The notes under the pieces were generated by a model that was given only the letters and a program-made list of their open reading frames with translations, did not search any database and was not told where the DNA came from. A stretch of 64,000 nucleotides of DNA from NCBI GenBank assembly GCA_029261065.1, contig JAJDCB010000011.1, positions 111,168 to 175,167 of the forward strand, written 5' to 3'. This stretch comes from Candidatus Omnitrophota bacterium. GTDB taxonomy: Bacteria; Omnitrophota; Gorgyraeia; Zapsychrales; Zapsychraceae. Numbering within the stretch: the stretch's first letter is position 1; each line of letters begins with the position of its first letter. Made by a program: the position numbers and the translations under genes. Shown here piece by piece: positions 1 to 64,000 of this stretch.

Positions 1-29
1 ATAAATCCTCAAGTCCTTTTACTAAGAAG

Positions 30-3000
30 TTGCTTCAAGAACTTCCAGCCAATTCTAAAGATAATTACCAGGTAGGTCTGATAAAAGATGTTGCGTTGTC
101 ATCTCCTTTGAAAGTGCGAAAAAAATCTAAGGTGCAAAAGAAGAAAAAAGCATTAACAGCAGACTTTGATGGAGAGTTAATCAGAAAAAAATTGGGAAGT
201 TCGGCTAGAGCACTTTCGTTGCTTAATGGGTCGGATTTAGAAACAAACCTCGTGCAAGTGAATAGTAGAGAGAGAAGAGTCATTCATCGATTGATTAAAA
301 CGGTATCTGAGTTCCATCTTATTACGATTCTTTCACTTTCAAAGCTTGAACAGGCCCCTGGTCGCGACGTTATAGAGCGTTTTTATCAAAGTCCAGACGC
401 AAAATATCGAGTTGCTAAACTTTTACAGCTTGTCGAGGTTGCGAAATATATTCTTTCCAACGTGGAGAGTGTAATTCAAAAGAGAGAAAACATAGAAATA
501 TTGCGAGGAAAATATGTAAAGATTCTTGATGAAAATATATGGTCGCAGGATGAATTACAAGAGATTAGTATTCATCTTGATTATGCAATAACAGATTCCC
601 AAATAGTAAAATTTTCAAAAAAGAAAATAGTTGTTCCCGAAGAAAATAACTTAAAGGCTCTGGAACTCCTTATGGTAGAGATTGAGAAAAGAAGTGTTGG
701 GGATGATGGTATCTCCTTAGAAACCTTTTATAACCAGCTTAGAGCAATAATTGATACACAAGAAGCCAGTTTTAGTAGTCTGGCTCGTTTATCAACTTCA
801 TTTGAATATTCTTTTACCGAGATTGCTGTCAGGCGTTTGTTGAATACTAAAGGAGAAGATTTAAAAAATTACAAAATTACGGCTAACACAGCTAGAGGTT
901 TTATTGCGGTTATTGATTTTTATCAAACATACAACTTATTGGCTCTTGGAGTTCAATTAGTTAATTTTATGGAACTAAGGCCTTCTTTGGAATGGGACGC
1001 TTTAAGCGACTCACAAATAGAAAAAATTATGGTTATGAAGCACATATGGCAAGAACATTACGAGCTATATCAGTATATGATTAATTTAAGTAGAACGATG
1101 AACGGGAAGGCAATTGTTGTACATTTTCAAGAAAAACATCAGATGTTATCAAAAGAATTAGAATATTTAGAAGCACAGGCCATACAATTAGAAGAAGAGG
1201 GTAAAAAACTTGTAGAAGATATCATGGTCACGGTCGAGCCTCTTATTTATGAAGCTCAAAGCTTAATATACAAATTTTTTAGAAGAGACACAATTAATGA
1301 AGAAGCCATAGCTTATTATACTCAAGTGGTTTTTGCAAAAGAGGCCGTTGATCGAATTTTAAAAGAAGAGAAAGTTACAGAAGGGACAACAAAAGATTTC
1401 ATCTGGGATCACATGAGAGATTTCGCTCAAACGCCTCCACAAAGCTCAAGCTCAGTTTTGACATTGGAAACTGCGATGCTAATTTTATCACTTTTGATGC
1501 CTTTCGTTCTGGTAGTAGTATTTGCACATTTAATTTACAAACATGTCGGTGAAGAAAATGATCAAAAAATTCTGCACGCATCTAAAGAAAAAGGGGTTGA
1601 TAGAACGGATGTAAAAGTATTTTTTATGACAATATTTTTATTGGGATTAGTTGTTTACAGGCTGCTGTTTGCTGATGCTGTTGTTATTGAGGATAGCGTC
1701 ATTCAAATAATTAACAAAAGATGGTTTAATGATTTACTTGCTGTGATAACGGTGACAATAATTATTAATATTTTTATAAATATAGTCAGATTAGTGGAGG
1801 GTATAAAAAGTTTTGATGTCCAAGTGATGTTGAGAGCTACTACATATAGTTACTTGATTACCGAATTGTTTATAGAAACATTCCAAAGGGGATCTCCTTT
1901 CATTGATCTTTTTCTTGGATATTTTTATTATAGTGACTACATTGCGTTTGGTATAAGTCTTGCTTTATCGGAGTTGTTCATTTTTAAAGCTTATCCAGAA
2001 GGAAGTCGTAAATTTTTTGAGAAGATTACAATAAATTTAAGAAAAAGTAAAGACACTGAAACAAGCGGATCCAGCCCCTTAAACAAGAAAGATAAGAACG
2101 CGCAAATTGTTATCAGTACTCTAAAGCATCTAAATTTCCCCGAAAGGTATCGTAGGCGAATATCCAAAGTTTTATTAGAAGTTTTTGATAAGAAAGGGGT
2201 TGATTTAGTAAAATTTGAAATAAATCATCAGTCATTAGCAAAGAGAACAATATTTTTTAATAAGTTAAAAGATTTTATTGAATCACTCGCAAGTTATGAA
2301 AATGGAATATTTACATTTAGAGTTCAAGATAATACAAAAATAGGCAAATATCTATTTTTACCATTTGATTTAACGCGTGAGATTGAATATGCCTTTAAAT
2401 ATAAGAATGCAGTAACTGATGAATTATATGCCCTTATGGAGAGTCTTGCCATGAGGGAATGTATCTGCGATCCGTTTATTTTACATGTATTGTTATATTC
2501 TATTGGGTATAGAAACTTTAAATATTATATGATAAATGAGCATATAGTCCTAGCCGTAATCTACAAAGGAAAGTTAATGTTTGTTGATACGGCTGCTGAA
2601 TCAGTTAGTCAGGCATTTTATATAGATGAATACTATCAAAAGTATGGGCAGATATGGAGACTTCGTGATGAAAAGAAGGAAAGGTTTTTTCGCCACGTAC
2701 TTTCAGACTATAGCGCATCTGTTAAAGTTGATCACGTAACTCTTGAGGAGATTCACAGTATTTATGAAATTGTGAACCATAATATTGCACTTCATCACAT
2801 GGAGTCTGATAGATACCAAGAGGCTATGGAGCAATTGAATTTGGGCCTTTCTTATAATCCTAACAATTCCGAAATGCTTTATACCTTAGGTTTAGCATTC
2901 CAAAAAACAGGTCAACTTCAAGAGGCGCTTAAATACTTTAAGCAATCCGCTAAAATTAATCCAATGGATCCTGACGTCTGTATTTGCCTAGGAAATATTT

Positions 3001-6000
3001 ATATTGATCTTCAAAAATATGCTTTGGCCAGTCGTTACTATAATCGTGCTGAGCAGTTAACAAACAAGACATCTAGTTCTTTAAAAGAGAAAAGTAATTC
3101 ACCCATGATTGGTTTTGCAAGAACGAAAAGCGGTCTGCTTTTAACAGAACATGAGATTGATATTGATATATTGGAAAACTACGATGGAAGAATTATTACT
3201 AAAGAGCAGATAGTGTATTTGGAGAGCGCTCTTAAATTAGTTCAATATTATTTAGGAAGAGAACGCGTAGATCTTCTTGTTGCTTTTGAAAAATTAAAGA
3301 AGATGGTGGATCTTGGTTTGATAAGAGCAGCCCCATTTGATCGTATTTATGGAACTATTAAAGAAGACCGGACATATGTTCATGGGCATGCAGGTGTAGA
3401 AAAAGGTATTTACTTAGATAACGTTATTCTTCAAAATCCGCTTGAGTTAATTTTTACTTTGATAAATTTGGTTGGCAGCCTTCACGGACAATCTCATTCT
3501 GAAAATAGTGCTTTAAAGTTTGATTTTATTTTAGATAACGGATTCTATGAGGGATTAGTTGAAAGTGGAATCGTTAATCAAACAAAAAAAGATTCTGCTG
3601 ATCAGCCTTCGATAAAATTATTGCAGAATATCATTGTAAGATTCAATCAAGAGTCTCTTCTTATTCGTCAATCTGTAGAAATTCCTAAATATTTACATAC
3701 GGTTGATCTTCAAGCAATTATAAATCACTACCTGTTTGCAATATTACTGAGAATCGCATCAGGGGAGGTTGTTATTTCAGATCGATTAAGGACTTCCATG
3801 AAGCAGGCAATACCACCATTGGAGAATATTCCAGATCATTTGGTTATTGTTGCGGTTCCAGGCACATTTGATCCACCTCATTTTAATCATATTATTGCTT
3901 TGTTACAGGCTATGCTATTTGCAATGCAAAATGAGAAAGGAAGGCGGGTGACATTTATAGGATTTTTAAAAAATAATTTATTCGATGATGAGGAAATAGG
4001 TTATAAACCGTTTAAATCAAAAGCCTATCACAGAGAAGCCATGGCCAAGCAATTAACGGACATATTTTTTCCTTTAATCAATTTTGCAGGTGCCGATTTA
4101 GGATACCTTCAATCGCATTACTATCAAGAAAGTAGCTTAAGACTGATTGATTTGAATCGTTATCAAACAATGGGTTCTCCTAAACCTGTAAGTTTTTACT
4201 TAGGCTCTGGTGCAGACAATTTTGTTAGAAATCGAAAGGCCTTGCATTACATGCTAGGAGAAAGACATGGTGAATTTGAAAACGTAACATTTAGGATTGT
4301 TATGATTGATGCGCGTTTTAATTCTACATTGGAAGGTGGCTCTGTACATGAGATTCCCTTTGATCAATCCAAATTCAGGCAACTCACACAATATTATAGA
4401 AGACCATATGAAATTCATGCGATCGTAGGACTTCAGGCGACACATTTTAGATCAACAGATCTAAGAGGAGGGTTTGGGGACAGTCATGTGCCGGTATCTA
4501 TACGGAATTATTTTAGAATGAATGCATTATATTCTTTGGACAGAATAAGACAAAGCGCACAAAATACAACTTTAGATGATACGGCATTAATTAGATTTTC
4601 CAGTATATATTCTCCAGGCTATGGCGTTAGTGATCATTTAGAATCTCTTAATTGGGAGTTGTTGCAGGAGTTTGAACTGACAATACATCAATTTTATCTT
4701 TTTCACGGTGATGAAAAAGTGCAAGGCTATACTGAACTGAAAATAGGAAAGGGAACTCTAGTTTATATCCCGTTACCGAATTTAGAAGGTCACCCTGAGG
4801 AATTGTTTAATTTTCAAAAGGCTCTAAGAGATCGTTTACGTTCCCTTTACAGCAGACATCAGGAGGGAGCCTTTAAGCAACCCATCATTTATGTTAATCA
4901 TGATCCGGGTAAACCGGCTTCCCTTGTATTTGATCAAGAGGTAGCTCAGTATCCGGATATTCGTCAGTCGATTGAGTATCATTGGGGCAGAGGCTATGTT
5001 GAACACGACCTTCTTTATCAATTAACAAGCAACGTTCCTTCAGCTAGCGTAACGGTATTAGGATTGGAGGACATATTACCTGAATCGACTGTTGAATTAG
5101 GCAATGGCGTTGATGTTGTCTATTTTAATCCAGCTGATGTAACGAAAGGACGTTTTAGAAAGGAATATGCTGTTTCTGAAAATCAGCTTATTGTTTTTGC
5201 TCCGGCAAGGTTAGTTAGAGAAAAAGGTCATATGGATATACTGCAGGTTGCTTTATTACTGCAAAAACAGGGTCAATTTAAGGATGTTACCTTTGTGTTT
5301 GCGGGCTTAGATGATGATCAGAATTTTTTAACAGAAATGAAGAGGTTTATAAAGTTGCAGAAATTGCAGTATAGATTTTTATTTGTTGGAAATCTTAAGG
5401 GGCATCGGTTATTAGAAGGTTATCGAGATTCGGATATAGGATTATTAGCATCACATAGTGAAGGGACGCCTAGATCAGTTATCGAAATGCAGGCAATGGG
5501 TCTGCCCGTTATTGCAACAAATGTTGGAGGAACGGCAAATGTTATTCTAGATGGGGATTCCGGTTATATAGTAGAAAAGGAAGATGTTCCTGACATCTTC
5601 TTTAGATTAAAGGTGTTGCTCTCAAGTCAGGTTATCCGTACAGAATTTGGTGCTGTAGGCCGGGCAAACACTGTTAACAAATTCTCATTAGAAAAATTAG
5701 CTCAAAGGCATACAACTTTTTACACATCGTTATTATCCTCGGAAGATAATGGAAAGATAGATCCATCGAAGAGACAATCTTCACCGATGGAGTCATTATT
5801 CCTACCGCATGACGGCAATGTCATCGAAGACATCGTTTTTGATCCAACCGATAAAGATGCTGAAATAGTTTATAAAAGTGGAAGACGTGAAGAGATAGTT
5901 TCTAATTACATGCCTGAATTTGACTCAGAAATTGTTAAATTTTATAGCTACAGCAAAAGATCAGCCGCTGTTACCTATATCAATGAAAAAGGATTGGTAT

Positions 6001-9000
6001 CTTTAGCCGTGAAACTTAAAGACGCGCCACCGTTTGAGATGTTCACTCCTTTTGATTTCGTTCGTGGAGTGACCGACGTTCGGTTTAATTTAACAGAGAG
6101 TGGCATAGCAGCTATATTCGATTTTAATTATGATCCTGTAAATCCACCGGTACGTATTAAAATAGTTAATATGATAGATTCCAAATTGATTGAAGATATG
6201 TTTACAGGAGCTGGAATCAAAAGGCAGCTATCGGAGCGTTTAGGAAAAGAAGTTCATCCTAATATTGAAGTCCGCTTTTTTGAATCATCATATGAAGGTT
6301 TTGTGATAGTAACCTATAACACACTAGAAGAGAGGAAACGCAAAGTAACAGTTGTACAACTAACAAGCTCACCATTATCTTTAGAAGATCAAGGAAAGAC
6401 GGGTACATATAATAAATCATCACTCATCATGCCTCAGAATGTAGAAGCTGGAGTTGCAACTTTAGCACCAAGCAGTGCAACTTTTACTCTAACCGAACGA
6501 TTAAAATTGATGTTAAGCACTCGCGCTCCTCCAACAGGGTTTAGCACATTTGTTCTTTTAACTATCTTATCAGCCTTAATGTTTTTAACATCCCCCGCAG
6601 CATTACAAGCACAAGAATCTTTTAATCCAATCCATCCAAATATTCATTTGGTTCATGACAATAAAAATAAAAGAATTGTTCCTTGGTCCACACCAATAGA
6701 ACTGCACGATGAAAATAACAAGTGGGTTATGAATTATTTTAGTGGCATGCCCCTTGATTTGTTATTGAATTTTGAACAAAGACAAATTAAAGCACAGAAG
6801 GCTAGAACGAAACAAGCTTTTCCTGAGCCGATTCAAGTTAGGCGAACGAAATCATTAACGATTCACTTTAAGTATATAGAAGAAGGAACGATTAACATCA
6901 TTTTACACGATGCCCATGATGCAACACGAGACATTAGATTGCCACCAGCGCACCTGCAAACAAGCGATAAAGCTTCCGTTACTTTGTTTGTCTCGAAAAT
7001 TCCATGGAAGAATATGAAAGAAGTAGGCGCTATTTCGATCGAATGGGATAAAAGCGAAGAGGCTGGTGTAACGGTTGATACTTTAGAAGGTTTAAAAGTT
7101 CGCCCAATCATCGTTATTCCGTCAGTAATAATAGTAGAATTTTTAGATTTTTTTGAAGCAAAATTAAATCAACCATGGTTGCAAAGTAAATATCAAAAGC
7201 AGGAAAAAGATTATCCGCATAGTTCAAGCCCGGTAGGTACGGAAACAATAAGTTTGATTTCATTGTTCATTGATCCTGCCTTCGTTGTTGGAGCAGTAGT
7301 GATATTAAGTGCTTGGTTCTGGAAGACGCGATTACGTCATCGTGTATTCAATACATATGTAGACGATTTCATCATTGGGATTTTACATTTCGTTGGAGGA
7401 TTGGTTTTTGTAATTGTCTCAGGATCTTTTCTAGATTTCCCTTCGGAACAGCCTGATTTTGAAAAAATAGGTCCGTTTGGATTTTTAATAGCGACTATTG
7501 TTTTACTTATAAGCGGGCTTTTTACAGGAATTATTGGATTTACTTTATTAAAAGGGTTTGTTGGGTATACCCTAACCTTTAATCCGAAACGTATTTTAAC
7601 TTATAAAGATAACTGGAATAATATGGGGTTTCGCTATTTTCGTTATAATACGGATCTATATAGAGATTACTTAGAGACATTAGTTCCAGAAAAATTTGAA
7701 TTGGCTATAAACAATGGAATAAATGAATTGAGAAATCAATTATTTATTGAAAATGAAAAAGGTGAGGGAAGTGATGAAGCAAATTGGACGCAGCATGAAC
7801 AATGGATTAAAAATTATGCTTCCTTGGCAGCCAGTGAATATATAGATCCGATACAACGTGAGTTTATACGGAATGAGGTAATCAATCTTTTCAGGTGGGC
7901 TTATGAGCTTACTGAAATAGCAAATATTAAAACGGGTATTATTCAAGAATTAAAAACTATCGGTGGAGATGAAGCGGTGCAGATGATTGACGATATTATT
8001 TCTTCAAAGGATGATAGATATGATATGGAGGAATTAGTAGGTGTATTAGGGAAAATAACTGGACCTACAGAAGGAATTTCTACACTAGAGAAAGCAATTA
8101 AAGGTTCAGGAAAGAGGACAGCAAAAAGTGCCGTTCAACTTTTAGGCAAAAAAGAAGGTTCGCAAGTAAATCAAATTCTTTTCAATATTATTAAAGAAAG
8201 ACGTCAAGGTTTAGTGTACGACGCTGTTGTTGGCCTTGGGAAAAATATGAGGGAGGACGTCTTATCAGAGCTGATTGATATTTTGAGAAACACGCCTGAA
8301 AGGGTAGGGGAGGAAGCTGCACATGCATTGGGTTCCATTGGAGATGTGAAACACATTCCTGATTTAATGACAGTTCACATATTAAATCGTGGTCCAGGTT
8401 CCTATTCAAATGTTCACCCCTTTAGTGAAGCATTCAAAAAAATATGGAATCGAAATAAAGATAAGACAAATGCTGTAAATCAAGATTATATGGGGCTTGC
8501 CGTTATTTTGGCCTTTATGCATTCAGGAGATCTATTGCACACACCATTATTTGAAGCTCGAAATAAGGGAATAATTACGGGCTATCTATTTAATCATGCC
8601 GAACATCGGCAAGTTACCAATCGTGGTTTTGTTCCGTTAACTCTAGAGCCGGGAATATTAACAGCATCTTATGGGTTTGTTTTTGAACGTAAAGAATTTA
8701 GCATTGAGAAAATGGCGAATAAGCTTGGAATTGCGCCAACATTAATATTGGAAGTTAATGAATCTGGCGAAAAGGACTCTCTTGTGTGGGGGGATGGATT
8801 ACTTCGTGGGAAGGTATCCAATGAACAGATATATCTATATTTACCTTCTGTTCAACTAATACATAATGCCCAGAAGGGTATTTTTGATGGTTTCAACGAC
8901 GTTAAGCTGTTGGGTATTGCACCTAATTTAAGTAAAGTATTTTATGTAATGCCTTATGGGGAAGTATTTAGTTGTTGCATGTTAGGGAACGAATCTATTA

Positions 9001-12000
9001 ATAGAATACAATTAACAGCTAAAGCACATATGAAAAGATTCAAACAGACCTTGAAGAAAAATATTAAGGATTATTTGAATGGACTTACACCAATACAAAG
9101 GGAGAAGTATTTTACGATTGTACCGGTTTCTGGTGAAGGTCAGGAGCCTAGATTAGGAAGAGTTGAAAAGAAAGATCATGAACCCGTATATCTTGAAAAA
9201 GGTGTTCTTTATCAGTTGAATAATAAATTGATAGAGAAGCTACAAGCTGAATTCAGTAAAACCGAAGATAAAGTACTACAAGCACTAGATTTTATTTTCT
9301 GGGAAACTATTTATGAAAATCCTTTAAGAGGATTGCTGCTTGATCTGGAAGATTTCAATGGCCGGTATGGGGTATCCGGACATATGGAAGCAGGTAAGGA
9401 ACGATTAATTCAAGTTTCAGCGAAATTTGATCTTAAAGGATTGAATATAGTTGTAGAGAATGAGGAGATACTATTAGAAGAGGAAGAAAAAAGCACAACG
9501 GCTATTAATGGATTTATTGATCCTAGTCAGGTTATCTATAGAGGGGATGAGAGGACAATACCTGTTAGAAACTTATATGATGTTTTAAGTGTAGTTGCTA
9601 TTTATCATGATTCAACAACCGGCATGGTTATTTATGAAAAAGTTCTTAAAGGAAAAGCGATCATAACAGTTAATGATCAAATTATAAAGATAGATGGTAG
9701 GGAAAGTTTGAGTCAATTGGTTCCAGAAGGAAGTAGAGTTATTATTGAGGAAAAAGAAAAGGTATCAAGCAAGGAACCCCAGTCTCCTGGCATCTCTGAT
9801 CGAACGCCAAGAATCAGTGCCGAAGGAGAAAGAAACTCCTCACCACTAGAGAACCATCTGATGCGCAAAGTTAATAGATTAATGGTCTATTCCAGGAAAG
9901 CAATACGAGCAAAGAGTTACACATTAAAGGAGCATAATGCTCTTCATCGCAGCGCTTATGATCAATTTAATGATTTGATCCGCAACCACAGGCAATTTTT
10001 ACTTAATCCACCAGAGAAGCACAAAAGCAGAGTGATTGACATGCTTATCTCAATGACTGTGGCATTTCCATCGATGCATTATGATTCACAAGTTGATGTA
10101 ACGGACAATATATATAAAACTCAGCATTATTTAAAAGAATTATTATTAATGGATGAAAATATGTTGCGGCAAAGAGCCTTATTAAGGCGGATTGCAATTG
10201 AATTGAACAAATATAAAACCTCCATTGATTCAGTTTATCCTAAATTTAGGATGGGTGTTTCGGCTGTGGTTGATCCATTTGACTATATTCATGATTTGTG
10301 GGAATTGCAGAATATGATAGGATCAGTTGAAATAAGCCTGTCAACGCATCCGCTTTCGTCAAAGAAAAATGTGTTGCTTTTGTCCGTCGGGCAAGAATAT
10401 AATGCGCCACAAAAGTTTACTCACTTCACACTATTTTCCGGACATACGCATCATTTTGAATTTAAATTTGTTCTTTCCGATAAAGATACAGCCATTGCGT
10501 CGGATTATTTGGCTAAGGGATTGACAAGTTATGTTCTAAGATTCACCCGTGATCGAGAAATACATTTAGCTATTTATAATCAAATCACTAATAAATGGAG
10601 AATAGTTTATGAACAAAATGAGGTATCCAAGAATTTATATGATTTCGGAATACTCTCATCGATAAATAATAGACTTACATCGGATAAATTTCCAACATCC
10701 CGTGATACTTTTCACTCAAGCCCTATCAATACTGCCGTGATGTTTATGGGGCGTCCTGTTATGAAGCTTTATACGGGGCATGCACGCGTGCTTTATGAAT
10801 CAGGTCTACCGGAGACGGTCGAACTGTTTAAGAAAGTTGCGGTGGCCTTGGATACACTTGATCCTCAGCAAGAAGAAAACGGGCTTGAAAGAGTTTTCAA
10901 TGTGACTAAGGAAAACGATCCAAGAGCTTTCTATGTTCTTTTTAGCATTCTTCAGGTGGCAGAGTACTTTAAGTTGAGACATTTGATTAAGCAAAATCAA
11001 TGGGCCATTGATATTAATACTTTTATAGGATACAGCCAAGGATTATATGCTGCGGCTTTCTCGGCAGGATCTTTATCCGTTGAGGATTTTGTTAAATTGT
11101 TAATTAATAGTTACAACTATGACACAAAGAATCCATCTAACGAAGAAGAGCGGGTGGGTATCATTATTGAAGGGGAAGATGTGGGCGCAAATAATAATCT
11201 TGTATTTAGGTTACAGCATGTTTTTCCATTATTTGAAACCATTCAATATTTATCTCCAGATATGATTAATGGACGTATTTTGAGTAGGCAGCTCGGTCAG
11301 CTGAAAGATTATCTGTTTACTAGATATGGAAAAGATGTTCAAGTTTCCCTAGATATGGTAGCAAACACGATCACACATTCTACTGGATTAATTGACAAAC
11401 GAAGATTGTTTGAACAATCCATAAAAGATGATGGCATTCAATTTCAAAAGCCTCAAATTCCTATTGTATCGATGAGTGGAGAGCAACTTATAACAGAACC
11501 TCGTCACATTGTTGATGAGTTAGGTGGAATCTTTGATACTAAAATTTTTATTGCCGATGCCATGTCCCAATTAACCCAACGCAATCTGGACTTTGTTTTT
11601 AATCTATCTTTAGAAAAAGATAAATTTATCAAGCGACTTTTTAGACTGCATGATTTAAGAATTCCTTTGGGCACATTTCAGGATTATTTGAGTGAGAGCG
11701 GTGCATTTGGCAGGAGCGGTTCGCCTTTTAAGGCTAATATTTCCAATCTTAAACATCCATCGTTAAGACAAAATTCTTCTCCTCATAAAACAAGAAAAAA
11801 TAGAGATGAAAGAAATCATTCGTCACAAATAATAACGAGTGAGGTGCAACAGTCTTCAACTGTCGATTTGTATACACAACTAGATGAAACAATAGAAAAA
11901 ACGAATAATTTATACTTAAAGAAATACACGATAGGTATAGGCAAGGATGTATACAGCATAGCTACTGATCCGTTAGGTGGTTATTTGCGTGTGGGGCCGG

Positions 12001-15000
12001 TTGTTATTATAAATAGAGAGCATTTAACGCAAAGTATTTCAAATTTGTATCAACAGCATATTTCAATGACAGTTACAGATTTAAATATTAAATGGAGATC
12101 ATTTGTTATTCCAATCATTGCCGCTATGGTACATCATCGTGACGCAATTAAAGATTCTGTTGTCTTTGAATTTGGTTCTGGCCGTGGACTCCTGATTCAC
12201 GAGGCGCTTAAATTGGGTGCTAAGCGGGTGATAGGAATTGATAACAATATCGAAGAACTAGAAAGATCTGTTCAATTGTTTCGAGGATTGAAATATCCTG
12301 TAAAACTTATTCTTGGTTTGGATAATTTGAAGAATGTAAATATGCAAGAAAATTTATTAATACACGATAATATTGAGAGATGGTTGACGCTGAATGCCAA
12401 AGAGCGTCAACAAATTATGGGCACTGATGTACCTCTGTATATTGGAAATATCGGCGAGTTTTATGTAGTTCATGACATGTTGATAGATAGTTTTGTAAAT
12501 CAATCCCGTTTAACTTTCGATTTATCTATTTTGGGAGGCTATGATGGTTCAATAGGTTTTGGCACTGCAGTAACGATTGATAGGTTAAGAAAATTTGGTT
12601 GGAAGGTCAATTTGGTTCCTTCTCAAACGGGAGAGTTAGGTTTTTATGCGATTGTCTTTGGATCTGATTCGAAAATGAAAAGCTCAAACCCGCTCCATTC
12701 AAAGAGGTCAAGGTTATCTAATTCCAGCTCTATGCAAAAAAATAATCCGGAGAAGCTTGTTGAAGCTGGCTTTGTAGGTATCGGTATCGCAAAGGATAAA
12801 CAAACGGCTCAGGAATTTCGGGAAGCTCGTGCACATATTGTTATTCATGGCGATTATCGCAATAAGGATAAATTGTTATTAGCTATAGGGCATTCTTCTT
12901 CATCAAGTGCCATTATGTCTTCAGAGTACAGAAGGACACCAACGTCTTCCCCATTTATTGCGATACACGAAAAAAGAAAAGGTATTGAAGAAAATAAACA
13001 TATAACAAAATTCCTCCAATTACTAACTTTTGGCACGACCTTATTGATATCTGGCGTAGCCCATGCACAGACAGGGGATAGTGCCAATTTGGAAAACAAC
13101 GAATACGGGGCGATAGAATTTCCTGGGTTGCCGATAATTATGGAGCATACAAAACGGGTAAATATTTATACACAAGAAGGGTTTATTATTCCTGGATTTA
13201 CACCGACAGAAGAGATTGCCTTTATGAGTGTATTATTAATTTCGTTGATATTATCTGCGAAAATAATTTTTACTTACATAAAGAATAAGACAAAAGAAAA
13301 AAAGAAGGTTTATAGCGCGAAAGATATCCTTAAATTTATTTTTTCAGTGACTATTTTGGCAATCGCTTTTGATCATTTAGCGAAATTTTTAGCTGTAACT
13401 ATATTTCTAGAAACATTAGGAGATATTACTTTACATTACGTATTACGATTTCAAAGCGTTACGATTGTCATTCAACAGACATTTGAATTTGCATTAGGGG
13501 TTATCTCAATAACGTTATTAGCAAACAAATACAAGATGTTCACAGTAAAAAGTATTCAAGTCGCGATGATATCCCTTGCTCTGATCTTTGCTGGCATACC
13601 ACAAAGATTTTCTGCCAGAGGGTTACCCGTGATAGATTTTATTCCCTTAAAATTTACTCTCGGGTTTAGTCCTGCGGATTTTATGGTGGTAGTAGGTGGT
13701 ATAATTTTTCCTATTGTTGTTTTCTGGAAGTTGTATATGTGGGGCTTAAATAAAATGTTTGGTCATAAAATAGAAAATAGGGTGTTTACAATTCTATTAT
13801 TGATCAACGCAGGCTTTATAGGAGCGCTGGATTTTTACGCGCCAAGTACACTGGAGCAGTATGAGAGTATTTTGTCATGGATAAGTCTTCCCGTATTATA
13901 TGGTTCAACAAAAATTATTAGTCATTTCATCAGAAAAGTATTTGATCAACCATTAGGCAGCTCTTCTCCTCTTACAAAAATAGATCTCAAACGAATAGAT
14001 AGATTAAAAGAGCATATTGAAATAGATTACAAAACAGGAAGATTTAGGCTTATTCAATCAGTGAAAATGATGTTTCACTTCATCATGGTTCGTCATGGAC
14101 TCACCTTCGCAAATATAAAAAAGATAAATCAAGGCCTAAAATATTTTGGACCTCTTGGAAATTTATCGCCCCCTGGAATAAAGACCATTCACACGCATTT
14201 AATTTCAAATTTATACAATTATTATGAACGATACGCTTTAGAGAAAAGGTTAGTGATGGTTTCAAGTGAAATTTCAAGAGCCATCCAAACGCGAGAATTG
14301 ATTGCAGAACAATTAAGGCCGTTATACCGAGAAAGAATTGAGACGTCTGAAAGTCATTTGGCCAATGAAATGAACTTTGGAACTTTGGAGGGAAAGGCAT
14401 TTTCTGAAATAACTCCATATGAAACTCGGATGTATGAACGGATATGGGTGGATAGAAATTATTTATTGCCCTATCCACAAGGGTACAATTTTTTAAGGTT
14501 GTTTGATCAAGCTTATGAACTGCTTAACACAATTAATACAAGCTCTCATCAAACAATGACCACTCTAGTTTCTCATGGTGTCATGATCCAGGTCGCGAGA
14601 GCTCTATTGGGAGACAAGGAAATTGTCGACCAAGATGGTTGGATCGATTTGGGCCAAGGAATGTTACCAAATGCTCAATTAATTTTTATAGAGAAGGATA
14701 CGGGGCGAATAGAAATGCCATCAATATCTTTAACTTCAAGCCCTTTAACTAATGCCTTCAATCCCACAAAGCCAACTGTTCTTATGTGGGTAAGAAAAGG
14801 GGGCAGCACCCTATTTCAAACACAGGGGAATAGGACAAAAGGAATTAGGGCGCGGATCTCTAATCTTTATTCTTCTTCATCGCTAATCGACGGTGGTCGA
14901 ATACCAATACTAATAGCAGATCCTTACAAAAGTCTAATCATAGAATGGGCGAATAAGCCTGATCAAAGCCAAGACTTTTATTTAGGGGAAATACAATTAC

Positions 15001-18000
15001 GTGAGGAAGGTAGTACGGATAAAACATCGAAAAAACGATTCGTCTATGTTCGAGAAACAAAAAGAAGAGGGGCTCATGGCGATAGCGAGTCAAACTTTAA
15101 ACTTATGTTTTCTTCCAAGGAGATAAAGGTCGACAATGATGAATTTATAGAGGAATTTGGACAATTTGTTAGATTGTACAAAAAAGATGATGGTTGGCAA
15201 TTGGAGCGGTTTTATCCACTTGGTTCGAAAAGCGATATGGTTAATCCGTATGGTGGAACAGGCGTGGATACCCTCATTTGGGAGTATTTTACGACGGCCA
15301 TTAAATCACAATATCACGGTTTTTATAATTCAGGAACAGAAAATTATAGAGCTGTTAGAAGCTATCTAATCAATAGTGCGCGGGGTAATGGCTTACTTCA
15401 ATCGATAAAAATAGGACACAGTAGAAGGCAAAATTTAGAAAAAGTAAAAATGGATGGAAGGTTTTTCGGAGAGGAAAATTTTAGGGCGCTGTATATACAG
15501 AATATGAGTAGAAAAATAAAATTATTTTCATTAATAGCGCTAGGAGAAAACGAATACCAGGCGCACACGATTGATGAGTCATTTTTAGGAACGGAATTTT
15601 TAATTGATGGAGATAGGGTAGTAGTTACCTTCCCTTCAGGTGACGTCATTAAAGACGGAATAAAGGTTGGGCATATTCAAGAAGTTACAAGAACTATTTA
15701 TGTAAACAGCAAGCCAGTTTCTTCACCACTAGTAAAAATATTCTACGATAGCTTAAGCAATTCCACTCGTCAATTCTCCGGTAAGCAAAGCGAAGAAACA
15801 CAAAGAGCCATAGATGGTCAATTTACTCGTGTTGCTGGACAAAACGAGATGGATATCTTCTTAAGAGATTATGATCCAATCTTAATGGAGGTGAGGCGTT
15901 CATTACAAAATTTAATGGGTCAAATGTTTATGCAAACATCGGAGCTTCTTTCAAACGGGTTTTATTATATCAATTCGAATACACCTTCACCGAGAGATGA
16001 TTTCAACATGAAATCAAGACAGAATATTGTTTTTCGACGGTTCGGTGTCGGTGATTTAGGTTTACTTGGGCTGCACAGATCAGCAATGGTGAATAATATA
16101 GACATTAAAGGAACTGGAGACGATGGCATCTATCCATTTCTTCTCAACGATCCTTTAAAAGGTTTCAACTCAAGATTTTTAGAATTTGGTAACTTACGAT
16201 GGTTAGCAAGAGGAGAAGCATTAGTGGCATTACGTTTACAAGAAGTTGCCCTAGAAGCATTAGGTGAACCGATCATGATTTCTACGCCTTTTGATATTAT
16301 TTCGACACAATACATTCCATTTAATGGAAGTATTATTTCGTTAGAAGATTATTTTATAAACTATATTGAGCAGCATCCCCAAGCCAGAAACTATTTTGCA
16401 CAATTTAATGCAGGTAAATCTGAAAAAGTGACCAACACAAAATCTATTCAAGAAGACATAAAATATTTTTTATCAACATACGGTGTGGCGCAGCTACGTT
16501 CATGGTTGCCAACAGATATGCGATCCGCGATAACAGACATTGCGACATCAAAGGGTTTAGAGGTATTATTTGAAGAACTTTTTCGTCTTCATAATGAAGA
16601 TTTCGTTAAACCTCTTGAAGCGGGTGACCCGAATCAATATCGTTCTTTGATCAAGAAGTACAATATGTCTCAAATAATTAGCATATTAAACAAATCCGCC
16701 ATTCATTTGGGTCGTGCCATTGGTGTTATTTTAGGAATTGGAGCAAACGTTGAGCAATCTTTTGCTAAAAGAAATTTAACGGGTTTCTTTATAGGTAAAG
16801 ACTACGATGATGGATATGTACCATCAAGGTTTCAAGAGCAGTTTATTTATAAAAGAGTAGCTGAGCCAGGATTAAAATGGCACGTTTCACAAGGAGTACT
16901 CACGTTACAGGATTTGGGTGAATTTTTATTGGGCCGTGATGCAGAGAATGTGACGCGTGCTGCAGAAAAAATACTAAAAGAAACGGTATACGAAACGTAT
17001 ATACAAGTCCAAGAAACCATCATCGAAGACCCAAATCAAATTGTTTTTCAACCAGCCTTTATTAAAGGTCTTAGACAATGGCGAGACCAGAAAGGTTTTG
17101 CATTGTTGAAAGCCAAGACATCATCAGCATTAAGTCTTATTCAATCAATAAGTTATCGAGAATTGACACCATTTATTTCTGACAGCACCTCCAGCCCGTT
17201 AGTGAAATTTGATGCTAGATCCGCAACAAGTTCTTCGCCATTAAAATCCAAAGTTCTTAAAATATTTCCAAAGGAAAAAGAGACGGTTTTATATCAGTTT
17301 TTAAATAAACTAAAATCAATTATTCCTGAAAATCTCATTGATTCTGTAGATCGGGCTAGTACTTATGAGGCCTGGGACGTTCATCCGGAATATGGTTATC
17401 CTAGACGGAAGCAGGTGGAACTCAAAATTTTATTGGACAATTATAAGTATGACGCGCACACATTAAATGAGGCGGACGAAGAAAAGGCTGTTACGGATAT
17501 TCTTAAACTAGCTGCATGGATTGTTATTGGACATAAAAGTGTTTTAGGTCCAAATATAAATGAAGATAATAGGATTTTCCTTGAAAGTGTTGATGAAGTT
17601 ATGGCCCATATAAAAAATAAAAATAATATATTTAAGGTTGTTGAATATTTTAAATTAAATCGGTATAGATACTTGCCAACTATTTTAAGGGCACGTGTCG
17701 CATTTCATCTTTATAAGTCCGGAGATACAGTAAATGCAAAAAGATTGTTTATATCTGCAATGAGACAAGCACAAAAACATACTTTAGAAATAAATGATGC
17801 TTTTCGTTTATATGTTTATATTGCTCATCAACATTTATTGTTAGGCAGAATTGCTACAGGGAGGCGAATATTACGGAGAATAATGTCTGATGGGAAAATA
17901 GAAAAATCATTTGAATTGACTGTGGCTTTAAATTATTTAGATTCCGGCTATGGGTTCCATGCTTTAAAAATTGTTCAGCCTATGGGAGCAGAAGATCAAT

Positions 18001-21000
18001 TTAACTTTTATTTGCATATGGCCAGGAGAGAAGTTGATCATGGTCAATTTGATCAAATGATTAAATCAACACTTCCGATTTTAAATAATTTGATAAGGGA
18101 AGGACCTTATATTAGTAACGGATCATTTCATATGTATAACTTATTAATTCATGCGACTCAAAAGCTTAATGCGGCACAACGCATCGATGCTGCTCATCTG
18201 ATGATGAAAGAAGCAACCAGATTTGCAAAAGAAGTGAGTTTTCCTCCTGATTCAATTAAATCATTGGAACTAGAACGTTTAGTTTTGAAAATTCTCTTAA
18301 AGGTAACAAGATCAAAAAATAAATACCAAGAGATAAATAGGGCTTATTTTGCCTTGGATCAAATTCGATTAGGACAATTAGATCAAGCTATGGAGACGAT
18401 AGGTGAGATAAAATTGATTCATAATAAAATTGTCCTGGAAATCTTCATGGCAAGTTATCTGTTAATGTCAAGAAATGAAAGAAAAGCAGATTTATTAATT
18501 AGAGAGATAAAGAAACGTATGAATGAAAAAATTCGTCGAGTAGGTGTTCGTTTAATCCTTTATACATATCTTTTTGTAAAATTAGTTGAGTCAGGCTATC
18601 TCAATAAAGCTAAACAAATAGCTAATATTATTTTTAGAGAAATTCGTCAATTAAGAAAAATTGACAATGTATGGGTGGCTCGTATCAGCCAAATTATTAA
18701 ACAGGCGTTGTTAGTGACCTTGCCTGAACATGATAGGCCTTTGAGGGAATTAGGTGGATTATATCAGCATATTGAAAGGGGTATGAGTTTAGGGATTAAC
18801 GCTGCTTTTAAATTAATGATTGATATTTCTGGAAAGTTTCCAATCAATTCAGAAAATGAACAGTTATTTAGCAAGGAGGTGCACAATGCATCGAATTGGA
18901 TTCAGCACTATAAAGATGACATTGGTTTTATGTATCTATTCTATCCCGAATTTAAGCAATACGAAACCTTAGCTGAGTTTGACCAAGCTTTTCAAAAACA
19001 ATCTCAGGATCTTATTTTGAATGGATTTCCATTGGAATCTTCTAGAAGAACACAAATCCTTGTCTTTATGGGAATACGGTTTGCTGGAATTAAGACGATA
19101 GAATTAAAAGAGCTCGAGGACCGTTGGGACAAAATTCAACATTTTGAAAATAATAATCCTGGTTCATTTGCACGTGCATTTAATGATCGTGGATATCCCA
19201 TTTTGTTTATAAAATCGCTTCGTAGAAAAGTTAGAGCCGATGAGGTGAAATGGGGTAAGCTCTGGGCTCATTGGCGTCCGATTTATCATATGCAATATCA
19301 TTTGCTTCACGGAAAAACGGATGACGTTGTTATGGATGGCTTCGCAGAAGGAAAGCGTATGCCTATTTTAGATGAGAAGACAAGGGATCGGTTTTTTAGA
19401 AGAAGTTACGCTTACGTGTTGATTGAAGAGCAGTTACATAAGGATTCCTCATTAGCTGATCGTATTGGAATAATGAATACAAGAAAGTTAGATCTGTTTC
19501 TTTTTCATCATCCAGAATTGGAGAATATTCAGGATATTATATTTGAAAGAAGATCAGATGAAGAGTTTCAAAAAAGGTTTAGAAAGGCCATGTTTAAAGT
19601 GACATTGTGGATGAGTAATTTTTTTACAAATGATAAGAGCGGCCAATTTGCAAGATTGGCTCGGCTGATATTGTTTTCTTATGAATTTAATAAAGAATGG
19701 CATATGAAATTTAACGATTCTGAGAATCCGGATGATCAATTTGCTTCCTTTTATGCCTTTTTCAATGACGCCATCAATCATTTACCCAACCAACTCAATT
19801 TCTCAATCAGCCAATTTAAGAAATTAGAGGAGAGCATAAATGAATTTAGAAATCCAATATTTGAGGAAATGAATGCCGCTCATGTTGATGAGTATGAAGA
19901 TATTGATGGTGGTTTCTGGTTAGTCCCTGTTGGATTTTTAGGTTTAGCTCGAGGAAAGGCGGGCCTTGGTGATTGTTCCTTTAATTGTGGATCCGCTGGC
20001 GATCCTTTTAGCCGATTTATGAGTCAGGATGCCATAAACTATTTTGTTTATGAGGGTAATAGAGATCTAAATAGAAAAGTTACTGAAAGGTTAAAGACTA
20101 ATGAGCATGGTTTAACGGCATTTGATTTTGCTTCGGGTCAAAATCTGAAAGGTTATATTGGTTTGCATGAAGCTCAAAGTTTAAATGGAAGAAGAAAAGT
20201 GATGGCCATGGACACCATTGGAACCCCACAGATTATTGTCGAGCAACAAATTAGAGAATTATTAAAACAGGTTGAACAAGTTGCCCATGCCAAGGGTTTT
20301 GAATCAACGGCCTTACCGCACAACTTAGGACCTTCATTTACACATCAAAATAAAGAAGTCATTCAAAAAATGCCCGAATTCCGCAAGAAACGGATGATCA
20401 AATTAAGATCGTTGCACGATAGTAAGTGGCAGAAGTTTACAGAAATGTTCGGGAAAGATAAATATCATTCCATCGAAGACGGACGCTTTAGACTAGTTAA
20501 ATTGGAGGAAGAAGTATCAAGTCTAATGACACTCAGAGGTTCTTCCCCGCTTAACCGCATTGATTTCATCATCGAATTTCTTCTAGCCGGCGAACTAGAT
20601 GTAGCCCTAAAAGCTTTTCACAGAAAACCACCACAATCATCATATGATTTTGATTTTAAGACAATCATGATGGCGCTTAATATAAAATTGCCTGAAAGGG
20701 CAGGCCATGCGATTCTTGGAGCACTTGATCATCAAAGACAAGCGCATGTTATAACCAGACAATTTGTAGAACGCATTAATACAACGAGTAGAGTTGTATC
20801 AGAAGATTTACTCGTAGAAGAGAGGGTTTTACTGGAGCATACAATAGAGGTGGCCGCTTGGATATTTGACGAAATTGAACAAATTGACCCTGTCTATCAA
20901 TTGCCTCGAGATAAAGTGTTTTCTTCCTTTGGCATTTCGGGTCTTCATATCGAGAGAGACATCCATGATTTAGAACTAGATCGTAGAGCCTTAGAATGGC

Positions 21001-23405
21001 ATTTAGTAACCATCGAGAATGGGCGATTTGGGCCAGCCGTTAAAGAGTTTAATCAGTTTTTATTAAGCTTAGGCATTCGTTCCGTAGAAGATTTGAATGA
21101 AAATTTTGAAATAGTTATTTTCCCATCCCTGCATGAACGGTTATCAGAAGAAGAAATAATAATCTGGCGGAATCAAATGAGTTTAAGACAATACCGATCT
21201 GAAATTCTTGCAGCCATGTACTTGAAATCTGTCGTCATTTTAAAAAACGTCAAGTCTGTAATAAATAAGGAAACAGAACGAACCGTTACTCCTTTTGATA
21301 ACAACATTCAAAGAACACAGCTCGAGATTGCCAAACATGCCGCTTTGCAAATAGTTAGAATGTTTAAACTAGGTGAGTTTAATTATGGTCGAGGAGATGG
21401 AGTACAAAAGTTAGTTCAAAGCATAGATCGCGCTATTGCCTTTCAGCGTTCTTTTGTATCTTCTGCATTAAAGAAAAGCGTTTCACGTTTAGAAATTAGC
21501 AATATCAAAGCGCACATTTCAGGAATGCTTGGTTTCTTGCTGTTCCCAGTGCTTGAAGTTCCAGATGAGATTGTTGCGCTTAAGAAAATCTCTTCCCATC
21601 ATAATATTCTCAGTATTGGTGGCGCGGTCACACCTTACTATTTTCTCGAGCATGCGAACACCGTGGATGTCGTTGATCATGCGCCAGAACAAATATGGTT
21701 CCTTCGCATACTACAAACAGCCATTAAAAAGCAATCGACGGAAGAATTAATGGAAGATCTTAGAGGGATTATCCGTAGGCAAGGATTGTCCGAGGTACAA
21801 GAGCGGATAATACTTAAGAGCTTTGAACAAGCTTATGGATTTATTGTAAACAAAGAGCGAAGACAGAACCTAGAAGGAAAAGTTGATCGCATCAAATTGG
21901 TCGAATCAAATATTATTTCTGTCCCACGAGACACCAAATACGACATAGTTTATTATTCAACGTTACCGTTTGTCTATGAACAAGCAGAAGATGCGCAGTC
22001 ATTAGAGAGTCTCATGAAGAGAATTAATGTTGATCTAGAGAACGGAATAACTGTTATTTATGCCACGTTTTATATGCGTAATCCACTAAGGTCACTGGAA
22101 AGTTATATTCCAAATGCTCTTAATAAATATGAAATCAAAGTTGTTCCATCCAAGATATATCCTGTGACATCTTATGTTGTGCTTTCTATTAAAAATTCTA
22201 TTTTTGAAAAGGGGCGCTCAAAATCATCTTTTGATACTACTACCACTTTAAATGTTGCAGGATCTTTAAGTGTTGAAAAATATGCATCAGGTCAAACAAC
22301 CCTTCGACGGAGTAAGAAGTTGGCACGAGAAGTTAGTGTTCGTCAACTCAAAAATTCTTCCCTTCCACAATCATCTTCATCCCTTAGACTTGAAGAAATT
22401 TTAAAGCTTGTTGAAGAAGGTGAAGTTGATATGGCTGTTTGGAAATTTGTAAATAAAGAGTTTCAAGGTCAACATTATGCGGATTATGTTAAGGTGCGCG
22501 ATGTATTATTAAGGCGTCTTGAGACGAGAGTTTTTCTACTTAGAAATAAAATTTTAAATCTATCGGTAAGGAGTGGCGATTATATATTGGGGTTTATATC
22601 TGGTGTAATAGTGAGTCGGGAAATAGTAGATCGTAGAGTTTATAGGATAGCTAAGAGTGATCATAATCTAGCTTATAAAAGACTTGAAGATGAATTCAGT
22701 CAAAGGGATGCTGAGAAGGTAGCTATCCATGCACAAATTATTGCTGATCCTGTGAATATGTTTAGAGAGTCTTTAGATAGTGTTTTTGTTAAAATGTCAA
22801 CTGGCGTATATGAGATAGATAATTCGACAAGTAGAAATAGTTTTAAGTTAGATAAATTTGAACTTATTCAAGAGAACATTAACGAACTTCTACACCGAAA
22901 TCTACATTTAGAAGTATCCTTGACACAAGCAGAGTTAAATAAAATATTGCTACGTGTACAAGCAACAATATATATTAACGCACTACGCGGTGTATTTGAA
23001 GATCGTACTTATGACAGACTAAATTTTATGACATTAAGGGAAAGTCCAATAAAAAATTTAAAACGGACTCAATATTATTTCAATATTCTTTTAAATAGTG
23101 GTGTAGTTACCTCACAGTTGAAAGATCAAATAGAAAAAGACAAATGGCAAGTTTCAGAAGCCATTCGATACAATGAATCATCTTCGCCTATGCGAACGTT
23201 GGGTACGAAATTAAAAGAATGGATAAAAGTGCGTTATGAAAAAAATAGGGGGCTTTTCTCGAAGGAATTTATTATTCATTGGATAGATGAGATATTTATT
23301 GAATTAAATGTTTTTAGATTGCAATTACTAGATTGGATGTATCAATTATTACATATTCGTGAATGGTTTTATCGATTAAGACGATTAATGTTTGGTTGGG
23401 GATGA
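30..23405 (+). CDS. Giant multidomain, polytopic membrane-anchored protein (7,791 aa) with TPR, HxGH nucleotidyltransferase-like, GT-B glycosyltransferase, HEAT-like, acyltransferase-like, SAM-methyltransferase and histidine-phosphatase modules
   Basis: A single open frame of 7,792 codons in an AT-rich genome, where stops are frequent by chance. It is preceded by an in-frame TAA at 24-26 and ends with TGA at 23403-23405. The only candidate starts are TTG at 30 and GTG at 114, so the start is uncertain. Recognisable motifs are listed as separate 'other' features. All antisense and alternate-frame ORFs inside it are short. Confidence 0.85.
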   Translation: MLQELPANSKDNYQVGLIKDVALSSPLKVRKKSKVQKKKKALTADFDGELIRKKLGSSARALSLLNGSDLETNLVQVNSRERRVIHRLIKTVSEFHLITILSLSKLEQAPGRDVIERFYQSPDAKYRVAKLLQLVEVAKYILSNVESVIQKRENIEILRGKYVKILDENIWSQDELQEISIHLDYAITDSQIVKFSKKKIVVPEENNLKALELLMVEIEKRSVGDDGISLETFYNQLRAIIDTQEASFSSLARLSTSFEYSFTEIAVRRLLNTKGEDLKNYKITANTARGFIAVIDFYQTYNLLALGVQLVNFMELRPSLEWDALSDSQIEKIMVMKHIWQEHYELYQYMINLSRTMNGKAIVVHFQEKHQMLSKELEYLEAQAIQLEEEGKKLVEDIMVTVEPLIYEAQSLIYKFFRRDTINEEAIAYYTQVVFAKEAVDRILKEEKVTEGTTKDFIWDHMRDFAQTPPQSSSSVLTLETAMLILSLLMPFVLVVVFAHLIYKHVGEENDQKILHASKEKGVDRTDVKVFFMTIFLLGLVVYRLLFADAVVIEDSVIQIINKRWFNDLLAVITVTIIINIFINIVRLVEGIKSFDVQVMLRATTYSYLITELFIETFQRGSPFIDLFLGYFYYSDYIAFGISLALSELFIFKAYPEGSRKFFEKITINLRKSKDTETSGSSPLNKKDKNAQIVISTLKHLNFPERYRRRISKVLLEVFDKKGVDLVKFEINHQSLAKRTIFFNKLKDFIESLASYENGIFTFRVQDNTKIGKYLFLPFDLTREIEYAFKYKNAVTDELYALMESLAMRECICDPFILHVLLYSIGYRNFKYYMINEHIVLAVIYKGKLMFVDTAAESVSQAFYIDEYYQKYGQIWRLRDEKKERFFRHVLSDYSASVKVDHVTLEEIHSIYEIVNHNIALHHMESDRYQEAMEQLNLGLSYNPNNSEMLYTLGLAFQKTGQLQEALKYFKQSAKINPMDPDVCICLGNIYIDLQKYALASRYYNRAEQLTNKTSSSLKEKSNSPMIGFARTKSGLLLTEHEIDIDILENYDGRIITKEQIVYLESALKLVQYYLGRERVDLLVAFEKLKKMVDLGLIRAAPFDRIYGTIKEDRTYVHGHAGVEKGIYLDNVILQNPLELIFTLINLVGSLHGQSHSENSALKFDFILDNGFYEGLVESGIVNQTKKDSADQPSIKLLQNIIVRFNQESLLIRQSVEIPKYLHTVDLQAIINHYLFAILLRIASGEVVISDRLRTSMKQAIPPLENIPDHLVIVAVPGTFDPPHFNHIIALLQAMLFAMQNEKGRRVTFIGFLKNNLFDDEEIGYKPFKSKAYHREAMAKQLTDIFFPLINFAGADLGYLQSHYYQESSLRLIDLNRYQTMGSPKPVSFYLGSGADNFVRNRKALHYMLGERHGEFENVTFRIVMIDARFNSTLEGGSVHEIPFDQSKFRQLTQYYRRPYEIHAIVGLQATHFRSTDLRGGFGDSHVPVSIRNYFRMNALYSLDRIRQSAQNTTLDDTALIRFSSIYSPGYGVSDHLESLNWELLQEFELTIHQFYLFHGDEKVQGYTELKIGKGTLVYIPLPNLEGHPEELFNFQKALRDRLRSLYSRHQEGAFKQPIIYVNHDPGKPASLVFDQEVAQYPDIRQSIEYHWGRGYVEHDLLYQLTSNVPSASVTVLGLEDILPESTVELGNGVDVVYFNPADVTKGRFRKEYAVSENQLIVFAPARLVREKGHMDILQVALLLQKQGQFKDVTFVFAGLDDDQNFLTEMKRFIKLQKLQYRFLFVGNLKGHRLLEGYRDSDIGLLASHSEGTPRSVIEMQAMGLPVIATNVGGTANVILDGDSGYIVEKEDVPDIFFRLKVLLSSQVIRTEFGAVGRANTVNKFSLEKLAQRHTTFYTSLLSSEDNGKIDPSKRQSSPMESLFLPHDGNVIEDIVFDPTDKDAEIVYKSGRREEIVSNYMPEFDSEIVKFYSYSKRSAAVTYINEKGLVSLAVKLKDAPPFEMFTPFDFVRGVTDVRFNLTESGIAAIFDFNYDPVNPPVRIKIVNMIDSKLIEDMFTGAGIKRQLSERLGKEVHPNIEVRFFESSYEGFVIVTYNTLEERKRKVTVVQLTSSPLSLEDQGKTGTYNKSSLIMPQNVEAGVATLAPSSATFTLTERLKLMLSTRAPPTGFSTFVLLTILSALMFLTSPAALQAQESFNPIHPNIHLVHDNKNKRIVPWSTPIELHDENNKWVMNYFSGMPLDLLLNFEQRQIKAQKARTKQAFPEPIQVRRTKSLTIHFKYIEEGTINIILHDAHDATRDIRLPPAHLQTSDKASVTLFVSKIPWKNMKEVGAISIEWDKSEEAGVTVDTLEGLKVRPIIVIPSVIIVEFLDFFEAKLNQPWLQSKYQKQEKDYPHSSSPVGTETISLISLFIDPAFVVGAVVILSAWFWKTRLRHRVFNTYVDDFIIGILHFVGGLVFVIVSGSFLDFPSEQPDFEKIGPFGFLIATIVLLISGLFTGIIGFTLLKGFVGYTLTFNPKRILTYKDNWNNMGFRYFRYNTDLYRDYLETLVPEKFELAINNGINELRNQLFIENEKGEGSDEANWTQHEQWIKNYASLAASEYIDPIQREFIRNEVINLFRWAYELTEIANIKTGIIQELKTIGGDEAVQMIDDIISSKDDRYDMEELVGVLGKITGPTEGISTLEKAIKGSGKRTAKSAVQLLGKKEGSQVNQILFNIIKERRQGLVYDAVVGLGKNMREDVLSELIDILRNTPERVGEEAAHALGSIGDVKHIPDLMTVHILNRGPGSYSNVHPFSEAFKKIWNRNKDKTNAVNQDYMGLAVILAFMHSGDLLHTPLFEARNKGIITGYLFNHAEHRQVTNRGFVPLTLEPGILTASYGFVFERKEFSIEKMANKLGIAPTLILEVNESGEKDSLVWGDGLLRGKVSNEQIYLYLPSVQLIHNAQKGIFDGFNDVKLLGIAPNLSKVFYVMPYGEVFSCCMLGNESINRIQLTAKAHMKRFKQTLKKNIKDYLNGLTPIQREKYFTIVPVSGEGQEPRLGRVEKKDHEPVYLEKGVLYQLNNKLIEKLQAEFSKTEDKVLQALDFIFWETIYENPLRGLLLDLEDFNGRYGVSGHMEAGKERLIQVSAKFDLKGLNIVVENEEILLEEEEKSTTAINGFIDPSQVIYRGDERTIPVRNLYDVLSVVAIYHDSTTGMVIYEKVLKGKAIITVNDQIIKIDGRESLSQLVPEGSRVIIEEKEKVSSKEPQSPGISDRTPRISAEGERNSSPLENHLMRKVNRLMVYSRKAIRAKSYTLKEHNALHRSAYDQFNDLIRNHRQFLLNPPEKHKSRVIDMLISMTVAFPSMHYDSQVDVTDNIYKTQHYLKELLLMDENMLRQRALLRRIAIELNKYKTSIDSVYPKFRMGVSAVVDPFDYIHDLWELQNMIGSVEISLSTHPLSSKKNVLLLSVGQEYNAPQKFTHFTLFSGHTHHFEFKFVLSDKDTAIASDYLAKGLTSYVLRFTRDREIHLAIYNQITNKWRIVYEQNEVSKNLYDFGILSSINNRLTSDKFPTSRDTFHSSPINTAVMFMGRPVMKLYTGHARVLYESGLPETVELFKKVAVALDTLDPQQEENGLERVFNVTKENDPRAFYVLFSILQVAEYFKLRHLIKQNQWAIDINTFIGYSQGLYAAAFSAGSLSVEDFVKLLINSYNYDTKNPSNEEERVGIIIEGEDVGANNNLVFRLQHVFPLFETIQYLSPDMINGRILSRQLGQLKDYLFTRYGKDVQVSLDMVANTITHSTGLIDKRRLFEQSIKDDGIQFQKPQIPIVSMSGEQLITEPRHIVDELGGIFDTKIFIADAMSQLTQRNLDFVFNLSLEKDKFIKRLFRLHDLRIPLGTFQDYLSESGAFGRSGSPFKANISNLKHPSLRQNSSPHKTRKNRDERNHSSQIITSEVQQSSTVDLYTQLDETIEKTNNLYLKKYTIGIGKDVYSIATDPLGGYLRVGPVVIINREHLTQSISNLYQQHISMTVTDLNIKWRSFVIPIIAAMVHHRDAIKDSVVFEFGSGRGLLIHEALKLGAKRVIGIDNNIEELERSVQLFRGLKYPVKLILGLDNLKNVNMQENLLIHDNIERWLTLNAKERQQIMGTDVPLYIGNIGEFYVVHDMLIDSFVNQSRLTFDLSILGGYDGSIGFGTAVTIDRLRKFGWKVNLVPSQTGELGFYAIVFGSDSKMKSSNPLHSKRSRLSNSSSMQKNNPEKLVEAGFVGIGIAKDKQTAQEFREARAHIVIHGDYRNKDKLLLAIGHSSSSSAIMSSEYRRTPTSSPFIAIHEKRKGIEENKHITKFLQLLTFGTTLLISGVAHAQTGDSANLENNEYGAIEFPGLPIIMEHTKRVNIYTQEGFIIPGFTPTEEIAFMSVLLISLILSAKIIFTYIKNKTKEKKKVYSAKDILKFIFSVTILAIAFDHLAKFLAVTIFLETLGDITLHYVLRFQSVTIVIQQTFEFALGVISITLLANKYKMFTVKSIQVAMISLALIFAGIPQRFSARGLPVIDFIPLKFTLGFSPADFMVVVGGIIFPIVVFWKLYMWGLNKMFGHKIENRVFTILLLINAGFIGALDFYAPSTLEQYESILSWISLPVLYGSTKIISHFIRKVFDQPLGSSSPLTKIDLKRIDRLKEHIEIDYKTGRFRLIQSVKMMFHFIMVRHGLTFANIKKINQGLKYFGPLGNLSPPGIKTIHTHLISNLYNYYERYALEKRLVMVSSEISRAIQTRELIAEQLRPLYRERIETSESHLANEMNFGTLEGKAFSEITPYETRMYERIWVDRNYLLPYPQGYNFLRLFDQAYELLNTINTSSHQTMTTLVSHGVMIQVARALLGDKEIVDQDGWIDLGQGMLPNAQLIFIEKDTGRIEMPSISLTSSPLTNAFNPTKPTVLMWVRKGGSTLFQTQGNRTKGIRARISNLYSSSSLIDGGRIPILIADPYKSLIIEWANKPDQSQDFYLGEIQLREEGSTDKTSKKRFVYVRETKRRGAHGDSESNFKLMFSSKEIKVDNDEFIEEFGQFVRLYKKDDGWQLERFYPLGSKSDMVNPYGGTGVDTLIWEYFTTAIKSQYHGFYNSGTENYRAVRSYLINSARGNGLLQSIKIGHSRRQNLEKVKMDGRFFGEENFRALYIQNMSRKIKLFSLIALGENEYQAHTIDESFLGTEFLIDGDRVVVTFPSGDVIKDGIKVGHIQEVTRTIYVNSKPVSSPLVKIFYDSLSNSTRQFSGKQSEETQRAIDGQFTRVAGQNEMDIFLRDYDPILMEVRRSLQNLMGQMFMQTSELLSNGFYYINSNTPSPRDDFNMKSRQNIVFRRFGVGDLGLLGLHRSAMVNNIDIKGTGDDGIYPFLLNDPLKGFNSRFLEFGNLRWLARGEALVALRLQEVALEALGEPIMISTPFDIISTQYIPFNGSIISLEDYFINYIEQHPQARNYFAQFNAGKSEKVTNTKSIQEDIKYFLSTYGVAQLRSWLPTDMRSAITDIATSKGLEVLFEELFRLHNEDFVKPLEAGDPNQYRSLIKKYNMSQIISILNKSAIHLGRAIGVILGIGANVEQSFAKRNLTGFFIGKDYDDGYVPSRFQEQFIYKRVAEPGLKWHVSQGVLTLQDLGEFLLGRDAENVTRAAEKILKETVYETYIQVQETIIEDPNQIVFQPAFIKGLRQWRDQKGFALLKAKTSSALSLIQSISYRELTPFISDSTSSPLVKFDARSATSSSPLKSKVLKIFPKEKETVLYQFLNKLKSIIPENLIDSVDRASTYEAWDVHPEYGYPRRKQVELKILLDNYKYDAHTLNEADEEKAVTDILKLAAWIVIGHKSVLGPNINEDNRIFLESVDEVMAHIKNKNNIFKVVEYFKLNRYRYLPTILRARVAFHLYKSGDTVNAKRLFISAMRQAQKHTLEINDAFRLYVYIAHQHLLLGRIATGRRILRRIMSDGKIEKSFELTVALNYLDSGYGFHALKIVQPMGAEDQFNFYLHMARREVDHGQFDQMIKSTLPILNNLIREGPYISNGSFHMYNLLIHATQKLNAAQRIDAAHLMMKEATRFAKEVSFPPDSIKSLELERLVLKILLKVTRSKNKYQEINRAYFALDQIRLGQLDQAMETIGEIKLIHNKIVLEIFMASYLLMSRNERKADLLIREIKKRMNEKIRRVGVRLILYTYLFVKLVESGYLNKAKQIANIIFREIRQLRKIDNVWVARISQIIKQALLVTLPEHDRPLRELGGLYQHIERGMSLGINAAFKLMIDISGKFPINSENEQLFSKEVHNASNWIQHYKDDIGFMYLFYPEFKQYETLAEFDQAFQKQSQDLILNGFPLESSRRTQILVFMGIRFAGIKTIELKELEDRWDKIQHFENNNPGSFARAFNDRGYPILFIKSLRRKVRADEVKWGKLWAHWRPIYHMQYHLLHGKTDDVVMDGFAEGKRMPILDEKTRDRFFRRSYAYVLIEEQLHKDSSLADRIGIMNTRKLDLFLFHHPELENIQDIIFERRSDEEFQKRFRKAMFKVTLWMSNFFTNDKSGQFARLARLILFSYEFNKEWHMKFNDSENPDDQFASFYAFFNDAINHLPNQLNFSISQFKKLEESINEFRNPIFEEMNAAHVDEYEDIDGGFWLVPVGFLGLARGKAGLGDCSFNCGSAGDPFSRFMSQDAINYFVYEGNRDLNRKVTERLKTNEHGLTAFDFASGQNLKGYIGLHEAQSLNGRRKVMAMDTIGTPQIIVEQQIRELLKQVEQVAHAKGFESTALPHNLGPSFTHQNKEVIQKMPEFRKKRMIKLRSLHDSKWQKFTEMFGKDKYHSIEDGRFRLVKLEEEVSSLMTLRGSSPLNRIDFIIEFLLAGELDVALKAFHRKPPQSSYDFDFKTIMMALNIKLPERAGHAILGALDHQRQAHVITRQFVERINTTSRVVSEDLLVEERVLLEHTIEVAAWIFDEIEQIDPVYQLPRDKVFSSFGISGLHIERDIHDLELDRRALEWHLVTIENGRFGPAVKEFNQFLLSLGIRSVEDLNENFEIVIFPSLHERLSEEEIIIWRNQMSLRQYRSEILAAMYLKSVVILKNVKSVINKETERTVTPFDNNIQRTQLEIAKHAALQIVRMFKLGEFNYGRGDGVQKLVQSIDRAIAFQRSFVSSALKKSVSRLEISNIKAHISGMLGFLLFPVLEVPDEIVALKKISSHHNILSIGGAVTPYYFLEHANTVDVVDHAPEQIWFLRILQTAIKKQSTEELMEDLRGIIRRQGLSEVQERIILKSFEQAYGFIVNKERRQNLEGKVDRIKLVESNIISVPRDTKYDIVYYSTLPFVYEQAEDAQSLESLMKRINVDLENGITVIYATFYMRNPLRSLESYIPNALNKYEIKVVPSKIYPVTSYVVLSIKNSIFEKGRSKSSFDTTTTLNVAGSLSVEKYASGQTTLRRSKKLAREVSVRQLKNSSLPQSSSSLRLEEILKLVEEGEVDMAVWKFVNKEFQGQHYADYVKVRDVLLRRLETRVFLLRNKILNLSVRSGDYILGFISGVIVSREIVDRRVYRIAKSDHNLAYKRLEDEFSQRDAEKVAIHAQIIADPVNMFRESLDSVFVKMSTGVYEIDNSTSRNSFKLDKFELIQENINELLHRNLHLEVSLTQAELNKILLRVQATIYINALRGVFEDRTYDRLNFMTLRESPIKNLKRTQYYFNILLNSGVVTSQLKDQIEKDKWQVSEAIRYNESSSPMRTLGTKLKEWIKVRYEKNRGLFSKEFIIHWIDEIFIELNVFRLQLLDWMYQLLHIREWFYRLRRLMFGWG
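1450..2000 (+). other. Cluster of about 4 predicted transmembrane helices within the giant protein (aa ~475-655)
   Basis: Hydrophobic stretches LILSLLMPFVLVVVFAHLIY, VFFMTIFLLGLVVYRLLF, LLAVITVTIIINIFINIV and GYFYYSDYIAFGISLALSELFIF. Further TM clusters lie at nt ~7240-7560 and ~13000-13850. Confidence 0.5.
2812..3060 (+). other. TPR repeat region of the giant protein
   Basis: YQEAMEQLNLGLSYNPNNSEMLYTLGLAFQKTGQLQEALKYFKQSAKINPMDPDVCICLGNIYIDLQKYALASRYYNRAEQL fits the 34-residue TPR pattern (W/LG/Y ... A..F..A..P). Confidence 0.6.
3838..4300 (+). other. Cytidylyl/adenylyl-transferase-like (HxGH nucleotidyltransferase) module of the giant protein
   Basis: VIVAVPGTFDPPHFNHIIAL matches the (G)GxFDxxHxGH signature of the cytidylyltransferase superfamily (NadD, CoaD and TagD-like). 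The domain extent is estimated. Confidence 0.45.
5100..5640 (+). other. GT-B fold glycosyltransferase (GT1/GT4, RfaG-like) C-terminal domain of the giant protein
   Basis: LIVFAPARLVREKGHMDILQVA...FVGNLKG...LASHSEGTPRSVIEMQAMGLPVIATNVGGTANVILDGDSGYIV is the classic GT4 C-terminal signature (E-x7-E region, EGF/TP...EAMA.G.PVIAT). Confidence 0.75.
7950..8370 (+). other. HEAT / PBS-lyase-like repeats in the giant protein
   Basis: Repeated ~30-aa units such as ELKTIGGDEAVQMIDDII, ...AVQLLGKKEGSQVNQILFNII... and ERVGEEAAHALGSIGDVKHIPDL. Confidence 0.45.
10900..11560 (+). other. Acyltransferase (FabD / PKS-AT)-like module with a GxSxG nucleophile motif in the giant protein
   Basis: FIGYSQGLYAAAFSAGSLSVEDFVKLL aligns closely with the FabD active-site block GHSLGEYSALVAAGALSFEDALRLV. 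A downstream THSTG sits where the FabD catalytic His lies. Confidence 0.4.
12090..12450 (+). other. Class I SAM-dependent methyltransferase module in the giant protein
   Basis: Motif I VVFEFGSGRGLL (hh[DE]xGxGxG) is followed by motif II VIGIDNN with an acidic end to beta-2. Confidence 0.6.
14070..14640 (+). other. Histidine phosphatase (phosphoglycerate-mutase superfamily) module in the giant protein
   Basis: FHFIMVRHGLTFAN carries the RHG catalytic motif, and a second conserved His lies in TLVSHGVMIQ about 165 aa downstream. Confidence 0.55.
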
Positions 23406-23430
23406 TATGGACGGCTTGTTTGGAAACTTT

Positions 23431-24003
23431 TTACATCCCATACTGTTTCCATAGGTCTTCGAATTCTTTGTGAACATCTTTGCCGTAATTGGCTGTTAGT
23501 TCTTTAAGTAGGGATAAGTTAATTTTATCTGCGGAAATTTTTATAATTCCAATCGCATCGTTGATGTCTTTAGAGCTTCCAGCAAAAATTTTCATGGCGA
23601 TGAGATCTTCCATACTAATGATTTTAATCGAAGAGTTCTGGAAGTTTGCTTGGTTTGTTCGTGTTAAGGCATCTTCTTTCATGCCTTTAATACCGAATAA
23701 AAGATCAACACGATTTTTAAACGTATCTTCAACATTGATGACCGCTGCAATGGGATCATCGAAGTCTCCTGTTCTATGATTTACCTGAAGACCTGCTTCA
23801 GTAAGAGCTTTGACAGTGTTTTGTAATCCGTGCTTGGAATCATCGAAATAAATAATGGCGTCAGTATCCATACTAGCTCTAACGACACCGTAAAAGGATG
23901 CTGCAAATGCTCCAATAATGGCGTAGGAGACGTTTATTTTGGATAAGATTTCGATGACATCAAGAAGTAAGAGTGGTGATTGTCCAGGGGTGGTTGTTCT
24001 CAT
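23431..24003 (-). CDS. Hypothetical protein with a nucleotidyltransferase (Pol-beta superfamily) fold
   Basis: 190 aa. GAFAASFYGVVRASMDTDAI fits the G[SA]-x9-D-x-D minimal nucleotidyltransferase signature. Its ATG overlaps the upstream small ORF by 4 nt (ATGA coupling). Confidence 0.5.
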   Translation of the reverse strand: MRTTTPGQSPLLLLDVIEILSKINVSYAIIGAFAASFYGVVRASMDTDAIIYFDDSKHGLQNTVKALTEAGLQVNHRTGDFDDPIAAVINVEDTFKNRVDLLFGIKGMKEDALTRTNQANFQNSSIKIISMEDLIAMKIFAGSSKDINDAIGIIKISADKINLSLLKELTANYGKDVHKEFEDLWKQYGM

Positions 24004-24167
24004 TTGTTAGATCTTGAAGCTTGGTTGCGGAATTTTGATCCTGCAAGGTAGACTTGCGTCATTAATTGAGAATGGTTGTAGAAGGCTTCAAGACGTTCTT
24101 CGGGGGTCATGCTTTTGCTGATACGGATAAGGTCGTCTTGGTCTTGTTGTAATATTTTTGAATGCAT
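24000..24167 (-). CDS. Small hypothetical protein (55 aa) translationally coupled to the nucleotidyltransferase-fold gene
   Basis: MHSKILQQDQDDLIRISKSMTPEERLEAFYNHSQLMTQVYLAGSKFRNQASRSNK. The longer ORF in the track, running to 24338, reads into the REP-like element. Confidence 0.35.
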   Translation of the reverse strand: MHSKILQQDQDDLIRISKSMTPEERLEAFYNHSQLMTQVYLAGSKFRNQASRSNK

Positions 24168-24218
24168 GATGTTAATATAGCATATATTTAGGAAAATATC
24201 CAAATGAGCTATAAACAT

Positions 24219-24290
24219 GTCATTCCCGCGTAAATGGAGGACAAGTAGTAGTTGTTTTGGCTCACGGATTCCCGCTTGCGCGGGAATGAC
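24219..24290. repeat. REP-like palindromic doublet (copy 1), between mutL 3' end and the small-ORF pair
   Basis: GTCATTCCCGCGTAAATGGAGGA ...spacer... GGATTCCCGCTTGCGCGGGAATGAC. Two inverted hairpin-forming units, the same family as the copies at 32773, 47633 and 53494. Confidence 0.7.
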
Positions 24291-24300
24291 ATGATTACTA

Positions 24301-26118
24301 TTACGTGCGCAAGAATTGCTTATCCAAAAACCCCTCACTCATCTCAATAACCGTCGGCCTTCCATGAGGGCAGGTAAAGGGATCTAAACATTGAAGTAAT
24401 TGTTCGCGTTGATATTCGGCTTGTTGTTGATTGAGTTTATCTCCAGCCATGATGGATGAGCGGCAGGCTCGGCGGGCGATCGTGTCATGGTCGCATTTGG
24501 AGATGTTTTCACCAGCCAAGAGATGGCGGACGGCTTTCTCGACATCTTTGATGAGTTGTGGGTAGGTGTGAATGGCTATTGTGTCATCATCCCATTGTGT
24601 ACTTTCTAATCCCATTTCTTTTAGTTTTTCTTTCGATTCTTCCCACACCAAAATTTCTTGAGGAGTAAGTTTTATTGATACAGGGGCAAGAAGATGTTGC
24701 ACTTCTAAGTTGTTGTTTTGCATTTGGCGAATTAATTGTTCGTAGGTGATGCGTTCGGCAGCGGCATGTTGGTCGACAACTAAAAGGGAATGACCCGATT
24801 CAAACAAGATGAATTTATTGATAAAGGATCCGATGTATCGCGCTTGTTCTAATTTTAATTGCAAACTATCCTGACTTTGTGCGTTTAAAGCATCATCGGG
24901 AATAAACATCTCTTGAGTTTGTCCGCCACGGGGATAAGCGTATTCTTCTAACGCAACTTCTCTTCTTGGAGACGCGCTGGAAGAAGAGGAATCAAATAAT
25001 CGTTCGGGGGGGCTGTCTGGTTGTCGCTCATAAGGGTTGCTTGCCGAAAGCGCGCGCGAAATAGTGTTGTTACCGGTGGCATCGTCATCATCATCAGCGA
25101 CAACCGCTTGTTTACTTTGACCTTTTGACATTAACGTGTTCTGACATAAGATTCGTAATAACGAACATAACCCACGTTCATCTTTAATTTTAACCTCACG
25201 CTTGGTGGGGTGAATATTAACATCCACCTCATCAGCGGGAATGGTGAGGTCGATCATAAAAAAGGGAAAGAAATCTGGCGGCAAAATTAGACGGAACACT
25301 TGGTTTAAGTGAAAAGAAATACTTTTGTTAAAGACTGGGCGGCCATTGATAAAAACAAATTGCATGTCACGTCTGGGGCGCCGAATATTCATATCTCCTA
25401 AAACAACTTTGACCTTACAGCCGCGATCCGGAATGTCTTCTTCGGCTTCAAGGAGATGTTTAGAATCAAAATTAAGAGCCTCAGAAATACGGGTGACAAG
25501 ATTTTCTTGTGGCATAACATCAACAAGCGTTTTACCTTGATGCGTTAAAAGAAAACGAATGTCTTTATGATAGAGTGTGTAGGGGATAAAAGTATCGAGA
25601 ACTTGATGAATTTCTGTAGAATTTGTTTTTAAGAAATTTTTACGCGCAGGTGTATTAAAGAAAAGTTCTTTAATCTCAATTTCTGTTCCTTTGGTGTTAA
25701 AGGCGCAAGGTTTAATATGTTGCTTCTCAGAACCCCGTAAATAAATTTCCCAGCCAGATTCTTGAGCATCTGTTTTTGAACGTAAAATAATATCAGAAAT
25801 AGCAGCTACACTATATAACGCCTCACCACGAAAACCCAAAGACATGATGTTGAATAAATCATCAAGCGATTGAATCTTACTAGTCGCATGACGTAAAAAA
25901 ATTGTCTCAAGATCATCTTTACCGATACCAGAACCATTATCTTTAATATGGATAAGAGACTTACCTGCATCTTTAAGGTGTAGTTCGATAGATGTTGATT
26001 CGGCATCAATGGAGTTTTCCATTAATTCTTTAACGACGGATGCCGGACGCTCGATGATTTCACCGGCGGCGATTTTGCTGATGATGTCGGGGGGTAATAT
26101 GTGGACTTTATTTTTCAT
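24301..26118 (-). CDS. mutL: DNA mismatch repair protein MutL
   Basis: The N-terminus MKNKVHILPPDIISKIAAGEIIERPASVVKELMENSIDA is the canonical MutL GHKL ATPase start. The C-terminal dimerisation region ends ...GRPTVIEMSEGFLDKQFLRT. The 5' extension to 26229 in the track reads into the MITE-like element. Confidence 0.9.
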   Translation of the reverse strand: MKNKVHILPPDIISKIAAGEIIERPASVVKELMENSIDAESTSIELHLKDAGKSLIHIKDNGSGIGKDDLETIFLRHATSKIQSLDDLFNIMSLGFRGEALYSVAAISDIILRSKTDAQESGWEIYLRGSEKQHIKPCAFNTKGTEIEIKELFFNTPARKNFLKTNSTEIHQVLDTFIPYTLYHKDIRFLLTHQGKTLVDVMPQENLVTRISEALNFDSKHLLEAEEDIPDRGCKVKVVLGDMNIRRPRRDMQFVFINGRPVFNKSISFHLNQVFRLILPPDFFPFFMIDLTIPADEVDVNIHPTKREVKIKDERGLCSLLRILCQNTLMSKGQSKQAVVADDDDDATGNNTISRALSASNPYERQPDSPPERLFDSSSSSASPRREVALEEYAYPRGGQTQEMFIPDDALNAQSQDSLQLKLEQARYIGSFINKFILFESGHSLLVVDQHAAAERITYEQLIRQMQNNNLEVQHLLAPVSIKLTPQEILVWEESKEKLKEMGLESTQWDDDTIAIHTYPQLIKDVEKAVRHLLAGENISKCDHDTIARRACRSSIMAGDKLNQQQAEYQREQLLQCLDPFTCPHGRPTVIEMSEGFLDKQFLRT

Positions 26119-26134
26119 GGTTTTAAATAATGCT

Positions 26135-26354
26135 GCAAGGAATAACCAAGTTACAAGGTACAAGATATCCGGCCTACGGCCGGACCACTGTGGGCAAAAA
26201 AGAAACAATACCCAATTCCAAATAATCAAACATTTGGTAATTTGGTTATTTTCTGGTTATTTTGTAATTGATTGTTGGTTATTTTTTGCCCCGCTTTTTG
26301 CGGGGTCCCGCCAAAGGCGGGATAACTTGTACCTTGTAACTTGGTTATTCTTGC
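26135..26354. repeat. MITE-like element copy A (~220 bp), with terminal inverted repeats and internal GC-rich hairpins, between mutS stop and mutL start
   Basis: TIR GCAAGGAATAACCAAGTTACAAGGTACAAG...CTTGTACCTTGTAACTTGGTTATTCTTGC. Internal hairpins CCGGCCTACGGCCGG, CCCCGCTTTTTGCGGGG and CCCGCCAAAGGCGGG. Reverse-complementary to copy B. Confidence 0.7.
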
Positions 26355-26371
26355 GAGTTTTAGTAAATAAG

Positions 26372-28975
26372 CTATCTGTTTTTATTTATTTCTTTCTGCC
26401 ACGTCACCACCCAATTAACCACCTCAACCGGCGTCATCTCATTAACATCTAACGCCTCAATCGCCTCACGCATCTTGGCAGCTACAGGGTCTGGTGCAGG
26501 TGAAAACAAATTTAATTGATCTTCACTTGATGGTTTTGTATCAATTTGATTCTTAACATCACTCTTTAATTCTAATTGTGTCAAAATTTCTTTAGCGCGA
26601 TTGATGATATTATGAGGAATACCAGCGAGTTTTGCAACATAAATACCATAGCTATCATCTGTACTACCAGGCACAATTTTATGAAGGAAGATTATTTCAT
26701 CTTTCCATTCTTTAACGGCAACATTATAATTTTTTACACCAGGATGCTTCTCAGCTAAGACGGTTAGTTCGTGAAAATGGGTGGCAAATAATGTTCGTGC
26801 TTTTGTATGAGAAAAATGTTCCGCTAAAGCCCAAGCCAAACTTAATCCATCATAAGTGCTTGTCCCACGACCAATTTCATCAAGAATAATTAAGCTGCGA
26901 TCTGTAAAATTATTGAGGATGTCGGCGGTCTCATTCATCTCAACCATAAACGTGCTTTGTCCTTTACTAATATCATCATGCGCACCAATGCGTGTAAAAA
27001 TTTTATCCACGATACCAATATGAGCGCTTTGGGCAGGAATAAAACTGCCTACTTGAGCCATGATGGTAAGAATTGCTGTCTGGCGGATATAAGTCGATTT
27101 ACCGGCCATGTTAGGTCCAGTAAGAATAACAAGATGGTCGTCGTTGGAATCAAGTAAGGTGTCATTAGCGACAAAAGTCTCCGTTGTCGTCCGTTCCACA
27201 AAGGGATGCCGTCCCGCTTTAATATCAAGAAGCGCGTCTTCGTGAATGTGTGGGCACACATAATTATGTGATTGCGCTAAAACAGTGAAGGAATAAATAC
27301 AATCAATGGTTGCGATGTTGTGACAGAATTTGTGTAATTCGATGGAGTGATCAAGAATACGTTTTTGAATTTCTTGGATGATGCGATGTTCGATCTTTAA
27401 AATTTTATCTTGGGCAGTAAGAATTTTTTCTTCGTATTCTTTGAGTTTTGGTGTGATGTAACGCTCGGCGTTAACGAGTGTTTGTTTGCGAATAAAATCG
27501 GCTGGAACGTTTTTGGAATGTAGCTTTGTCACTTCGATGTAATAGCCAAAGACTCTGTTAAATCCAATTTTAAGCGAATTAATACCGCTGCGTTTGATTT
27601 CTTCCGCTTGCAAACTTTTAAGCCAACCTTGTCCTGTTTCTTGGATCGCACGCAACTCATCTAATTCTTTATCATATCCCTTTTTAATCACTTTGCCTTC
27701 GGGTTTGGATAAAGGAATGTCTTCATTAATCGTCTCTAGTAAAAATTTACGAAGTTCGGGGATATCATCTAATTGAAATAAACTATTGCTACCTTTAAGA
27801 GGTTTGATAACGTCATTGATTTTTGGTAATAGGTTTAATGTGTTTCGAATAGCCAGGAGATCTTTTGCATGAGTATAGCCGCAGCTTAGTCGTGAAATGT
27901 TTTTTTCGATATCAGGAATTTGATCAAGACATTCTTTTAGCTGCTGTTGAATTTCAGTGTGATCTTTAAGATGTTTGGTTGCTTCTTGACGTTGTTTGAT
28001 TGAATTTTCTTTTTTCAAAGGATGTAGGTACCAATAGGAAAATAATCGTCGTCCTAAGGGCGTTAATGTTTCATCAAGGGTTTTGATAAGCGTGTGTAAT
28101 TCTAGTCCGTGATAAGCGGCAGGAGAGATGTAAACAAAATTTTCGCTTGTATAAAGGGAAAGTTTATCCACATGTTGTAAGGGTTGTTTGTTCATCGCCT
28201 TTAGATACTCGATTAATGCACCCGTACTAGATATAGCAGAGTTTCGATCCTCGATTCCAAAACCGTTTAAATTTTTAACATGAAAATGATTCAGCAAAGT
28301 TTGTTTAGCCATATCAAGACTAAAGGTCCAATCGTCGCATGGGCTTAATGTGATAGTTTTGGATTGAAGAAGGGGGTTTTTAAAAATTTCTTGTATGATT
28401 TCTTCTTTAGATTCTGGATAAATACATTCATAAACAGGAAGTTTGGTTAGAAGTTCGATAAGTCGATGTTGATTTAAGGGAAATTGATTTGTTTGGACTT
28501 GACCGATCGCTGGATCAATAAAAGAAATTCCCATGTGTTTGGAATCAGGGCTAAGCGCAAAAATATAACGGGAGGCTGTTGAGTTTTCATCGAGGTAGGT
28601 TCCTGATGTAATGGTGCGAATGACATCTCGTTTGACAATGCCTTGAGCGGTAGCCGGATCTTCAACTTGTTCGCAGATAGCGACTTTGTGTCCTGCTTTA
28701 ATGAGACGCGCAATATAATTTTCAGCCGAATGATGAGGAACTCCGCACATCGGCACACGATTTGCACTTCCTTTTCCACGAGCTGTCAAAACAAGATCGA
28801 GGACCTTCGAACCGATCTTGGCATCTTCAAAAAACATTTCATAGAAATCACCTAGTCGATAAAAAAGAATACTACCTGGATGTTTGGCTTTGAGGGCTTG
28901 ATACTGGCGAAGCATGGGAGTTGTTGATGCTTCAGAGGACGTTTTTGAGGGCACGGTGGAGCTGGGCACGTTCAT
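26372..28975 (-). CDS. mutS: DNA mismatch repair protein MutS
   Basis: The start MNVPSS...TPMLRQYQALKAKHPGSILFYRLGDFYEMFFEDA matches the MutS N-terminal mismatch-binding block. A Walker A GPNMAGKSTYIRQ is present, and the C-terminal region is intact. The longer ORF to 29248 reads into repeat copy B. Confidence 0.9.
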   Translation of the reverse strand: MNVPSSTVPSKTSSEASTTPMLRQYQALKAKHPGSILFYRLGDFYEMFFEDAKIGSKVLDLVLTARGKGSANRVPMCGVPHHSAENYIARLIKAGHKVAICEQVEDPATAQGIVKRDVIRTITSGTYLDENSTASRYIFALSPDSKHMGISFIDPAIGQVQTNQFPLNQHRLIELLTKLPVYECIYPESKEEIIQEIFKNPLLQSKTITLSPCDDWTFSLDMAKQTLLNHFHVKNLNGFGIEDRNSAISSTGALIEYLKAMNKQPLQHVDKLSLYTSENFVYISPAAYHGLELHTLIKTLDETLTPLGRRLFSYWYLHPLKKENSIKQRQEATKHLKDHTEIQQQLKECLDQIPDIEKNISRLSCGYTHAKDLLAIRNTLNLLPKINDVIKPLKGSNSLFQLDDIPELRKFLLETINEDIPLSKPEGKVIKKGYDKELDELRAIQETGQGWLKSLQAEEIKRSGINSLKIGFNRVFGYYIEVTKLHSKNVPADFIRKQTLVNAERYITPKLKEYEEKILTAQDKILKIEHRIIQEIQKRILDHSIELHKFCHNIATIDCIYSFTVLAQSHNYVCPHIHEDALLDIKAGRHPFVERTTTETFVANDTLLDSNDDHLVILTGPNMAGKSTYIRQTAILTIMAQVGSFIPAQSAHIGIVDKIFTRIGAHDDISKGQSTFMVEMNETADILNNFTDRSLIILDEIGRGTSTYDGLSLAWALAEHFSHTKARTLFATHFHELTVLAEKHPGVKNYNVAVKEWKDEIIFLHKIVPGSTDDSYGIYVAKLAGIPHNIINRAKEILTQLELKSDVKNQIDTKPSSEDQLNLFSPAPDPVAAKMREAIEALDVNEMTPVEVVNWVVTWQKEINKNR

Positions 28976-29040
28976 AGGGAAGATGATAGCATAATGGGGC
29001 AGGGGTGGCGAGTAAAAATTAGAAAGTGAGGCAGGAATAA

Positions 29041-29288
29041 CCAAGATACAAGATATCCCGCCTTTGGCGGGACCAAGGCAAGATACTCCGCTTTTAGCGG
29101 GGCCCCGCGAAAAGCGGGGCAAAAAATAACCAATAATCAATTTTAAAATAACCAGAGAATGATCAATCAACCAAACGTTTGAATATTTGGAATTGGGTAT
29201 TGTTTCTTTTTTGCCCGGCCCCGCCAAGGCGGGCCGAGGTCCGGCCAAAGGCCGGATTTCTTGTATCTTGTATCTTGGTTATTCCTGC
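29041..29288. repeat. MITE-like element copy B (~248 bp), inverted relative to copy A, in the mutS upstream region
   Basis: TIR GCAGGAATAACCAAGATACAAGATA...TATCTTGTATCTTGGTTATTCCTGC. Internal hairpins CCCGCCTTTGGCGGG, CCGCTTTTAGCGG, CCCCGCGAAAAGCGGGG and TCCGGCCAAAGGCCGGA. Contains the reverse complement of GGGCAAAAAAGAAACAATACCCAATTCC found in copy A. Confidence 0.7.
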
Positions 29289-29402
29289 CAGTTTTACCCC
29301 CAGTACTCGGACATCCCCCCCCTTGCACCCCTATATATTAATGGTATACTTCCATCAGACGTTAAATTTAGGCAATAATCTTCCAAAATAAATGGGAGCA
29401 AT

Positions 29403-30494
29403 ATGATGAAAATTTTAAATATCACTGTTTATATATTTGTTGCAACATTTTTGTTTTCAAGTACTTACGATGTATCAGCTTTAGAGGAAAATCGTAGGAC
29501 CCCAGCGGATTTTCTTGTGGAGGTGGGCAAAACTGACCTTCAAAAGGGGAATATCCAGCAGGCCATTCATGAGTTTAGTAAGGCCCTTATGATGGACCCT
29601 CATCATAAGGAAGCCAAGCAGCTTTTAGTCCAATTTGGCATTGAAGATGGGCTGTATACTAAGCAAAAGACGCATTTAAGCCGCATTTCCGATATGGGTG
29701 ATCATATCCGCTCTTACCGCGCCAAACTAGAAGATTTAGAGCGTCAAAAGGCTGACCTTAAAAATCAATTTGCACGATTACAGGTTGAGCATTTTTCAAT
29801 TATCAGAGAAAATAAAAATAAAGACCTAGAGATTTCAAAGCTCAAAACCACAATCACCGCGATCCAAAAGACAGCCAATCATAATAAGGGTATTTATGAA
29901 GGCAAGGTCGGTCAAATGGATCAGGCAAACGAATATCATCGTGAAAGTCTGCTTGATATGCAGGAGGCGATGAACCAAGAAAAGGAAGCTGCATTAGCAC
30001 CGCTTGCTAATCATAGAAAATTGAAGCAAAATTATGAAGCATATCACGATAAATTCGATAAGAGTATTGAGTATTCTGCGTATTTAGAAGAGGAGTTATT
30101 AAGCCTTTCCGATAAATATCATTCCTTAAACAGTCAAATTTCTGATCAGTATGTTCATCAAGATAAACTGATTCATGTATTAGAAGATTATCTTAAGCTT
30201 CGTGAAGCAAGTTTAGACGATGCTTTGGATGAGGCGTTATATAAGCACGTTGATTTGACTCAGGCGGACAGTATGGTTTTAGCCAAATTAAATGAGCTTA
30301 TTGACTTACATGATGATGTGGATCAAAAACGAAATCGTATTGATGATCTTCATGATGATCTGATGATTAGTAAAGATATGATCTTGGATCGCAATAAGGA
30401 GATTAATGATTTACAAGAAGAAATACAAGGGGCGGATCATTATATTCAAATCCTCTTGGATGAGCAGCGCGAGAAGAGAGAAATGTTAGAATAA
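29403..30494 (+). CDS. Secreted or membrane-anchored coiled-coil protein (hypothetical)
   Basis: N-terminal signal/anchor MMKILNITVYIFVATFLFSSTYDVSALEE, a TPR-like segment, then a long heptad-rich region. Followed by an intrinsic terminator. Confidence 0.55.
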   Translation: MMKILNITVYIFVATFLFSSTYDVSALEENRRTPADFLVEVGKTDLQKGNIQQAIHEFSKALMMDPHHKEAKQLLVQFGIEDGLYTKQKTHLSRISDMGDHIRSYRAKLEDLERQKADLKNQFARLQVEHFSIIRENKNKDLEISKLKTTITAIQKTANHNKGIYEGKVGQMDQANEYHRESLLDMQEAMNQEKEAALAPLANHRKLKQNYEAYHDKFDKSIEYSAYLEEELLSLSDKYHSLNSQISDQYVHQDKLIHVLEDYLKLREASLDDALDEALYKHVDLTQADSMVLAKLNELIDLHDDVDQKRNRIDDLHDDLMISKDMILDRNKEINDLQEEIQGADHYIQILLDEQREKREMLE

Positions 30495-30555
30495 GAAATT
30501 CTGGCTAATCGTTCTACTCATGCTATAATTTATTTACCATAAATTATTCAACTTT

Positions 30556-30592
30556 ACCATTCCCCCTTATGAGGGAATGGTTTTATTTTTTT
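30556..30592 (+). terminator. Rho-independent terminator after the coiled-coil gene
   Basis: A perfect 9-bp stem ACCATTCCC / GGGAATGGT with an 8-nt loop, followed by TTTTATTTTTTT. Confidence 0.6.
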
Positions 30593-30594
30593 CT

Positions 30595-30909
30595 ATGAAA
30601 AAATGTCCTATATGTGAAGGTGAGTTTAAAGATACAGCAACACATTGCACACGATGCGTTGTTGAATTAGAAGAAATGAGCAAGGAAGAGGCCTTTGAAA
30701 AAGGTTTAAGCTCCTTAGATGACGACTACTCTTATTCTCAAGAAGGTCAGGAAGATGAGGGTGATGACAAAGATGAAGGGAAAGAAATCACCGTTTCTGG
30801 CTATCGCAAAGAAGAAGATGAGTTTTCTATGAGTATGGTAAAAGTCATTGTTATTTTTCTTGGTCTAGCTTTTCTCATGAATTTAATTTTCGTTATGTTT
30901 ATCAGGTAA
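30595..30909 (+). CDS. Small zinc-ribbon protein with an acidic linker and a C-terminal transmembrane helix (hypothetical)
   Basis: MKKCPICEGEF...HCTRCVV forms a CxxC...CxxC pair; the C-terminus is VIVIFLGLAFLMNLIFVMFI. The start was moved to the ATG just after the terminator; the track ORF begins at 30577, inside the terminator. Confidence 0.45.
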   Translation: MKKCPICEGEFKDTATHCTRCVVELEEMSKEEAFEKGLSSLDDDYSYSQEGQEDEGDDKDEGKEITVSGYRKEEDEFSMSMVKVIVIFLGLAFLMNLIFVMFIR

Positions 30910-31077
30910 TTTCGAAGCTTTAACGAAATTTCAGGTTGGTTTAATAACCCTGTAGTTTGTTTTGGGGTTCATAACTTTGATTAAGTAATTGTTATCCTCT
31001 ACAATGCCGAGACGTTATCCCGAGTTTAACTGTTTTTCATTTGTGAGAAATCATAAATTAGGAGAAGGCTGTTTCAC

Positions 31078-32802
31078 ATGAACCCAAAGGCCAATTCTCG
31101 GATTACGTTTCATTGGAATCTAAAATCTATTCTCGCCCTTTTAGTATTAATCTTTTCAGCGTTTTTATTGTATTTTCATACGCGTGATTTCAAATTAACT
31201 TATCTAGATGATAACGTTTGGATTCTTGATTATCATTGGTATTTAAAAGACATTAAAAACGTTCCCGCATTATTCACCAGTCCTGATTTTTTGTCAGGCG
31301 TTTTTTATCGCCCCATTCAAAACCTTTCTTTTATGCTTAATTCGTGGAGCACGGGACAAAACGTGGCTGCTTTTCGAATATCGAATATGGTTGTTCATTC
31401 CTTTAACATTTGTTTTATATTTTTAATTTTAAAAGCTATGAAGTATTCTTTAGAGGCTTGCTTTTGGGCAACACTTATTTTTTGTGTGCATCCGCTATTA
31501 ACCTCAGCTGTTGTATGGATTCCCGGTCGGACAGATGCTTTTTTGGCGTTCTTTGTATTATTGTCATTTTTATCTTTTTTGAAGTATCACAGCTCGAATC
31601 GTTTTCATTTTTTAATATGGCACATATTATGTTTTATTTTAGCTTTATTAACAAAAGAAACCGCTGTTGCGATTCCTGTAATGTCATTTTTGTATATTGC
31701 TTTTTTTTCAAAAGATAACATTAAACAAAAGCCCTATGTGTGGCTCTATTGTTGTTGGGCTCTTGTTATCGTAACTTTTCTCATTATTAGAGCTGTGATT
31801 CTTAAAGATTCTAGTGGTGTCAATGTGGCCGTTGCTTTTTCGTCAATGCTGTCCAATGCCCCTGCCATGATCTCTTATTTTGGAAAAGCTTTTCTGCCCG
31901 TCAATGTCTCAGTGCTTCCTATATTAAAAGATTTAACGTTAACATACGGTTTTATGGCTTTTGCTATTTGCGTCTGGGGTTTAAGTGTCTCCAAACGTAG
32001 ACGAACGTCCAATGTCCTCTATGGATTTTTATGGTTTCTGATTTTTTTAGCCCCATCCTTAGTGCTTAGTTTCTTGAAGCATGAATATAGGGTGTATATA
32101 CCTTTGTTTGGTTTGCTTCTTATTTTTTTGGAAATGGATTTATTTCGTTTTGATAACACCGTAGAGGATTCGAGTCAACGTAAAACGGTGGCTCGATTGA
32201 TTTGTGTGATTATTGTTGTTTGTTTTGCTGGGGTCACACTTACACATAGTCAACACTACAAAGACAGATTTGCGTTTTGGAATAATGCTGTTAAACATTC
32301 CCCTCATTCTCCTTTGGCCCAGCGTAACTTAGGGGCCATGTTATATTTAGAAGGGGATTTAATGCAGGCTGAGAAACATTTTCAAAAGGCGCTTGAGCTT
32401 AATCCTAAAGAACGAATGGCGCATAATAATTTGGGATTGATTTATGTGCAACAAAAACGATACAAGGATGCTGAGAGGGAATATAATTTAGAAATTAACA
32501 TAAATCCAACTTATGATAATGTATACTACAATTTAGGTCTGCTCTATTACTTTAATGGTCCGAAACAAAAGTCGAAAGAGCTTTGGCAAAAGGCTGTTGA
32601 ACTAAATCCCAAAAATGCGGGTGCTTATCTTAATTTGGCAAAGCTTGCGATGGAAGAAGGGCGTCTAAGGCAGGCTAAAGAATATTTAGATATTTTGCGT
32701 GAGAAGGGTGCGATTGGGGATGAGGAATATCAGAAGTATTTGCAGTTTATTGGACGTATAAAAAGTAATCGTGTCATCCCCGTGGAAGCGGGGAGCAAGT
32801 AA
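31078..32802 (+). CDS. TPR-containing GT-C family glycosyltransferase (TMTC / PMT_2-like O-mannosyltransferase homologue)
   Basis: N-terminal TM helix, then FKLTYLDDNVW...YRPIQNLSFMLNSW...NMVVHSFN, followed by ~10 TM helices and C-terminal TPRs (NLGAMLYLEGDLMQAEKHFQKALELNPK...). The C-terminal codons VIPVEAGSK are supplied by a REP-like element. Confidence 0.7.
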   Translation: MNPKANSRITFHWNLKSILALLVLIFSAFLLYFHTRDFKLTYLDDNVWILDYHWYLKDIKNVPALFTSPDFLSGVFYRPIQNLSFMLNSWSTGQNVAAFRISNMVVHSFNICFIFLILKAMKYSLEACFWATLIFCVHPLLTSAVVWIPGRTDAFLAFFVLLSFLSFLKYHSSNRFHFLIWHILCFILALLTKETAVAIPVMSFLYIAFFSKDNIKQKPYVWLYCCWALVIVTFLIIRAVILKDSSGVNVAVAFSSMLSNAPAMISYFGKAFLPVNVSVLPILKDLTLTYGFMAFAICVWGLSVSKRRRTSNVLYGFLWFLIFLAPSLVLSFLKHEYRVYIPLFGLLLIFLEMDLFRFDNTVEDSSQRKTVARLICVIIVVCFAGVTLTHSQHYKDRFAFWNNAVKHSPHSPLAQRNLGAMLYLEGDLMQAEKHFQKALELNPKERMAHNNLGLIYVQQKRYKDAEREYNLEININPTYDNVYYNLGLLYYFNGPKQKSKELWQKAVELNPKNAGAYLNLAKLAMEEGRLRQAKEYLDILREKGAIGDEEYQKYLQFIGRIKSNRVIPVEAGSK

Positions 32803-32845
32803 TAGTTGTTATCGTGCACGGGTCCCCGCTTTCGCGGGGATGACA
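32773..32845. repeat. REP-like palindromic doublet (copy 2)
   Basis: GTCATCCCCGTGGAAGCGGGGAGC ... GGGTCCCCGCTTTCGCGGGGATGAC. Overlaps the last 10 codons of the upstream gene and ends 14 nt before the next start. Confidence 0.7.
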
Positions 32846-32858
32846 TTACGATTAATTT

Positions 32859-34067
32859 ATGAAAACATATCATCCTCTTAAAAAATTTATATTTACCGTC
32901 GCAGCATTTTTTATGTTTGCGCTATTTATTTTTATTATCGCCGAAATTGCTTTTCGTATTTTTCGCGGCCCACCCAACCCTCTTTCAGAGATTACCCAAA
33001 AACATTCTTCTTTCCTTTTTCAACCTAATACTGTTATGGAAAAATCTTCATCTAAAGAAGGGGAGTTTAGTTATACAGCACGTATTAATAATTTTGGATT
33101 TCGTGGAGATAAGATAGCGCTTGAGAAAACACCGGGTAAGCTGCGTATTATGACCGTTGGTGATTCCTTCACGTTTGGTGTTGGGGCAGAAGATAATGAA
33201 ACGATTGCTACGGTTATTCAACAAAGACTGATGAATCAAGGCGTTGCTGTTGAGATGATTAATGCAGGTATTGGTCATGCCTCTCCGATAACTCATTATG
33301 TGAATCTACGTGATAACCATTTAAAATTAAAACCAGATGTTGTGATTCTTTTGTTGGATTTAACAGACCTTTGGGATGATTGGCATACGGAGCGTAATGC
33401 TGTTTATGACAGAGATGGTGATATTGTTCGTTTTGATCCGATGTTTATTAATGGTAAAAGGGATTGGTGGATTACAGCTATTCATCATAGTGCCTTTTGT
33501 AAATATATTCAGAATAAAGTTGTGCGTACATTTAAAAAAATAGGAGAGCTGGGATTTAAAAATTATTTTAAAGCGGTTGTTGAAGGAAAGAGAGCCAAGG
33601 CTGTCATTATTAATACAAAGAAAAATATCTCTCAAGAAGCACAGATTGAGTATGATGGATTATTGATGATGCGAGGGAAGGAAAAAAAAGATTTAATTGA
33701 AAAACATTGGGTACGCAGCGCTGGTTATTTAAAAAAGATTAAAGGGATGTTGGATGAGCGCAACATTCCTATGATTCTAGTAACTTATCCTCATGGAATT
33801 TATGTCGGAGCCGATGAGTGGGAAAAGGGTCGCGAGACATGGGGTTTTGAATTGGGAAAACGTTATACGGATTATTATCCATTTGAATTGGTTGCAAGTT
33901 TTGCAAAAAAAGAAGGAATTGCCTTTATAAATACCGTCGACAAATTTCCGATTAGTGAAGGACAAATATATTTCTATAATTGGGATGGGCATATGACACC
34001 TAAAGGATATCAAACAGTGGCTGAGGGTATTGTTTCAAACCATGTATTTAAAGATATTGTGAAATAA
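32859..34067 (+). CDS. Membrane-anchored SGNH/GDSL-family hydrolase
   Basis: N-terminal TM helix, then LRIMTVGDSFTFGVG, which is the GDS(L) block I of SGNH hydrolases. ~400 aa. Confidence 0.6.
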   Translation: MKTYHPLKKFIFTVAAFFMFALFIFIIAEIAFRIFRGPPNPLSEITQKHSSFLFQPNTVMEKSSSKEGEFSYTARINNFGFRGDKIALEKTPGKLRIMTVGDSFTFGVGAEDNETIATVIQQRLMNQGVAVEMINAGIGHASPITHYVNLRDNHLKLKPDVVILLLDLTDLWDDWHTERNAVYDRDGDIVRFDPMFINGKRDWWITAIHHSAFCKYIQNKVVRTFKKIGELGFKNYFKAVVEGKRAKAVIINTKKNISQEAQIEYDGLLMMRGKEKKDLIEKHWVRSAGYLKKIKGMLDERNIPMILVTYPHGIYVGADEWEKGRETWGFELGKRYTDYYPFELVASFAKKEGIAFINTVDKFPISEGQIYFYNWDGHMTPKGYQTVAEGIVSNHVFKDIVK

Positions 34068-34095
34068 GTTTGTATGATTTAAAAAGGGGGAAGAT

Positions 34096-34593
34096 ATGGC
34101 TAAAACGAACAGTATGTTTGTCACAATCGGTCTAATTATTTGTATGGTGTTATTTGCTGTTCTTCTGCGTGAAACAAAATTAAAAATTGCGGGAGATGAG
34201 TCGTTACGTGAAACGTATTTAGAAAAAATGCAGAGTTCGATGTTTCATGGAGGCGCTTGGCAAGAGTGGAGTGAGAAGGAGAAAAAAACTTATCTTTTTG
34301 GACTTGAGGATGGCGCATTGAATGTGGCTGCCTATTACAAATTATCATGGGATGAACGTAATCGCGCTGTTAAGTCTTTACCGAGTTTTGGCGCCGCCGT
34401 TAGTCGCGATATGCTCATCCAAACGCTGGATGATTTTTATTCTGACCCCAATAATATCAACGTCGCGATCCCCCATGCTGTATTAAGAATCACCAACCAA
34501 GTCCTGGGCATCGAGGATCCCTTAGAAGAAAAACAAAATACATATTTCAGCCAAGAATTACAAAAATTCCACGACAATCAAAAAAACCCTTAG
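34096..34593 (+). CDS. Hypothetical protein with an N-terminal transmembrane anchor
   Basis: MAKTNSMFVTIGLIICMVLFAVLLRE..., with an RBS-like GGGGGAAG upstream. No recognisable motif. Confidence 0.45.
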   Translation: MAKTNSMFVTIGLIICMVLFAVLLRETKLKIAGDESLRETYLEKMQSSMFHGGAWQEWSEKEKKTYLFGLEDGALNVAAYYKLSWDERNRAVKSLPSFGAAVSRDMLIQTLDDFYSDPNNINVAIPHAVLRITNQVLGIEDPLEEKQNTYFSQELQKFHDNQKNP

Positions 34594-34605
34594 GGTGAGT
34601 ATTTT

Positions 34606-36138
34606 TCATCCCCACCACCCCCGATCCAAACATCGATATTGAATCGCCTCGGCCATGTGATGCGGTTCGATGTTGGTTTTATGTTCCATATCAGCAATGG
34701 TCCGTGAAACTTTTAGGATTTTATCGTAAGAGCGCGCGGATAGCCCAAGTTCGTCGATTGCTTTTTTAAGAAGCTCTTTGCAATCCTGGCTAAGAGGGCA
34801 GGAGGTTTTGATTTGACGATGTGTCATATACGAGTTGGCATGAATCGTTGATCCTAAAAATCGTTGATGTTGTATCTCGCGGGTTTGTGTTGTGCGTTGT
34901 TTGATTTCTTTTGAACTTTCAGATTTTTGTTGTGACATGATTTGAAGCGATGGAAGAGAAGGGACTTCTAGATGGATATCAATTCTATCAAGGAGTGGCC
35001 CTGAAATTTTAGACATATATTTTTGAATTTGTTGCGGATGACATTGGCACTTTTTTTTAGGGTCGGTGTACCAACCACACGGACAAGGATTCATCGCACA
35101 GATCAACATAAAATGTGAGGGAAAGCGAACAGTCTTTGTGGCACGGGATATGGTGACATAGTGATCTTCGAGCGGTTGACGTAAGGCTTCTAAGACGTTG
35201 CGATTAAACTCGGGAAGTTCATCAAGAAAAAGAACACCGTTGTGACTTAAAGTGACCTCACCTGGTTTAGGATTGGATCGACCACCAACGATAGCAACAT
35301 CTGAGGTGGTGTGATGAGGCGAGCGAAAAGGTCTGTGGGTGAGCAATGATTCCCCCCTATTGAGTAATCCCATGACGGAATGAATTTTGGTTGTTTCAAG
35401 CGCCTCTTCTAAATTCATATCCGGCAAGATAGAGGGGATACGTTTAGCGAGCATGCTTTTGCCACTTCCAGGAGGACCGATGAGCAAGCAGTTGTGCGCG
35501 CCCGCCGCTGCAATCTCTAAACCACGTTTGACATGGCTTTGCCCTTTGACTTCACTAAAATCAATGTCTAGGGATTGTTTCTTTATAAGATAACTTGCCG
35601 TATCAACATCAACGGGTTTTATAGAATCGGAGTTATCTAAAAAGTAGACGACATCGTTAAGTGTTTTAACAGGATAAATATGGGTGTGATCAACGATCGC
35701 TGCTTCTTGAGCATTTTTATCTGGAAGGATAAGACCTTGAAATTTATCTTTGGGCATATTAAGCGCCACAGATAAAGCCCCGTTAATCGGTTGAATGCGT
35801 CCATCAAGAGAAAGTTCGCCAAGATAAACATATTGTCCCAAGGCCTGTGGATTGATTTGCTCCGTTGCCGCAAGCACTCCTAAAGCAATCGCTAAATCAA
35901 AAGACGGGCCTTCTTTTTTGGTATCAGCGGGAGATAAGTTGATTGTTATTCGCCGTGTTGGAAGTTTAAATCCTGTATTCTTAATGGCTGAACGCACGCG
36001 CTCCTTACTTTCTCGAATCGCACTATCTGGTAAACCGACAATAATAATTCCTGGCAAGCCACGCGAGACGTCGACTTCAATGACAACCTTAAAGGCATCT
36101 AATCCAGAAATTCCATATGAATATGTTTTGGCTAGCAT
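34606..36138 (-). CDS. comM: YifB/ComM family Mg-chelatase-like AAA+ ATPase
   Basis: N-terminal Lon-like MLAKTYSYGISGLDAFKVVIEVDVSRGLPGIIIVGLPDSAIRESKERVRSAI, Walker A LLIGPPGSGKSMLAKR and a C-terminal Mg-chelatase domain. Confidence 0.9.
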   Translation of the reverse strand: MLAKTYSYGISGLDAFKVVIEVDVSRGLPGIIIVGLPDSAIRESKERVRSAIKNTGFKLPTRRITINLSPADTKKEGPSFDLAIALGVLAATEQINPQALGQYVYLGELSLDGRIQPINGALSVALNMPKDKFQGLILPDKNAQEAAIVDHTHIYPVKTLNDVVYFLDNSDSIKPVDVDTASYLIKKQSLDIDFSEVKGQSHVKRGLEIAAAGAHNCLLIGPPGSGKSMLAKRIPSILPDMNLEEALETTKIHSVMGLLNRGESLLTHRPFRSPHHTTSDVAIVGGRSNPKPGEVTLSHNGVLFLDELPEFNRNVLEALRQPLEDHYVTISRATKTVRFPSHFMLICAMNPCPCGWYTDPKKKCQCHPQQIQKYMSKISGPLLDRIDIHLEVPSLPSLQIMSQQKSESSKEIKQRTTQTREIQHQRFLGSTIHANSYMTHRQIKTSCPLSQDCKELLKKAIDELGLSARSYDKILKVSRTIADMEHKTNIEPHHMAEAIQYRCLDRGWWG

Positions 36139-36548
36139 GATTTATCCTTTTTCTTGTTAGGTGTAAATCCAATAGGATTTTTTTGTTTAGAGGGAGGATC
36201 AATTAATCGTTTGATTGCATTAAAAACAATTCGTAATTGATGGCCGTATTTTTTCTCCATCGTTTTGATTTTGCGTCTTAAGTCTTTGTGCGTCGTCATT
36301 AATTCTCGAAGTTTAGTGAACGTTCGCATAATTTGGATATTGACCTGAATGGCTTGTGTGCTATTTAAGACACTAGAAAGCATTAAAATACCATGCTCCG
36401 TAAAGGCCAAGGGTAGTTTTCGAGTACCATCCCAACTTGATGTGCCAAAATGGCACTTCAAGTCTGTAAACTTAAATTTTAAGTTTCTCCTTGTGACAAT
36501 TGGAACACGAAGTCCACAAGGTATAGTTGTTTTTAAAAATTTAGGCAA
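36132..36548 (-). CDS. ORF6N-domain protein (phage/plasmid-associated; possibly N-terminally truncated)
   Basis: KLPLAFTEHGILMLSSVLNSTQAIQVNIQIMRTFTKLRE matches the ORF6N core (YAFTEQGVAMLSSVL...AVQVNI.IMRAF..LRE). The usual N-terminal IRGQKVMLD block is not evident. Confidence 0.45.
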   Translation of the reverse strand: MPKFLKTTIPCGLRVPIVTRRNLKFKFTDLKCHFGTSSWDGTRKLPLAFTEHGILMLSSVLNSTQAIQVNIQIMRTFTKLRELMTTHKDLRRKIKTMEKKYGHQLRIVFNAIKRLIDPPSKQKNPIGFTPNKKKDKSC

Positions 36549-36948
36549 AATGAATTTCTATGAGAATTTGTCTAGTTTTTTGGGAAGTATTTATAATTTG
36601 GGGAAATTTTTTTGGGGTAGGGGTATTCCGAATTGACTAAAGATAGCACACAATAGATTTTTGGTCAAGGATGGGATAAGTTTGACTTTGGAGTTTCTGG
36701 AGGGTGAGGTTATGAATGCCGTAAAAATTTGTGCTTTTTTCAGCCTGCAAAAGCCCTTGCATTTTTGAAGCTCAAGTTTATAATGTAGATTACTATTACG
36801 TCCTTGGAGGCTATCTGTGGGTCATTTGTTTTGAGGTTTTGAGTGTTGAAAACATTACGTTTACAACAAAAAATACCATAAAATAAAACATTTACGGATG
36901 GCAACTTATCGATACTAATCAATACCAAATACACGAAATGTCCCCAAA

Positions 36949-37392
36949 TTGAGCGATTTGCTGAATAACAAAATTTTGATAACTACCTTAGCTGTTTGGG
37001 CTATTGCACAGACCCTAAAGGTGGTATTGGGGGTATTTAGGGAAAAACGGTTTAATTTTAAATGGTTTATCGGGACTGGCGGGATGCCTTCCAGTCATGC
37101 GGCTGGTGCGACGGCGTTGGCAACGAGTTGTGGGCTTCATGAAGGGTTTGGATCTGTAGCTTTTGCGTTATCAACAGTTTTTGCTCTTGTTACAATGTTT
37201 GATGCTCAAGGGGTTAGGCGTTCAGCTGGTCAGCAAGCCGTCATCTTAAATCAAATATTAGATGATATGTATTGGAAAGGCAAGATTGAAGCAGAACGTT
37301 TGTTTGAATTGATAGGACATTCTCCTCTTCAGGTTATTGCTGGAGGTGTTTTAGGTGTTGTCTTGGCGGCATATTTTTTTCAAGTTTGGTAA
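36949..37392 (+). CDS. Divergent PAP2 / DUF212 family membrane protein (YuiD-like)
   Basis: TGGMPSSHAAGATALA is the DUF212 signature; the protein has 4 TM segments and is 147 aa. Confidence 0.7.
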   Translation: MSDLLNNKILITTLAVWAIAQTLKVVLGVFREKRFNFKWFIGTGGMPSSHAAGATALATSCGLHEGFGSVAFALSTVFALVTMFDAQGVRRSAGQQAVILNQILDDMYWKGKIEAERLFELIGHSPLQVIAGGVLGVVLAAYFFQVW

Positions 37393-37517
37393 TAAATTTT
37401 TTGTAATAAGAATTTTGAAGTCTATTATTTAGTTTTTTCAACAAAGTTAAAGAGGATCAATACGAAAACGGGGTTACCCTGTGATCATAATTACAAACTT
37501 AGCCAGGAGGGCGATAC

Positions 37518-38363
37518 GTGTTTAATTTAAGAAATATTATCATCGGGGCTGTTGGCATTGTATTAGTTGTTGTTATTTTAGTTGGTGTGGGACGTAATAA
37601 AGGATCGGAGAATGTCGTAACGGTTTCAGCAGATGATTCAACTTCTTCTAGCCAAGTTGACTCCACAGCACAACAACTGTTTGAGAAAGCAGAAAGCCTA
37701 AAGCGTGATAATAATCTTGTAGAGGCCAGAACACATTTCCAAGAAATTTCAAATGATTATCCTGATTTTGAAAATATTGAATATATAGAAAAAGAATTAG
37801 CGAAAATTAATATGAAAATTATTTTCTCTAATACGCCCACGGAAAAAGGAATTGTACATGAAGTTGTTTCTGGGGATACTTTAGGTAAGTTGGCTAAGAA
37901 ATATGGAACAACAATTGAGTTAATTAAAATTAGTAATCATCTTAAAAGTGATGTCATACGTTTAGGTGCAAAATTAAGAATTTGGACAGGGACATTTAAT
38001 ATCTACGTTGATAAATCGCAGAATATCCTTATTTTAAAAGATGAAGATAGTGTTGTTAAGGTTTATGATGTATCAACGGGAAAAAATAATAGTACGCCAG
38101 TTGGAGAATTTAAGATTACGACAAGGCTTATTGATCCTGTTTGGTTTAATCAAGGCGCTGTTGTTCCTGCCGAAAGCCCACAAAATGTATTAGGAACGCG
38201 TTGGTTAGGTTTTGATATACCTGGATATGGCATTCACGGTACGGTAGAACCTGGTACAATCGGTCAGCAAGTAACGGCGGGATGTGTCAGAATGAAGAAC
38301 GAGGATGTCGAGGAATTATATAGTATTATCCCTCTTAAAACTAAAGTTGTTATTACAGATTAA
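37518..38363 (+). CDS. LysM-domain L,D-transpeptidase (YkuD family)
   Basis: N-terminal TM anchor, the LysM block HEVVSGDTLGKLAKKYGTTIELIKISNHL, and the catalytic GYGIHGT...GCVRM (His/Cys) motif. Confidence 0.8.
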   Translation: MFNLRNIIIGAVGIVLVVVILVGVGRNKGSENVVTVSADDSTSSSQVDSTAQQLFEKAESLKRDNNLVEARTHFQEISNDYPDFENIEYIEKELAKINMKIIFSNTPTEKGIVHEVVSGDTLGKLAKKYGTTIELIKISNHLKSDVIRLGAKLRIWTGTFNIYVDKSQNILILKDEDSVVKVYDVSTGKNNSTPVGEFKITTRLIDPVWFNQGAVVPAESPQNVLGTRWLGFDIPGYGIHGTVEPGTIGQQVTAGCVRMKNEDVEELYSIIPLKTKVVITD

Positions 38364-38479
38364 CAAAGAGTTATGAGCTTAGAGTATGATGCTTTCAATA
38401 ACATTATTTTCTAAGTTTTTGCTCTTATTGACATTTTCTTTAATATAAGGAAATGACAAATAATGGGGTGGTTGTTGTG

Positions 38480-39430
38480 ATGTTAGAATTTGAAAAACCC
38501 ATATATGAATTAGAAGTTAAGATTGAAGAGCTTAGGAATTTTGGATCTGATAAAAATATTAAATTGGATCCGGAAATAAAGAAGCTTGAAGAAAAATTGG
38601 AAAAAATGAAGAGAGAGATTTATTCCAATCTTTCTACGTGGCAACGTGTGCAAATTGCACGTCATCCTGATAGGCCTTATACACTAGATTATGTCCGTTT
38701 GATTATGACAGATTTTGTGGAATTGCATGGCGATCGGCAATTTGCTGATGATCATGCTATGGTTGCTGGCTTTGCTAAGTTGGGTGATACGAAGGTTCTT
38801 GTTATTGGTCAGCAAAAGGGGCGTGATACCAAAGAATCTTTAGTGCGCAATTTCGGTTGTGCTCATCCTGAAGGTTATCGCAAGGCGATTCGGCTAATGC
38901 AGTTGGCTGAAAAGTTTCAACTTCCGGTTGTTATATTTATCGATACACCAGGCGCCTATCCAGGGATGGGGGCGGAGGAGCGAGGTCAGGCACAAGCGAT
39001 CGCAGAAAATTTAAAAGACATGGCGAACATTAGTGTCCCAATCGTTGCAACAGTAATTGGTGAGGGAGGAAGCGGTGGTGCATTAGGTATTGGCATTGCA
39101 GACCGTGTTTTTATTTTAGAACATGCGTATTATTCAGTCATTTCTCCCGAGGGCTGCGCATCCATTCTTTGGCGAAATGCTGTTAAGGCTCCTGAAGCAG
39201 CTGAAGTCTTAAAAATTACCTCAGAACATTTATTAAAATTTGGTATCGTTGAAGCAATCATTAAAGAACCTCTCGGTGGCGTTCACCATGATCCAGTCTC
39301 TTTATCCCATCAGTTAAAAGATGTTATTCTTAAAAATATTCAAGAACTTTCGAAATTACCAAAAGAAGAATTGTTAGAACAGCGTTACCAGAAGTTTCGA
39401 AAAGTAGGCGAATATATCGAAGAAGCATAA
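38480..39430 (+). CDS. accA: Acetyl-CoA carboxylase carboxyltransferase alpha subunit
   Basis: MLEFEKPIYELEVKIEELR aligns with the AccA N-terminus; FIDTPGAYPG and GEGGSGGAL motifs are present. The start is chosen at the internal ATG; the track ORF starts 27 nt upstream. Confidence 0.85.
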   Translation: MLEFEKPIYELEVKIEELRNFGSDKNIKLDPEIKKLEEKLEKMKREIYSNLSTWQRVQIARHPDRPYTLDYVRLIMTDFVELHGDRQFADDHAMVAGFAKLGDTKVLVIGQQKGRDTKESLVRNFGCAHPEGYRKAIRLMQLAEKFQLPVVIFIDTPGAYPGMGAEERGQAQAIAENLKDMANISVPIVATVIGEGGSGGALGIGIADRVFILEHAYYSVISPEGCASILWRNAVKAPEAAEVLKITSEHLLKFGIVEAIIKEPLGGVHHDPVSLSHQLKDVILKNIQELSKLPKEELLEQRYQKFRKVGEYIEEA

Positions 39431-39445
39431 ATAAAAAACGAAATT

Positions 39446-40480
39446 ATGACGACCATAAAAGATATTAGAGAATTATCTTATCCTGAGCTAGTGGACTATT
39501 GTTTATCCATCAATGAGCCTGATTACCGTGCTACTCAAATTTTTGAATGGATCTATCAAAAGAGTACTAGTTCTTTTGATGAGATGAGAAATTTATCAGA
39601 AACGTTAAAAAATCAATTAAATAAAGACTTTGTTTTTAAACCATTAGATATCGAGAAAAAAGAGGTGTCGGAAGATGGAACAACAAAGTTTTTATTTAAT
39701 TTAGATGATGGGCAACGTGTCGAAACGGTTTTGATTCCAGCGAAGACGAGAACAACAGTGTGCGTCTCAACCCAAGCAGGGTGTAAGTTTGGATGTAAGT
39801 TTTGTGCGAGTGGAATTGGAGGGTGGACGCGTAATTTAGCAACAGCGGAAATTTTAGCCCAGATATTGCATGTCAAAGAAGAGTCCCTTAAACATAAAAA
39901 GCCATTATCGCATGTAGTATTTATGGGGGTTGGTGAGCCGCTTGATAATTTTGATTATTTAATGAAAGCGATTAGAATGATTAATAATAAAAAGGCATTA
40001 AATATTGGTGCAAGACGGATAACAGTCTCGACATGTGGTGTTATTCCTAAGATTCATGATTTAGGAAAACAAGGATTGCAAATTGAACTCGCCATATCTT
40101 TACACGGATTTGATAATGATTCACGAAATGTTTTAATGCCCGTCAATAAAAAGTATCCTTTTAATGAATTGATGAAGGCTTGTCGTGAGTACATAAAATC
40201 TACTAAACGACAAATTACCTTCGAATATATCTTGATCAAGGATGTGACCTGTTCGAATGAAGCCGTTCAGTCATTAAAGAAGGCCTTTCAGGGGATGATT
40301 TGTAAAATGAACTTAATTCCTTACAACCCTGTAAAAGAGTTTGATCATCAGACACCTACGCGGCAAGAAATTTATCAGTTTAAAGATCAATTGGAAAAGT
40401 TTGGTGTGCATGCCACTGTGCGCATGCCAAGAGGGCGCGACATTTCAGGCGCTTGTGGGCAATTGCGACTTAGACAGTAA
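39446..40480 (+). CDS. rlmN: 23S rRNA/tRNA m2A methyltransferase RlmN (radical SAM)
   Basis: CVSTQAGCKFGCKFCASG carries the CxxxCxxC radical-SAM cluster plus an extra Cys, and MGVGEPLDN is present. 344 aa. Confidence 0.85.
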   Translation: MTTIKDIRELSYPELVDYCLSINEPDYRATQIFEWIYQKSTSSFDEMRNLSETLKNQLNKDFVFKPLDIEKKEVSEDGTTKFLFNLDDGQRVETVLIPAKTRTTVCVSTQAGCKFGCKFCASGIGGWTRNLATAEILAQILHVKEESLKHKKPLSHVVFMGVGEPLDNFDYLMKAIRMINNKKALNIGARRITVSTCGVIPKIHDLGKQGLQIELAISLHGFDNDSRNVLMPVNKKYPFNELMKACREYIKSTKRQITFEYILIKDVTCSNEAVQSLKKAFQGMICKMNLIPYNPVKEFDHQTPTRQEIYQFKDQLEKFGVHATVRMPRGRDISGACGQLRLRQ

Positions 40481-40569
40481 TTATCGAGGTATTCATCATT
40501 AATATATTTTTAGATAAGTTAAAAAGGATATCGGATAGTCCCGCTAAAAGTATAGGGGTTATCGTATTT

Positions 40570-42222
40570 TTGACACTTTGTGCCTTTGGTAATATTTATT
40601 TTAACGATTTTGTTTTAGATGATATCGACTTTATCGTTAACTGGCCTCTCATTCGCGATCTTCGAAATATTCCAAAATTTTTTATTGGATACACCCCACC
40701 TGTTGGACAAGAAGGCGTTTATTCTCCTCTTAAGACATTAATTCATGCCATTAATTACAATTTATTTAAAGAAAATCCTTTTGGATATCATGTTATTGCG
40801 ATTGCAATTCACCTTCTCGGGACGGTATTTGCTTACAAAATAATTTCCCTTTTAACAAAGAACAATTTAGTTTCCTTTTTAAGTGCATTATTTTTTGGAT
40901 TGCATCCTGTCCATGCTGGCGTCATCACAAACTTAACTGGCAGTGTTGATGCTGCTGGTATGGCATTTATGTTTATTGCTTTTTATTACTATATGCAAAC
41001 AAGCGCAGATACCTCTGCTTTTAAAGAAAAAAGTTATTGGAAGTCAATCGTGTTTGCTTTTTTAGCTGTCTATACGCATGAACTTGTTATCACATTGCCA
41101 TTGGTCATTTTTTGGTATGACTTGTGTTTTAAGAGATATAGAAAATCGGTAACTGAATGTGCGATTCGCGTGGCACCATTTTTCTTAATCGTTGGCACAT
41201 ATGTAATCGCCAAGTTTTTAAATTTCGGAACAATATTAAGAGGCGGGTATCTTTATGATAATTTTATATTAACGCAACTTGTTATTATTAAGGCGTTGTG
41301 GAAATATGTGATGATTTGTTTTTTTCCTTTCAAGTTAACGCATAATCATGTCATTTCACCAGGTATTTATTCGTTTTCATTCGATGATTTCGATAAAGCA
41401 TCCGTCTTATCACAGTCTTTTTTTGAATGGAAGGTTATATTATCCATATGTCTTTTGATTGGCCTGTTGTATTGGGCGATCAAATCTTGGAAGAAAAATC
41501 CTCTTATCACGTTTTCTATTGGGTGGTTTTATATATGTTTACTTCCGGTTTTACAACTTGTCCCTAGCGCCGTTTTGTTTGCTGAAAGATATTTATATCC
41601 TGGATCCATGACATTTTGTTTACTGTTAGCCTTATGTTTATCTAAGGGTTTGGAGCAAGCGAATAAGTCTATTAAGACGTTATCTGTGTTGTTTTTTATT
41701 TTTTGCGTTATTTTTTATTCGGGCAGAACATGGATGCGCAGTGCAGATTTTAAAGATGAGATCACCCTTTTTGAAACGGTTGTAAAAGCTAACCCCAAAA
41801 GTGCTCTTATGCGCACAGATTTAGGGGTGGTTTATACACGTTTCGAACAGAACCAAAAAGCCTTGAATAGTTTTCATGAAGCTCTTAAAATTCGTCAGGA
41901 CGATGCTGACATTTATTTTTTAATGTCAGAGCCATATATTCAGTTAAATGATCATGATAAAGCACGCGAAGCTTTATTAAAGGCGATTGAGTTAAATCCA
42001 GATTATGCGGATGCCTATTATAATTTAGCTGGTTTGTATGCCATGAGCGAAGAGGAGGACAAAGCTATGGCTGCAATTAATACATCCATGAATTTGTATC
42101 ACACCCAAGGGCGCGATCAAGAGGCAACGGAGTATCTAGCCGTTTTCTTAAATTATTTTTACCCCGAGCTTAACAAAGAGTTAATGGAAGGTTTAATTCA
42201 AGAAATGATAGAAAAACAATAG
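40570..42222 (+). CDS. Second TPR-containing GT-C glycosyltransferase (TMTC / PMT_2-like paralogue); start uncertain
   Basis: NDFVLDD...YSPL...YHVIAIAIH parallels the 31078 gene; multiple TMs; C-terminal TPRs (LGVVYTRFEQNQKALNSFHEALKIRQDD...). The expected N-terminal TM helix (SIGVIVFLTLCAFGNIYF) is encoded in-frame upstream of the TTG at 40570, but no ATG/GTG/TTG start precedes it before the in-frame TAA at 40516. Confidence 0.6.
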   Translation: MTLCAFGNIYFNDFVLDDIDFIVNWPLIRDLRNIPKFFIGYTPPVGQEGVYSPLKTLIHAINYNLFKENPFGYHVIAIAIHLLGTVFAYKIISLLTKNNLVSFLSALFFGLHPVHAGVITNLTGSVDAAGMAFMFIAFYYYMQTSADTSAFKEKSYWKSIVFAFLAVYTHELVITLPLVIFWYDLCFKRYRKSVTECAIRVAPFFLIVGTYVIAKFLNFGTILRGGYLYDNFILTQLVIIKALWKYVMICFFPFKLTHNHVISPGIYSFSFDDFDKASVLSQSFFEWKVILSICLLIGLLYWAIKSWKKNPLITFSIGWFYICLLPVLQLVPSAVLFAERYLYPGSMTFCLLLALCLSKGLEQANKSIKTLSVLFFIFCVIFYSGRTWMRSADFKDEITLFETVVKANPKSALMRTDLGVVYTRFEQNQKALNSFHEALKIRQDDADIYFLMSEPYIQLNDHDKAREALLKAIELNPDYADAYYNLAGLYAMSEEEDKAMAAINTSMNLYHTQGRDQEATEYLAVFLNYFYPELNKELMEGLIQEMIEKQ

Positions 42223-42235
42223 GCTGGAATCCATT

Positions 42236-42940
42236 ATGAAGTATTCTTTTCTCTTTCCTGTCTACAATGCCGAATCCCTTTTAAATAATACTTATCGTCA
42301 GATAAAAACGTTTGCTGATACGTTAGATCAAGACTATGAAATCATTTTTTGGGATGATGGAAGTCGTGATGAGTCAGTAAAGAAGTTAGCGGAGATATCA
42401 AAATTATCTAAATCTGTTTTTTTTGGTCGTAATGATCGAAATAGAGGATTAGGTTTCACATTAAGAAAGTTGTTTGACAAAGCGCAAGGTGAGATAGTCA
42501 TCTACTGTGATTGTGATTTGCCTTTTGGGATTGAAGGTATTGAAAAACTGATAGCTAAAATACCTTTAGCTGATATTGTTGTGGCTTCAAGGTATCAGTC
42601 TATTGGGCCTGAAGTCTCATGGATTCGACAAAGGTGTAGTCGCATGTATTATTTTCTAATGAAATGTTTGTTTGCTATTACGGTTAAAGACATCGGTTCT
42701 GGTACGGTGGCCTTTCGATCAGATGTTCTTAAGGGATTGAATCTCAGTCGAGATGGATTTGACATCCATACAGAAATTTTTGTTAAAGCTAGTGATAGAA
42801 AATTTCAAGTAATGGAGGTGGCAGCCCAATCATTTTCTCAAAAATATTCTACATTTAAGATTTTAAAACATGGACCGAAGGTGATATTATCTACGTTAAA
42901 ATTTTGGTTAGATAATAATAAAAAAGAAGTGACCGTTTGA
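42236..42940 (+). CDS. GT2 family glycosyltransferase (polyprenyl-phosphate sugar synthase; Dpm1/GtrB/ArnC-like)
   Basis: SFLFPVYNAE...IIFWDDGSRDES and the DxD motif IYCDCDLPF. 234 aa. Confidence 0.8.
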   Translation: MKYSFLFPVYNAESLLNNTYRQIKTFADTLDQDYEIIFWDDGSRDESVKKLAEISKLSKSVFFGRNDRNRGLGFTLRKLFDKAQGEIVIYCDCDLPFGIEGIEKLIAKIPLADIVVASRYQSIGPEVSWIRQRCSRMYYFLMKCLFAITVKDIGSGTVAFRSDVLKGLNLSRDGFDIHTEIFVKASDRKFQVMEVAAQSFSQKYSTFKILKHGPKVILSTLKFWLDNNKKEVTV

Positions 42941-42965
42941 AGTTGAGTTTGGGGTAAGTTATTTA

Positions 42966-43514
42966 CTACTGCATGGTCGCTTGGATTTGGTTCATGAGTT
43001 GTTTAAGCTTTGGATTTTGCATGAGTTTTTGAACCTTAGCATTGCCTTCCAAACGTGAGGGATCGTAACTTAGTAAATCGCTCATGAGTTCTTGATCAGC
43101 TAGAAGAGCCGCAATTTCAGGATCGCTAAGCAGGGTTTGAATTTGATCCATGAATTGAGGGTTGCTTAAGATGGATCCCTGCAATTGCTGAATCTGTGAT
43201 TCAAATTCAGAATTACCCCCAGCCCCTCCTAAGGCACTTAGTCCGCCAAATCCACTTAAAAGAGAGCTATTACTACCAGATAATGAGGATGCTGCACTAT
43301 TTGTGACATTAATGCTGACAATGTTGGAATCATCAACGGAGAGTTCTCCTAAATTTTTTGTTTTAATCGTATATTGACCATTTCCAAATCCAACGACCTC
43401 TCCCTTGATGACTGTACCGTCTTTAAGGGTGATCGTTTTTTGCGTCTCGGCATAGGCTGGGTTGCCTAGGATTAGGATGAGTGAAAGTATGAGAAAGGGT
43501 GTTCTAATTTTCAT
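42966..43514 (-). CDS. Secreted hypothetical protein with a Gly/Ser-rich linker and an STI1/DP-like C-terminal repeat
   Basis: Signal peptide MKIRTPFLILSLILILGNPAYA-ET. NPQFMDQIQTLLSDPEIAALLADQ...NPKLKQLMNQIQ resembles STI1 (Hop DP) repeats. Confidence 0.45.
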   Translation of the reverse strand: MKIRTPFLILSLILILGNPAYAETQKTITLKDGTVIKGEVVGFGNGQYTIKTKNLGELSVDDSNIVSINVTNSAASSLSGSNSSLLSGFGGLSALGGAGGNSEFESQIQQLQGSILSNPQFMDQIQTLLSDPEIAALLADQELMSDLLSYDPSRLEGNAKVQKLMQNPKLKQLMNQIQATMQ

Positions 43515-43570
43515 AGTATAAGTGTACTTTATAACACCATTGGCGTCAATGCCAGGGGAGCTAAATATGT

Positions 43571-45049
43571 CTATTTCTTGGTTAGTCGGTAAAGGTTGTT
43601 GGTATATATAAGATTATGATATGCCCCTTTGTACCATCCTTCTGAGATTTGTTCTCCGACATAATTCAGATTGTAGTGTTCTTTAACAAAATTGGAAAAT
43701 TTGTGTTCGAGATCATAAGAACTTAAACTGAGTGCCGTGATATATACAGGTATGTTTGACTCAAGGTTTTCATCAACACTTTTTTTAAAGTCATCAAGCA
43801 TATGCTCCTTTATAGTATATGCAAGAGGACGGCCAAGGACAGCACGGTTACCATAATAACTATAGAATTTAGAATTGTCCGTTATGATTATTTTAGCATT
43901 TTCTTCAGTTGAGTCAGTTACCCAACGGACAAATTCTGGAAGAATAGCATTTTGGTTACGAATATACAAAATAGGATGCGCGCTTGAAAAGAGATATAAG
44001 AAAATGGCAAGGTAACATACGTAGGCAGGTAACTTTGTAAAAAAAGAAAATTCAGTCATTTTTTTGTAAAACATTCCTTGTGCTATGAACAAGGGGGGGA
44101 GAATGATAGCTAAGAAACGGGGGGCAGAGGTGATAAGGTTTCCATAAAAGAGAAGGGGAACGATTGTCCAAAGCAATAAGAATAGAGATAATTTATAATT
44201 GGTTTTAAAAAGAATGATAAATCCAAGACATGAAAAGATTAATCCAACAAGAGTTGTCGTCTCAGTTAAATAGGTTAGTGAGATGAATAAAATAGGTGAT
44301 AAGAAGCCCATAAAGTTTTGTTTCAATCCTGATTCCCAAAATGTAGAGAATTGTCCGTAGAACAAGTTTCGCGATTTAGTTAAAAGATAGGGGGCATGAA
44401 ATAGAGCAGCAATAACAAAAGCGATGGCAAAGAATTGCAGGAGATGTTTCCAATGTATTTTGTCTTTTTTAAGAAGCAAGAAAAGTGAGGCTAACGGAAT
44501 GATCATCAAAATCATATCTTGTACGCGAGCCGCCCCCATTAAACCGAAAAAAATACTACCCCAAAGCAGAAGACGTTTGTTTCTATTTTCAAAGTAATAA
44601 ATCAAACAAAGGATGCACAAAAAAAGCAAAAACAAACTGGGTGTATGGCTTTTTCCGTAAACGGATAATCCAAGAAAGATGGGTGAGATAGAGAATGTGA
44701 CAGCGCCAAGGAGAGCAGAAAAGGGGTCTGATAGTTTTTTGGCGATGAAATAAAAAAGAGGAATACTTAAGGCGCTTAAAACGACACTCATAAGATTTAC
44801 ACTAAAGACAGGGTCATCAATAGAAAAAAGACGTGTTAGAAAAATAAAAAATGAACCGAGAATAACGGTTAAAGGGTAACCAGGTCCGAAAAGATAGTGA
44901 AGTTGAAAGGTGTCTAATGTTTTCTCGGCATTAATGGCTAAATTGAGACAGTCAAGATGGAAGGGGCCTTTACTTATGAGATGAAGGCGGAGTAGGAGGC
45001 TTAAAAAAAATAGAATAAATGGAATCGTATATTTTTTAAGTGATGTCAT
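43571..45049 (-). CDS. Polytopic membrane protein, probable GT-C glycosyltransferase (ArnT/PMT GT39/GT83-like)
   Basis: 492 aa with more than 10 TM helices. The N-terminal LLRLHLISKGPFHLDCLNLAINAEKT lies where ArnT/PMT enzymes carry the DE(A) loop. The assignment rests on topology plus genomic context next to the GT2 gene. Confidence 0.5.
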   Translation of the reverse strand: MTSLKKYTIPFILFFLSLLLRLHLISKGPFHLDCLNLAINAEKTLDTFQLHYLFGPGYPLTVILGSFFIFLTRLFSIDDPVFSVNLMSVVLSALSIPLFYFIAKKLSDPFSALLGAVTFSISPIFLGLSVYGKSHTPSLFLLFLCILCLIYYFENRNKRLLLWGSIFFGLMGAARVQDMILMIIPLASLFLLLKKDKIHWKHLLQFFAIAFVIAALFHAPYLLTKSRNLFYGQFSTFWESGLKQNFMGFLSPILFISLTYLTETTTLVGLIFSCLGFIILFKTNYKLSLFLLLWTIVPLLFYGNLITSAPRFLAIILPPLFIAQGMFYKKMTEFSFFTKLPAYVCYLAIFLYLFSSAHPILYIRNQNAILPEFVRWVTDSTEENAKIIITDNSKFYSYYGNRAVLGRPLAYTIKEHMLDDFKKSVDENLESNIPVYITALSLSSYDLEHKFSNFVKEHYNLNYVGEQISEGWYKGAYHNLIYTNNLYRLTKK

Positions 45050-45068
45050 TGATACCTAATCTAAGAAA

Positions 45069-45155
45069 TGGTGCTGGAGGAGGGAATCGAACCCTCATGG
45101 CCTTGCGACCGCTGGATTTTGAATCCAGTGCGTCTACCAATTTCACCACTCCAGC
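45069..45155 (-). tRNA. tRNA-Leu (anticodon CAA), class II with long variable arm, CCA encoded
   Basis: The reverse complement reads GCTGGAGTGGTGAAATTGGTAGACGCACTGGATTCAAAATCCAGCGGTCGCAAGGCCATGAGGGTTCGATTCCCTCCTCCAGCACCA. It has a 7-bp acceptor stem, anticodon loop UUCAAAA, T-loop GGTTCGATTCC, and is 87 nt long. Confidence 0.85.
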
Positions 45156-45330
45156 GATAATACTCTATTTCTTGCAAATCGCTGGAATCCTTCGAAGCTC
45201 AAACACGAAAGTATTTGAGCGAAGTAGGATCCAGCAACCTATATATTACATTATTGTAAAGTTTGCAATTTTGCTACACTTAAATACTTTCGTGTTTGAG
45301 CTTCGAAGAACGAGCAATCTATAAGCTACA

Positions 45331-45585
45331 TTATTGTAAAGGATGCAACAACCTCTTTTTAAGAAATGCAAACCCAGAACCAGATTTCAAATATCTTTCC
45401 AAATCAGCTGCTAATTTTTTATTCTTAAGAGCAATATACGTTTCAATCTCCCAGGGAGAGTAGCGTTTGCTAAAAATTACTTTATTACTGTTGTGTTCTT
45501 TTATACGTTTTTCTAAATCTTGAGTGAATCCAATATAAATTTGTCCGGTTTGTTTTAAGCTTTTTAGAATGTAAACGTAGTACAT
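45331..45585 (-). CDS. GIY-YIG nuclease superfamily protein (small, stand-alone)
   Basis: MYYVYILKSLKQTGQIYIGFTQDLEKRIKEHN carries the GIY...YIG motifs and the conserved R and E. Shortened from the 105-aa track ORF to the ATG preceding YVYIL. Confidence 0.7.
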   Translation of the reverse strand: MYYVYILKSLKQTGQIYIGFTQDLEKRIKEHNSNKVIFSKRYSPWEIETYIALKNKKLAADLERYLKSGSGFAFLKKRLLHPLQ

Positions 45586-45672
45586 TTTTGCCTTTTTGAT
45601 GTAATTTGTAAAGGGGCAATGTAATACGCGTAATTTTTGATAGAGCAACTAGCTTATTTTTGTTCAAATAGA

Positions 45673-46075
45673 GCAAGAGCTCTTCTACGTTCCAATACTT
45701 TCGTGTTGGAACTACGAAGAAGCATTCTCTACGCTCAAATTATTAAATTAGAAGGACTTGTTTCTTCGAAGCTGAAACATATGCGTGCAATGCGTAACCT
45801 TAATATTCGCAAGAGCTCTTCTACGTTCCAATACTTTCGTGTTGGAACTACGAAGAAGCATTCTCTACGCTCAAATTACTAAATTAGAAGGACTTGTTTC
45901 TTCGAAGCTGAAACATATGCGTGCAATGCGTAACCTTAATATTCGCAAGAGTTCTTCTACGTTCCAATACTTTCGTGTTGGAACTACGAAGAAGCATTCT
46001 CTACGCTCAAATTACTAAATTAGAAGGACTTGTTTCTTCGAAGCTCAAACACGGAAGTATTTGAGCGTAGAAGAA
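45673..46075. repeat. Tandem repeat, ~136-bp unit x ~3 copies, abutting the 3' end of tRNA-Ala
   Basis: Units start at 45673, 45809 and 45945 with GCAAGAGCTCTTCTACGTTCCAATACTTTCGTGTTGGAACTACGAAGAAGCATTCTCTACGCTCAAATTACTAAATTAGAAGGACTTGTTTCTTCGAAGCTGAAACATATGCGTGCAATGCGTAACCTTAATATTC. Each unit carries a GTTCCAA...TTGGAAC hairpin. The last unit diverges into CTTCGAAGCTCAAACACGGAAGTATTTGAGCG, which also occurs in inverted pairs at 45190-45305. Confidence 0.8.
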
Positions 46076-46148
46076 TGGACCCGAGGGGGTTCGAACCCCT
46101 GACTTCTACAATGCCATTGTAGCACTCTCCCAACTGAGCTACGGGCCC
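46076..46148 (-). tRNA. tRNA-Ala (anticodon GGC), CCA not encoded
   Basis: The reverse complement reads GGGCCCGTAGCTCAGTTGGGAGAGTGCTACAATGGCATTGTAGAAGTCAGGGGTTCGAACCCCCTCGGGTCCA. It has the G3:U70 Ala identity pair, anticodon loop AUGGCAU and T-loop GGTTCGAAC. Confidence 0.8.
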
Positions 46149-46252
46149 AAATAAAGTCTTTTTTTTTGCAGCATATATCCGAATGATGGATCAATATATC
46201 ATCGCCGCTAGTTCTTGTCAACTTTATCAGGGGTGGTGGTGATATGCTAATC

Positions 46253-46373
46253 TTGTGAGCTCACGGTGCCAGCGAGGCACAGTATTCCAGGCGAGTTACG
46301 ACCCCGCCATAGAAAGGCGGGGGAGTTGTTTGAGCTTGGAATATTGTGCCTCGCTGGCACCGTGAGCTCACAA
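46253..46373. repeat. 121-nt near-perfect palindrome with a nested GC hairpin; candidate structured RNA or regulatory/recombination site
   Basis: Left arm TTGTGAGCTCACGGTGCCAGCGAGGCACAGTATTCCAGG and right arm CTTGGAATATTGTGCCTCGCTGGCACCGTGAGCTCACAA form ~38-bp arms with 2 mismatches. The ~43-nt spacer holds CCCCGCCATAGAAAGGCGGGGG. The mirror ORFs at 46261-46451 on both strands are artefacts of this symmetry. Confidence 0.7.
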
Positions 46374-46425
46374 AAGGGCGGTATGTTGCGCGTGTCATTA
46401 CAGTCAACCTGTTATTTGAATTTGG

Positions 46426-46454
46426 TTGACAATGAAATTGGTACACGTTAAAAT
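46426..46454 (+). promoter_or_regulatory. Sigma70-like promoter for the cysteine desulfurase gene
   Basis: TTGACA (46426-31), a 17-nt spacer, then TAAAAT (46449-54). The RBS AAGGAAT lies ~8 nt before the ATG at 46483. Confidence 0.45.
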
Positions 46455-46482
46455 TGAGTCGATTTTAATTAAGGAATAGTCT

Positions 46483-47622
46483 ATGGAAAAAATATATTTT
46501 GATTATGCGGCCACCACGCCAACCGACCCCGAAGTGATTAAGGCGATGCAACCCTATTTTTTTGAACACTTTGGGAACGCTTCAAGTCCCCACTCTATTG
46601 GGCGGGAATCTCAAAAGGCCTTGGAAGATGCTAGAGGGGTTGTTTCTCAATTTGTGGGAGCTAATCCTAATGATATCGTTTTTAATTCTGGGGCCACGGA
46701 AGGTAATAATCATGCGATTAGTGGGATTGTTTACCATGCGATGGATCGGGGAAATCATATTGTTGTGTGTTCAGCAGAACATCATTCTGTACTCGTACCA
46801 ATCGAACAATTACAACGGGATGGTTTTAAAGTCACGTATTTGCCCGTTGATTCAAATGGGCTTGTTGATCCTGCATCGGTCAAAGCGGCTATAAATGATC
46901 AAACTATCTTGATTGCTGTCATGCATGCCAACAATGAAGTGGGTAGTATTCAACCTATTAAAGAGATAAGCGTCATTGCCAAAGAAAGAAATATTCCTTT
47001 CTTAGTTGATGCTTGTCAGAGCGTGGGTCATTTGTCTTTGGATGTTAATGAATTGGGTTGCGATCTATTAACTTTTTCGGCACATAAATTTTATGGGCCT
47101 AAGGGTGTTGGCGCAATATATATAAGAGAAGGTATTAAGGTTTCTTCATTTTTGTTGGGAGGTGATCAAGAAAGAGATCGGCGGGCCTCTACACAAAATA
47201 TTTCGGCCATAGTTGGGATGGCAAAGGCCATCGAGCTTTGTAAAGATGAGTTGTTAACAGAGTATGCACGAGAAGAAAAAATGCGTGACAGGCTTATTGA
47301 AGAAATACCAAAACGGATTGATGGGGTTAAGGTTAATGGCGATTTGAAAAACCGTTTAGCGAACAACGCACATTTTTCTTTTGAAAATCTTGAGGGCGAA
47401 TCCTTATTAATGAGTTTGGATATGCAAGGTATTTGTGCCTCAATGGGATCAGCATGCACATCCGGTGCGATGGAACCATCGCATGTGTTACGGGCTATGG
47501 GATTAGATGATGCTCTTGCTTATGGATCGTTACGGATTACGCTGGGGCGATGGACAACGGATGAGAATATTGATTTTTTACTAGAGCAGTTGCCGCAATT
47601 GGTGGGAAGTTTACGTTTGTAA
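46483..47622 (+). CDS. iscS: Cysteine desulfurase (NifS/IscS family, class V aminotransferase)
   Basis: IYFDYAATTP at the N-terminus, the PLP-lysine block SAHKFYGPKGVGAIY and the active-site loop MGSACTSG. 379 aa. Confidence 0.85.
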   Translation: MEKIYFDYAATTPTDPEVIKAMQPYFFEHFGNASSPHSIGRESQKALEDARGVVSQFVGANPNDIVFNSGATEGNNHAISGIVYHAMDRGNHIVVCSAEHHSVLVPIEQLQRDGFKVTYLPVDSNGLVDPASVKAAINDQTILIAVMHANNEVGSIQPIKEISVIAKERNIPFLVDACQSVGHLSLDVNELGCDLLTFSAHKFYGPKGVGAIYIREGIKVSSFLLGGDQERDRRASTQNISAIVGMAKAIELCKDELLTEYAREEKMRDRLIEEIPKRIDGVKVNGDLKNRLANNAHFSFENLEGESLLMSLDMQGICASMGSACTSGAMEPSHVLRAMGLDDALAYGSLRITLGRWTTDENIDFLLEQLPQLVGSLRL

Positions 47623-47632
47623 GTTATCGCAC

Positions 47633-47693
47633 GGATCCCCGCTTTCGTGGGGATGACAAGGCTTTCTGTCATTCCCGCGAAAGCGGGGATCAC
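47633..47693. repeat. REP-like palindromic doublet (copy 3), between iscS and birA
   Basis: GGATCCCCGCTTTCGTGGGGATGACA ... GTCATTCCCGCGAAAGCGGGGATCAC. Confidence 0.7.
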
Positions 47694-47699
47694 TTAATC

Positions 47700-48653
47700 A
47701 TGAAAATAAAAATTCTTCAACATCTCAAAAATACCTCCACCCACATCTCCGGTGAACAGATAAGTAAACAGCTTAAGATTAGCCGTAGTGCGATCTGGAA
47801 AAATATTGAAGAACTTCGTAAAGACGGTTATCTCATCGAGGCCACACCACATTTAGGTTACACCCTTAAATCCATTCCTGATAAACTTCTCGCCCATGAA
47901 ATTCAAGATCAACTTCAAACTAAGTTTGTTGGAAAAAATTTTGTATGGCATGATTCTTTAGAATCCACCATGAGTCTAGCCTTCAAACTAGGCTTAGAAG
48001 GCGCCCAAGAAGGCACAGTTGTGTGCGCAGAAGGGCAAACCAAAGGGAAAGGGCGTTTAGGTCGTGTATGGAACTCTCCAAAAAGAAAGGGCATTTACCT
48101 TTCAATCATTTTACGACCATCTCTTAGTCTTCAAGATGTTTCTAAGTTAACACTTTTAACAGCCGTTGCTCTATGTGAAGCTATCACTAAACAAACACGT
48201 TTATCCGGGTTTATTAAATGGCCCAATGATATATTAATGAATCAGAAAAAAGTTTCTGGAATTCTAACAGAATTGCATGCTGAGCTTGATCAAGTGCGGT
48301 TTGTTGTTATTGGTATTGGGATTAATGTTAATGCATCACTGCAACAATTGCCTGAAAATGCAACATCTCTTAAATGCGAGAAGGGGGATGCGATTAATCG
48401 GATTGCTTTAACACAAGAGGTCTTAAGGTATGTTGAAAATTGGTATGAACATGTTTTAGAACATGGCTTTGATTTAATCATGAAAAGATGGAAAGAATTG
48501 TCTTTAACGATTGGTCATCAAATTGAATTTGTTGATCAAAATGGAAAGGTTCGTGGTAAGGCTATTGATGTTGATGAGTATGGAGGTTTGATTATTGAGG
48601 ATCATTCAGGAATAAGGGTTAAAAAAATGTCGGGTGAAGTCATTCAACTTTAG
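47700..48653 (+). CDS. birA: Bifunctional biotin--[acetyl-CoA-carboxylase] ligase and biotin-operon repressor BirA
   Basis: N-terminal HTH (ISGEQISKQLKISRSAIWKNIEELRKDGY), the ligase core GRLGRVWNSP...KWPNDIL and a C-terminal SH3-like tail. Confidence 0.85.
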   Translation: MKIKILQHLKNTSTHISGEQISKQLKISRSAIWKNIEELRKDGYLIEATPHLGYTLKSIPDKLLAHEIQDQLQTKFVGKNFVWHDSLESTMSLAFKLGLEGAQEGTVVCAEGQTKGKGRLGRVWNSPKRKGIYLSIILRPSLSLQDVSKLTLLTAVALCEAITKQTRLSGFIKWPNDILMNQKKVSGILTELHAELDQVRFVVIGIGINVNASLQQLPENATSLKCEKGDAINRIALTQEVLRYVENWYEHVLEHGFDLIMKRWKELSLTIGHQIEFVDQNGKVRGKAIDVDEYGGLIIEDHSGIRVKKMSGEVIQL

Positions 48654-48662
48654 AATTGATTT

Positions 48663-49802
48663 ATGAAAAAAGAAAATTTAAAACGAACGTTGCGAAAGGT
48701 TAAGGGAGCTCAGGATCGTACTATCGTTCTTGAAGGAAAAGAGCTTCTTAATTTTTGTTCGAATAATTATTTAGGATTAGCAAATGACAAACGTCTTTTA
48801 AAAGCAGCGCAAGAAAGTATGAAAACGGAAGGTTTCGGAGCTGGAGCTTCAAGATTGGTTTGTGGTAATATGGCTGCTCATCAGGAACTTGAGGAGAAGA
48901 TGTGTCAGTTTAAAAAAAGCGAAGGGTGCCTTGTCTTTAGTAGTGGCTACATGGCCAATATCGGCATTATCTCAGCGTTGTTTTCTAAAGACGACATTAT
49001 TTTCTCAGATCGTCTTAATCATGCCTCGATAGTTGATGGTATTAAGTTAAGCGGTGCGAAATTTAAACGTTATCCTCACTCTGATATGAAGGCGCTTGAG
49101 AAAATGCTTAAAGAATTTAAGGAGATCAAACGAAAAGTAATTATTACGGATAGTATTTTTAGTATGGATGGCGATATTGCCCCACTTGATGAGATTGTCA
49201 GGCTTGCTAAGAAATATAAAAGTTTAGTGATGATTGATGAGGCGCATGCCTTAGGCGTGATTGGAAAAAATGGAAGAGGGTTAGCTGAGCATTTTGATGT
49301 TGAGAAAGATATTGATATTCAGATGGGTACTTTCTCAAAAGCTGTTGGATCTTTTGGAGCTTATTGTTGTGGCAAAAAGGAATTGATGGATGAATTAATT
49401 AATAAAGCGAGAAGCTTTATCTATACAACGGGCTTACCTCCAGCAGTTTGTGCCGCGTCGTCTAAGGGGATTGATATTATTCAACAAGAAGAAGCGTTAA
49501 GAAAGAAATTGTGGGATAATACTTACTTCATTCGAGGAGAGTTAACAAGTGCGGGATTTGACACGCAATATTCTCAAACACCTATTATTCCTATTGTTGT
49601 TAAAGACTCCGATCTTGCTTTAGAGTTTTCAAAGAGATTAGTGAAAGAAGGCGTTTTTATAAGCGCCATACGGCCTCCGACGGTTCCAAATAATACTGCA
49701 CGCATGCGTTTGTCGATTACGGCGAAGCATACTAAAGATGATTGTGAAAAAGTTGTTGAGGTGTTGAAAAAAGTTGGTGGAGAATTGAAAATTATTAATT
49801 AA
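48663..49802 (+). CDS. bioF: 8-amino-7-oxononanoate synthase (KAPA synthase)
   Basis: NNYLGLANDKRL, GAGASRLVCG and the PLP-Lys block GTFSKAVGSFG. 379 aa. Confidence 0.85.
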   Translation: MKKENLKRTLRKVKGAQDRTIVLEGKELLNFCSNNYLGLANDKRLLKAAQESMKTEGFGAGASRLVCGNMAAHQELEEKMCQFKKSEGCLVFSSGYMANIGIISALFSKDDIIFSDRLNHASIVDGIKLSGAKFKRYPHSDMKALEKMLKEFKEIKRKVIITDSIFSMDGDIAPLDEIVRLAKKYKSLVMIDEAHALGVIGKNGRGLAEHFDVEKDIDIQMGTFSKAVGSFGAYCCGKKELMDELINKARSFIYTTGLPPAVCAASSKGIDIIQQEEALRKKLWDNTYFIRGELTSAGFDTQYSQTPIIPIVVKDSDLALEFSKRLVKEGVFISAIRPPTVPNNTARMRLSITAKHTKDDCEKVVEVLKKVGGELKIIN

Positions 49803-49829
49803 TAAAAGGGAAGTAATTTCCAAGTTACA

Positions 49830-50660
49830 TTGCCCGAAAGGTTCGCAACATTGCCAGAATTTAAAACACAATCCGGTATCACCTGGAATTTTATTCACGA
49901 AGGAACGGGCGAAGCTCTCGTTTTTATTCATGGTTGGGGTATGGATGGTCGCATATGGCGTCAGCAGATAAAACATTTTTCAGAAAAGTTTCAGGTGATT
50001 TCTCTAGATTTACCGGGTCATGGTAAGAGCAGTTGGCAAAAAGTTGATTTAAAAACAATGGTGATGGACATTAAGAAGTTGCTTGAGGCGCTAGAGATAA
50101 AGAAGGTAAATTTTGTTGGGAGCTCACTTGGTGGTTTGGTTATGCTTAAATATTATGAAGCGTTCCCGAAAGACGTTTCCCGAATGATCTTTGTGGGATC
50201 TATGCCGAAGTTTTCTAAATCAGAAGATTATCCTTTCGGACTTGATGTTCCTAAAATGAGAAAGTTAGGCGATCAGGTTGAGGATGCTTATCCAGCGATT
50301 GTCGATGTCTTTTTTCGTTCGCTTTTTACACGAGAAGAAAGAGAGTCCCGACGTTTTAAATGGATGCAAAAGTTTCGACGTACCACCGATGCCCCTATGC
50401 AGGCATCCTTAATTGAATATCTTGATATTTTAGAACAAGAAGATTTAAGAAATGTTTTACCAACAATTGCAGTTCCCGCGCAATTTATGAATGGCCGTGA
50501 AGATCAGATTTGTACCTTTGATGCGGTTGAGTTTATCAAAACGTTATTACCACAAGCCCATTATCATTATTTTGAGAAGTGTGGTCATTTCCCTTTTCTT
50601 AGCAAGGCTTACGAATTTAATGAAGTATTAGATCAGTTTATCCTGGAATCAAAAACATGA
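49830..50660 (+). CDS. bioH: Pimeloyl-[ACP] methyl ester esterase BioH-like alpha/beta hydrolase
   Basis: LVFIHGWGMDGRIWRQQ...LDLPGHGKS, nucleophile elbow VGSSLGG, and the late His in KCGHFPFL. The start is TTG, so uncertain. Confidence 0.7.
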   Translation: MPERFATLPEFKTQSGITWNFIHEGTGEALVFIHGWGMDGRIWRQQIKHFSEKFQVISLDLPGHGKSSWQKVDLKTMVMDIKKLLEALEIKKVNFVGSSLGGLVMLKYYEAFPKDVSRMIFVGSMPKFSKSEDYPFGLDVPKMRKLGDQVEDAYPAIVDVFFRSLFTREERESRRFKWMQKFRRTTDAPMQASLIEYLDILEQEDLRNVLPTIAVPAQFMNGREDQICTFDAVEFIKTLLPQAHYHYFEKCGHFPFLSKAYEFNEVLDQFILESKT

Positions 50661-51454
50661 AAATAGTTTCTCCCTTAAAATTGATTGATGCTAAGGTTCG
50701 CGAGGCGTTTTCTGATGCGGCCATTCAATATGACGTCTTGTCATCGTTGCATCGTGAAATTGGTCGTGAATTAACTAAAAGACTGGTTACAGAAAAACCA
50801 TGCAAGGCTCTGTTAGATGTTGGTTCAGGTACCGGGTGGATGACGAACAGGATGTCGAATGTTTTCGCTGATGCCAAAGTTGTTGGTCTTGATCATGCTC
50901 CGGGGATGATAAAGCAAGCAAAAGAAAAATATGAAGGTTTAACATTTGTTGAGGCAAATGCAAATAAGTTGCCTTTTAAAGCGGATACTTTTGATATCAT
51001 CACATCTAATTTAGCTTACCAATGGATTGGTAATTTAAGAGAAGGTTTTAAGGAGTGTTTTGATAAGTTAGCGGATGAAGGGTTGTTGTGTTTAACGATG
51101 TTTGGTCATGAAACGTTTAAGGAATTGTTTCAAACTTTAGAAGAGGTTTCTCCACGAAAAGAAGATCAGTTGCCCATTGTGCGATTAGCCCGATGGCAAG
51201 ATGTTCGATCGACTTTAAACGAAGTTGGTTTTAAAGAGGTTAGTGTTGAATGCGAACAGATAAAAGTGCGGTTTCATGATATGTTGAGTTTGATTAAGTG
51301 GATTAAGGAGATAGGGGCGAATGCCCTAACGCGTGATTTTTTTGTAGGCAAAGATTTATTAAAAAGAGCGAGCGAACATTACAATCATGTTTATAAAGAT
51401 CGTTTAGGGGTTTATGCAACATTTGAGGTTATTTGGGTTAAGGGGTGTAAGTAA
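50657..51454 (+). CDS. bioC: Malonyl-[ACP] O-methyltransferase BioC
   Basis: Motif I LLDVGSGTGWMT and ...FDIITSNLAYQWI. Overlaps bioH by 4 nt. 265 aa. Confidence 0.8.
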   Translation: MKIVSPLKLIDAKVREAFSDAAIQYDVLSSLHREIGRELTKRLVTEKPCKALLDVGSGTGWMTNRMSNVFADAKVVGLDHAPGMIKQAKEKYEGLTFVEANANKLPFKADTFDIITSNLAYQWIGNLREGFKECFDKLADEGLLCLTMFGHETFKELFQTLEEVSPRKEDQLPIVRLARWQDVRSTLNEVGFKEVSVECEQIKVRFHDMLSLIKWIKEIGANALTRDFFVGKDLLKRASEHYNHVYKDRLGVYATFEVIWVKGCK

Positions 51455-51466
51455 CCGGTTTGTTAT

Positions 51467-53506
51467 ATGAAAAAGAATAACGCAATTTTTATCACCGGCA
51501 CGGACACCGGAGTTGGTAAGACAATAGCAACTTATGCCCTTGGTGTTCTTTTGCAGAGCAAAGGAATCGATATAGGTGTCATGAAACCCGTACAATGTGC
51601 GGGGGATGATGCACTTTTTTTAAAAGAAAAACTAAATATCGATGACCCGTTAGATGACATCAATCCCTACTTTGCAAATGAACCTTTATCACCTCATCTT
51701 GCTTTCTCCCGTGCAAAGAAAAAAATTAATTCTTCTCGTATTATAAATATTTATCAAGCCATTAAACAAAAGCATGATCTTACTCTTATCGAGGGCGCCG
51801 GTGGTTTGATGGTGCCATTGGGAAAAGATTGTTTAGTCGCGGATCTGATTCGTGCTATGAATGCTCCAATCATTATTGTTGCGCGCCTAGGATTGGGAAC
51901 AATCAACCATACGTTATTAACCATTAGCCAAGCGCAAAGCTATGGATTAAAAGTATGTGGTGTTGTTTTTTGTGAGACGACTCGCATCAAGAAAGGTGTC
52001 GCGGAACAAACGAATCCAGAAGCTATTGAAAAGTTTGGTGGTGTTCCTGTTTTGGGTACAGTTCCATTTTTAAAAACAAAATCACGTAAAGAAATTGTCA
52101 ATCGTTGTGATTTGAATATCACTAAGTTAACATCTTCATTAAGAGATACCAAAACAAAGAAGCTTGCTGCCTTAGATAAGAAATACATGTGGCACCCTTT
52201 TACTCAAATGAAAGATTGGCAAGAGCAGGAGCCTCTCGTCATTGATCAAGCAGATGGTTGTTATCTGATCGATACAAAAGGAAAAAAGTATATTGATGGT
52301 GTTTCAAGTTTGTGGGTTAATGTGCATGGGCATCGAAAGAAAGAGTTAGATGTCGCCATCACCTCGCAGCTTAATCGGGTTTCTCACTCAACACTGCTTG
52401 GTTTATCAAACACGCCTTCTATAGAATTATCTAAAGCTCTTGTTGATATAACACCTAAGGGATTAAACAAAGTATTTTATTCTGACAATGGATCAACTTC
52501 TGTTGAAATCGGCATCAAGATGGCTTATCAGTATTGGCAAAATATGGGTAAGGCAAAGAAAAAGCAAATTGCGCATCTAGCTAATTCCTATCATGGCGAC
52601 ACATTAGGAAGTGTTAGTATTGGCGGCATTGATTTATTTCATAAGGTGTATCGCGATTTAATTTTTAAAACGATTAAAATTGATTTCCCAGATTGCTATC
52701 GTGCTCCTATAGATAAAGAGTATCCTTCTTATGCTTTTGAGTGTTTGGATAAGTTTGAGAAGCTGCTAGAAAAGAATCATGAATCCATCGCCGCGTTAGT
52801 TGTTGAGCCCATTGTGCAAGGGGCTGCTGGTATGATTGTTTGGCCAAAAGGAATATTAAAGAAGATAGCTCAACTTTGTCGTAAATATGATGTTTTTCTG
52901 ATATGCGATGAGGTGGCGACCGGTTTTGGGCGAACGGGTAAGATGTTTGCCTGTGAACATGAGGATGTTTCTCCTGATATTATGTGCTTATCTAAAGGAA
53001 TCACAGGGGGCTATCTGCCTCTGGCAGTTACACTTACAACAGATAAAATCTATGAGGGATTTTGTGGGCCTTATCAAGATTTAAAGACTTTTTTTCACGG
53101 TCATACCTATACCGGAAATCCATTATGTTGCGCGGTAGCCCTTGAAAATATCAATATCTTCAAAAAAGAGAAGACGTTACAGAAATTAGCTCCGAAGATA
53201 AAGTTTTTGGACAAAAGACTGAAAATGTTCTATAATTTGGCCTCTGTTGGTGATATTCGACAGATGGGTTTTATGGTTGGCATTGAGCTCGTTAAGGATA
53301 AAAATACGAAAGAACCGTATCCTTGGGAAGAGAAGATTGGCGTTCGGGTTTGTCAGCGATTGAGGGAAAAGGGTATTATTTTGCGCCCCTTAGGGAATGT
53401 TATTGTGATTATGCCGCCGTTGGTTATTTCGCAAACAGAGTTAAAGCGGCTTTTGGATGCGACGTATGATGCGGTTGAAGAGGTAACGCACCTGTCATCC
53501 CTGTGA
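51467..53506 (+). CDS. bioDA: Fused dethiobiotin synthetase (BioD, N-terminal) and adenosylmethionine-8-amino-7-oxononanoate aminotransferase (BioA, C-terminal)
   Basis: The N-terminal ~225 aa carry the BioD P-loop IFITGTDTGVGKT and LIEGAGG. The C-terminal ~450 aa carry the BioA blocks YMWHPFTQM, LICDEVATGFGRTGKMFACEH and the PLP-Lys SKGITGGYLPL. Confidence 0.85.
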   Translation: MKKNNAIFITGTDTGVGKTIATYALGVLLQSKGIDIGVMKPVQCAGDDALFLKEKLNIDDPLDDINPYFANEPLSPHLAFSRAKKKINSSRIINIYQAIKQKHDLTLIEGAGGLMVPLGKDCLVADLIRAMNAPIIIVARLGLGTINHTLLTISQAQSYGLKVCGVVFCETTRIKKGVAEQTNPEAIEKFGGVPVLGTVPFLKTKSRKEIVNRCDLNITKLTSSLRDTKTKKLAALDKKYMWHPFTQMKDWQEQEPLVIDQADGCYLIDTKGKKYIDGVSSLWVNVHGHRKKELDVAITSQLNRVSHSTLLGLSNTPSIELSKALVDITPKGLNKVFYSDNGSTSVEIGIKMAYQYWQNMGKAKKKQIAHLANSYHGDTLGSVSIGGIDLFHKVYRDLIFKTIKIDFPDCYRAPIDKEYPSYAFECLDKFEKLLEKNHESIAALVVEPIVQGAAGMIVWPKGILKKIAQLCRKYDVFLICDEVATGFGRTGKMFACEHEDVSPDIMCLSKGITGGYLPLAVTLTTDKIYEGFCGPYQDLKTFFHGHTYTGNPLCCAVALENINIFKKEKTLQKLAPKIKFLDKRLKMFYNLASVGDIRQMGFMVGIELVKDKNTKEPYPWEEKIGVRVCQRLREKGIILRPLGNVIVIMPPLVISQTELKRLLDATYDAVEEVTHLSSL

Positions 53507-53570
53507 AAACGGGGAACCATTAATAGTGGATGGCTTCAAGAGGTCCCCGATAAAAACATTCGGGGATGAC
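53494..53570. repeat. REP-like palindromic doublet (copy 4), between bioDA and mnmA
   Basis: GTCATCCCTGTGAAAACGGGGAAC ... GGTCCCCGATAAAAACATTCGGGGATGAC. The first hairpin overlaps the bioDA stop. Confidence 0.7.
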
Positions 53571-53582
53571 ACGATTAATATT

Positions 53583-54707
53583 ATGATTAAGAACAACACA
53601 AATAAAAAAGTTTTTGTCGCAATGAGCGGTGGCGTGGACTCATCCGTTGTTGCGGCCCTCATGAAAGAGCAAGGTTACGATGTTGTTGGGGTGACGATGT
53701 GTTTTAGCATCACACACCCCGAAAGCAAGAAACCATCCTGTTGCGGGGTTGATGGGATTCAAGATGCTAAGCGCGCCGCGCAAATTCTAGACATTCCTCA
53801 TTATGTTTTAGATTTCGCGAAAGATATCAATGAGCATATCATTGATAATTTCACCAGCGAATATCTTAACGGTCGCACACCCAATCCGTGTGTGCGTTGT
53901 AATCAACATTTAAAATTTGGAACACTATATAGCCAAGTCATGAGCCTCGGCGCTGATTTTTTAGCGACGGGCCATTATGCTAAAATTCATTTTAATGAAA
54001 CAGATGATAATTTCGAGATGAAAAAAGCGGTAGATGATCGCAAAGATCAATCATATTTTCTTTACAGCATGAATAAAGAGACGCTTAAGAAAGTATTATT
54101 TCCGTTAGGGGGTATGACAAAGAATGAAGTCCGGGAGTTAGCTGAGAAGTATAAATTAAATACAGCCAACAAACCCGAAAGCCAAGATATCTGTTTTGTG
54201 CCGGACTCAGGTTATAAAAAGTTTATTGAAGACCGTGTGGGGAAATCTGTATTTATCCCGGGACCTTTTGTTAATGAAAAGGGAGATGTTGTGGGCGAAC
54301 ATAAAGGCATTGCCAATTATACAATCGGTCAACGTGATAAATTAGGGTTGGCCTTAGGTTTTCCTGTCTATGTTTATAAAATCGATAAAGATTCCAATAC
54401 TGTTTATGTTGGCCCCAAAGAATGCTTATATTCCAAAGGCCTTTATGCGACACAATTTAATCCTGTCAGCATGGACATCCCTAAAGAAACGATCGAAGTC
54501 TATGCACGGATTCGTTACAACTCCCCAGAAGTCCTCGCCTACTTAACCTATTTAGGTGAAGGCCAAATCAAACTAGAATTCGCCCAACCCCAAAAATCTG
54601 TTACTCCAGGACAATCAGCCGTATTTTATCGCGATGATGTGGTTTTATCCGGCGCGATTATTGAGAAGCCAATTGCCTTGGAGGCGACACAAGAGGTGTC
54701 TTTGTAA
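53583..54707 (+). CDS. mnmA: tRNA-specific 2-thiouridylase MnmA
   Basis: PP-loop VFVAMSGGVDSSV, and the catalytic Cys context PNPCVRCN...QDICFV. The start is moved to the ATG after the REP element; the track ORF starts at 53526. Confidence 0.85.
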   Translation: MIKNNTNKKVFVAMSGGVDSSVVAALMKEQGYDVVGVTMCFSITHPESKKPSCCGVDGIQDAKRAAQILDIPHYVLDFAKDINEHIIDNFTSEYLNGRTPNPCVRCNQHLKFGTLYSQVMSLGADFLATGHYAKIHFNETDDNFEMKKAVDDRKDQSYFLYSMNKETLKKVLFPLGGMTKNEVRELAEKYKLNTANKPESQDICFVPDSGYKKFIEDRVGKSVFIPGPFVNEKGDVVGEHKGIANYTIGQRDKLGLALGFPVYVYKIDKDSNTVYVGPKECLYSKGLYATQFNPVSMDIPKETIEVYARIRYNSPEVLAYLTYLGEGQIKLEFAQPQKSVTPGQSAVFYRDDVVLSGAIIEKPIALEATQEVSL

Positions 54708-55696
54708 TGTATGCGGTCATTTTATATTACTACTTCGCACGTATTACTGACCCCGATGAATTTTGTCGTGAACATAAACGTAAATGCCAAGAATTAAATC
54801 TATTTGGTCGTATTTATATTGCGAGTGAAGGGATTAATGGAACATTATCTGGGGGTGTTGAGCAGATTGAAGAATATAAGAATTATTTGCGTTCGTTAGA
54901 TGGATTTGCGCAAACAGAATTTAAAGAAGAACGCATCGATCATGTTCCGTTTGTTAAATTAGTTGTTAAGACACGTAAAGAAATTGTGACTCTTAAATCT
55001 AAGGTGTCTATTGATTCAACTGAAGAAAAAGGCAAACACCTTTCTCCCTTAGAATGGCGCGAACATTTAGAAAACGAAGAAGACATTTTGCTTATTGATG
55101 TGCGTAATAATTATGAATCTGAAATTGGACATTTTAAAGGGGCTGTGAAGCCGGACATTAAAAATTTTTATGATTTTGAAGGTTGGGTGGACCGTTCAGA
55201 GTTGGATAAGAATAAAAAAGTTCTTATGTATTGCACCGGTGGGATTCGTTGTGAGAAATTTTCTGTTCTTATGGAAAAAAAAGGATTTAAAGATGTTTAT
55301 CAACTTCAAGGTGGTATCATTAACTATGCGCAACAAGAAGATGGCGCGCATTTTAAAGGAAAATGTTTTGTCTTTGATGATCGTTTAGCGGTTGAAGTTG
55401 AAAAAAATCAAAAAGAGCCATTAGGCAAGTGTGCGATTTCAGGCGTTCCCTGTGATACCTATATCAATTGTCATAACATGGATTGCAATCAATTGTTTAT
55501 CTGCTCCAAAGAGGCAGCGATAGAATTTCAGGGATGTTGCAGCAAAGAATGCATGACCTCCGTCCGTTGTCGTCCTTTTTTACCTGATAATATCTATATG
55601 CCCTCAAGAAAATGGTATCAATATTATGATGAAAATCAGTGGTTAGATATTCGTGAGAAACGCGAACAACAAACAACTTATACGAAGGAAGGATAG
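54707..55696 (+). CDS. trhO: Rhodanese-domain tRNA U34 hydroxylase TrhO (YceA/UPF0176 family)
   Basis: The N-terminal YceA-like domain reads ...LNLFGRIYIASEGINGTLSG; the rhodanese Cys loop is YCTGGIRCEK; the C-terminus is Cys-rich. 329 aa. Confidence 0.8.
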   Translation: MYAVILYYYFARITDPDEFCREHKRKCQELNLFGRIYIASEGINGTLSGGVEQIEEYKNYLRSLDGFAQTEFKEERIDHVPFVKLVVKTRKEIVTLKSKVSIDSTEEKGKHLSPLEWREHLENEEDILLIDVRNNYESEIGHFKGAVKPDIKNFYDFEGWVDRSELDKNKKVLMYCTGGIRCEKFSVLMEKKGFKDVYQLQGGIINYAQQEDGAHFKGKCFVFDDRLAVEVEKNQKEPLGKCAISGVPCDTYINCHNMDCNQLFICSKEAAIEFQGCCSKECMTSVRCRPFLPDNIYMPSRKWYQYYDENQWLDIREKREQQTTYTKEG

Positions 55697-55699
55697 ATC

Positions 55700-56971
55700 A
55701 TGAGCATCATTTTTAATCGGGAACATCTTAAGGGATTTATTGAACAAAAAGATATTAACAAAATTTCTTCTCGTATCGAAAAAGCGCATAATGATTTGGA
55801 GCAGGGGACAGGATCTGGTGGCGAGATAACGGGCTGGAAAGATTTGCCTTCTAGGATAGAGAATAATTTTATTGACGAGTTAGTCAAGTTGGGCGAAGAG
55901 GTTCGTTCGTATTCGGATTGTGTGATTAGTATTGGGATTGGTGGATCTTATTTGGGTATTCGTTCATCAGTCGAATTTTTACGTGAATATAAGATTCCTA
56001 TTCATTATGCTGGAAACAATATGAGCGTAGATTATTTGCATCATTTGTTAGAATCTGTCAAAGATAAGAGTGTGAGTGTGGTTGTTATCTCTAAATCCGG
56101 AGCAACCACGGAACCGGCTATCGCTTTTCGTATTGTTAAGCAGATGTTAAAAGAGAAATATAGTGAAGAGGAGTTAAAGAAAAGAATTATTTGTGTGACG
56201 GATGGCGAAAAAGGTGCTCTTCGGCACATTGCCGATACTAATGGCTATCGATCTTTTGTGATTCCAGATGATGTGGGGGGGCGATTTTCAATTCTTACTC
56301 CTGTTGGATTAGTTCCTTTAGCGATTGCAGGGGTGGATATCAAAAGTTTGGTGGATGGGGCGAGAAAAGGGGAAGAAGAATATTCTAAATTTGATTTAGA
56401 AAATAACATTGCGTATCAATATGCCGCGACACGATACCTTCTTTCAAAGAAGGGAAAGCATATTGAGGTGACCGCATCTTTTTATGACAACTTGTATTAT
56501 GTGCTCGAGTGGTGGAAACAACTTTATGGGGAAAGTGAAGCCAAAGATGGTAAAGGAATTTTTCCAGCGTCTCTCATTATGTCCACGGATCTTCATTCCA
56601 TGGGCCAGCTTATGCAGGAAGGCGCGCGCAATGTTTTTGAGACCTTTATTGATATCGAACGACCTAATCATAGTATCCTTGTGCCAAAAGATGATGAGGA
56701 TCTTGATGAATTTAATATTGTTGCGGGCAAAGATCTTGATTATGTTAACACCCAAGCGTACAAAGCAACCGCATCCGCTCATTTTGAGGGTGGTGTTCCC
56801 AACATGACATTAACACTTTGTCAAGCAGATGCCTTTCACTTAGGTCAGCTCTATTACTTTTATGAACGGGCCGTTGCCATTTCGGGTTATTTATTGGGAG
56901 TCAATCCCTTTAATCAACCAGGAGTCGAGGCCTACAAGAAAAAGATGTTTGCCCTTCTTGGAAAAAAATAA
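55700..56971 (+). CDS. pgi: Glucose-6-phosphate isomerase (short, Firmicutes/archaeal-type)
   Basis: The SIS-domain signature VVVISKSGATTEP and GGRFSILTPVGL. 423 aa. Confidence 0.8.
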   Translation: MSIIFNREHLKGFIEQKDINKISSRIEKAHNDLEQGTGSGGEITGWKDLPSRIENNFIDELVKLGEEVRSYSDCVISIGIGGSYLGIRSSVEFLREYKIPIHYAGNNMSVDYLHHLLESVKDKSVSVVVISKSGATTEPAIAFRIVKQMLKEKYSEEELKKRIICVTDGEKGALRHIADTNGYRSFVIPDDVGGRFSILTPVGLVPLAIAGVDIKSLVDGARKGEEEYSKFDLENNIAYQYAATRYLLSKKGKHIEVTASFYDNLYYVLEWWKQLYGESEAKDGKGIFPASLIMSTDLHSMGQLMQEGARNVFETFIDIERPNHSILVPKDDEDLDEFNIVAGKDLDYVNTQAYKATASAHFEGGVPNMTLTLCQADAFHLGQLYYFYERAVAISGYLLGVNPFNQPGVEAYKKKMFALLGKK

Positions 56972-56979
56972 ATCTTTGC

Positions 56980-57750
56980 ATGAAGACATGTTTTCTTATC
57001 CTTATAGCGCTTTTTTTGTGTCATCCTACCCAGGCGGAGATTATTTCTCTTAAATCAGGAGAAGTCATCCATGGTGCCATTTCTAAAGAACATGATGATT
57101 ATATTCAAGTTGAGAATCGATGGGGTATTCCTTTAACCTATTATAGAGAAAGTATCGAATCCATAGAGCCAGATCCTGTAATTGTTCCAGAAATTGTTCC
57201 TGATGTGGTTGAAGAACAAGATCTAAAAGACTTTGTTGTTGAAGAGCGTCGTGGGGTTTATCTTAAAAAGGATAAAGAAGAAGGTTTATTGGGTGATTTT
57301 AATCATGTTCATGGAGAAGTTCATGCCGATGAACTAGTAAATACATCAAATCCACAAGATACGAATGCTTGGGCAATTGAGGTGTTACGCATGTTATCTA
57401 TGGCAGCGGAATTTTATGCTCAAGATCAAGGTGGTATATATCCCGATGATATTGCTTTATTAACAGATTCTGAAAAAGTTTATATCGCTAGAAATTATTG
57501 CGATACAACAGAGAATGGTTATGAATTTTCCTGTAAATTAGGGGATAAATCTTATCTTTTTACGGCTGCACCTGTCGATAAAAATAGAACCAATGCCACC
57601 ACGTTTATGGTGACAACAAAAGGATCTTTGAGTGTTCAACGCCATGGCGTTAAAGATCTTCATGATCCTTCCAAAGAAGTTAATATTATTTCAAAGAAGC
57701 CCACCTTAAACTTTTATCACATGTTAAGACAGATTGAATCGCCTTATTGA
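56980..57750 (+). CDS. Secreted hypothetical protein
   Basis: Signal peptide MKTCFLILIALFLCHPTQA-EI. No recognisable catalytic motif. Confidence 0.45.
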   Translation: MKTCFLILIALFLCHPTQAEIISLKSGEVIHGAISKEHDDYIQVENRWGIPLTYYRESIESIEPDPVIVPEIVPDVVEEQDLKDFVVEERRGVYLKKDKEEGLLGDFNHVHGEVHADELVNTSNPQDTNAWAIEVLRMLSMAAEFYAQDQGGIYPDDIALLTDSEKVYIARNYCDTTENGYEFSCKLGDKSYLFTAAPVDKNRTNATTFMVTTKGSLSVQRHGVKDLHDPSKEVNIISKKPTLNFYHMLRQIESPY

Positions 57751-57852
57751 ATCTTGTCGTAATTTTGCCATTTCGACTCTTCGGCCGGAATGACAGGTCG
57801 CACCGTTTGACAGATACATTCGCAATCCCTTTAGAGCTGGAATATAACACAT

Positions 57853-57881
57853 TGACAATTATATTTTTATGTGTTAAAAAT
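57853..57881 (+). promoter_or_regulatory. Sigma70-like promoter upstream of the 57922 gene
   Basis: TTGACA (57853-58), a 17-nt spacer, then TAAAAA (57876-81). Confidence 0.3.
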
Positions 57882-57921
57882 AAATTATTGTTAATGAGGT
57901 AATTATCCTACCAATTTTATT

Positions 57922-58410
57922 ATGAATAATAAAAACGTTAAAACCTCCCTTTTTGGGCTTACATTTATTGGCATGGCATTGATATGTCTTGTAAGCGCCT
58001 ATCTTATTTTTGATAAAAATCATCAATTATCCCTTATCGAAGGCAATTTATCCAAAGGTGACGTCAATCATACCAATAAAATTGACCGTAAAATTCTAAA
58101 AGATGTGATTGAAGAGGAGTCGGTGAGTTTAACCTCTTTAGTTAAAGAAGCGGAAGCTTATCATCCTGGTATCGATTTTGAAAAAAGTGACGGTTTTATG
58201 TGGATCGATCGTAAATCTTCGAAATATGTTGTCACTTTAGGCGCTGTGAATGGCATTTATCCTGGAAGCGTTCTTTCTGTATATAGTGGAGAAGATAAGA
58301 TAGGAGAGGTTCAAGTGGATACCTCTTTTGATGTTATTTCTTACGTTGTCCCTCAAACAAACTCCCTACCCTTGCTTGATCAAGACTATTATCGCGTTGA
58401 GATTGAGTAA
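57922..58410 (+). CDS. Hypothetical protein with an N-terminal transmembrane anchor
   Basis: MNNKNVKTSLFGLTFIGMALICLVSAYLIF... 162 aa. Confidence 0.4.
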   Translation: MNNKNVKTSLFGLTFIGMALICLVSAYLIFDKNHQLSLIEGNLSKGDVNHTNKIDRKILKDVIEEESVSLTSLVKEAEAYHPGIDFEKSDGFMWIDRKSSKYVVTLGAVNGIYPGSVLSVYSGEDKIGEVQVDTSFDVISYVVPQTNSLPLLDQDYYRVEIE

Positions 58411-58521
58411 AATTTATTTAAATACCTTAAAGCACCTTTTTTCATGATTGTTTTTCTTTTCTCTTGTGGGCAGAAGGACTTTTTCATACAATACTCGTTA
58501 GAAAGAGGAGAGATTTTTTAG

Positions 58522-59559
58522 ATGAAAGAGAAAAAATTAGCCTTAGAAGTTTATGGTCTTCTGCGGATGAGTGTTGGTGTTGCTCAGTTTGTTGGGTTAC
58601 TGTTTGCTTTTTATATGTTGGATTTTATTATTAAGTATCCAAGTGGTGCATTATTGTTTGTTTTGGATGAAGATTTTGTAGCGTTAATGTCTTTGGCTGT
58701 ATTATTTCGTAGTATTTTTCATATTGTATCTGGTATTGGCATAGCAAGTATGCAGAAGTGGGTCAGACCATGGTTATTTTTTGGTTGGCTATTCATTCTC
58801 ATCATTCATTTTGGTTTAGCGTTTTCATTATTTGAAAGTTGGAAAGAACAAGGTTATGTCAGCCATTTTCTTGAGGTGTTTTCGTTAGTCAAATTGTTTG
58901 CTTTTTTAGGGTTAATTGTTTTTGATGTTACTTTTGTACAAAGTGTCATTGGTCAGTATCATCAAACATCGGATTTGACTGATGAGATGAAGCCTCTGGG
59001 GGGCAGAAGAATCGGCTTTTCCTTTGCGGTCGTGGTGATTTGTTTTGTTGTTCTTTTATTCTTTGGTCGGCAATTAAATGGTGGTTTTCATAAAGGGTTT
59101 TATAAAAGTTCAGATACAAAGGTTTTAAAACCTAAAAGGATGAGTGAATCAAGTCAGAAAGTAAGTACAAAATTATCAATAGAAGGTTTAAATCGTTCTG
59201 AAATAGAGAGGCGTCAAGAAAGCCCCACGGCGATGGAGGTGGTTCAACAGCAGAAAAAGACCGTAAAAACGAAGGGGCTAGAACCAAGAAAAAGTAATTT
59301 GCCAACGGAGCTTGCTTATCTTAAGATGATCGGGTGGTTGGGCGGCATATGTTTGATATTTGGCTTTTTATTTCAAATATTTGAAATAAATAATGATGAA
59401 ATGCAGGGTAGAGGGGTTAGATCCGCTGGTTTCTTTATTGTGGCTTTTTGTTTTTGGATTATATATGGATTGGGTTTAAAATCATCCATTCTGGTCGCAA
59501 GCTGTGTTGGTTGTTTGTTGTTAAGCAGCATAATCTTAATACTAAATCTTAAAAAATAA
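58522..59559 (+). CDS. Hypothetical polytopic membrane protein
   Basis: 345 aa with ~6 TM helices at both ends and a charged central region. Confidence 0.45.
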   Translation: MKEKKLALEVYGLLRMSVGVAQFVGLLFAFYMLDFIIKYPSGALLFVLDEDFVALMSLAVLFRSIFHIVSGIGIASMQKWVRPWLFFGWLFILIIHFGLAFSLFESWKEQGYVSHFLEVFSLVKLFAFLGLIVFDVTFVQSVIGQYHQTSDLTDEMKPLGGRRIGFSFAVVVICFVVLLFFGRQLNGGFHKGFYKSSDTKVLKPKRMSESSQKVSTKLSIEGLNRSEIERRQESPTAMEVVQQQKKTVKTKGLEPRKSNLPTELAYLKMIGWLGGICLIFGFLFQIFEINNDEMQGRGVRSAGFFIVAFCFWIIYGLGLKSSILVASCVGCLLLSSIILILNLKK

Positions 59560-59566
59560 AGGCATT

Positions 59567-60166
59567 ATGTGTAAAGAGTTTATTGTAATTACGTTGTCTC
59601 TTGCGGGACTTCTTTTTTCAGCTGGCAATGGTTTATGCCAGGCATATGAGCAGGAGGATTTCAACGTAGAAAATCAAGAAGCATTTGATGAAGAAGCGTT
59701 TAATGAAGAGTATTTAACAGAAGAGAACCTTTTTGAATATCCTAAATATTATGGAACGAACGCAAATAGACCTGTGATGAATTTTTTTGAGATTTCCTCA
59801 TTAAATATTCAAAAACCAAGTTTGGGAGCATTTCATACCAAGGGTTATGTCGTTGATATCTATCAATGCCCAGTATGTGAAAAGGAAGAAGAATGTTCGC
59901 CATGTGTGTCGAATTATATTATATTATCAGAGAAGAAGAAGCTTTTGGATAAGTCGTTATTAGACAGTAGCGAAATTTTGATATTTGTGGATGATACGAG
60001 TATTTTTAAGATCGGGAAAGAATATACCGTTTTATTTCAGATTTTAGATGTCAAAACAATTGATCAAACGTTAAACAATCTCAAGCTTATTTATGCAACG
60101 GCTATTAAGGAAGAACCGATAGTGCCGTCAGATGACGATGTGGATATAAAGGAGTTTAAATATTAA
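59567..60166 (+). CDS. Secreted acidic hypothetical protein
   Basis: Signal peptide MCKEFIVITLSLAGLLFSAGNGLCQA-YE, an acidic EEAFNEEYLTEEN run and a CPVCEKEEECSPC Cys cluster. Confidence 0.4.
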   Translation: MCKEFIVITLSLAGLLFSAGNGLCQAYEQEDFNVENQEAFDEEAFNEEYLTEENLFEYPKYYGTNANRPVMNFFEISSLNIQKPSLGAFHTKGYVVDIYQCPVCEKEEECSPCVSNYIILSEKKKLLDKSLLDSSEILIFVDDTSIFKIGKEYTVLFQILDVKTIDQTLNNLKLIYATAIKEEPIVPSDDDVDIKEFKY

Positions 60167-60640
60167 ATGTTAGGTCTTCTTGGAAAGCTTCGCGAGAAAA
60201 TAATAGGTGTAAATGTTCAAAAAGAATTAACGCAAGAAAGAAGTTCTTGTGTTGATAATTATATCGCTTTAGGTGTTTTGTTGTGGGCTGTGGCGGAGGC
60301 TGACGGTAAGTTTTTAGCACAAGAGAAAGAGCAAATTACAGAAGTGCTTAAGAAGTATGATGATGTTTCAGATGAAGATATGTCGATTGTTTTAAGAACA
60401 ATCGAGGAGGCGGCTACAAGTCGCATTGACTTATTTTCGTTTACCAAAGAGGTCAATGAATCTATGGATCGGGACTGTAAGGTTGATATTGTGATGCATT
60501 TGTTTCGAGTGGCGTTTGTCGATCGTGACTTGGATGAAACGGAGCATGAAACCATTCGTCAAATATCGACATTGCTAAAGCTGGATCATCAAGATTTTAT
60601 TGAATCGAAGTTGAAGGTTAAAGAAGAAATGGGATTATAG
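60167..60640 (+). CDS. TerB-like (tellurite-resistance / DjlA N-terminal-type) domain protein
   Basis: LLWAVAEADGKFLAQEKEQITEVL and a second half HLFRVAFVDRDLDETEHETIRQI match the two-repeat TerB helical motif (A.ADG....E...I). Confidence 0.55.
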   Translation: MLGLLGKLREKIIGVNVQKELTQERSSCVDNYIALGVLLWAVAEADGKFLAQEKEQITEVLKKYDDVSDEDMSIVLRTIEEAATSRIDLFSFTKEVNESMDRDCKVDIVMHLFRVAFVDRDLDETEHETIRQISTLLKLDHQDFIESKLKVKEEMGL

Positions 60641-60653
60641 AGGGAGGTGGATT

Positions 60654-60845
60654 ATGGGTCGATTAGGTGTTCCGGAAATGATTATTATTGCGTTGGTCGT
60701 TATTCTTTTATTTGGCGCTAAGAAGTTGCCAGAAATTGCCAATGCTATGGGAAAGGCGATAAAAGAGTTTCGTAAAGCAGGCCGAGAAGATTTGGACGGT
60801 GATAAGAAAATTAGTCAAGAGACGAAAGATGAATCAAAATCCTAA
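60654..60845 (+). CDS. tatA: Twin-arginine translocase subunit TatA/E
   Basis: MGRLGVPEMIIIALVVILLFGAKKLPEIANAMGKAIKEFRKA. 63 aa. Confidence 0.85.
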   Translation: MGRLGVPEMIIIALVVILLFGAKKLPEIANAMGKAIKEFRKAGREDLDGDKKISQETKDESKS

Positions 60846-61536
60846 TGCGCTTTCTTTTCTTGATCATTTAGATGAGTTTCGATCAAGAGCGATTAAAATT
60901 GCTTTAGTTGCGATGTTGTGCTGCTTTTGCGTCTATCCATTTATAGACCGTGTTCTCGCCTTTATCATAAAACCGGTAGGAAAGATCGTCTTTACTTCTC
61001 CCGCTGAAGGGTTTATCGCCCATATGACTCTTACCATTTTGTGTGGAATATTAATTTCGATACCCTTTTTGTTTTTCCAAATCTGGCAATTTGTTGCTGT
61101 CGGTTTAAAAGAGAACGAAATGAAGTATATTATGTTACTTGCCCCCATTTCTTCTTTACTTTTTTTCTTGGGAGGTGCATTTGCATATTTTATTGCTTTA
61201 CCAATCTCGATTAAATTTCTTCTAGGGTTTTCAACGCCTTCCATGCTTCCTATGATAACAATCAAAAGTTATCTTTCTTTTATTGGTACTCTCGTTCTAG
61301 GTTTAGGTATTGTTTTTGAATTACCGTTAGTTCTTTTTTTTCTTACCAAGATTGGCATTGCTACACCAGCATTTTTGCAGCAAAAAAGAAGGTATGCGGT
61401 TGTATTGATTCTTGTTCTGTGCGCTATCATTACACCTCCGGATGTCATTACGCAATTGATTATGGCTGCTCCTTTGATTATATTATATGAGATTGGAATT
61501 TTGGTGTCGCGCTGGACTTATTCAAAGAATACTTAA
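60829..61536 (+). CDS. tatC: Twin-arginine translocase subunit TatC
   Basis: LSFLDHLDEFRSRAIK (the conserved hLxELRxRhh block) and 6 TM helices. The start is chosen at the ATG overlapping the tatA end by 17 nt; the track ORF begins at a GTG at 60799. Confidence 0.8.
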   Translation: MNQNPNALSFLDHLDEFRSRAIKIALVAMLCCFCVYPFIDRVLAFIIKPVGKIVFTSPAEGFIAHMTLTILCGILISIPFLFFQIWQFVAVGLKENEMKYIMLLAPISSLLFFLGGAFAYFIALPISIKFLLGFSTPSMLPMITIKSYLSFIGTLVLGLGIVFELPLVLFFLTKIGIATPAFLQQKRRYAVVLILVLCAIITPPDVITQLIMAAPLIILYEIGILVSRWTYSKNT

Positions 61537-61556
61537 AAATACATAAAATAGGTGTT

Positions 61557-63677
61557 ATGCAACAAAAGCGTTTTTCCACATTTGATGGCGTCTTTACACC
61601 CTGCCTTTTAAGTATTTTGGGTGTTATTATGTATTTAAGGCTCGGTTGGGTTGTTGGCCAAGTGGGGTTTGCAGGAACTTTGGGTATTATTTTTCTTGCC
61701 AATCTTATAACATTGGCTACAGCTCTTTCGATGTCGAGTATTGTTACGAACATTCGTATTGGGGCGGGCGGGGCTTACTCTATTATAGCGAAGTCTTTAG
61801 GGTTAGAAGCCGCTGGAGCAATCGGTGTTCCACTTTATATTTCTCAAGCCATCTCTGTAGCCTTTTATATCACGGGTTTTAGTGAGTGTTGGAGTTATGT
61901 TTTTCCTCATCATGTTCCTCTTTTTGTTTCCCTTCTTGTATGGTTTATTCTTTTTATTATAAGTTATCTAAGCGCTGAGTTTGGATTTAGGCTTCAACAT
62001 GTCGTTATGGGAATTATTGGTTTATCTATTGTTTCTATCATTTTTGGTAAAAATGTTGATGGAGGAGAAAGTCTTGGAGTTACTTTTTTCTCAACAGTTA
62101 ACTTTTGGCATGTGTTTGCTATTTTCTTTCCCGCTGTGACAGGCGTTTTAGCAGGAGCTTCTATGTCTGGAGAGCTCATTGAGCCAAAAAAGAATATACC
62201 ACAGGGGACATTGTGGGCTATAGTGGTGTCATTCTTAATTTATGTCATTTTGACATATTGTTTTGCTACCCAGGCTTCAGCTGAAGCCTTAAGTTCAAAT
62301 GTTTTTCTTGCTATTGATATGGGCCGGTGGAAAGGTATTGTTATTGCAGGCATTATGGGCGCGACATTATCTTCAGGATTAGCCATGTTTATTGGGGCCC
62401 CACGTGTTTTATTTGCTTTGGGAAAACATTCTTTAGTGCCATTTTCTTCATCATTTTATCAATCGAATAAAAAGGGTGAACCAACGAATGCTATTTTACT
62501 AACAGCGCTAATTTCTTTAGCTACCGTGTTGTTAGGAAATCTAAATCAAATTGCTGGATTGCTCACAATGTTTTTTCTAATTACATACGGCATGATTAAC
62601 GTTAGCGTTTTTATAGAACAGACTATTGGGATAGTAAGTTTTCGACCAAGTTTTCGGGTGTCTAAGTTTGTTCCTTTTTTAGGAGGCTTGGGTTGTCTCG
62701 TTGTCATGTTTTTGATTGATGCAAGATTTAGTATCATTGCTATTGTTGCGATTATCGTTATTTATATGATTTTAATTAAAAGAGAAGCTAACATTTATTC
62801 TCCGGATGTAAGAAGTGGTATGCTTGTATTTTTGGCAGAACGATTTGCAAATGCTGCGCATAGACTGCCCTATTATCCAAAGATTTGGAAACCCAACTTA
62901 ATTATTCCATTTGATAATGTCGCCAGCTTAACGTATTTAGCAACATTCATCCAGCACATCGTTGCTCCTGCCGGTCGAACAAGTTTTGTACATCTCGTTG
63001 ATTTGGAGAAGAAAAAGTTGGAGAAGAAAGTTGCTCGTGATGAGCTTAAACTGTCTGTTGAGAGTTTAACCTCAAGTGGGATATTCGTTGAGACGATTGT
63101 TGTGGATTCTGAACACAAAAAAACGGAATTGAAGACTGTTATTCAAACGATGCGAGGGATGGTCTTTACGCCCAACACGTTATTTTATATGCTTAATGAA
63201 ACAAAACAAAGAGATCCGGATGCTAAGGACATAATAAAATTAGCTTCGGAAGAGGGGATGGGAATCATTGTCTTAAATTATGATCGAATAGGATTTGGAG
63301 GTGAAAAGCGTATTAATCTTTGGATTAGGCAAAATAGTCCGAATGTGAATCTTGCAATTTTAATTGCATTACAATTACAACGTAATTGGGATGGACATGT
63401 GCGTATTTTACAGGTTGTTGAAGATAGCAGTGAAAGGGATTCTTCTATAAAACATTTGGAGAAATTAAAAGACATAAGCCGTATGCCTAGTCATGTGACG
63501 ATTGATGTTCTTGTTGGTACATTTATGGATAAGCTTAAAAATGCACCACAAGCGGATATTAATATTTTTGGTATGGCGCAAGAAACTAACATTGAACCAA
63601 TTTATGAAGTAACAAATCAAATCAAAACATCTGTTTTATATATAAAGGATTCGAGTCATGAAAGTGCTGTGGCGTAG
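61557..63677 (+). CDS. Cation-chloride cotransporter (SLC12/CCC-like, APC superfamily) homologue with a C-terminal cytoplasmic domain
   Basis: FDGVFTPCLLSILGVIMYLRLGWVVGQVG matches the CCC TM1 signature GVF.P...NI.GVI.FLRL.WIVG.AG. ~12 TM helices, plus a ~270-aa hydrophilic C-terminal domain. Confidence 0.75.
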   Translation: MQQKRFSTFDGVFTPCLLSILGVIMYLRLGWVVGQVGFAGTLGIIFLANLITLATALSMSSIVTNIRIGAGGAYSIIAKSLGLEAAGAIGVPLYISQAISVAFYITGFSECWSYVFPHHVPLFVSLLVWFILFIISYLSAEFGFRLQHVVMGIIGLSIVSIIFGKNVDGGESLGVTFFSTVNFWHVFAIFFPAVTGVLAGASMSGELIEPKKNIPQGTLWAIVVSFLIYVILTYCFATQASAEALSSNVFLAIDMGRWKGIVIAGIMGATLSSGLAMFIGAPRVLFALGKHSLVPFSSSFYQSNKKGEPTNAILLTALISLATVLLGNLNQIAGLLTMFFLITYGMINVSVFIEQTIGIVSFRPSFRVSKFVPFLGGLGCLVVMFLIDARFSIIAIVAIIVIYMILIKREANIYSPDVRSGMLVFLAERFANAAHRLPYYPKIWKPNLIIPFDNVASLTYLATFIQHIVAPAGRTSFVHLVDLEKKKLEKKVARDELKLSVESLTSSGIFVETIVVDSEHKKTELKTVIQTMRGMVFTPNTLFYMLNETKQRDPDAKDIIKLASEEGMGIIVLNYDRIGFGGEKRINLWIRQNSPNVNLAILIALQLQRNWDGHVRILQVVEDSSERDSSIKHLEKLKDISRMPSHVTIDVLVGTFMDKLKNAPQADINIFGMAQETNIEPIYEVTNQIKTSVLYIKDSSHESAVA

Positions 63678-64000
63678 TTATTTTATTGTTGTTTTTTTGT
63701 TGTCTTTTGCAGCCGGTGTCGTGTGTGCAAATGAAAAACGTTTACGCAGAAAAGAGGCTCTCATAGTTGCGGAACAAACAGGAGAAGTGGCGGCGCTGTA
63801 TGGGTTGAGGAATGGAGAGCTTACAAATTGTATCGAGAAATCTGTCAAACGACCATGTGAAAGTTCGTGGGTAACTTGTATTGAAGATGCTTGGGTGGTG
63901 GCCATAAATGTAGGGGAGATGTGTCCTGTTAAGCACGATGGGCGTTTGAGTGTCACGATTGTTGTCAATGATATTACAGGACAAATCATATCTAAATTTC
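63658..64000 (+). CDS. Partial ORF (5' part only) for a secreted hypothetical protein, running off the window end
   Basis: The ATG at 63658 overlaps the transporter stop. MKVLWRSYFIVVFLLSFAAGVVCANE... is signal-peptide-like. The frame is open to position 64000, which is why it is absent from the track. Confidence 0.4.
   Translation, partial: MKVLWRSYFIVVFLLSFAAGVVCANEKRLRRKEALIVAEQTGEVAALYGLRNGELTNCIEKSVKRPCESSWVTCIEDAWVVAINVGEMCPVKHDGRLSVTIVVNDITGQIISKF

Follow-up and report, generated by a model that had tools for sequence, protein, structure and literature searches.

The window, which is the whole stretch of 64,000 nucleotides analysed here (contig JAJDCB010000011.1 of Candidatus Omnitrophota assembly GCA_029261065.1), opens with a single giant reading frame on the forward strand, the strand of all features of the encoded protein given below. 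The frame runs from 3 to 23405 and comprises 7,800 stop-free codons followed by a stop codon (23403–23405); the ORF listing gives it as 30..23405 (7,791 aa), and shows no other ORF of 150 aa or more within the first 23.4 kb. Whereas this frame contains a single stop in 7,800 codons, each of the five other frames contains 407–766, and their longest open run is 140 codons. The probability that a stop-free run of such length arises by chance at 36% GC is about 1e-270, and GC at codon positions 1, 2 and 3 (0.459, 0.324 and 0.287, respectively) is coding-like. An earlier note on this DNA, made by a model from the sequence, had held that the frame could not be due to chance, and these figures bear it out. 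The 23-kb gene is real.

The same note placed the start of a 7,791-aa ORF at position 30. The giant single frame stands; its length is a minimum, because the frame is already open at base 3 of the window. The TTG at 30 is the first possible start within the window, without demonstration as a start; the peptide KSSSPFTKK is encoded upstream of it and includes, right at the left end of the window, a copy of the junction motif described below (SSPF, 9..20), from which it follows that the protein continues leftward. The giant ORF thus encodes at least 7,791 aa and very probably extends past the left window edge. Neither this truncation nor the recurrent SSPL junction peptide is mentioned in the earlier note.

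The gene lies on a cellular chromosome, beside mutL and mutS. The nearest relatives of MutS, at 60% and 59% identity, belong to a MAG labelled Planctomycetales and to Candidatus Omnitrophota MAG246, respectively; all others are at 45% or below. By MutS identity and MAG labels the genome belongs most likely to Omnitrophota. Two PMT_2/TMEM260-like genes with TPR domains, together with a GT2 gene, are found 8–22 kb downstream of the giant ORF.

About 17–22 protein-sized modules of 70–1,240 aa follow one another in the single frame, and no internal repeats were found in the protein. A Kyte–Doolittle scan places some 15 hydrophobic helices in three clusters, in keeping with the transmembrane (TM) clusters and membrane anchoring that had been claimed: cluster 1 has 4–5 helices (aa ~481–650; 1470..1979), cluster 2 has 3–4 (aa ~2405–2505; 7242..7544) and cluster 3 about seven (aa ~4326–4605; 13005..13844). 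The possibility that cluster 3 is LspA-like received no support from Pfam or NCBIfam. A further signal-peptide-like or TM segment, ending ALQA/QE, was read from the sequence at aa 2172–2196 (6543..6617).

Between the clusters lie scaffolds and enzymes. TPR repeats (aa ~919–1000; 2784..3029) match Pfam TPR_2 at E = 1.9e-18, and HEAT or alpha-Rep-like repeats (aa ~2640–2780; 7947..8369) match HEAT_2 (E = 4e-7) and the alphaRep structure in the PDB (E = 2e-10). A GT4-family glycosyltransferase of the GT-B type (aa ~1684–1902; 5079..5735) is recognised by Glycos_transf_1 (PF00534; E = 2.2e-25, 89.6 bits with the cut-off at 26.4) and by the NCBIfam models EpsE (9e-26) and stp2 (4e-25). The NCBIfam GT4 models align from roughly position 160 onward, through to the end. 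The confident match is to the C-terminal half; the N-terminal Rossmann half has no confident match. A histidine phosphatase of superfamily branch 1 (aa 4685–4862; 14082..14615) matches His_Phos_1 (PF00300; E = 5e-13, 49.5 bits with the Pfam gathering score at 21.7) and NCBIfam CobC (2e-8), and carries the VRHG motif at aa 4687–4690.

The block at aa 3567–3915 (10728..11774), with its putative active-site serine in GYSQG and histidine in THS, is sub-threshold as a single sequence (Acyl_transf_1, E = 0.16; MdcH, 0.0018). A profile of the 12-sequence family (A1) matches FabD structures over the full length (E = 9.5e-18), and in the family alignment Ser103 and His217, the nucleophile of GxSxG and the catalytic histidine, are invariant; homologues occur as stand-alone proteins of 360–432 aa. 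On the evidence of this profile the block is confirmed as a FabD-like acyltransferase with the AT fold. No ACP to accompany it was found in the Pfam tiles of the ORF.

The adjoining module (aa 3920–4218; 11787..12683) is itself below the Pfam threshold (E = 0.023), but 16 of the 21 members of its family match PrmA (PF06325). Its FEFGSGRG aligns with motif I of PRMT1 (E = 4.8e-5, phmmer against the PDB), and an AlphaFold model (pLDDT 90.1, pTM 0.90) has PrmA as its best Foldseek match (3cjq_D, E = 3.7e-8, TM 0.56). Family profiles and the model together confirm it as a PrmA-like class I SAM methyltransferase. It shares the two-domain fold of PrmA, the ribosomal protein L11 methyltransferase, and one relative is named 'L11 methyltransferase, partial' by NCBI; it differs in being only about 15% identical to PrmA and in being embedded in mosaic giants.

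Six of the seven modules named in the earlier note therefore hold. The exception is the nucleotidyltransferase, a putative NadD/cytidylyltransferase-like module (3810..4529) that stands at motif level: GTFDPPHFNH is present at aa 1278–1287 and its PHFNH is followed some 190 aa downstream by a second motif, RSTDLR, at NadD-like spacing (read from the sequence), but the three profile matches are all sub-threshold (CTP_transf_like, E = 0.072; TIGR00125, 0.026; NadD TIGR00482, 0.061), and neither homologues nor a PDB match were found. The final 2,885 aa (aa 4907–7791; 14748..23402), about 37% of the ORF, match no family in Pfam and no PDB entry at E ≤ 0.5, and no homologue was found for aa 5736–6837.

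What unites these dissimilar parts is a short peptide. The pattern S-[SN]-P-[LMFVIH] occurs at 17 sites in the giant protein, compared with 0.77 expected, and the consensus is [S/T/G/N]-S-S-P-[L/M/V/I/F]. SSP occurs 16 times (1.27 expected, P = 7e-13) and SSPL 10 times (0.135 expected, P = 5e-16). They rank first among the tripeptides and tetrapeptides of the protein, and in 2,000 shuffles the maximum was six. The other 11,722 amino acids encoded in the window contain just one SSP. The sites are not copies at the level of DNA: serine is encoded by TCA, TCT, TCC, TCG or AGC, proline by all four CCN codons and leucine by TTG, TTA, CTA, CTC or CTT, and the flanking DNA is unrelated between sites. 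With codons free to vary, conservation is at the level of the peptide.

A motif scan locates the sites with respect to the modules. SSPL at aa 24 (99..110) precedes TM cluster 1, and SSPL at aa 681 (2070..2081) and SSPM at aa 1917 (5778..5789) enclose a segment (aa 685–1916) in which the putative nucleotidyltransferase adjoins the GT4 module. SSPL at aa 2113 (6366..6377) is followed by SSPV at aa 2399 (7224..7235), a TM helix beginning six residues further on, and by SSPL at aa 3270 (9837..9848). The FabD-like and PrmA-like modules are delimited by SSPI at aa 3563 (10716..10727), three residues ahead of the first FabD-like strand, SSPH at aa 3916 (11775..11786) and SNPL at aa 4219 (12684..12695). 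Beyond SSPF at aa 4306 (12945..12956), a Sec-signal-like stretch, KFLQLLTFGTTLLISGVAHA/QTG, lies 17 residues downstream, and SSPL at aa 4645 (13962..13973) and aa 4903 (14736..14747) stand on either side of the histidine phosphatase. The remaining five sites are in the C-terminal part, at aa 5231, 5721, 5735, 6838 and 7718 (nucleotides 15720, 17190, 17232, 20541 and 23181).

All 17 sites fall between modules, none of them in the recognised domains and TM clusters, which together span 1,766 aa (P = 0.013). The flanks are basic and hydrophilic (mean Kyte–Doolittle value −0.76, compared with −0.23 ± 0.15; none of 5,000 random sets was as low). The signal-like and TM segments just past SSPF and SSPV resemble N-termini, as does a P-loop 10 aa after an SSPV in a second giant (L002, below), but the signal-like segments fit an uncleaved multi-pass topology (in-to-out, periplasmic loop, out-to-in) equally well.

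An exhaustive search of 1.84 billion proteins returned two disjoint sets of homologues, one for the FabD-like and one for the PrmA-like module. Each set stays within one inter-motif segment, and no match crosses the junction between the two. Elsewhere the same modules take other positions in mosaic proteins, beside other neighbours (HATPase_c, HD, metallophosphatase, kinase), which shows that the set of modules has been shuffled and is not a conserved pathway. Two stand-alone FabD-like proteins, P0036 (360 aa) and P0037 (389 aa), start at the position of the junction in the giant. Homologues with a named source come from Omnitrophota MAGs, apart from P0012, which is labelled Deltaproteobacteria.

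The boundaries of the modules in these relatives are marked as well. After the PrmA-like module, AASPV, GSSPM, SSSPI, ASSPI or GSSPV is found in P0001, P0003, P0004, P0012 and P0023, and homologues from Omnitrophota MAGs show SSPV or ASPV at the same boundaries. Other, unplaced proteins have GARLA or DxAM there instead: the boundary reads GARLV in P0014, in which GARL occurs 14 times (0.22 expected, P = 5e-21), DRAMT in P0010 and DEAMT in P0021; in P0026 and P0028 it reads RGPP and DAGP, respectively. The syntenic giant ORF of the relative L002, which has no sequence similarity to the window giant and includes a protein kinase domain, contains four SSPV (0.14 expected), bracketing its adenylate-kinase-like module exactly. 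The comparison draws on few sequences (39 proteins and L002), of which only about 12 show a clear junction motif, and no recurrent motif was found in several homologues (P0002, P0005, P0007, P0009).

Giant ORFs of more than 20 kb that are rich in TM helices and poor in annotatable domains are reported to be common in Omnitrophota (PMC10066038). At 23.4 kb, and with at least 7,800 codons and an open left end, the window giant lies above this size (Seymour 2023), and by Kyte–Doolittle scan it has the multiple TM helices of its class. The earlier note recognised no described protein of such architecture; giant TM-rich multi-enzyme ORFs have in fact been published for Omnitrophota. Those termed 'multi-enzyme metabolic clusters' combine group 1 glycosyltransferase, methyltransferase, HEAT and membrane anchoring (bioRxiv 10.64898/2026.06.07.730766), and the window giant shares the group 1 glycosyltransferase (PF00534), a methyltransferase, HEAT scaffolding and TM anchoring. 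It is likewise one ORF tiled by many families with none dominating – the TPR, GT4, HEAT, His_Phos_1, FabD-like and PrmA-like folds occur once each – and it too is sequence-unique at the whole-protein level, as are 80% of the members of that catalogue, the likeness being one of description. The catalogue threshold is 10 kaa, and the part in the window (at least 7.8 kaa) falls below it unless the N-terminus adds more than 2.2 kaa.

Archaeovorin/Dockerin-type giants, such as the 39,678-aa protein of Velamenicoccus archaeovorus, are also TM-rich and largely unannotatable. The window part differs in that its content is enzymatic and of cytoplasmic type rather than adhesive: Pfam detects in it no Dockerin, SecA_DEAD, C39/S8 peptidase, carbohydrate-binding or adhesion domain. 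For Omnitrophota giants cleavage into products has been proposed, with cut sites stated as not known, and the absence of known cleavage points stopped their segment-wise structural analysis (bioRxiv 10.1101/2023.11.21.568195); the window giant shows a candidate site. There is no junction or cleavage motif in the text of Nielsen & Lui 2026 (bioRxiv 10.64898/2026.06.07.730766), and the SSPL-type peptide appears to be unreported so far in such giants. We consider it highly likely that the window ORF is an Omnitrophota-type mosaic giant of this known class, with a junction motif.

Whether such giants act as one chain or as cleaved products is the question posed by the principal papers on them. The window holds the C-terminal portion, at least 7,800 codons, of a mosaic giant whose three helix clusters, scaffolds and enzymes are autonomous units, taken from a pool that has been shuffled, and do not form the successive steps of a single pathway. 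The junction peptide stands at each module boundary, in its hydrophilic, basic context, and we read it as a putative site of recognition by a trans-acting factor specific to the lineage. An endopeptidase would be the most plausible candidate; it would free the modules as individual proteins of the cytoplasm, the membrane and possibly the periplasm, and the result would be a cellular polyprotein. Co-evolution with a recognition factor predicts the pattern found, a motif fixed within a protein and different between proteins. A mosaic giant with a junction motif and putative processing is, as a blended judgement, rather probable. That the junction peptides are proteolytic processing sites is itself a tentative proposal, made from sequence. 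It is possible, but we would not put it more strongly, that Omnitrophota-type giants in general are cellular polyproteins – equivalents of operons, cut at lineage-specific peptides by dedicated endopeptidases – and the same caution applies to x-S-S-P-[L/M/V] as the junction here and GARLA, DxAM[T/S] and RGPP as those of other giants.

Viral polyproteins (of picorna-, poty-, flavi- and nidoviruses) likewise carry protein-sized units, including anchors and enzymes, in one frame, and their cleavage sites are short recurrent peptides, constant within a lineage and differing between lineages. The likeness is one of organisation only: the giant gene is on a cellular chromosome, and Pfam scans of four relatives and of the part of the giant inside the window detected no protease domain, nor did NCBIfam for the part inside the window.

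The latter result speaks for a single uncleaved chain, a reading for which there is also a possible case. SSP-L would then mark exposed, proline-kinked hinges in a membrane-tethered multi-enzyme scaffold, short linkers that would prevent interference between neighbouring modules during co-translational folding. In its favour are the hydrophilic flanks situated outside domains, the multi-pass topology of the TM clusters, which is self-consistent without cleavage, and published descriptions that present Omnitrophota giants as inner-membrane-anchored architectures. Passive linkers, however, normally vary in both sequence and length; in this protein 17 sites retain a core of four residues through varied codons, and the same boundary elsewhere has a different, yet equally fixed, motif (GARLA, DxAM, RGPP), which argues for sequence-specific recognition rather than mere flexibility.

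That the motif is a footprint of evolution at the level of DNA – the scar of in-frame insertion or shuffling of gene cassettes, or a translated former intergenic region, without function now – is improbable. The modules have clearly been shuffled among mosaic proteins, and junctions coincide with the ends of proteins that stand alone elsewhere; but nucleotide conservation is absent, and a neutral scar would have decayed in amino acids as synonymous differences accumulated. Nor are the sites gene starts that became fused, since a start codon seldom occupies the fourth position of the motif.

Ser/Thr-Pro is a common context for both O-mannosylation and kinases, and Ser-Ser-Pro might accordingly be modified, by O-glycosylation through a GT-C enzyme of the PMT_2/TMEM260-like type or by phosphorylation through proline-directed or Hanks-type kinases, such that inter-module linkers are regulated or protected. 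The PMT_2/TMEM260-like and GT2 genes downstream, and the kinase domain of the L002 giant, speak for this. We nevertheless find it decidedly improbable: GARLA, DEAM, RGPP and DAGP at equivalent junctions lack a Ser-Ser-Pro core, so that Ser-Pro modification cannot be the common function, and the modules beside many of the sites depend on cofactors of the cytoplasm (SAM, NDP-sugar, acyl-CoA), whereas GT-C enzymes work at the outer side of the membrane.

The earlier note had envisaged a single envelope-embedded machine, in which one substrate is successively activated, glycosylated, acylated, methylated and dephosphorylated. The protein is membrane-anchored, and the putative nucleotidyltransferase directly beside GT4 in the same segment means that these two could be functionally coupled. 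As an account of the whole this is very unlikely, since homologues of the modules are found apart from one another, each kind in mosaic proteins of its own: the combination is not conserved, the FabD-like and PrmA-like homologues being disjoint and in other company. The methyltransferase resembles PrmA, a protein methyltransferase, rather than the small-molecule or sugar type; the Pfam tiles reveal no carrier domain (ACP or PCP), flippase or polymerase module; and over a third of the chain matches no family. With type I PKS, NRPS and FAS the giant has in common a multi-kb ORF and a module of FabD/AT fold, but it has no KS, ACP/PCP, KR/DH/ER, C or A domain in any Pfam tile – the view that it is no classical PKS or NRPS was correct – and its relatives do not keep the same order of modules.

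It is scarcely credible, finally, that the long frame was produced in assembly or sequencing, by chimeric joins or by collapsed frameshifts: MAG assemblies frequently break up giant genes, no copy of this one was found in the other public assemblies searched and only the downstream 14 kb has an independent assembly, but errors break frames rather than create an open run of this length, coding periodicity is uniform and composition even along the ORF, the recognisable domains from aa 919 to 4862 all share one frame, and the junction motif recurs over its whole length.

On its own, the ORF is a further example of the published giant membrane-anchored multi-enzyme ORFs of Omnitrophota; what appears to be new is a statistically recognisable short motif at module boundaries. 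The motif supplies predicted cut sites for giants, a practical means of splitting them into units that can be folded and annotated, and, through co-variation of motif type and protease repertoire, a handle on the cognate recognition factor. Should the polyprotein reading be true, then a simple rule would allow any such giant to be dissected into mature proteins in silico, and processing would constitute an unusual strategy of gene expression for a cellular organism. Should processing be refuted, the motif would still define a grammar of domains for a class of proteins that is poorly understood.

Apart from the giant ORF (window positions 30..23405, forward strand; 7,791 aa), no ORF in the first 23.4 kb reaches 150 aa. 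The frame of the giant contains one stop in 7,800 codons, compared to 407–766 in each of the other five frames, where the longest open run is 140 codons; at the local GC-content of 36%, with 7.7% of random codons being stops, the chance of such a stop-free run is approximately 1e-270. GC-content by codon position (0.459/0.324/0.287) is coding-like, and base composition is even along the ORF. The earlier note's view that the ORF is real is thus upheld, with the correction that its 5' end is truncated by the window: the frame is already open at base 3, with KSSSPFTKK encoded ahead of the TTG at base 30. The gene very probably extends leftward beyond the window edge; the 7,791 aa are accordingly a minimum, and the TTG at 30 (from which residues are numbered here) cannot be taken as an established start. 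The first 50 bases have no exact match in public genome-contig or metagenome-contig collections, and a public counterpart was found only for approximately 30.9–45 kb of the window (a 14-kb Logan contig, run SRR15505515). Word-indexed protein searches with aa 5736–6837, 3567–4218 and 1255–1530 returned no match, not even the giant itself, which means that it is absent from that collection.

The surroundings of the giant are those of an ordinary bacterial chromosome. Downstream lie mutL and mutS (convergent), yifB, accA, rlmN, two PMT_2/TMEM260-like GT-C genes and a GT2 gene; beyond these are tRNA-Leu, tRNA-Ala, iscS, birA, the biotin operon, mnmA and pgi. The two tRNA genes, tRNA-Leu(CAA) (45069–45155, reverse) and tRNA-Ala(GGC) (46075–46149, reverse), lie approximately 1 kb apart and are the only Rfam or ARAGORN matches in the window. 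The biotin locus is compact (47700–53506, forward), comprising birA, a bioF-like aminotransferase, a BioH-like alpha/beta hydrolase, a BioC-like methyltransferase and a fused BioD-BioA gene (AAA_26 plus Aminotran_3, 679 aa). Two ORFs are without an NCBIfam match: one of 363 aa upstream of mutS (29403–30494, forward) and one of 190 aa (23431–24003, reverse), which is convergent with the giant, ends 25 bp from its stop and encodes a protein missing from the public gene-position index. In a search of 185,579 species genomes, MutS was closest to the proteins of two MAGs, one labelled 'uncultured Planctomycetales' (60%) and one from Candidatus Omnitrophota (59%); the rest reach at most 45%. Together with the mainly Omnitrophota origin of the named module homologues described below, this places the window in Omnitrophota with moderate confidence. 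The MAG with the 60% MutS, L002, has its own giant ORF, convergent beside mutL (14387–22519, reverse; at least 2,710 aa), which runs off the contig and, despite the synteny, shows no detectable resemblance in sequence to the window giant. The C-terminus of the L002 giant holds three tandem copies of a unit of ~139 aa (88–100% identity), which are either real or an assembly artefact.

Pfam searches of overlapping 1,000-aa tiles and of individual segments of the giant gave four significant matches: TPR (aa ~919–1000, E 2e-18), Glycos_transf_1/GT4 (aa ~1684–1902, E 2e-25; NCBIfam EpsE, 9e-26), HEAT (aa ~2640–2780; PDB alphaRep, 2e-10) and the histidine phosphatase family His_Phos_1 (aa 4685–4862, E 5e-13). 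All four had been read from the sequence in the earlier note, as had the lack of PKS/NRPS assembly-line domains (KS, ACP, C and A are all absent from the Pfam tiles) and the clusters of membrane helices, three of which are visible by hydropathy. The remaining modules of that list (FabD-like, methyltransferase and nucleotidyltransferase) are sub-threshold as single sequences. Exhaustive HMMER comparison of aa 3567–4644 to 1.84 billion representatives found 39 proteins at E<=1e-3 (P0001–P0039), mostly from Omnitrophota MAGs where named, in two disjoint sets: 11 proteins match aa 3567–3915 only (FabD-like) and 28 match aa 3920–4218 only (methyltransferase).

The family alignments substantiate both modules. 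In the FabD-like family the Ser of GxSxG and one His are invariant, and among crystal structures the family profile matches FabD full-length (E 9.5e-18). For the methyltransferase, Pfam PrmA is matched by 16 of 21 sequences (the window module and 20 aligned homologues; best E 3.6e-11), and the family profile matches PRMT/PH1948 structures at 3e-9; an AlphaFold model on the family alignment (pLDDT 90.1, pTM 0.90) has PrmA structures as its best Foldseek matches (E 3.7e-8, TM 0.56). Profile and model together support the fold of a protein methyltransferase, and the assignment can be sharpened to PrmA-like. Scanned over metagenomes, the PrmA-like alignment brought back ordinary methyltransferases of ~300 aa and no giant ORFs. 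A single-sequence AlphaFold model of aa 3567–4305 (pLDDT 33) is uninformative on linker disorder. In the putative nucleotidyltransferase, PHFNH is followed ~190 residues on by RSTDLR, an arrangement as in NadD-type enzymes; three weak profile matches are concordant (E 0.026–0.072), and aa 1255–1530 gave no homologues in the word-indexed search and no PDB match. For aa 4907–7791 (37% of the chain), searches of Pfam, NCBIfam, PDB and the protein collections gave no match. The third membrane cluster (window 12957–13961, aa 4310–4644) contains the strings FDHLAK and VIDFI...FSPAD, reminiscent of signal peptidase II motifs; a reading as an LspA-like intramembrane protease that might cut the chain had no backing in Pfam or NCBIfam, lenient E-values included, and the resemblance is probably coincidence.

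Missing from the earlier list of features is a short peptide that recurs between modules. The giant contains 17 copies of the pattern S-[S/N]-P-[L/M/F/V/I/H], where 0.77 are expected. SSP is the most over-represented tripeptide (16 compared to 1.27 expected, P 7e-13; never above 6 in 2,000 shuffles) and SSPL the most over-represented tetrapeptide (10 compared to 0.135, P 5e-16), against a single SSP in the 11,722 aa encoded by the remaining 31 ORFs of the window. An 18th copy, SSPF, is encoded right at the start of the window, and SSSS[L/V/M] variants at aa 472, 1014, 4231, 4948 and 7448 could be degenerate forms of the motif. All 17 sites lie outside the recognised domains and membrane clusters (1,766 residues; P 0.013). 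The flanks are enriched in Lys and Arg and markedly hydrophilic (KD -0.76 vs -0.23 +/- 0.15, a value that none of 5,000 random sets reached). The motif divides the giant into pieces of 14–1,236 aa, mostly 190–880 aa, which are ordinary protein sizes, and each homology block from the exhaustive search stays within one piece. Of all the modules, only the possible pair of nucleotidyltransferase and GT4, which share one inter-motif segment, might be coupled.

Five Ser, all four Pro and five Leu codons are used from site to site, and the flanking DNA is unrelated, from which we conclude that the motif is conserved as peptide and not as DNA. The same evidence excludes a DNA-level signal such as a recombination site, an anti-SD sequence or an internal start. 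That the motif is a piece of a repeated domain can also be discarded: no internal repeats were found in the giant or in SSP-type relatives. In large control ORFs from unrelated genomes, a strong 4-mer excess was seen solely where tandem repeats are present.

Similar peptides recur in relatives. The L002 giant contains four SSPV (0.14 expected), two of which (1726 and 1934) bracket an adenylate-kinase-like module (Pfam AAA_33/ADK, aa 1736–1885); a protein-kinase domain sits between two other copies. Six module homologues (P0001, P0003, P0004, P0008, P0012 and P0023) carry 4–7 copies of [S/A]-S-P-[L/V/I/M], compared to about 0.3 expected; these are their top 4-mers, and the proteins are free of internal repeats. 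Where a source is named, it is an Omnitrophota MAG, except for P0012 (labelled Deltaproteobacteria). In five homologues of this type the PrmA-like module ends with AASPV, GSSPM, SSSPI, ASSPI or GSSPV. At the same boundary P0014 has GARL[A/V] (14 copies in the whole protein, 0.22 expected, P 5e-21), P0010 D-x-A-M-[T/Q], P0021 DEAM, P0026 RGPP and P0028 GDSH/DAGP; since other mosaic giants carry their own peptides there, the junction motif varies from protein to protein. The stand-alone FabD-like homologues P0036, P0037 and P0018 start within ~15–20 residues of the junction position in the giant. No such recurrent motif was found in P0002, P0005, P0007 and P0009; the pattern is common, not universal, among module homologues.

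Two further features of this set were observed. Several of the SSP-type proteins (P0001, P0003, P0004, P0008, P0023, P0025) share two unannotated end modules: a conserved, signal-peptide-bearing N-terminal module of ~350 aa (...FRPLHLRYL.YD...WVNLRPDSPDN...TLTRPWIVPGEIIIRE...) and a C-terminal module that starts ...SSSP[IL]xxKGGIDLRALP... and ends ...DKVL.C.ADILRLEEE...; both are missing from the window part of the giant. Cysteine is depleted 13-fold in the giant (8 in 7,791 aa, 0.10%, compared to 1.38% across the window's 31 remaining ORFs), where the eight residues form four close pairs (aa 811/813, 984/986, 2982/2983 and 6649/6653), and is low (0–0.5%) in nearly all mosaic homologues among the 39 proteins.

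The giant is, then, a mosaic, 'beads-on-a-string' protein, in which autonomous, shuffled modules are linked by strings that carry a selected peptide. Because each protein keeps to one motif, yet the orthologous boundary in another protein can carry a different one, we favor recognition by a trans-acting factor. Viral polyproteins, whose cleavage sites co-evolve with the protease, show the same behavior: constant within, varying between. By analogy, we infer that the junction motif may be a site of proteolytic cleavage. Cutting there would release the modules, and features resembling free N-termini past some junctions fit this: a segment resembling a Sec signal, with an AHA|Q site, follows 17 residues past the SSPF at aa 4306, a membrane helix starts 6 residues past the SSPV at aa 2399, and the P-loop of the L002 module starts 10 residues past SSPV. 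Pfam detects no peptidase domain in the window part of the giant or in four relatives. The main rival is that the giant stays one uncleaved chain, the motifs serving as structured hinges; the signal-like helices fit a multi-pass topology equally well. Modification of Ser-Pro sites by, for example, the nearby PMT_2-type enzymes is unlikely as the general function of the motif, since the equivalent boundary in other proteins carries GARLA or DEAM. Both PMT_2/TMEM260-like genes, one of which also encodes TPR repeats in a fusion, and the small GT2 gene (31078–32802 and 42236–42940, forward; 43571–45049, reverse) are no more than 22 kb away from the giant gene and could be a protein O-glycosylation set; a tie to the Ser-Ser-Pro sites is speculative. 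The varied codons of the motif speak against a neutral recombination scar.

The cleavage reading fits a suspicion already in print. Omnitrophota commonly encode giant ORFs of more than 20 kb that have many membrane helices and few domains (PMC10066038), and West-Roberts et al. proposed that such giants are cleaved, with no cut sites known (bioRxiv 10.1101/2023.11.21.568195). The catalogue of Nielsen & Lui (bioRxiv 10.64898/2026.06.07.730766) comprises 916 Omnitrophota proteins of 10 kaa or more, of which 94% have membrane helices or signal peptides and 80% are sequence singletons; the authors also cite 5,761 proteins of that length, in-house and from NCBI combined. The present giant fits their 'multi-enzyme metabolic cluster' class, in which GT group 1, methyltransferase and HEAT domains abound, and the novelty suggested in the earlier note is hence not supported. 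Nor is there support for its picture of a single machine acting on one substrate: the module set is not conserved, there is no carrier or export module, and the methyltransferase resembles protein, not sugar or lipid, methyltransferases. The junction motif is unmentioned in these three sources and in the other literature searched, although it may be described elsewhere; searches on 'bacterial polyprotein' and on the motif strings found nothing relevant, and a limonene enrichment paper on Velamenicoccus archaeovorus (PMC12583861) has nothing on giant-protein processing. It is the junction peptide that is of greatest interest here, as it opens the processing of these giants, and the sites at which it would occur, to direct testing.

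Follow-up and report, generated by a model that had tools for sequence, protein, structure and literature searches.

A giant reading frame at a mutS–mutL locus

The window, by which we mean the whole 64,000-nucleotide stretch of DNA that was analysed, is probably of Omnitrophota origin, as judged from sequence relatedness. Its closest MutS relatives (59-60% identity) belong to an Omnitrophota MAG and to the locus designated L002, and an ortholog of the giant protein encoded at L002 is annotated as Ca. Omnitrophota. Similarly, the named homologs of modules in the window's own giant protein are from Omnitrophota. Among sequencing runs, SRR15505515 alone was found to contain the organism of the window. 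Omnitrophota bacteria encode the longest predicted proteins known, of up to 147,155 aa, and the literature asks outright whether such giants stay intact or are processed into smaller products. One class, the 'multi-enzyme metabolic cluster', has been described in two preprints (Nielsen & Lui, 2026; West-Roberts et al., 2023) that list GT1 among its families; neither describes a junction motif, and according to one of them the points of cleavage are not known. Likewise, motifs that proteases might recognise were named as the missing piece in a survey of huge proteins from 2024.

The giant open reading frame (ORF) of the window contains no stop codon in its frame from nt 3 to nt 23402. It therefore extends past the left window edge, and the TTG at nt 30 is not its true start. 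Because the window edge cuts the ORF, the 7,800 aa are a lower bound for the length of the protein, to be set beside the 10 kaa threshold of a catalogue that holds 916 large Omnitrophota proteins. Pfam and NCBIfam searches find TPR, GT4, HEAT and His_Phos_1 in the protein, and four Pfam clans are represented. Hydropathy, without a dedicated predictor, indicates about 14 TM-like segments in four clusters. Cysteine is scarce, with a count of 8 (0.10%, versus 1.46% in the neighbouring proteins). Self-blastp detects no internal repeats, so the motif described below is not the leftover of a repeated domain, and Pfam reports no repeat families. A search of a word-indexed set of 5.8 billion proteins yielded no homologs of aa 3201-7791, and GTDB genomes gave no match when queried with the giant protein.

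The recurring peptide S-S-P plus a hydrophobic residue and the modules that it separates are distributed as follows (nucleotide positions in the window; all on the + strand).

3-23405, +: giant ORF, at least 7,800 aa, open at the left window edge; multi-module membrane protein
9-20, +: SSPF (in-frame SSSPF), 5′ of the nominal start
99-110, +: SSPL, aa 24
2070-2081, +: SSPL, aa 681, after the TM cluster at 474-593
5079-5735, +: GT4 glycosyltransferase module, C-terminal half (aa 1684-1902)
5778-5789, +: SSPM, aa 1917; the GT4-equivalent module ends 15 aa earlier
6366-6377, +: SSPL, aa 2113; signal-anchor-like helix about 55 aa downstream
7224-7235, +: SSPV, aa 2399; TM helix 6 aa downstream
9837-9848, +: SSPL, aa 3270
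10716-10727, +: SSPI, aa 3563
11775-11786, +: SSPH, aa 3916, the sole copy with a non-hydrophobic fourth residue
12945-12956, +: SSPF, aa 4306; signal-peptide-like stretch about 20 aa on, ending AHA|Q
13197-13841, +: cluster of six TM-like helices (aa 4390-4604), wholly between SSP-4306 and SSP-4645
13962-13973, +: SSPL, aa 4645; module A starts 5 aa downstream
13989-14699, +: module A, histidine-phosphatase-like (aa 4654-4890; Pfam His_Phos_1)
14736-14747, +: SSPL, aa 4903; module A ends 12 aa upstream
14904-15716, +: module B (aa 4959-5229), a homology block common to P0005, P0008 and P0048/P0055
15720-15731, +: SSPL, aa 5231, 1 aa past module B and 9 aa ahead of module C
15759-17114, +: module C (aa 5244-5695), equivalent of a free-standing 529-aa secreted protein (P0016)
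17190-17201, +: SSPL, aa 5721, 25 aa past module C; first copy of a doublet
17232-17243, +: SSPL, aa 5735; second copy of the doublet
20541-20552, +: SSPL, aa 6838
23181-23192, +: SSPM, aa 7718; C-terminus 74 aa away

All 15 copies listed in the initial annotation are present where it placed them, but it overlooked SSPI at aa 3563 (nt 10716) and the SSSPF at nt 9-20. Its statement that copies sit at both extreme termini fails for the N-terminus: the ORF continues upstream of the window, and aa 24 is consequently not near the true N-terminus.

Sequence constraint on the motif

The ORF contains 17 SSP tripeptides where 1.29 are expected (Poisson 6e-14), and the fourth residue is L, M, F, V or I in 16 of the 17. 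For SSPL the excess is greater still, with 10 copies versus 0.136 expected (5e-16). Ranked by over-representation, SSP and SSPL are respectively the top tripeptide and the top tetrapeptide of the giant protein. Residue order is specific, since SSP is counted 16 times, SPS never and PSS once, and each of the other permutations of SSPL occurs 0-1 times. Shuffling the protein 3,000 times within blocks of 15-100 residues, so that local composition is preserved, leaves 1.5-2.4 SSP on average and at most 9, versus 16 observed. The background check called for in the initial annotation also came out in favour of the motif: in the remaining 31 ORFs of the window, which total 12 kaa, SSP is found once versus 1.8 expected.

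At the nucleotide level, information is confined to codon positions 1-2 of the Ser, Ser and Pro codons and to position 2 of the codon for the hydrophobic residue. The second Ser is encoded by AGC in 7/17 copies and by TCN in 10/17, the first by AGC in a single copy, and the DNA flanks of the copies carry no signal. Thus, as originally proposed, conservation acts on the peptide and does not reflect a DNA repeat. The motif sites in the window show no sequence resembling a Shine-Dalgarno (SD) element and no regular start codon, and internal initiation from an in-frame ribosome-binding site and start codon is rejected there on this nucleotide analysis.

The x-[K/R] tail first ascribed to the motif amounts to a mild enrichment, with K/R making up 25% of residues at positions +4 to +9 versus a background of 12.4% (p = 5e-4). 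The residue preceding SSP is small or polar (T4, S4, G2, N2), and the upstream flanks are hydrophilic (z = -3.0). Downstream, the sequence often looks as if a strand or helix were beginning (L-x-K/R-I/F-D).

Modules, seams and related giants

An exhaustive phmmer search with aa 4250-5449 resolves three separate homology blocks whose borders fall at SSP-4645, SSP-4903 and SSP-5231. Module A is matched by about 45 fetched proteins, including free-standing ones of 263-324 aa. Module C aligns to residues 47-514 of the 529-aa P0016 (E = 1e-52), which carries a signal peptide, and it is likewise matched by P0022. Two of the pieces between motifs, those holding modules A and C, therefore correspond by homology to whole free-standing proteins. 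On visual impression, module C may be kinase-like and module B may resemble GNAT. Farther upstream, Pfam matches Glycos_transf_1 at aa 1708-1874, and alignments of full-length NCBIfam GT4 profiles reach the profile ends near aa 1902, 15 aa before SSP-1917. Modules A, B and C and the GT4 module thus each end 1-25 residues ahead of an SSP.

This placement departs from chance expectation by two counts. Modules A to C have six borders, of which five are no more than 30 aa from an SSP (P about 4e-4), and within aa 4640-5740 all five SSPs fall in the 15% of the sequence outside module interiors (P about 9e-5). The pieces between motifs measure 196-1,236 aa, save for three short spacers of 14, 31 and 74 aa. 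Not every domain boundary is marked, as the piece at aa 681-1916 contains both TPR and GT4.

Structure prediction was informative for one module. The AF2 model of module A has a core with pLDDT 70-86, and both flanking SSPL copies lie outside this confident core, with a helix beginning 2 residues past SSPL-4645; low confidence in these flanks may merely reflect missing alignment coverage. Within that scope, the possibility raised earlier that the motifs are buried in folded cores finds no support. A single-sequence AF2 prediction of aa 4280-5300 was unusable (pLDDT 33). A profile of modules A-C retrieved only 5 weak phosphatase matches and failed to recover its own input sequences, and so provided no useful alignment for models spanning the junctions.

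Is this arrangement peculiar to one protein? The giant genes of L002 and P0064 occupy the same mutS–mutL locus with the same synteny and carry SSP[V/L/M], whereas blastp and phmmer comparisons of the window's giant protein with L002, with P0064 and with every ORF from 80 mutL loci detect no similarity. L002 contains 5 SSP versus 0.46 expected, all of them SSPV or SSPA, two of which bracket an adenylate-kinase-like domain; P0064 contains 9 versus 0.52 expected (p = 5e-9). Both also encode a Pkinase domain. Between these two orthologs, three SSP cores are kept while the linkers upstream carry indels; one site has been lost through a change of SSP to SSS, and another through deletion. The SSP motif therefore punctuates the mutS–mutL giants of two related genomes despite the lack of detectable similarity between the modules, and its retention across three such syntenic proteins requires purifying selection. 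It is not a general trait of giant ORFs next to mutL: outside L002, 16 other large ORFs on related metagenome contigs contain 7 SSP versus 5.8 expected, and only some of the large ORFs next to mutL carry any recurrent motif.

Large proteins found through shared modules carry other junction motifs, namely x-A-M, [AS]SLG and RSEVR, and two such proteins that are named are from Omnitrophota. In P0006, [AS]SLG occurs 11 times with variable codons and brackets PfkB, Inositol_P and His_Phos_1 domains. RSE[VIMA]R occurs 18 times in P0048, and D-x-A-M 4-7 times in several other proteins. One module of P0048 carries D-G-A-M beside the host's RSEVR on both sides. P0048 also has motif doublets; these and the pair at aa 5721/5735 are spaced 14-40 aa apart. 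Internal initiation is unsupported overall for the x-A-M motifs as well. The D-x-A-M sites of P0017 do resemble an SD element plus ATG, but SD-like sequence upstream of x-A-M Met codons shows no overall enrichment (6/25 vs 25/153, p = 0.25).

Together, these data give us high confidence that S-S-P-[L/M/F/V/I] is a junction motif separating modules the size of whole proteins. The junctional role suggested at the outset is borne out by the bracketing of homology-defined modules here and, in like manner, in two related giant proteins.

Proposed processing and comparison with known systems

The most economical reading of the motif is cleavage, which we infer to be the most likely of those considered. 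We tentatively propose, at a confidence somewhat short of even, that a site-specific and lineage-specific endopeptidase recognises the motif and cuts a polyprotein into its modules. On this view the giant ORF would amount to a stop-less operon, and cutting at the SSP sites would release discrete enzymes and membrane proteins. AAPF, AAPL and AAPV, which are classic serine-protease substrates, have a similar small-small-Pro-hydrophobic pattern, and by analogy cleavage might take place on the C-terminal side of the hydrophobic residue.

The initial annotation called for a look at neighbouring or embedded proteases, and the outcome is negative. Pfam and NCBIfam find no protease domain in pieces of the giant protein, among the window neighbours or beside L002, and searches for protease signature motifs and against PDB sequences were negative too. 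Between them, these searches cover the part of the giant protein inside the window, which is mostly unannotated and open at its 5′ end, and the genes of the window and those next to L002. No enzyme is common to the two neighbourhoods. The TM counts between sites (3, 2, 3 and 6-7; crude values from hydropathy alone, which is ambiguous for topology) would, if taken literally, place sites on both faces of the membrane, an awkward arrangement for a protease confined to one compartment.

A rival that we judge unlikely, albeit the strongest, is that the motif is an uncleaved linker element between modules of a protein that works intact, serving as a docking or hinge site for a partner or as a cap at module starts. 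Such a partner could be a chaperone, a secretion or insertion factor, or a scaffold. Placement at junctions and lineage-specific motif identity would suit any trans-acting reader, the protease searches are negative, and the strand-like or helix-like starts after the motif, including the helix after SSPL-4645, are consistent with a cap. Nevertheless, the folds that follow the motif are unrelated (phosphatase, kinase-like, TM helices, P-loop), which disfavours a structural cap. Doublets 14-40 aa apart are read more easily as redundant cut sites with spacer peptides, and no candidate partner was identified.

More doubtful is a role in serine modification, either by O-glycosylation through the embedded TPR-GT4 or nearby GT-C enzymes, or by phosphorylation through an embedded kinase. 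Paired Ser residues in an exposed linker are plausible acceptors. The enzymes that might act on them include the TPR plus GT4 of the giant protein itself and, within 20 kb in the window, two PMT_2/TMEM260-like GT-C proteins (one TPR-fused), a TPR-repeat protein and a GT2; L002 and P0064 offer their Pkinase domain. Against this, the CDK-type S-P-x-K/R consensus occurs in just 4/16 copies, and GT-C neighbours are not seen beside L002 or L165. Moreover, the D-x-A-M junction motif of other proteins has neither Ser nor Thr, so modification cannot be the general role.

It is quite improbable that the motif is a functionless scar of gene fusion or cassette insertion, whether as translated intergenic signals or as a recombination site. 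Pieces that equal whole proteins, modules shuffled among proteins (as with the D-G-A-M module of P0048 beside the host's RSEVR) and the SD-plus-ATG appearance of the P0017 sites are what such scars might leave. However, nothing is conserved in the nucleotides beyond what the amino acids need, with Ser switching between TCN and AGC, and neither SD-like sequence nor a regular start codon marks the window sites. The x-A-M sites lack SD enrichment, and the motif persists in three syntenic giants whose modules share no detectable similarity. Finally, chance or compositional bias from Ser/Pro-rich linkers has a negligible claim, for although SSS is also enriched (16 vs 2.8 expected) and part of the flanks is Ser-rich, the Poisson value, the composition-preserving shuffles, the strict residue order and the unenriched neighbouring proteins all speak against it.

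Returning to cleavage, the variety of junction motifs raises a broader and somewhat more speculative possibility, that the multi-enzyme giant genes of Omnitrophota are stop-less operons whose polyproteins are cut at lineage-specific motifs by a co-evolving protease. Modules might then move between giant proteins and acquire the junction motif of each new host. The SSP copies may give the first predicted processing map for Omnitrophota giants. A lineage-specific junction motif makes the question of cleavage testable, because it predicts exact neo-termini that can be sought in existing metaproteomes; for a cultured relative, Ca. Velamenicoccus archaeovorus, proteomic data exist in PRIDE (PXD025008). 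It also offers a principled basis for dividing giant ORFs so that structures can be predicted module by module. The responsible enzyme could be approached through correlations between motif type and protease families in different genomes.

Among known systems, proline-directed kinase sites ([ST]-P-x-[KR]) resemble the motif in having Ser-Pro with basic residues near, but here K/R occupies +3 in 4/16 copies, that consensus includes neither the conserved hydrophobic residue at +2 nor the doubled Ser, and no CMGC kinase was identified. The MARTX toxins of Vibrio, in which a cysteine protease domain cuts after Leu in inter-effector linkers, are likewise giant bacterial proteins of unrelated enzyme modules with a Leu-containing linker site. 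Their linkers are not known to carry a strict four-residue motif, and Pfam and NCBIfam searches of the giant protein and the window found no Peptidase_C80 (CPD), RTX or glycine-rich repeats, or type I secretion genes. The secreted gingipain/HagA polyproteins of Porphyromonas gingivalis are cut at Arg/Lys where catalytic domains adjoin adhesin domains; in gingipains, by contrast, the polyprotein includes its own protease, and each site consists of one basic residue. They share with the present, putatively cleaved protein a bacterial polyprotein plan with recurring junction residues, while the domain content is unrelated.

The 'multi-enzyme metabolic cluster' giants of Omnitrophota are similar in that many enzyme domains tile one ORF amid scattered TM helices and orphan sequence, although the 7.8 kaa visible in the window falls under the 10 kaa cut-off of catalogued giants. 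Viral polyproteins, with sites such as Q|G for picornavirus 3C, LQ|S in coronaviruses and those of potyvirus NIa and flavivirus NS3, differ in that the present host is a cellular bacterium, the protein has TM clusters and internal signal-like segments, and no protease module was found. As in those polyproteins, many independent functional units share one ORF, a short motif conserved as peptide recurs at their junctions and differs between lineages, and small spacer peptides separate some of the sites. Cleavage, if true, would make these giants a cellular counterpart to the viral polyprotein strategy.

Enrichment of a Ser-Ser-Pro-hydrophobic motif in the giant protein

The giant gene occupies a reading frame that is stop-free from nt 3 to nt 23402 of the window. 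The TTG at nt 30, which the ORF tool gives as the start and from which residues are numbered here, is an artefact and not the true start. Because there is no stop back to nt 3, the ORF runs off the window, and a count from the TTG, 7,791 residues, falls short of the protein's full length (>7,800 aa).

All 15 copies of the Ser-Ser-Pro-hydrophobic (SSP) motif reported in the initial annotation are present where it had placed them, and there are two more: SSPI at aa 3563 (nt 10716) and SSSPF at nt 9-20. The giant protein thus holds 17 SSP, compared with 1.29 expected from composition (Poisson 6e-14), and 10 SSPL versus 0.136 expected (5e-16), which rank top for over-representation among its tripeptides and tetrapeptides, respectively. 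The next residue is L, M, F, V or I in 16 of 17 copies. Residue order matters, with counts of 16 for SSP, 0 for SPS, 1 for PSS and 0-1 for each remaining SSPL permutation. Block shuffles that retain local composition (15-100 residues) yield a mean of 1.5-2.4 SSP and a maximum of 9. Elsewhere in the window, 31 ORFs totalling 12 kaa have a single SSP versus 1.8 expected. The x-K/R tail given in the initial annotation amounts to no more than a mild enrichment of basic residues downstream (25% vs 12.4%). The upstream flank is markedly hydrophilic (z = -3.0).

Conservation at the peptide rather than the DNA level, also proposed earlier, is borne out. Nucleotide-level information is restricted to those codon positions needed to encode S, S, P and the hydrophobic residue, and the flanking nucleotides carry none. 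For the second Ser, seven of the 17 copies use AGC and ten use TCN; the first Ser is AGC once. Neither a Shine-Dalgarno-like sequence nor a regular start codon is found at the SSP sites of the window. Given this enrichment, order specificity and peptide-confined information, the motif is real, specific to the giant protein and selected as a peptide.

The only features that Pfam and NCBIfam identify in the giant protein are these:

Domains of the giant protein (forward strand, aa numbering)
~882-1021, TPR repeats
~1684-1902, GT4 glycosyltransferase
2732-2780, HEAT repeat
4685-4862, histidine-phosphatase domain

Hydropathy adds about 14 transmembrane-like (TM) segments in four clusters. Cysteine is rare (8 residues, 0.10%, vs 1.46% in neighbouring genes), and all eight form four tight pairs (aa 811/813 CIC, 984/986 CIC, 2982/2983 CC and 6649/6653 CSFNC), a pairing that could mark places for metal binding or redox chemistry in a chain that otherwise has no Cys and is possibly exported.

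The neighbourhood is one of housekeeping genes: mutL, mutS, yifB and a set for biotin synthesis. The giant gene and mutL are separated by a small DUF6036/DUF2204 nucleotidyltransferase-like ORF (23431-24003, reverse strand); locus L165 has a 234-aa ORF in the equivalent position that lacks blastp similarity to it. Two PMT_2/TMEM260-like GT-C enzymes (one TPR-fused), a TPR-repeat protein and a small GT2 (31078-32802, 40570-42222, 43571-45049 and 42236-42940), less than 20 kb from the giant gene, resemble a protein O-mannosylation kit. The biotin cluster, with BirA-like (47700-48653) and BioF-like (48663-49802) genes, includes a 679-aa BioA (51467-53506) whose N-terminal extension of ~230 residues possibly makes it a BioD-BioA fusion.

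Placement of the motif at module seams

A word-indexed homolog search with aa 3201-7791 of the giant protein gave zero matches. Exhaustive phmmer with aa 4250-5449 against 1.84 billion representatives returned 51 matches, which sort into three separate blocks:

Homology-defined modules of the giant protein (forward strand, aa numbering)
~4654-4890, module A, phosphatase-like
~4959-5229, module B
5244 onwards, module C, extending to 5695 by local phmmer against fetched proteins

Module A matches entire free-standing proteins of 263-324 aa, and module C aligns with residues 47-514 of a free-standing 529-aa protein (E = 1e-52); three of five free-standing homologs begin with a signal peptide. The initial annotation had placed the motif between recognisable modules, and the borders agree. 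Specifically, the copies at aa 4645, 4903, 5231 and 5721 lie 5, 12, 1/9 and 25 residues from module borders, and an SSP is found no more than 30 residues from five of the six borders (random placement, P ~4e-4). Module interiors make up 85% of this stretch, yet none of its five SSPs falls inside one (P ~9e-5). Likewise, full-length GT4 profiles end at aa ~1902, 15 residues before SSP-1917. An AF2 model of the one module with a small usable alignment (mean pLDDT 64, pTM 0.69) has its confident core at residues 21-267 of a 291-residue segment. The SSPLs on either side (residues 16-19 and 274-277) sit outside this core in low-confidence ends, with the caveat that the alignment does not cover those ends.

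Three of the pieces between copies are short spacers (14, 31 and 74 residues); all the others, at 196-1,236 residues, are as long as ordinary proteins. Every TM cluster is contained within a single piece, and a TM helix starts 6 residues after SSP-2399. Two internal stretches look like Sec signals, with a basic n-region and hydrophobic core: aa ~4324-4347 (nt ~12999-13070), ending AHA|Q and starting ~20 residues past SSP-4306, and aa ~2168-2194 (nt 6531-6611), ending ALQA|Q and starting ~55 residues past SSP-2113.

Motifs in related giant proteins

Two MAGs encode the nearest MutS sequences (59-60% identity): one is Ca. Omnitrophota, and the other, whose mutS-mutL locus is called L002 here, is labelled Planctomycetales. 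The ortholog of the L002 giant protein carries a Ca. Omnitrophota annotation, as do the named homologs of the window's modules. The large L002 ORF, cut by the contig end, converges on mutL just like the window's giant ORF and has no blastp similarity to it. It holds 5 SSP versus 0.46 expected, four of them SSPV (~0.04 expected from composition). An adenylate-kinase-like domain follows SSPV-1727 by 10 residues and precedes SSPV-1935 by ~50, and the 208-residue piece between the two copies is the size of a free-standing adenylate kinase. Near its C-terminus are three tandem repeats of ~139 aa (aa 2364, 2503 and 2642; WRDLWNLRNIKMDWKF...).

The ortholog, P0064, is 71% identical and shares synteny (giant, small ORF, mutL, mutS, TPR gene). 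Its 9 SSP (0.52 expected, p = 5e-9) comprise six SSPV and one each of SSPL, SSPM and SSPD, with varied codons. Pairwise alignment of the two keeps three SSP cores while the linker directly upstream has indels and substitutions; the hydrophobic residue changes from V to M at one site, one site is lost (SSP to SSS) and another lies inside a deletion. By phmmer, the window's modules have diverged beyond detection in both giants. Without selection acting on the motif, it would be hard to account for its retention in three giant genes at one locus despite this divergence.

SSP is not a universal feature of such ORFs: in related metagenome contigs, 16 further large ORFs next to mutL have no excess of it (7 vs 5.8 expected). 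Many related contigs (L082-L161) have, convergent with mutL, a large ORF (for example at least 3,326 aa in L140, 3,151 aa in L131 and 3,070 aa in L129) with zero detectable similarity to the window's giant protein, and it seems that fast-evolving giant genes occupy a conserved site here.

Several other large proteins, mostly found via shared modules, carry motifs of their own. P0048 has 18 RSE[VIMA]R (RSEV 13 vs 0.11 expected, 5e-23), P0006 has 11 [AS]SLG (ASLG 8 vs 0.16 expected, 8e-12), P0014 has four DRAMN (2e-10), and P0017, P0021, P0028 and P0008 each have four or five D-x-A-M; two mutL-linked ORFs use APAM and DKAM. Copies are spaced 40-560 residues apart, and they flank the shared module at distances of 1-38 residues. 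In P0006, [AS]SLG brackets PfkB, Inositol_P and His_Phos_1 domains with varying codons. It also occurs in the two genes directly upstream, so the junction motif is not confined to one ORF in that genome; these encode 2,161 aa (L162 3514-9999, ending 1 nt before P0006, two copies) and 448 aa (L162 1626-2972, one copy). One P0048 module has D-G-A-M adjoining the host RSE[VI]R on both sides (aa 3919-3931 and 4283-4299), a nesting that suggests it moved in from an x-A-M-type protein.

In P0017 (L163 5250-9593), four of five D-x-A-M sites read AAG/GGG/GAG/AAA GAT CRG GCR ATG and resemble an in-frame SD plus ATG, a pattern absent from four other x-A-M proteins. Across all five, however, SD-like sequences precede x-A-M Mets (6 of 25) no more often than control Mets (25 of 153; p = 0.25). 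The sample was chosen via shared modules, and a clear motif is seen in no more than about a third of the large matches; the own-motif-per-protein pattern is therefore recurrent rather than universal.

Possible function and comparison with known systems

Four features of the motif are established here: peptide-level selection, lineage specificity, location at the seams of protein-sized modules and retention despite module divergence. Together they are what a short linear motif with a trans-acting reader would show, and the motif very probably acts at junctions. Viral polyproteins exhibit exactly such a lineage-specific peptide motif at module seams. Given this likeness, and because cleavage of Omnitrophota giant proteins at sites not known has been suspected (West-Roberts et al., 2023 preprint), the most economical candidate for the reader would be an endopeptidase, which would cut the giant protein at SSP sites in the manner of a viral polyprotein.

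Cleavage is a tentative proposal, somewhat short of an even chance. The small-small-Pro-hydrophobic pattern resembles AAPF, AAPL and AAPV, the standard substrates of subtilisin-, chymotrypsin- and elastase-type serine proteases, and in every motif variant small residues are followed by an aliphatic residue or Met; this offers no more than a lead to a putative enzyme. Several observations count against cleavage. Searches of the visible giant protein (mostly unannotated), the window neighbours and the genes beside L002 found no protease; TM counts, taken literally, would put SSP sites on both membrane faces; and individual sites are dispensable, judging from the L002/P0064 alignment.

An uncleaved docking or hinge element is a less likely alternative to cutting. 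Modification of the serines by the embedded TPR-GT4 or the nearby GT-C enzymes is less probable still, weakened by the D-x-A-M motif, which lacks Ser. A functionless fusion scar is very improbable, and chance is negligible.

Neither Omnitrophota giant-protein preprint mentions junction motifs, and literature searches on polyproteins in Omnitrophota and on the cleavage of bacterial polyproteins turned up no papers. The SSP motif makes the acknowledged open question of giant-protein cleavage directly testable.

In its presumed mode of working, the giant protein comes nearest to viral polyproteins, MARTX toxins and gingipain polyproteins. Identity as a MARTX toxin was rejected: those toxins have a CPD, RTX repeats and T1SS genes, whereas neither of the first two was found in the visible part of the giant protein, nor were T1SS genes found in the window. 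The one group in which the protein can be placed is that of the Omnitrophota multi-enzyme giant proteins, and it fits their 'multi-enzyme metabolic cluster' class, whose members are described as having unique sequences, many TM helices and enzyme domains tiled along the chain.

Follow-up and report, generated by a model that had tools for sequence, protein, structure and literature searches.

Introduction

Giant genes, and the membrane association of their products, are known from Omnitrophota, where they are represented by the 'Archaeovorin'-type and related proteins (Kizina 2022, Seymour 2023, West-Roberts 2023 and a complete-genome preprint from 2026). Whether such a protein functions as one chain or is cut is an open question, and the cleavage points are unknown (West-Roberts 2023). 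The 2026 preprint suppresses signal-peptide calls in the later chunks of its four largest proteins (at least 100,000 aa) as chunking artefacts. Here we describe a stretch of DNA of 64,000 nucleotides, called the window below, with a giant ORF that resembles those of Omnitrophota. It is longer than 20 kb, encodes a large number of transmembrane helices and only a few domains, which are divergent, and its detectable relatives include proteins from Omnitrophota MAGs. The domains are also of the same kinds, namely glycosyltransferase group 1, methyltransferase, histidine phosphatase and TPR/HEAT repeats. Unlike the 'Archaeovorin' of West-Roberts, the visible part of the protein (7,800 aa) has no SecA_DEAD, C39 or S8 domain, none of these was found in the flanking genes, and there is no PilZ gene downstream of the giant ORF. 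Note that the window does not include the N-terminal part of the ORF, which may therefore contain SecA_DEAD, C39 and S8.

The subject of this work is a pair of signal-peptide-like segments, SP1 and SP2, that lie inside the giant ORF. In the polyproteins of Flaviviridae (the C-prM, prM-E and E-NS1 junctions) and in the glycoprotein precursor of bunyaviruses, internal signal or start-transfer sequences are cut by the host signal peptidase. The locus described here is similar in having one long ORF with predicted N-in/C-out segments that carry small residues at −3/−1 and stand before a predicted exoplasmic domain, other junctions being placed on the cytoplasmic side by the same reading. It differs from the viral polyproteins in being a bacterial chromosomal gene in which no protease domain was found. 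The analogy is functional only, there is no homology, and cleavage is hypothetical here. In toxins of the MARTX type an internal cysteine protease domain processes the protein between effector domains. Like MARTX, the giant protein is a very large bacterial protein with unrelated enzyme cassettes and short recognisable sites between them. Unlike MARTX, it has many membrane helices and a junction of the form S-S-P-hydrophobic as opposed to Leu-small, and domain searches of the giant ORF found neither CPD nor RTX repeats. Finally, SP1 and SP2 can be compared with type II signal-anchors and with the first helices of bacterial multi-pass proteins, which are N-in/C-out, as SP1 and SP2 are predicted to be, obey the positive-inside rule and in many cases pass the −3/−1 test. 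In contrast to type II signal-anchors, SP1 and SP2 are preceded by 1,500–2,000 soluble residues and are located beside a cassette junction motif, and SP2 seems too polar to act as a stable anchor.

Giant ORF and its junction motif

The giant ORF occupies positions 3–23405 of the plus strand (at least 7,800 codons), without an in-frame stop from nt 3 until its stop codon at 23403–23405. All features given below are on the same strand. The frame is open leftward to the window edge (at least 23.4 kb) and hence the N-terminus of the protein lies outside the window; residue numbering starts at nt 3 of the open frame. The sole other ORF of at least 100 aa in positions 1–20000 is found at 14101–14478 on the minus strand, and Rfam and tRNA scans gave nothing within the giant ORF. 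According to a hydrophobicity scan the giant ORF contains about 14–15 hydrophobic spans, and four hydrophobic clusters can be distinguished. The first visible membrane cluster consists of about four helices, predicted from hydrophobicity and flanking charges (aa 487–661, positions 1461–1985). The run QSSSSVL ahead of this cluster may be a degenerate junction.

The tripeptide SSP is present in 17 copies in the giant ORF, while 1.3 are expected (a 13-fold excess; the maximum in 1,000 shuffles was 6), and it occurs once in the 11,722 aa of the other window proteins. The motif has the consensus [A/G/S/T]-S-S-P-[L/V/I/M/F]. Its codons vary, which indicates a motif at the protein level. SSP brackets single-domain units of the giant ORF. 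Module 11, for example, is a histidine phosphatase (13971–14744; His_Phos_1, E = 1.9e-14) with SSP at both ends. Its 258 aa match proteins of 279–316 aa from end to end, i.e. the module has about the size of a stand-alone protein, and N-terminal signal peptides are present in several of its relatives. No protease domain was found in the visible 7,800 aa by sequence searches against Pfam, NCBIfam and PDB, which included the unannotated modules.

Of the four hydrophobic clusters, three start no more than 55 aa after an SSP. This zone makes up 11% of the ORF, and the binomial P is 0.005, with thresholds picked after the data were seen. SP1 and SP2 lie 20–55 residues past the motif. Hydrophobic or signal-peptide-like segments are found 7–55 aa past the motif in the window ORF and in its relatives P0046, P0007 and P0017, and across the family this placement has a P of about 0.001, again with thresholds chosen after seeing the data. 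Placement after SSP, unlike the signal-peptide pattern itself, is above chance and thus non-random.

Two internal signal-peptide-like segments

The initial annotation had described two segments inside the giant ORF that look like complete Sec signal peptides with AxA cleavage sites. Both segments are located where it placed them, in one uninterrupted frame: SP1, FSTFVLLTILSALMFLTSPAALQAQE, at aa 2180–2205 (nt 6540–6617) and SP2, KHITKFLQLLTFGTTLLISGVAHAQTG, at aa 4332–4358 (nt 12996–13076).

SP1 belongs to module 5, which is opened by the junction motif T-SSP-L (aa 2122–2125, positions 6366–6377); the segment is 55 aa away from this motif. Its n-region RLKLMLSTRAPPTG (aa 2166–2179, positions 6498–6539) has three Lys/Arg residues and contains an in-frame ATG (M2170, nt 6510), 10 codons ahead of the core and without an upstream Shine-Dalgarno sequence. 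The hydrophobic core FSTFVLLTILSALMFL comprises 16 residues (aa 2180–2195, positions 6540–6587), and its estimated dGapp over 19 residues is about −0.1, which is membrane-helix grade. The c-region TSPAALQA (aa 2196–2203, positions 6588–6611) has P in position −6, L in −3 and A in −1, and A2203/Q2204 (L-Q-A/Q) is its candidate site for cleavage by signal peptidase I. Judged by the −3/−1 rule, L at −3 is tolerated, yet the putative site is not AxA. The polar domain that follows, about 207 aa long (aa 2204–2410, positions 6612–7232), ends with H-SSSP and is predicted to be outside the cytoplasm. No family match and no homologue was found for this domain, and the AF2 single-sequence model of module 5 was unusable (pLDDT 38). 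Three transmembrane helices, predicted from hydrophobicity and flanking charges (aa 2418–2516, positions 7254–7550), start 7 aa past SSSP and would bring the chain back to the cytoplasmic side. SP1 may equally remain in the membrane as an anchor.

SP2 belongs to module 10, opened by the junction motif T-SSP-F (aa 4315–4318, positions 12945–12956). More specifically, K4332 is 14 residues past SSPF, in agreement with the distance of about 15 aa given in the initial annotation. The n-region FIAIHEKRKGIEENKHITK (aa 4318–4336, positions 12954–13010) carries five Lys/Arg in its last 15 residues, and the stretch from SSPF to the core is devoid of ATG, GTG and TTG codons. The h- and c-regions, FLQLLTFGTTLLI-SGVAHA (aa 4337–4355, positions 13011–13067), form the only strict match in the ORF to the rule set described below. 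A4355/Q4356 (A-H-A/Q) is the candidate site for signal peptidase I, with G at −5 and the continuation QTG, so that of the two AxA sites claimed initially the one in SP2 holds and the one in SP1, with its L-Q-A, does not. The core of 13–16 residues has an estimated dGapp of +4.2, compared with 1.8–6.5 for native cleavable signal peptides, and its hydrophobicity sum suggests that it is too polar to form a stable helix in the membrane. Going by its residues, SP2 has the shape of a textbook type-I signal peptide. Its traits are those of a signal peptidase I substrate, and cleavage may occur at AHA/Q. For module 10, hydrophobicity and flanking charges predict about six more membrane spans (aa 4405–4612, positions 13215–13838). 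The C-terminus of the module would be outside by span count, the total of seven or eight spans being uncertain.

Signal-peptide features and their background

The 15 residues upstream of SP1 and SP2 contain 3 and 5 Lys/Arg, respectively, and the 15 residues downstream contain 0 in both cases; the acidic residues downstream number 3 and 6. When flanking charges are read manually according to the positive-inside rule, both segments fit an N-in/C-out orientation, which would let the topology alternate coherently over the helices that follow. Ahead of each of them more than 1,500 residues (1,500–2,000 soluble residues) are free of helices, and the segment is the first hydrophobic stretch to follow. 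Small residues at −3/−1, a breaker near −5/−6 and the absence of Pro at +1 are all found in SP2, and SP1 deviates from this by its L at −3. The h-region of a type I signal peptide is a short apolar stretch of about 7–15 residues that falls short of a membrane helix in length and hydrophobicity; the core of SP2 corresponds to this, and that of SP1 is of membrane-helix grade. Neither segment is N-terminal, there being at least 2,165 (SP1) and at least 4,317 (SP2) in-frame residues upstream.

A textbook n/h/c rule set finds one strict and six loose matches in the giant ORF. The expectation from shuffled sequences is 0.43 strict matches, and the internal regions of related large proteins have 1.2 strict and 3.3 loose matches per 7,800 aa. 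Ordinary window proteins (9,862 aa) give five strict internal matches, all of them at helices of multi-pass membrane proteins. Because ordinary membrane proteins match the same rules, signal-peptide look alone does not rise above the background of N-in/C-out helices. A position weight matrix made from 29 signal peptides of the family and the window was dropped for lack of discrimination: leave-one-out scores of the real signal peptides ranged from −20 to +30 (median 11.6).

Relatives of the giant protein

The pattern [AS]SP[LIVMF] occurs about 2 times per 1,000 aa in six related large proteins, and near zero in about 40 other matches. Two of the six, P0017 and P0011, come with an annotation as MAG proteins of Candidatus Omnitrophota. 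The relatives, from which the probable taxon of the window was deduced, are distant, with 25–30% identity over one module. In the P0007–P0017 and P0046–P0010 alignments the blocks end at or near the motif, i.e. cassettes are gained or lost there. True N-terminal signal peptides of the relatives end in ..GFA/Q, ..ASA/QE and ..VSA/QT, which can be compared with ALQA/QE in SP1 and AHA/QT in SP2. A resemblance between the internal 'ALA/QQITIPKPG' of P0007/P0017 and the N-terminal 'ASA/QEITLPKPGEM' of the P0028 type was rejected, as it is a 7-residue match only and shows no BLAST homology.

Word-indexed searches and a scan of GTDB representative genomes revealed no homologues of modules 5 and 10. 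An exhaustive HMMER search with aa 3928–5127 gave matches only to the flanking methyltransferase-like and His_Phos modules. The profile of the methyltransferase-like module found nothing in the word-indexed search or in genome contigs and a single metagenome locus, which probably carries P0046 itself.

Discussion

It is probable that SP1 and SP2 are internal N-in/C-out start-transfer sequences of the signal-peptide type, each being the first such segment in one of the fused membrane or exported cassettes of a protein that is probably from Omnitrophota. We infer the orientation, translocation and origin of the two segments, as well as any cleavage, while their sequence, position and flanking charges, the statistics of the motif and the cassette boundaries in the relatives were observed directly. 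The giant protein is a chain of cassettes joined at the [A/G/S/T]-S-S-P-[L/V/I/M/F] motif. SP1 and SP2, both of which follow long cytoplasmic stretches, would be recognised by the translocon; the polar segment behind them (about 207 aa for SP1, about 50 aa for SP2) would then be pushed across the membrane, and later helices would return the chain. The signal-peptide anatomy would most simply be inherited from cassettes that once bore N-terminal signal peptides or that still act as though they bore them. Term searches of the papers on Omnitrophota giant ORFs turned up neither the SSP junction motif nor signal-peptide-like segments directly behind it; in the 2026 preprint 'motif' and 'cleav' have zero occurrences.

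Two options had been offered in the initial annotation. That of signal-anchor helices dictating an alternating topology of successive modules fits the flanking charges (3/5 upstream, 0/0 downstream). From the other, a polyprotein whose products are exported separately, the premise stands: there are SSP-bounded cassettes, the segments are near cassette starts and they are similar to the N-terminal signal peptides of relatives. The polyprotein itself, with a dedicated protease cutting at SSP and with modules 5 and 10 exported via Sec and trimmed by signal peptidase I, is in our opinion unlikely, although it survives best among the alternatives. The distance from SSP to the hydrophobic core is mostly 7–20 aa (SP2, P0046, P0007, P0017 and aa 2410–2418), which is the natural length of an n-region, but SP1 is 55 aa away from its SSP. 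Modules between motifs have whole-protein size (His_Phos with 258 aa vs proteins of 279–316 aa), and cassettes are gained and lost where the motif stands. While C39 and S8 peptidase domains have been reported in Omnitrophota giant proteins, no protease domain was found in the visible 7,800 aa. Moreover, in the single-chain topology model at least one SSP (aa 2408–2410) is outside the cytoplasm and the others are inside, and so one protease could not reach all the sites after insertion. A cut after Pro would leave Leu or Phe at the N-terminus; in bacteria with ClpS these N-terminal residues are destabilising.

A flavivirus-like version of processing can also be drawn by analogy. The chain would be inserted co-translationally by means of internal signals, signal peptidase I would cut it on the outer face (at sites such as AHA/Q and LQA/Q) and the SSP junctions would be cut or handled in another way, so that many cytoplasmic, membrane and exported products would result. 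We regard this scheme as distinctly unlikely.

It is quite doubtful that SP1 and SP2 are ordinary transmembrane helices of one multi-pass giant protein, with coincidental small residues at −3/−1 and no cleavage. The rule pattern is indeed common at ordinary helices and inside related large proteins, and the treatment of later-chunk signal-peptide calls as artefacts in the 2026 Omnitrophota preprint points in the same direction. SP1, with its membrane-helix hydrophobicity and L at −3, would suit such a role; the core of SP2 seems too polar for it by the hydrophobicity sum. Like the real signal peptides of the family, both segments combine a breaker at −5 or −6 with A at −1, with Q at +1 and with an early 'mature' region that is acidic; both also lead their clusters and adjoin junction motifs, which argues against ordinary helices. 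This explanation shares the orientation with that of start-transfer sequences and differs from it only in cleavability and origin.

That the segments are N-termini of independently translated or transcribed genes within the long frame is very improbable: SP1 does have the ATG at nt 6510, 10 codons before its core, where the absence of a Shine-Dalgarno sequence says little since the use of such sequences is patchy in this genome, but no stop codon interrupts the 23.4 kb, there is no plus-strand terminator, and internal starts are unlikely because the stretch from SSPF to the core of SP2 lacks ATG, GTG and TTG and because promoter-like sites do not exceed expectation (28 vs 30 expected).

The lack of known cleavage points has blocked the analysis of Omnitrophota giant proteins, and SP1 and SP2 together with SSP are concrete candidate cut sites. 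For proteomics they lead to exact predictions: additional N-termini would be expected behind SSP, or at Q2204 and Q4356. SSP also gives a principled way to divide giant proteins into units for structure prediction. The flavivirus-like reading, if true, would answer whether the giant proteins of Omnitrophota act as one chain. Even if nothing is cleaved, the locus illustrates a way in which cytoplasmic and exported blocks might alternate along very long chains.

Results

The giant ORF is a stop-free frame of 7,800 codons, from nt 3 to nt 23405 of the window. The frame is already open at the left edge, and the true start must therefore lie upstream of the window. The remainder of the window carries normal-sized genes of an ordinary bacterial chromosome, including mutL, mutS, comM, accA, rlmN and biotin-pathway-like genes.

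The two internal signal-peptide-like segments proposed in the initial annotation were both found exactly in the translated frame (aa numbered from nt 3; arrows mark candidate signal peptidase I sites). SP1 is FSTFVLLTILSALMFLTSPAALQA↓QE (aa 2180-2205, nt 6540-6617) and SP2 is KHITKFLQLLTFGTTLLISGVAHA↓QTG (aa 4332-4358, nt 12996-13076). An SSPF lies 14 residues ahead of SP2, as had been noted. Of the AxA sites claimed for both, that of SP2 stands (A-H-A↓Q); SP1 has L-Q-A↓Q instead. A textbook n/h/c rule set returned one strict match in the giant ORF, SP2, and six loose ones, where 0.43 strict matches occur in shuffled sequence and 1.2 per 7,800 aa in internal regions of related large proteins. 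Run on 9,862 aa of ordinary window proteins, the same rules also pick five internal helices, all belonging to ordinary multi-pass membrane proteins. The signal-peptide look of SP1 and SP2 is not above chance by pattern alone. A weight matrix made from 29 family signal peptides was dropped as a detector, having no discrimination.

Three features besides pattern do distinguish SP1 and SP2, namely position, flank asymmetry and hydrophobicity sum. Each is the first hydrophobic stretch following more than 1,500 helix-free residues. Upstream there are 3 Lys/Arg at SP1 and 5 at SP2; the 15 residues directly downstream contain none in either case, with 3 and 6 acidic residues, respectively. The loops that follow alternate in charge as the positive-inside rule predicts. 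The hydrophobicity sum of SP2, +4.2 kcal/mol, is within that of real cleavable signal peptides of the genome and family (1.8-6.5) and outside the range of stronger helices, while that of SP1, -0.1 kcal/mol, is membrane-helix grade; the values used are reportedly those of the Hessa et al. 2005 scale. Four native small exported proteins of the window served as internal controls, their signal peptides ending AYA↓E (42966-43514, minus strand), TQA↓E (56980-57750, plus), CQA↓Y (59567-60166, plus) and VSA↓L (29403-30494, plus).

SSP is the top-enriched tripeptide of the giant ORF, with 17 copies observed vs 1.3 expected (1,000 shuffles peak at 6); in the 11,722 aa encoded elsewhere in the window there is 1 vs 1.9 expected. 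The copies, within nt 3-23405, start at aa 3, 33, 690, 1926, 2122, 2408, 3279, 3572, 3925, 4315, 4654, 4912, 5240, 5730, 5744, 6847 and 7727. The following residue is nearly always L, V, I, M or F and the preceding one usually small. Codons vary between copies, and selection is therefore on the peptide, not the DNA. In our own reading, apparent degenerate junctions are GSPF at aa 630 (nt 1890-1901) and aa 3906 (nt 11718-11729), and SSSSVL (nt 1443-1460), in a QSSSSVL run directly ahead of the first visible helix cluster. Another is SSNPL (aa 4227, nt 12681-12695), which matches the position of the SSP that ends the methyltransferase unit in the homologues P0010 and P0046. Possible roles for the motif are as a processing site, as a site for a PPIase or a kinase, or as a helix N-cap.

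SSP-delimited units measure 200-1,200 aa and, wherever a domain is recognisable, correspond to roughly one protein. One histidine-phosphatase domain makes up the whole 258-aa unit at aa 4657-4914, which aligns end to end with proteins of 279-316 aa. In aa 4915-5242 (nt 14745-15728) Pfam weakly matches Hcp/TssD, which forms the type VI secretion tube (E = 0.0014; the score of 18.9 bits is under the gathering score of 25.8). By eye, three motifs were seen in units whose family assignment is weak or absent: GTFDPPHFNH (nt 3861-3890) resembles the cytidylyltransferase/NadD HxGH motif, GYSQGLYAA (nt 11028-11054) the acyltransferase GHSxG motif (weak MdcH and PKS matches), and FEFGSGRGLL (nt 12165-12194) SAM methyltransferase motif I (weak PrmA match).

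Hydrophobic or signal-peptide-like segments recur after junctions. In the window ORF a helix lies 7 residues past SSSP(2410); in P0046 AKFISILFAAGSLTILAPQATPA↓Q lies 10 residues past SSP(376), and in P0007 KLFLVTLLATGALTVASIGTVAA↓NE 18 residues past SSP(353). P0007 and P0017 have an ASP motif followed by KIIKSMSVALATFITTGLIRVEALA↓QQ. Three of the four hydrophobic clusters in the window ORF start within 55 aa after SSP, a zone making up 11% of the ORF (P = 0.005), as do five of eight independent cases family-wide (P about 0.001), with the thresholds picked post hoc on data already seen. Genuine N-terminal signal peptides of the relatives end in ..GFA↓Q, ..ASA↓QE and ..VSA↓QT, by sequence the same style as SP1 and SP2. 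Convincing internal signal-peptide-like stretches also occur in large homologues outside the SSP lineage, e.g. MDTWKRIAVLLTFIGVFVFA↓LPSK at residue 3960 of P0018.

An exhaustive profile-free homology search with aa 3928-5127 matched only the PrmA-like methyltransferase and histidine-phosphatase units, in proteins of 1,000-5,300 aa with 25-33% identity; the SP2 membrane unit between them had no match. [AS]SP[LIVMF] occurs about 2 times per 1,000 aa in six matched proteins, as in the window ORF, and is essentially absent in about 40 others. Two of the six are annotated Candidatus Omnitrophota MAG proteins. The genes for P0046 and P0007 are complete, and both lie in conserved synteny beside the replication genes dnaA, dnaN, gyrB and gyrA. 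The order at both loci is dnaA-dnaN-gyrB-gyrA-glmS-TP_methylase gene-large gene-Pribosyltran gene-OTCace gene-DHOase gene (Pfam domains), the large gene coding for the SSP-motif protein of 2.5-3.1 kaa.

Among relatives, alignment blocks are interrupted on the motif or close to it, which shows gain and loss of cassettes at these sites. Compared with P0017, P0007 has about 1,060 additional residues, and the block that the two share stops precisely on the motif, at residues 2368/1340. Shorter relatives have in common a conserved GGIDF(R/L)ALPI stretch near the C-terminus, downstream of their last SSP (P0010 aa 1143-1165, P0046 aa 2345-2370, P0017 aa 2224-2245, P0011 aa 2540-2575); the window ORF has none. 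Many large relatives have C-termini ..AA, ..SA, ..YA, ..FA or ..QA (P0001, P0004, P0005, P0009, P0012, P0013, P0020, P0030, P0031, P0037, P0043, P0045, P0048, P0050, P0058, P0067, P0075).

Discussion

SP1 and SP2 are most likely start-transfer sequences, with translocation and orientation predicted from a charge reading along the giant ORF. The TPR, cytidylyltransferase-like and glycosyltransferase units would be cytoplasmic. SP1 would take about 207 polar residues outward, and the three helices after them would return the chain to the cytoplasm, where the HEAT, acyltransferase-like and methyltransferase units would lie. SP2 would begin a second membrane cassette, in which we count about seven spans. 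On this uncertain count the chain would leave the cassette outside, placing the histidine-phosphatase unit outside the cytoplasm. Such a location agrees with the relatives of that unit: small ones (P0002, P0006, P0049, P0054) carry an N-terminal signal peptide, and large ones (P0001, P0004, P0009, P0014, P0028, P0039) have a single signal peptide, at the N-terminus, and lack other helices. The family seems to act outside the cytoplasm in these organisms. SP2 has all the sequence features of a signal peptidase I substrate and may be cleaved; SP1 could stay as a membrane anchor.

It is possible that the resemblance is mere coincidence at ordinary helices, above all for SP1. The internal signal-peptide-like segments are real, and by pattern alone they are ordinary.

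The initial annotation had offered signal anchors or a polyprotein; flank charges and alternating loops favour the anchors. A polyprotein cut at SSP, with freed modules exported separately, is a less probable reading. The n-region-like spacing of 7-20 aa and units of whole-protein size speak for it, but a protease domain search of the visible ORF found none, at least one junction would lie across the membrane from the others in the single-chain model, and cleavage behind Pro would leave Leu or Phe at the N-terminus, both of them destabilising residues there. Separate cistrons hidden in frame are unlikely, as the frame is without stop codons, a start codon before SP2 is absent and promoter-like sites are no more frequent than expected.

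In Omnitrophota, giant ORFs that encode many helices are already established. West-Roberts et al. regard cleavage of giant proteins as an open question, the cleavage points not being known, and a 2026 preprint suppressed later-chunk signal-peptide calls on the four largest proteins as chunking artefacts. Our literature search found nothing joining Omnitrophota with 'polyprotein'. The internal signal sequences of flavivirus and bunyavirus polyproteins are the closest functional analogy to SP1 and SP2, with no homology implied. What makes SP1 and SP2 of interest is their placement among cassettes whose junctions bear a conserved motif.
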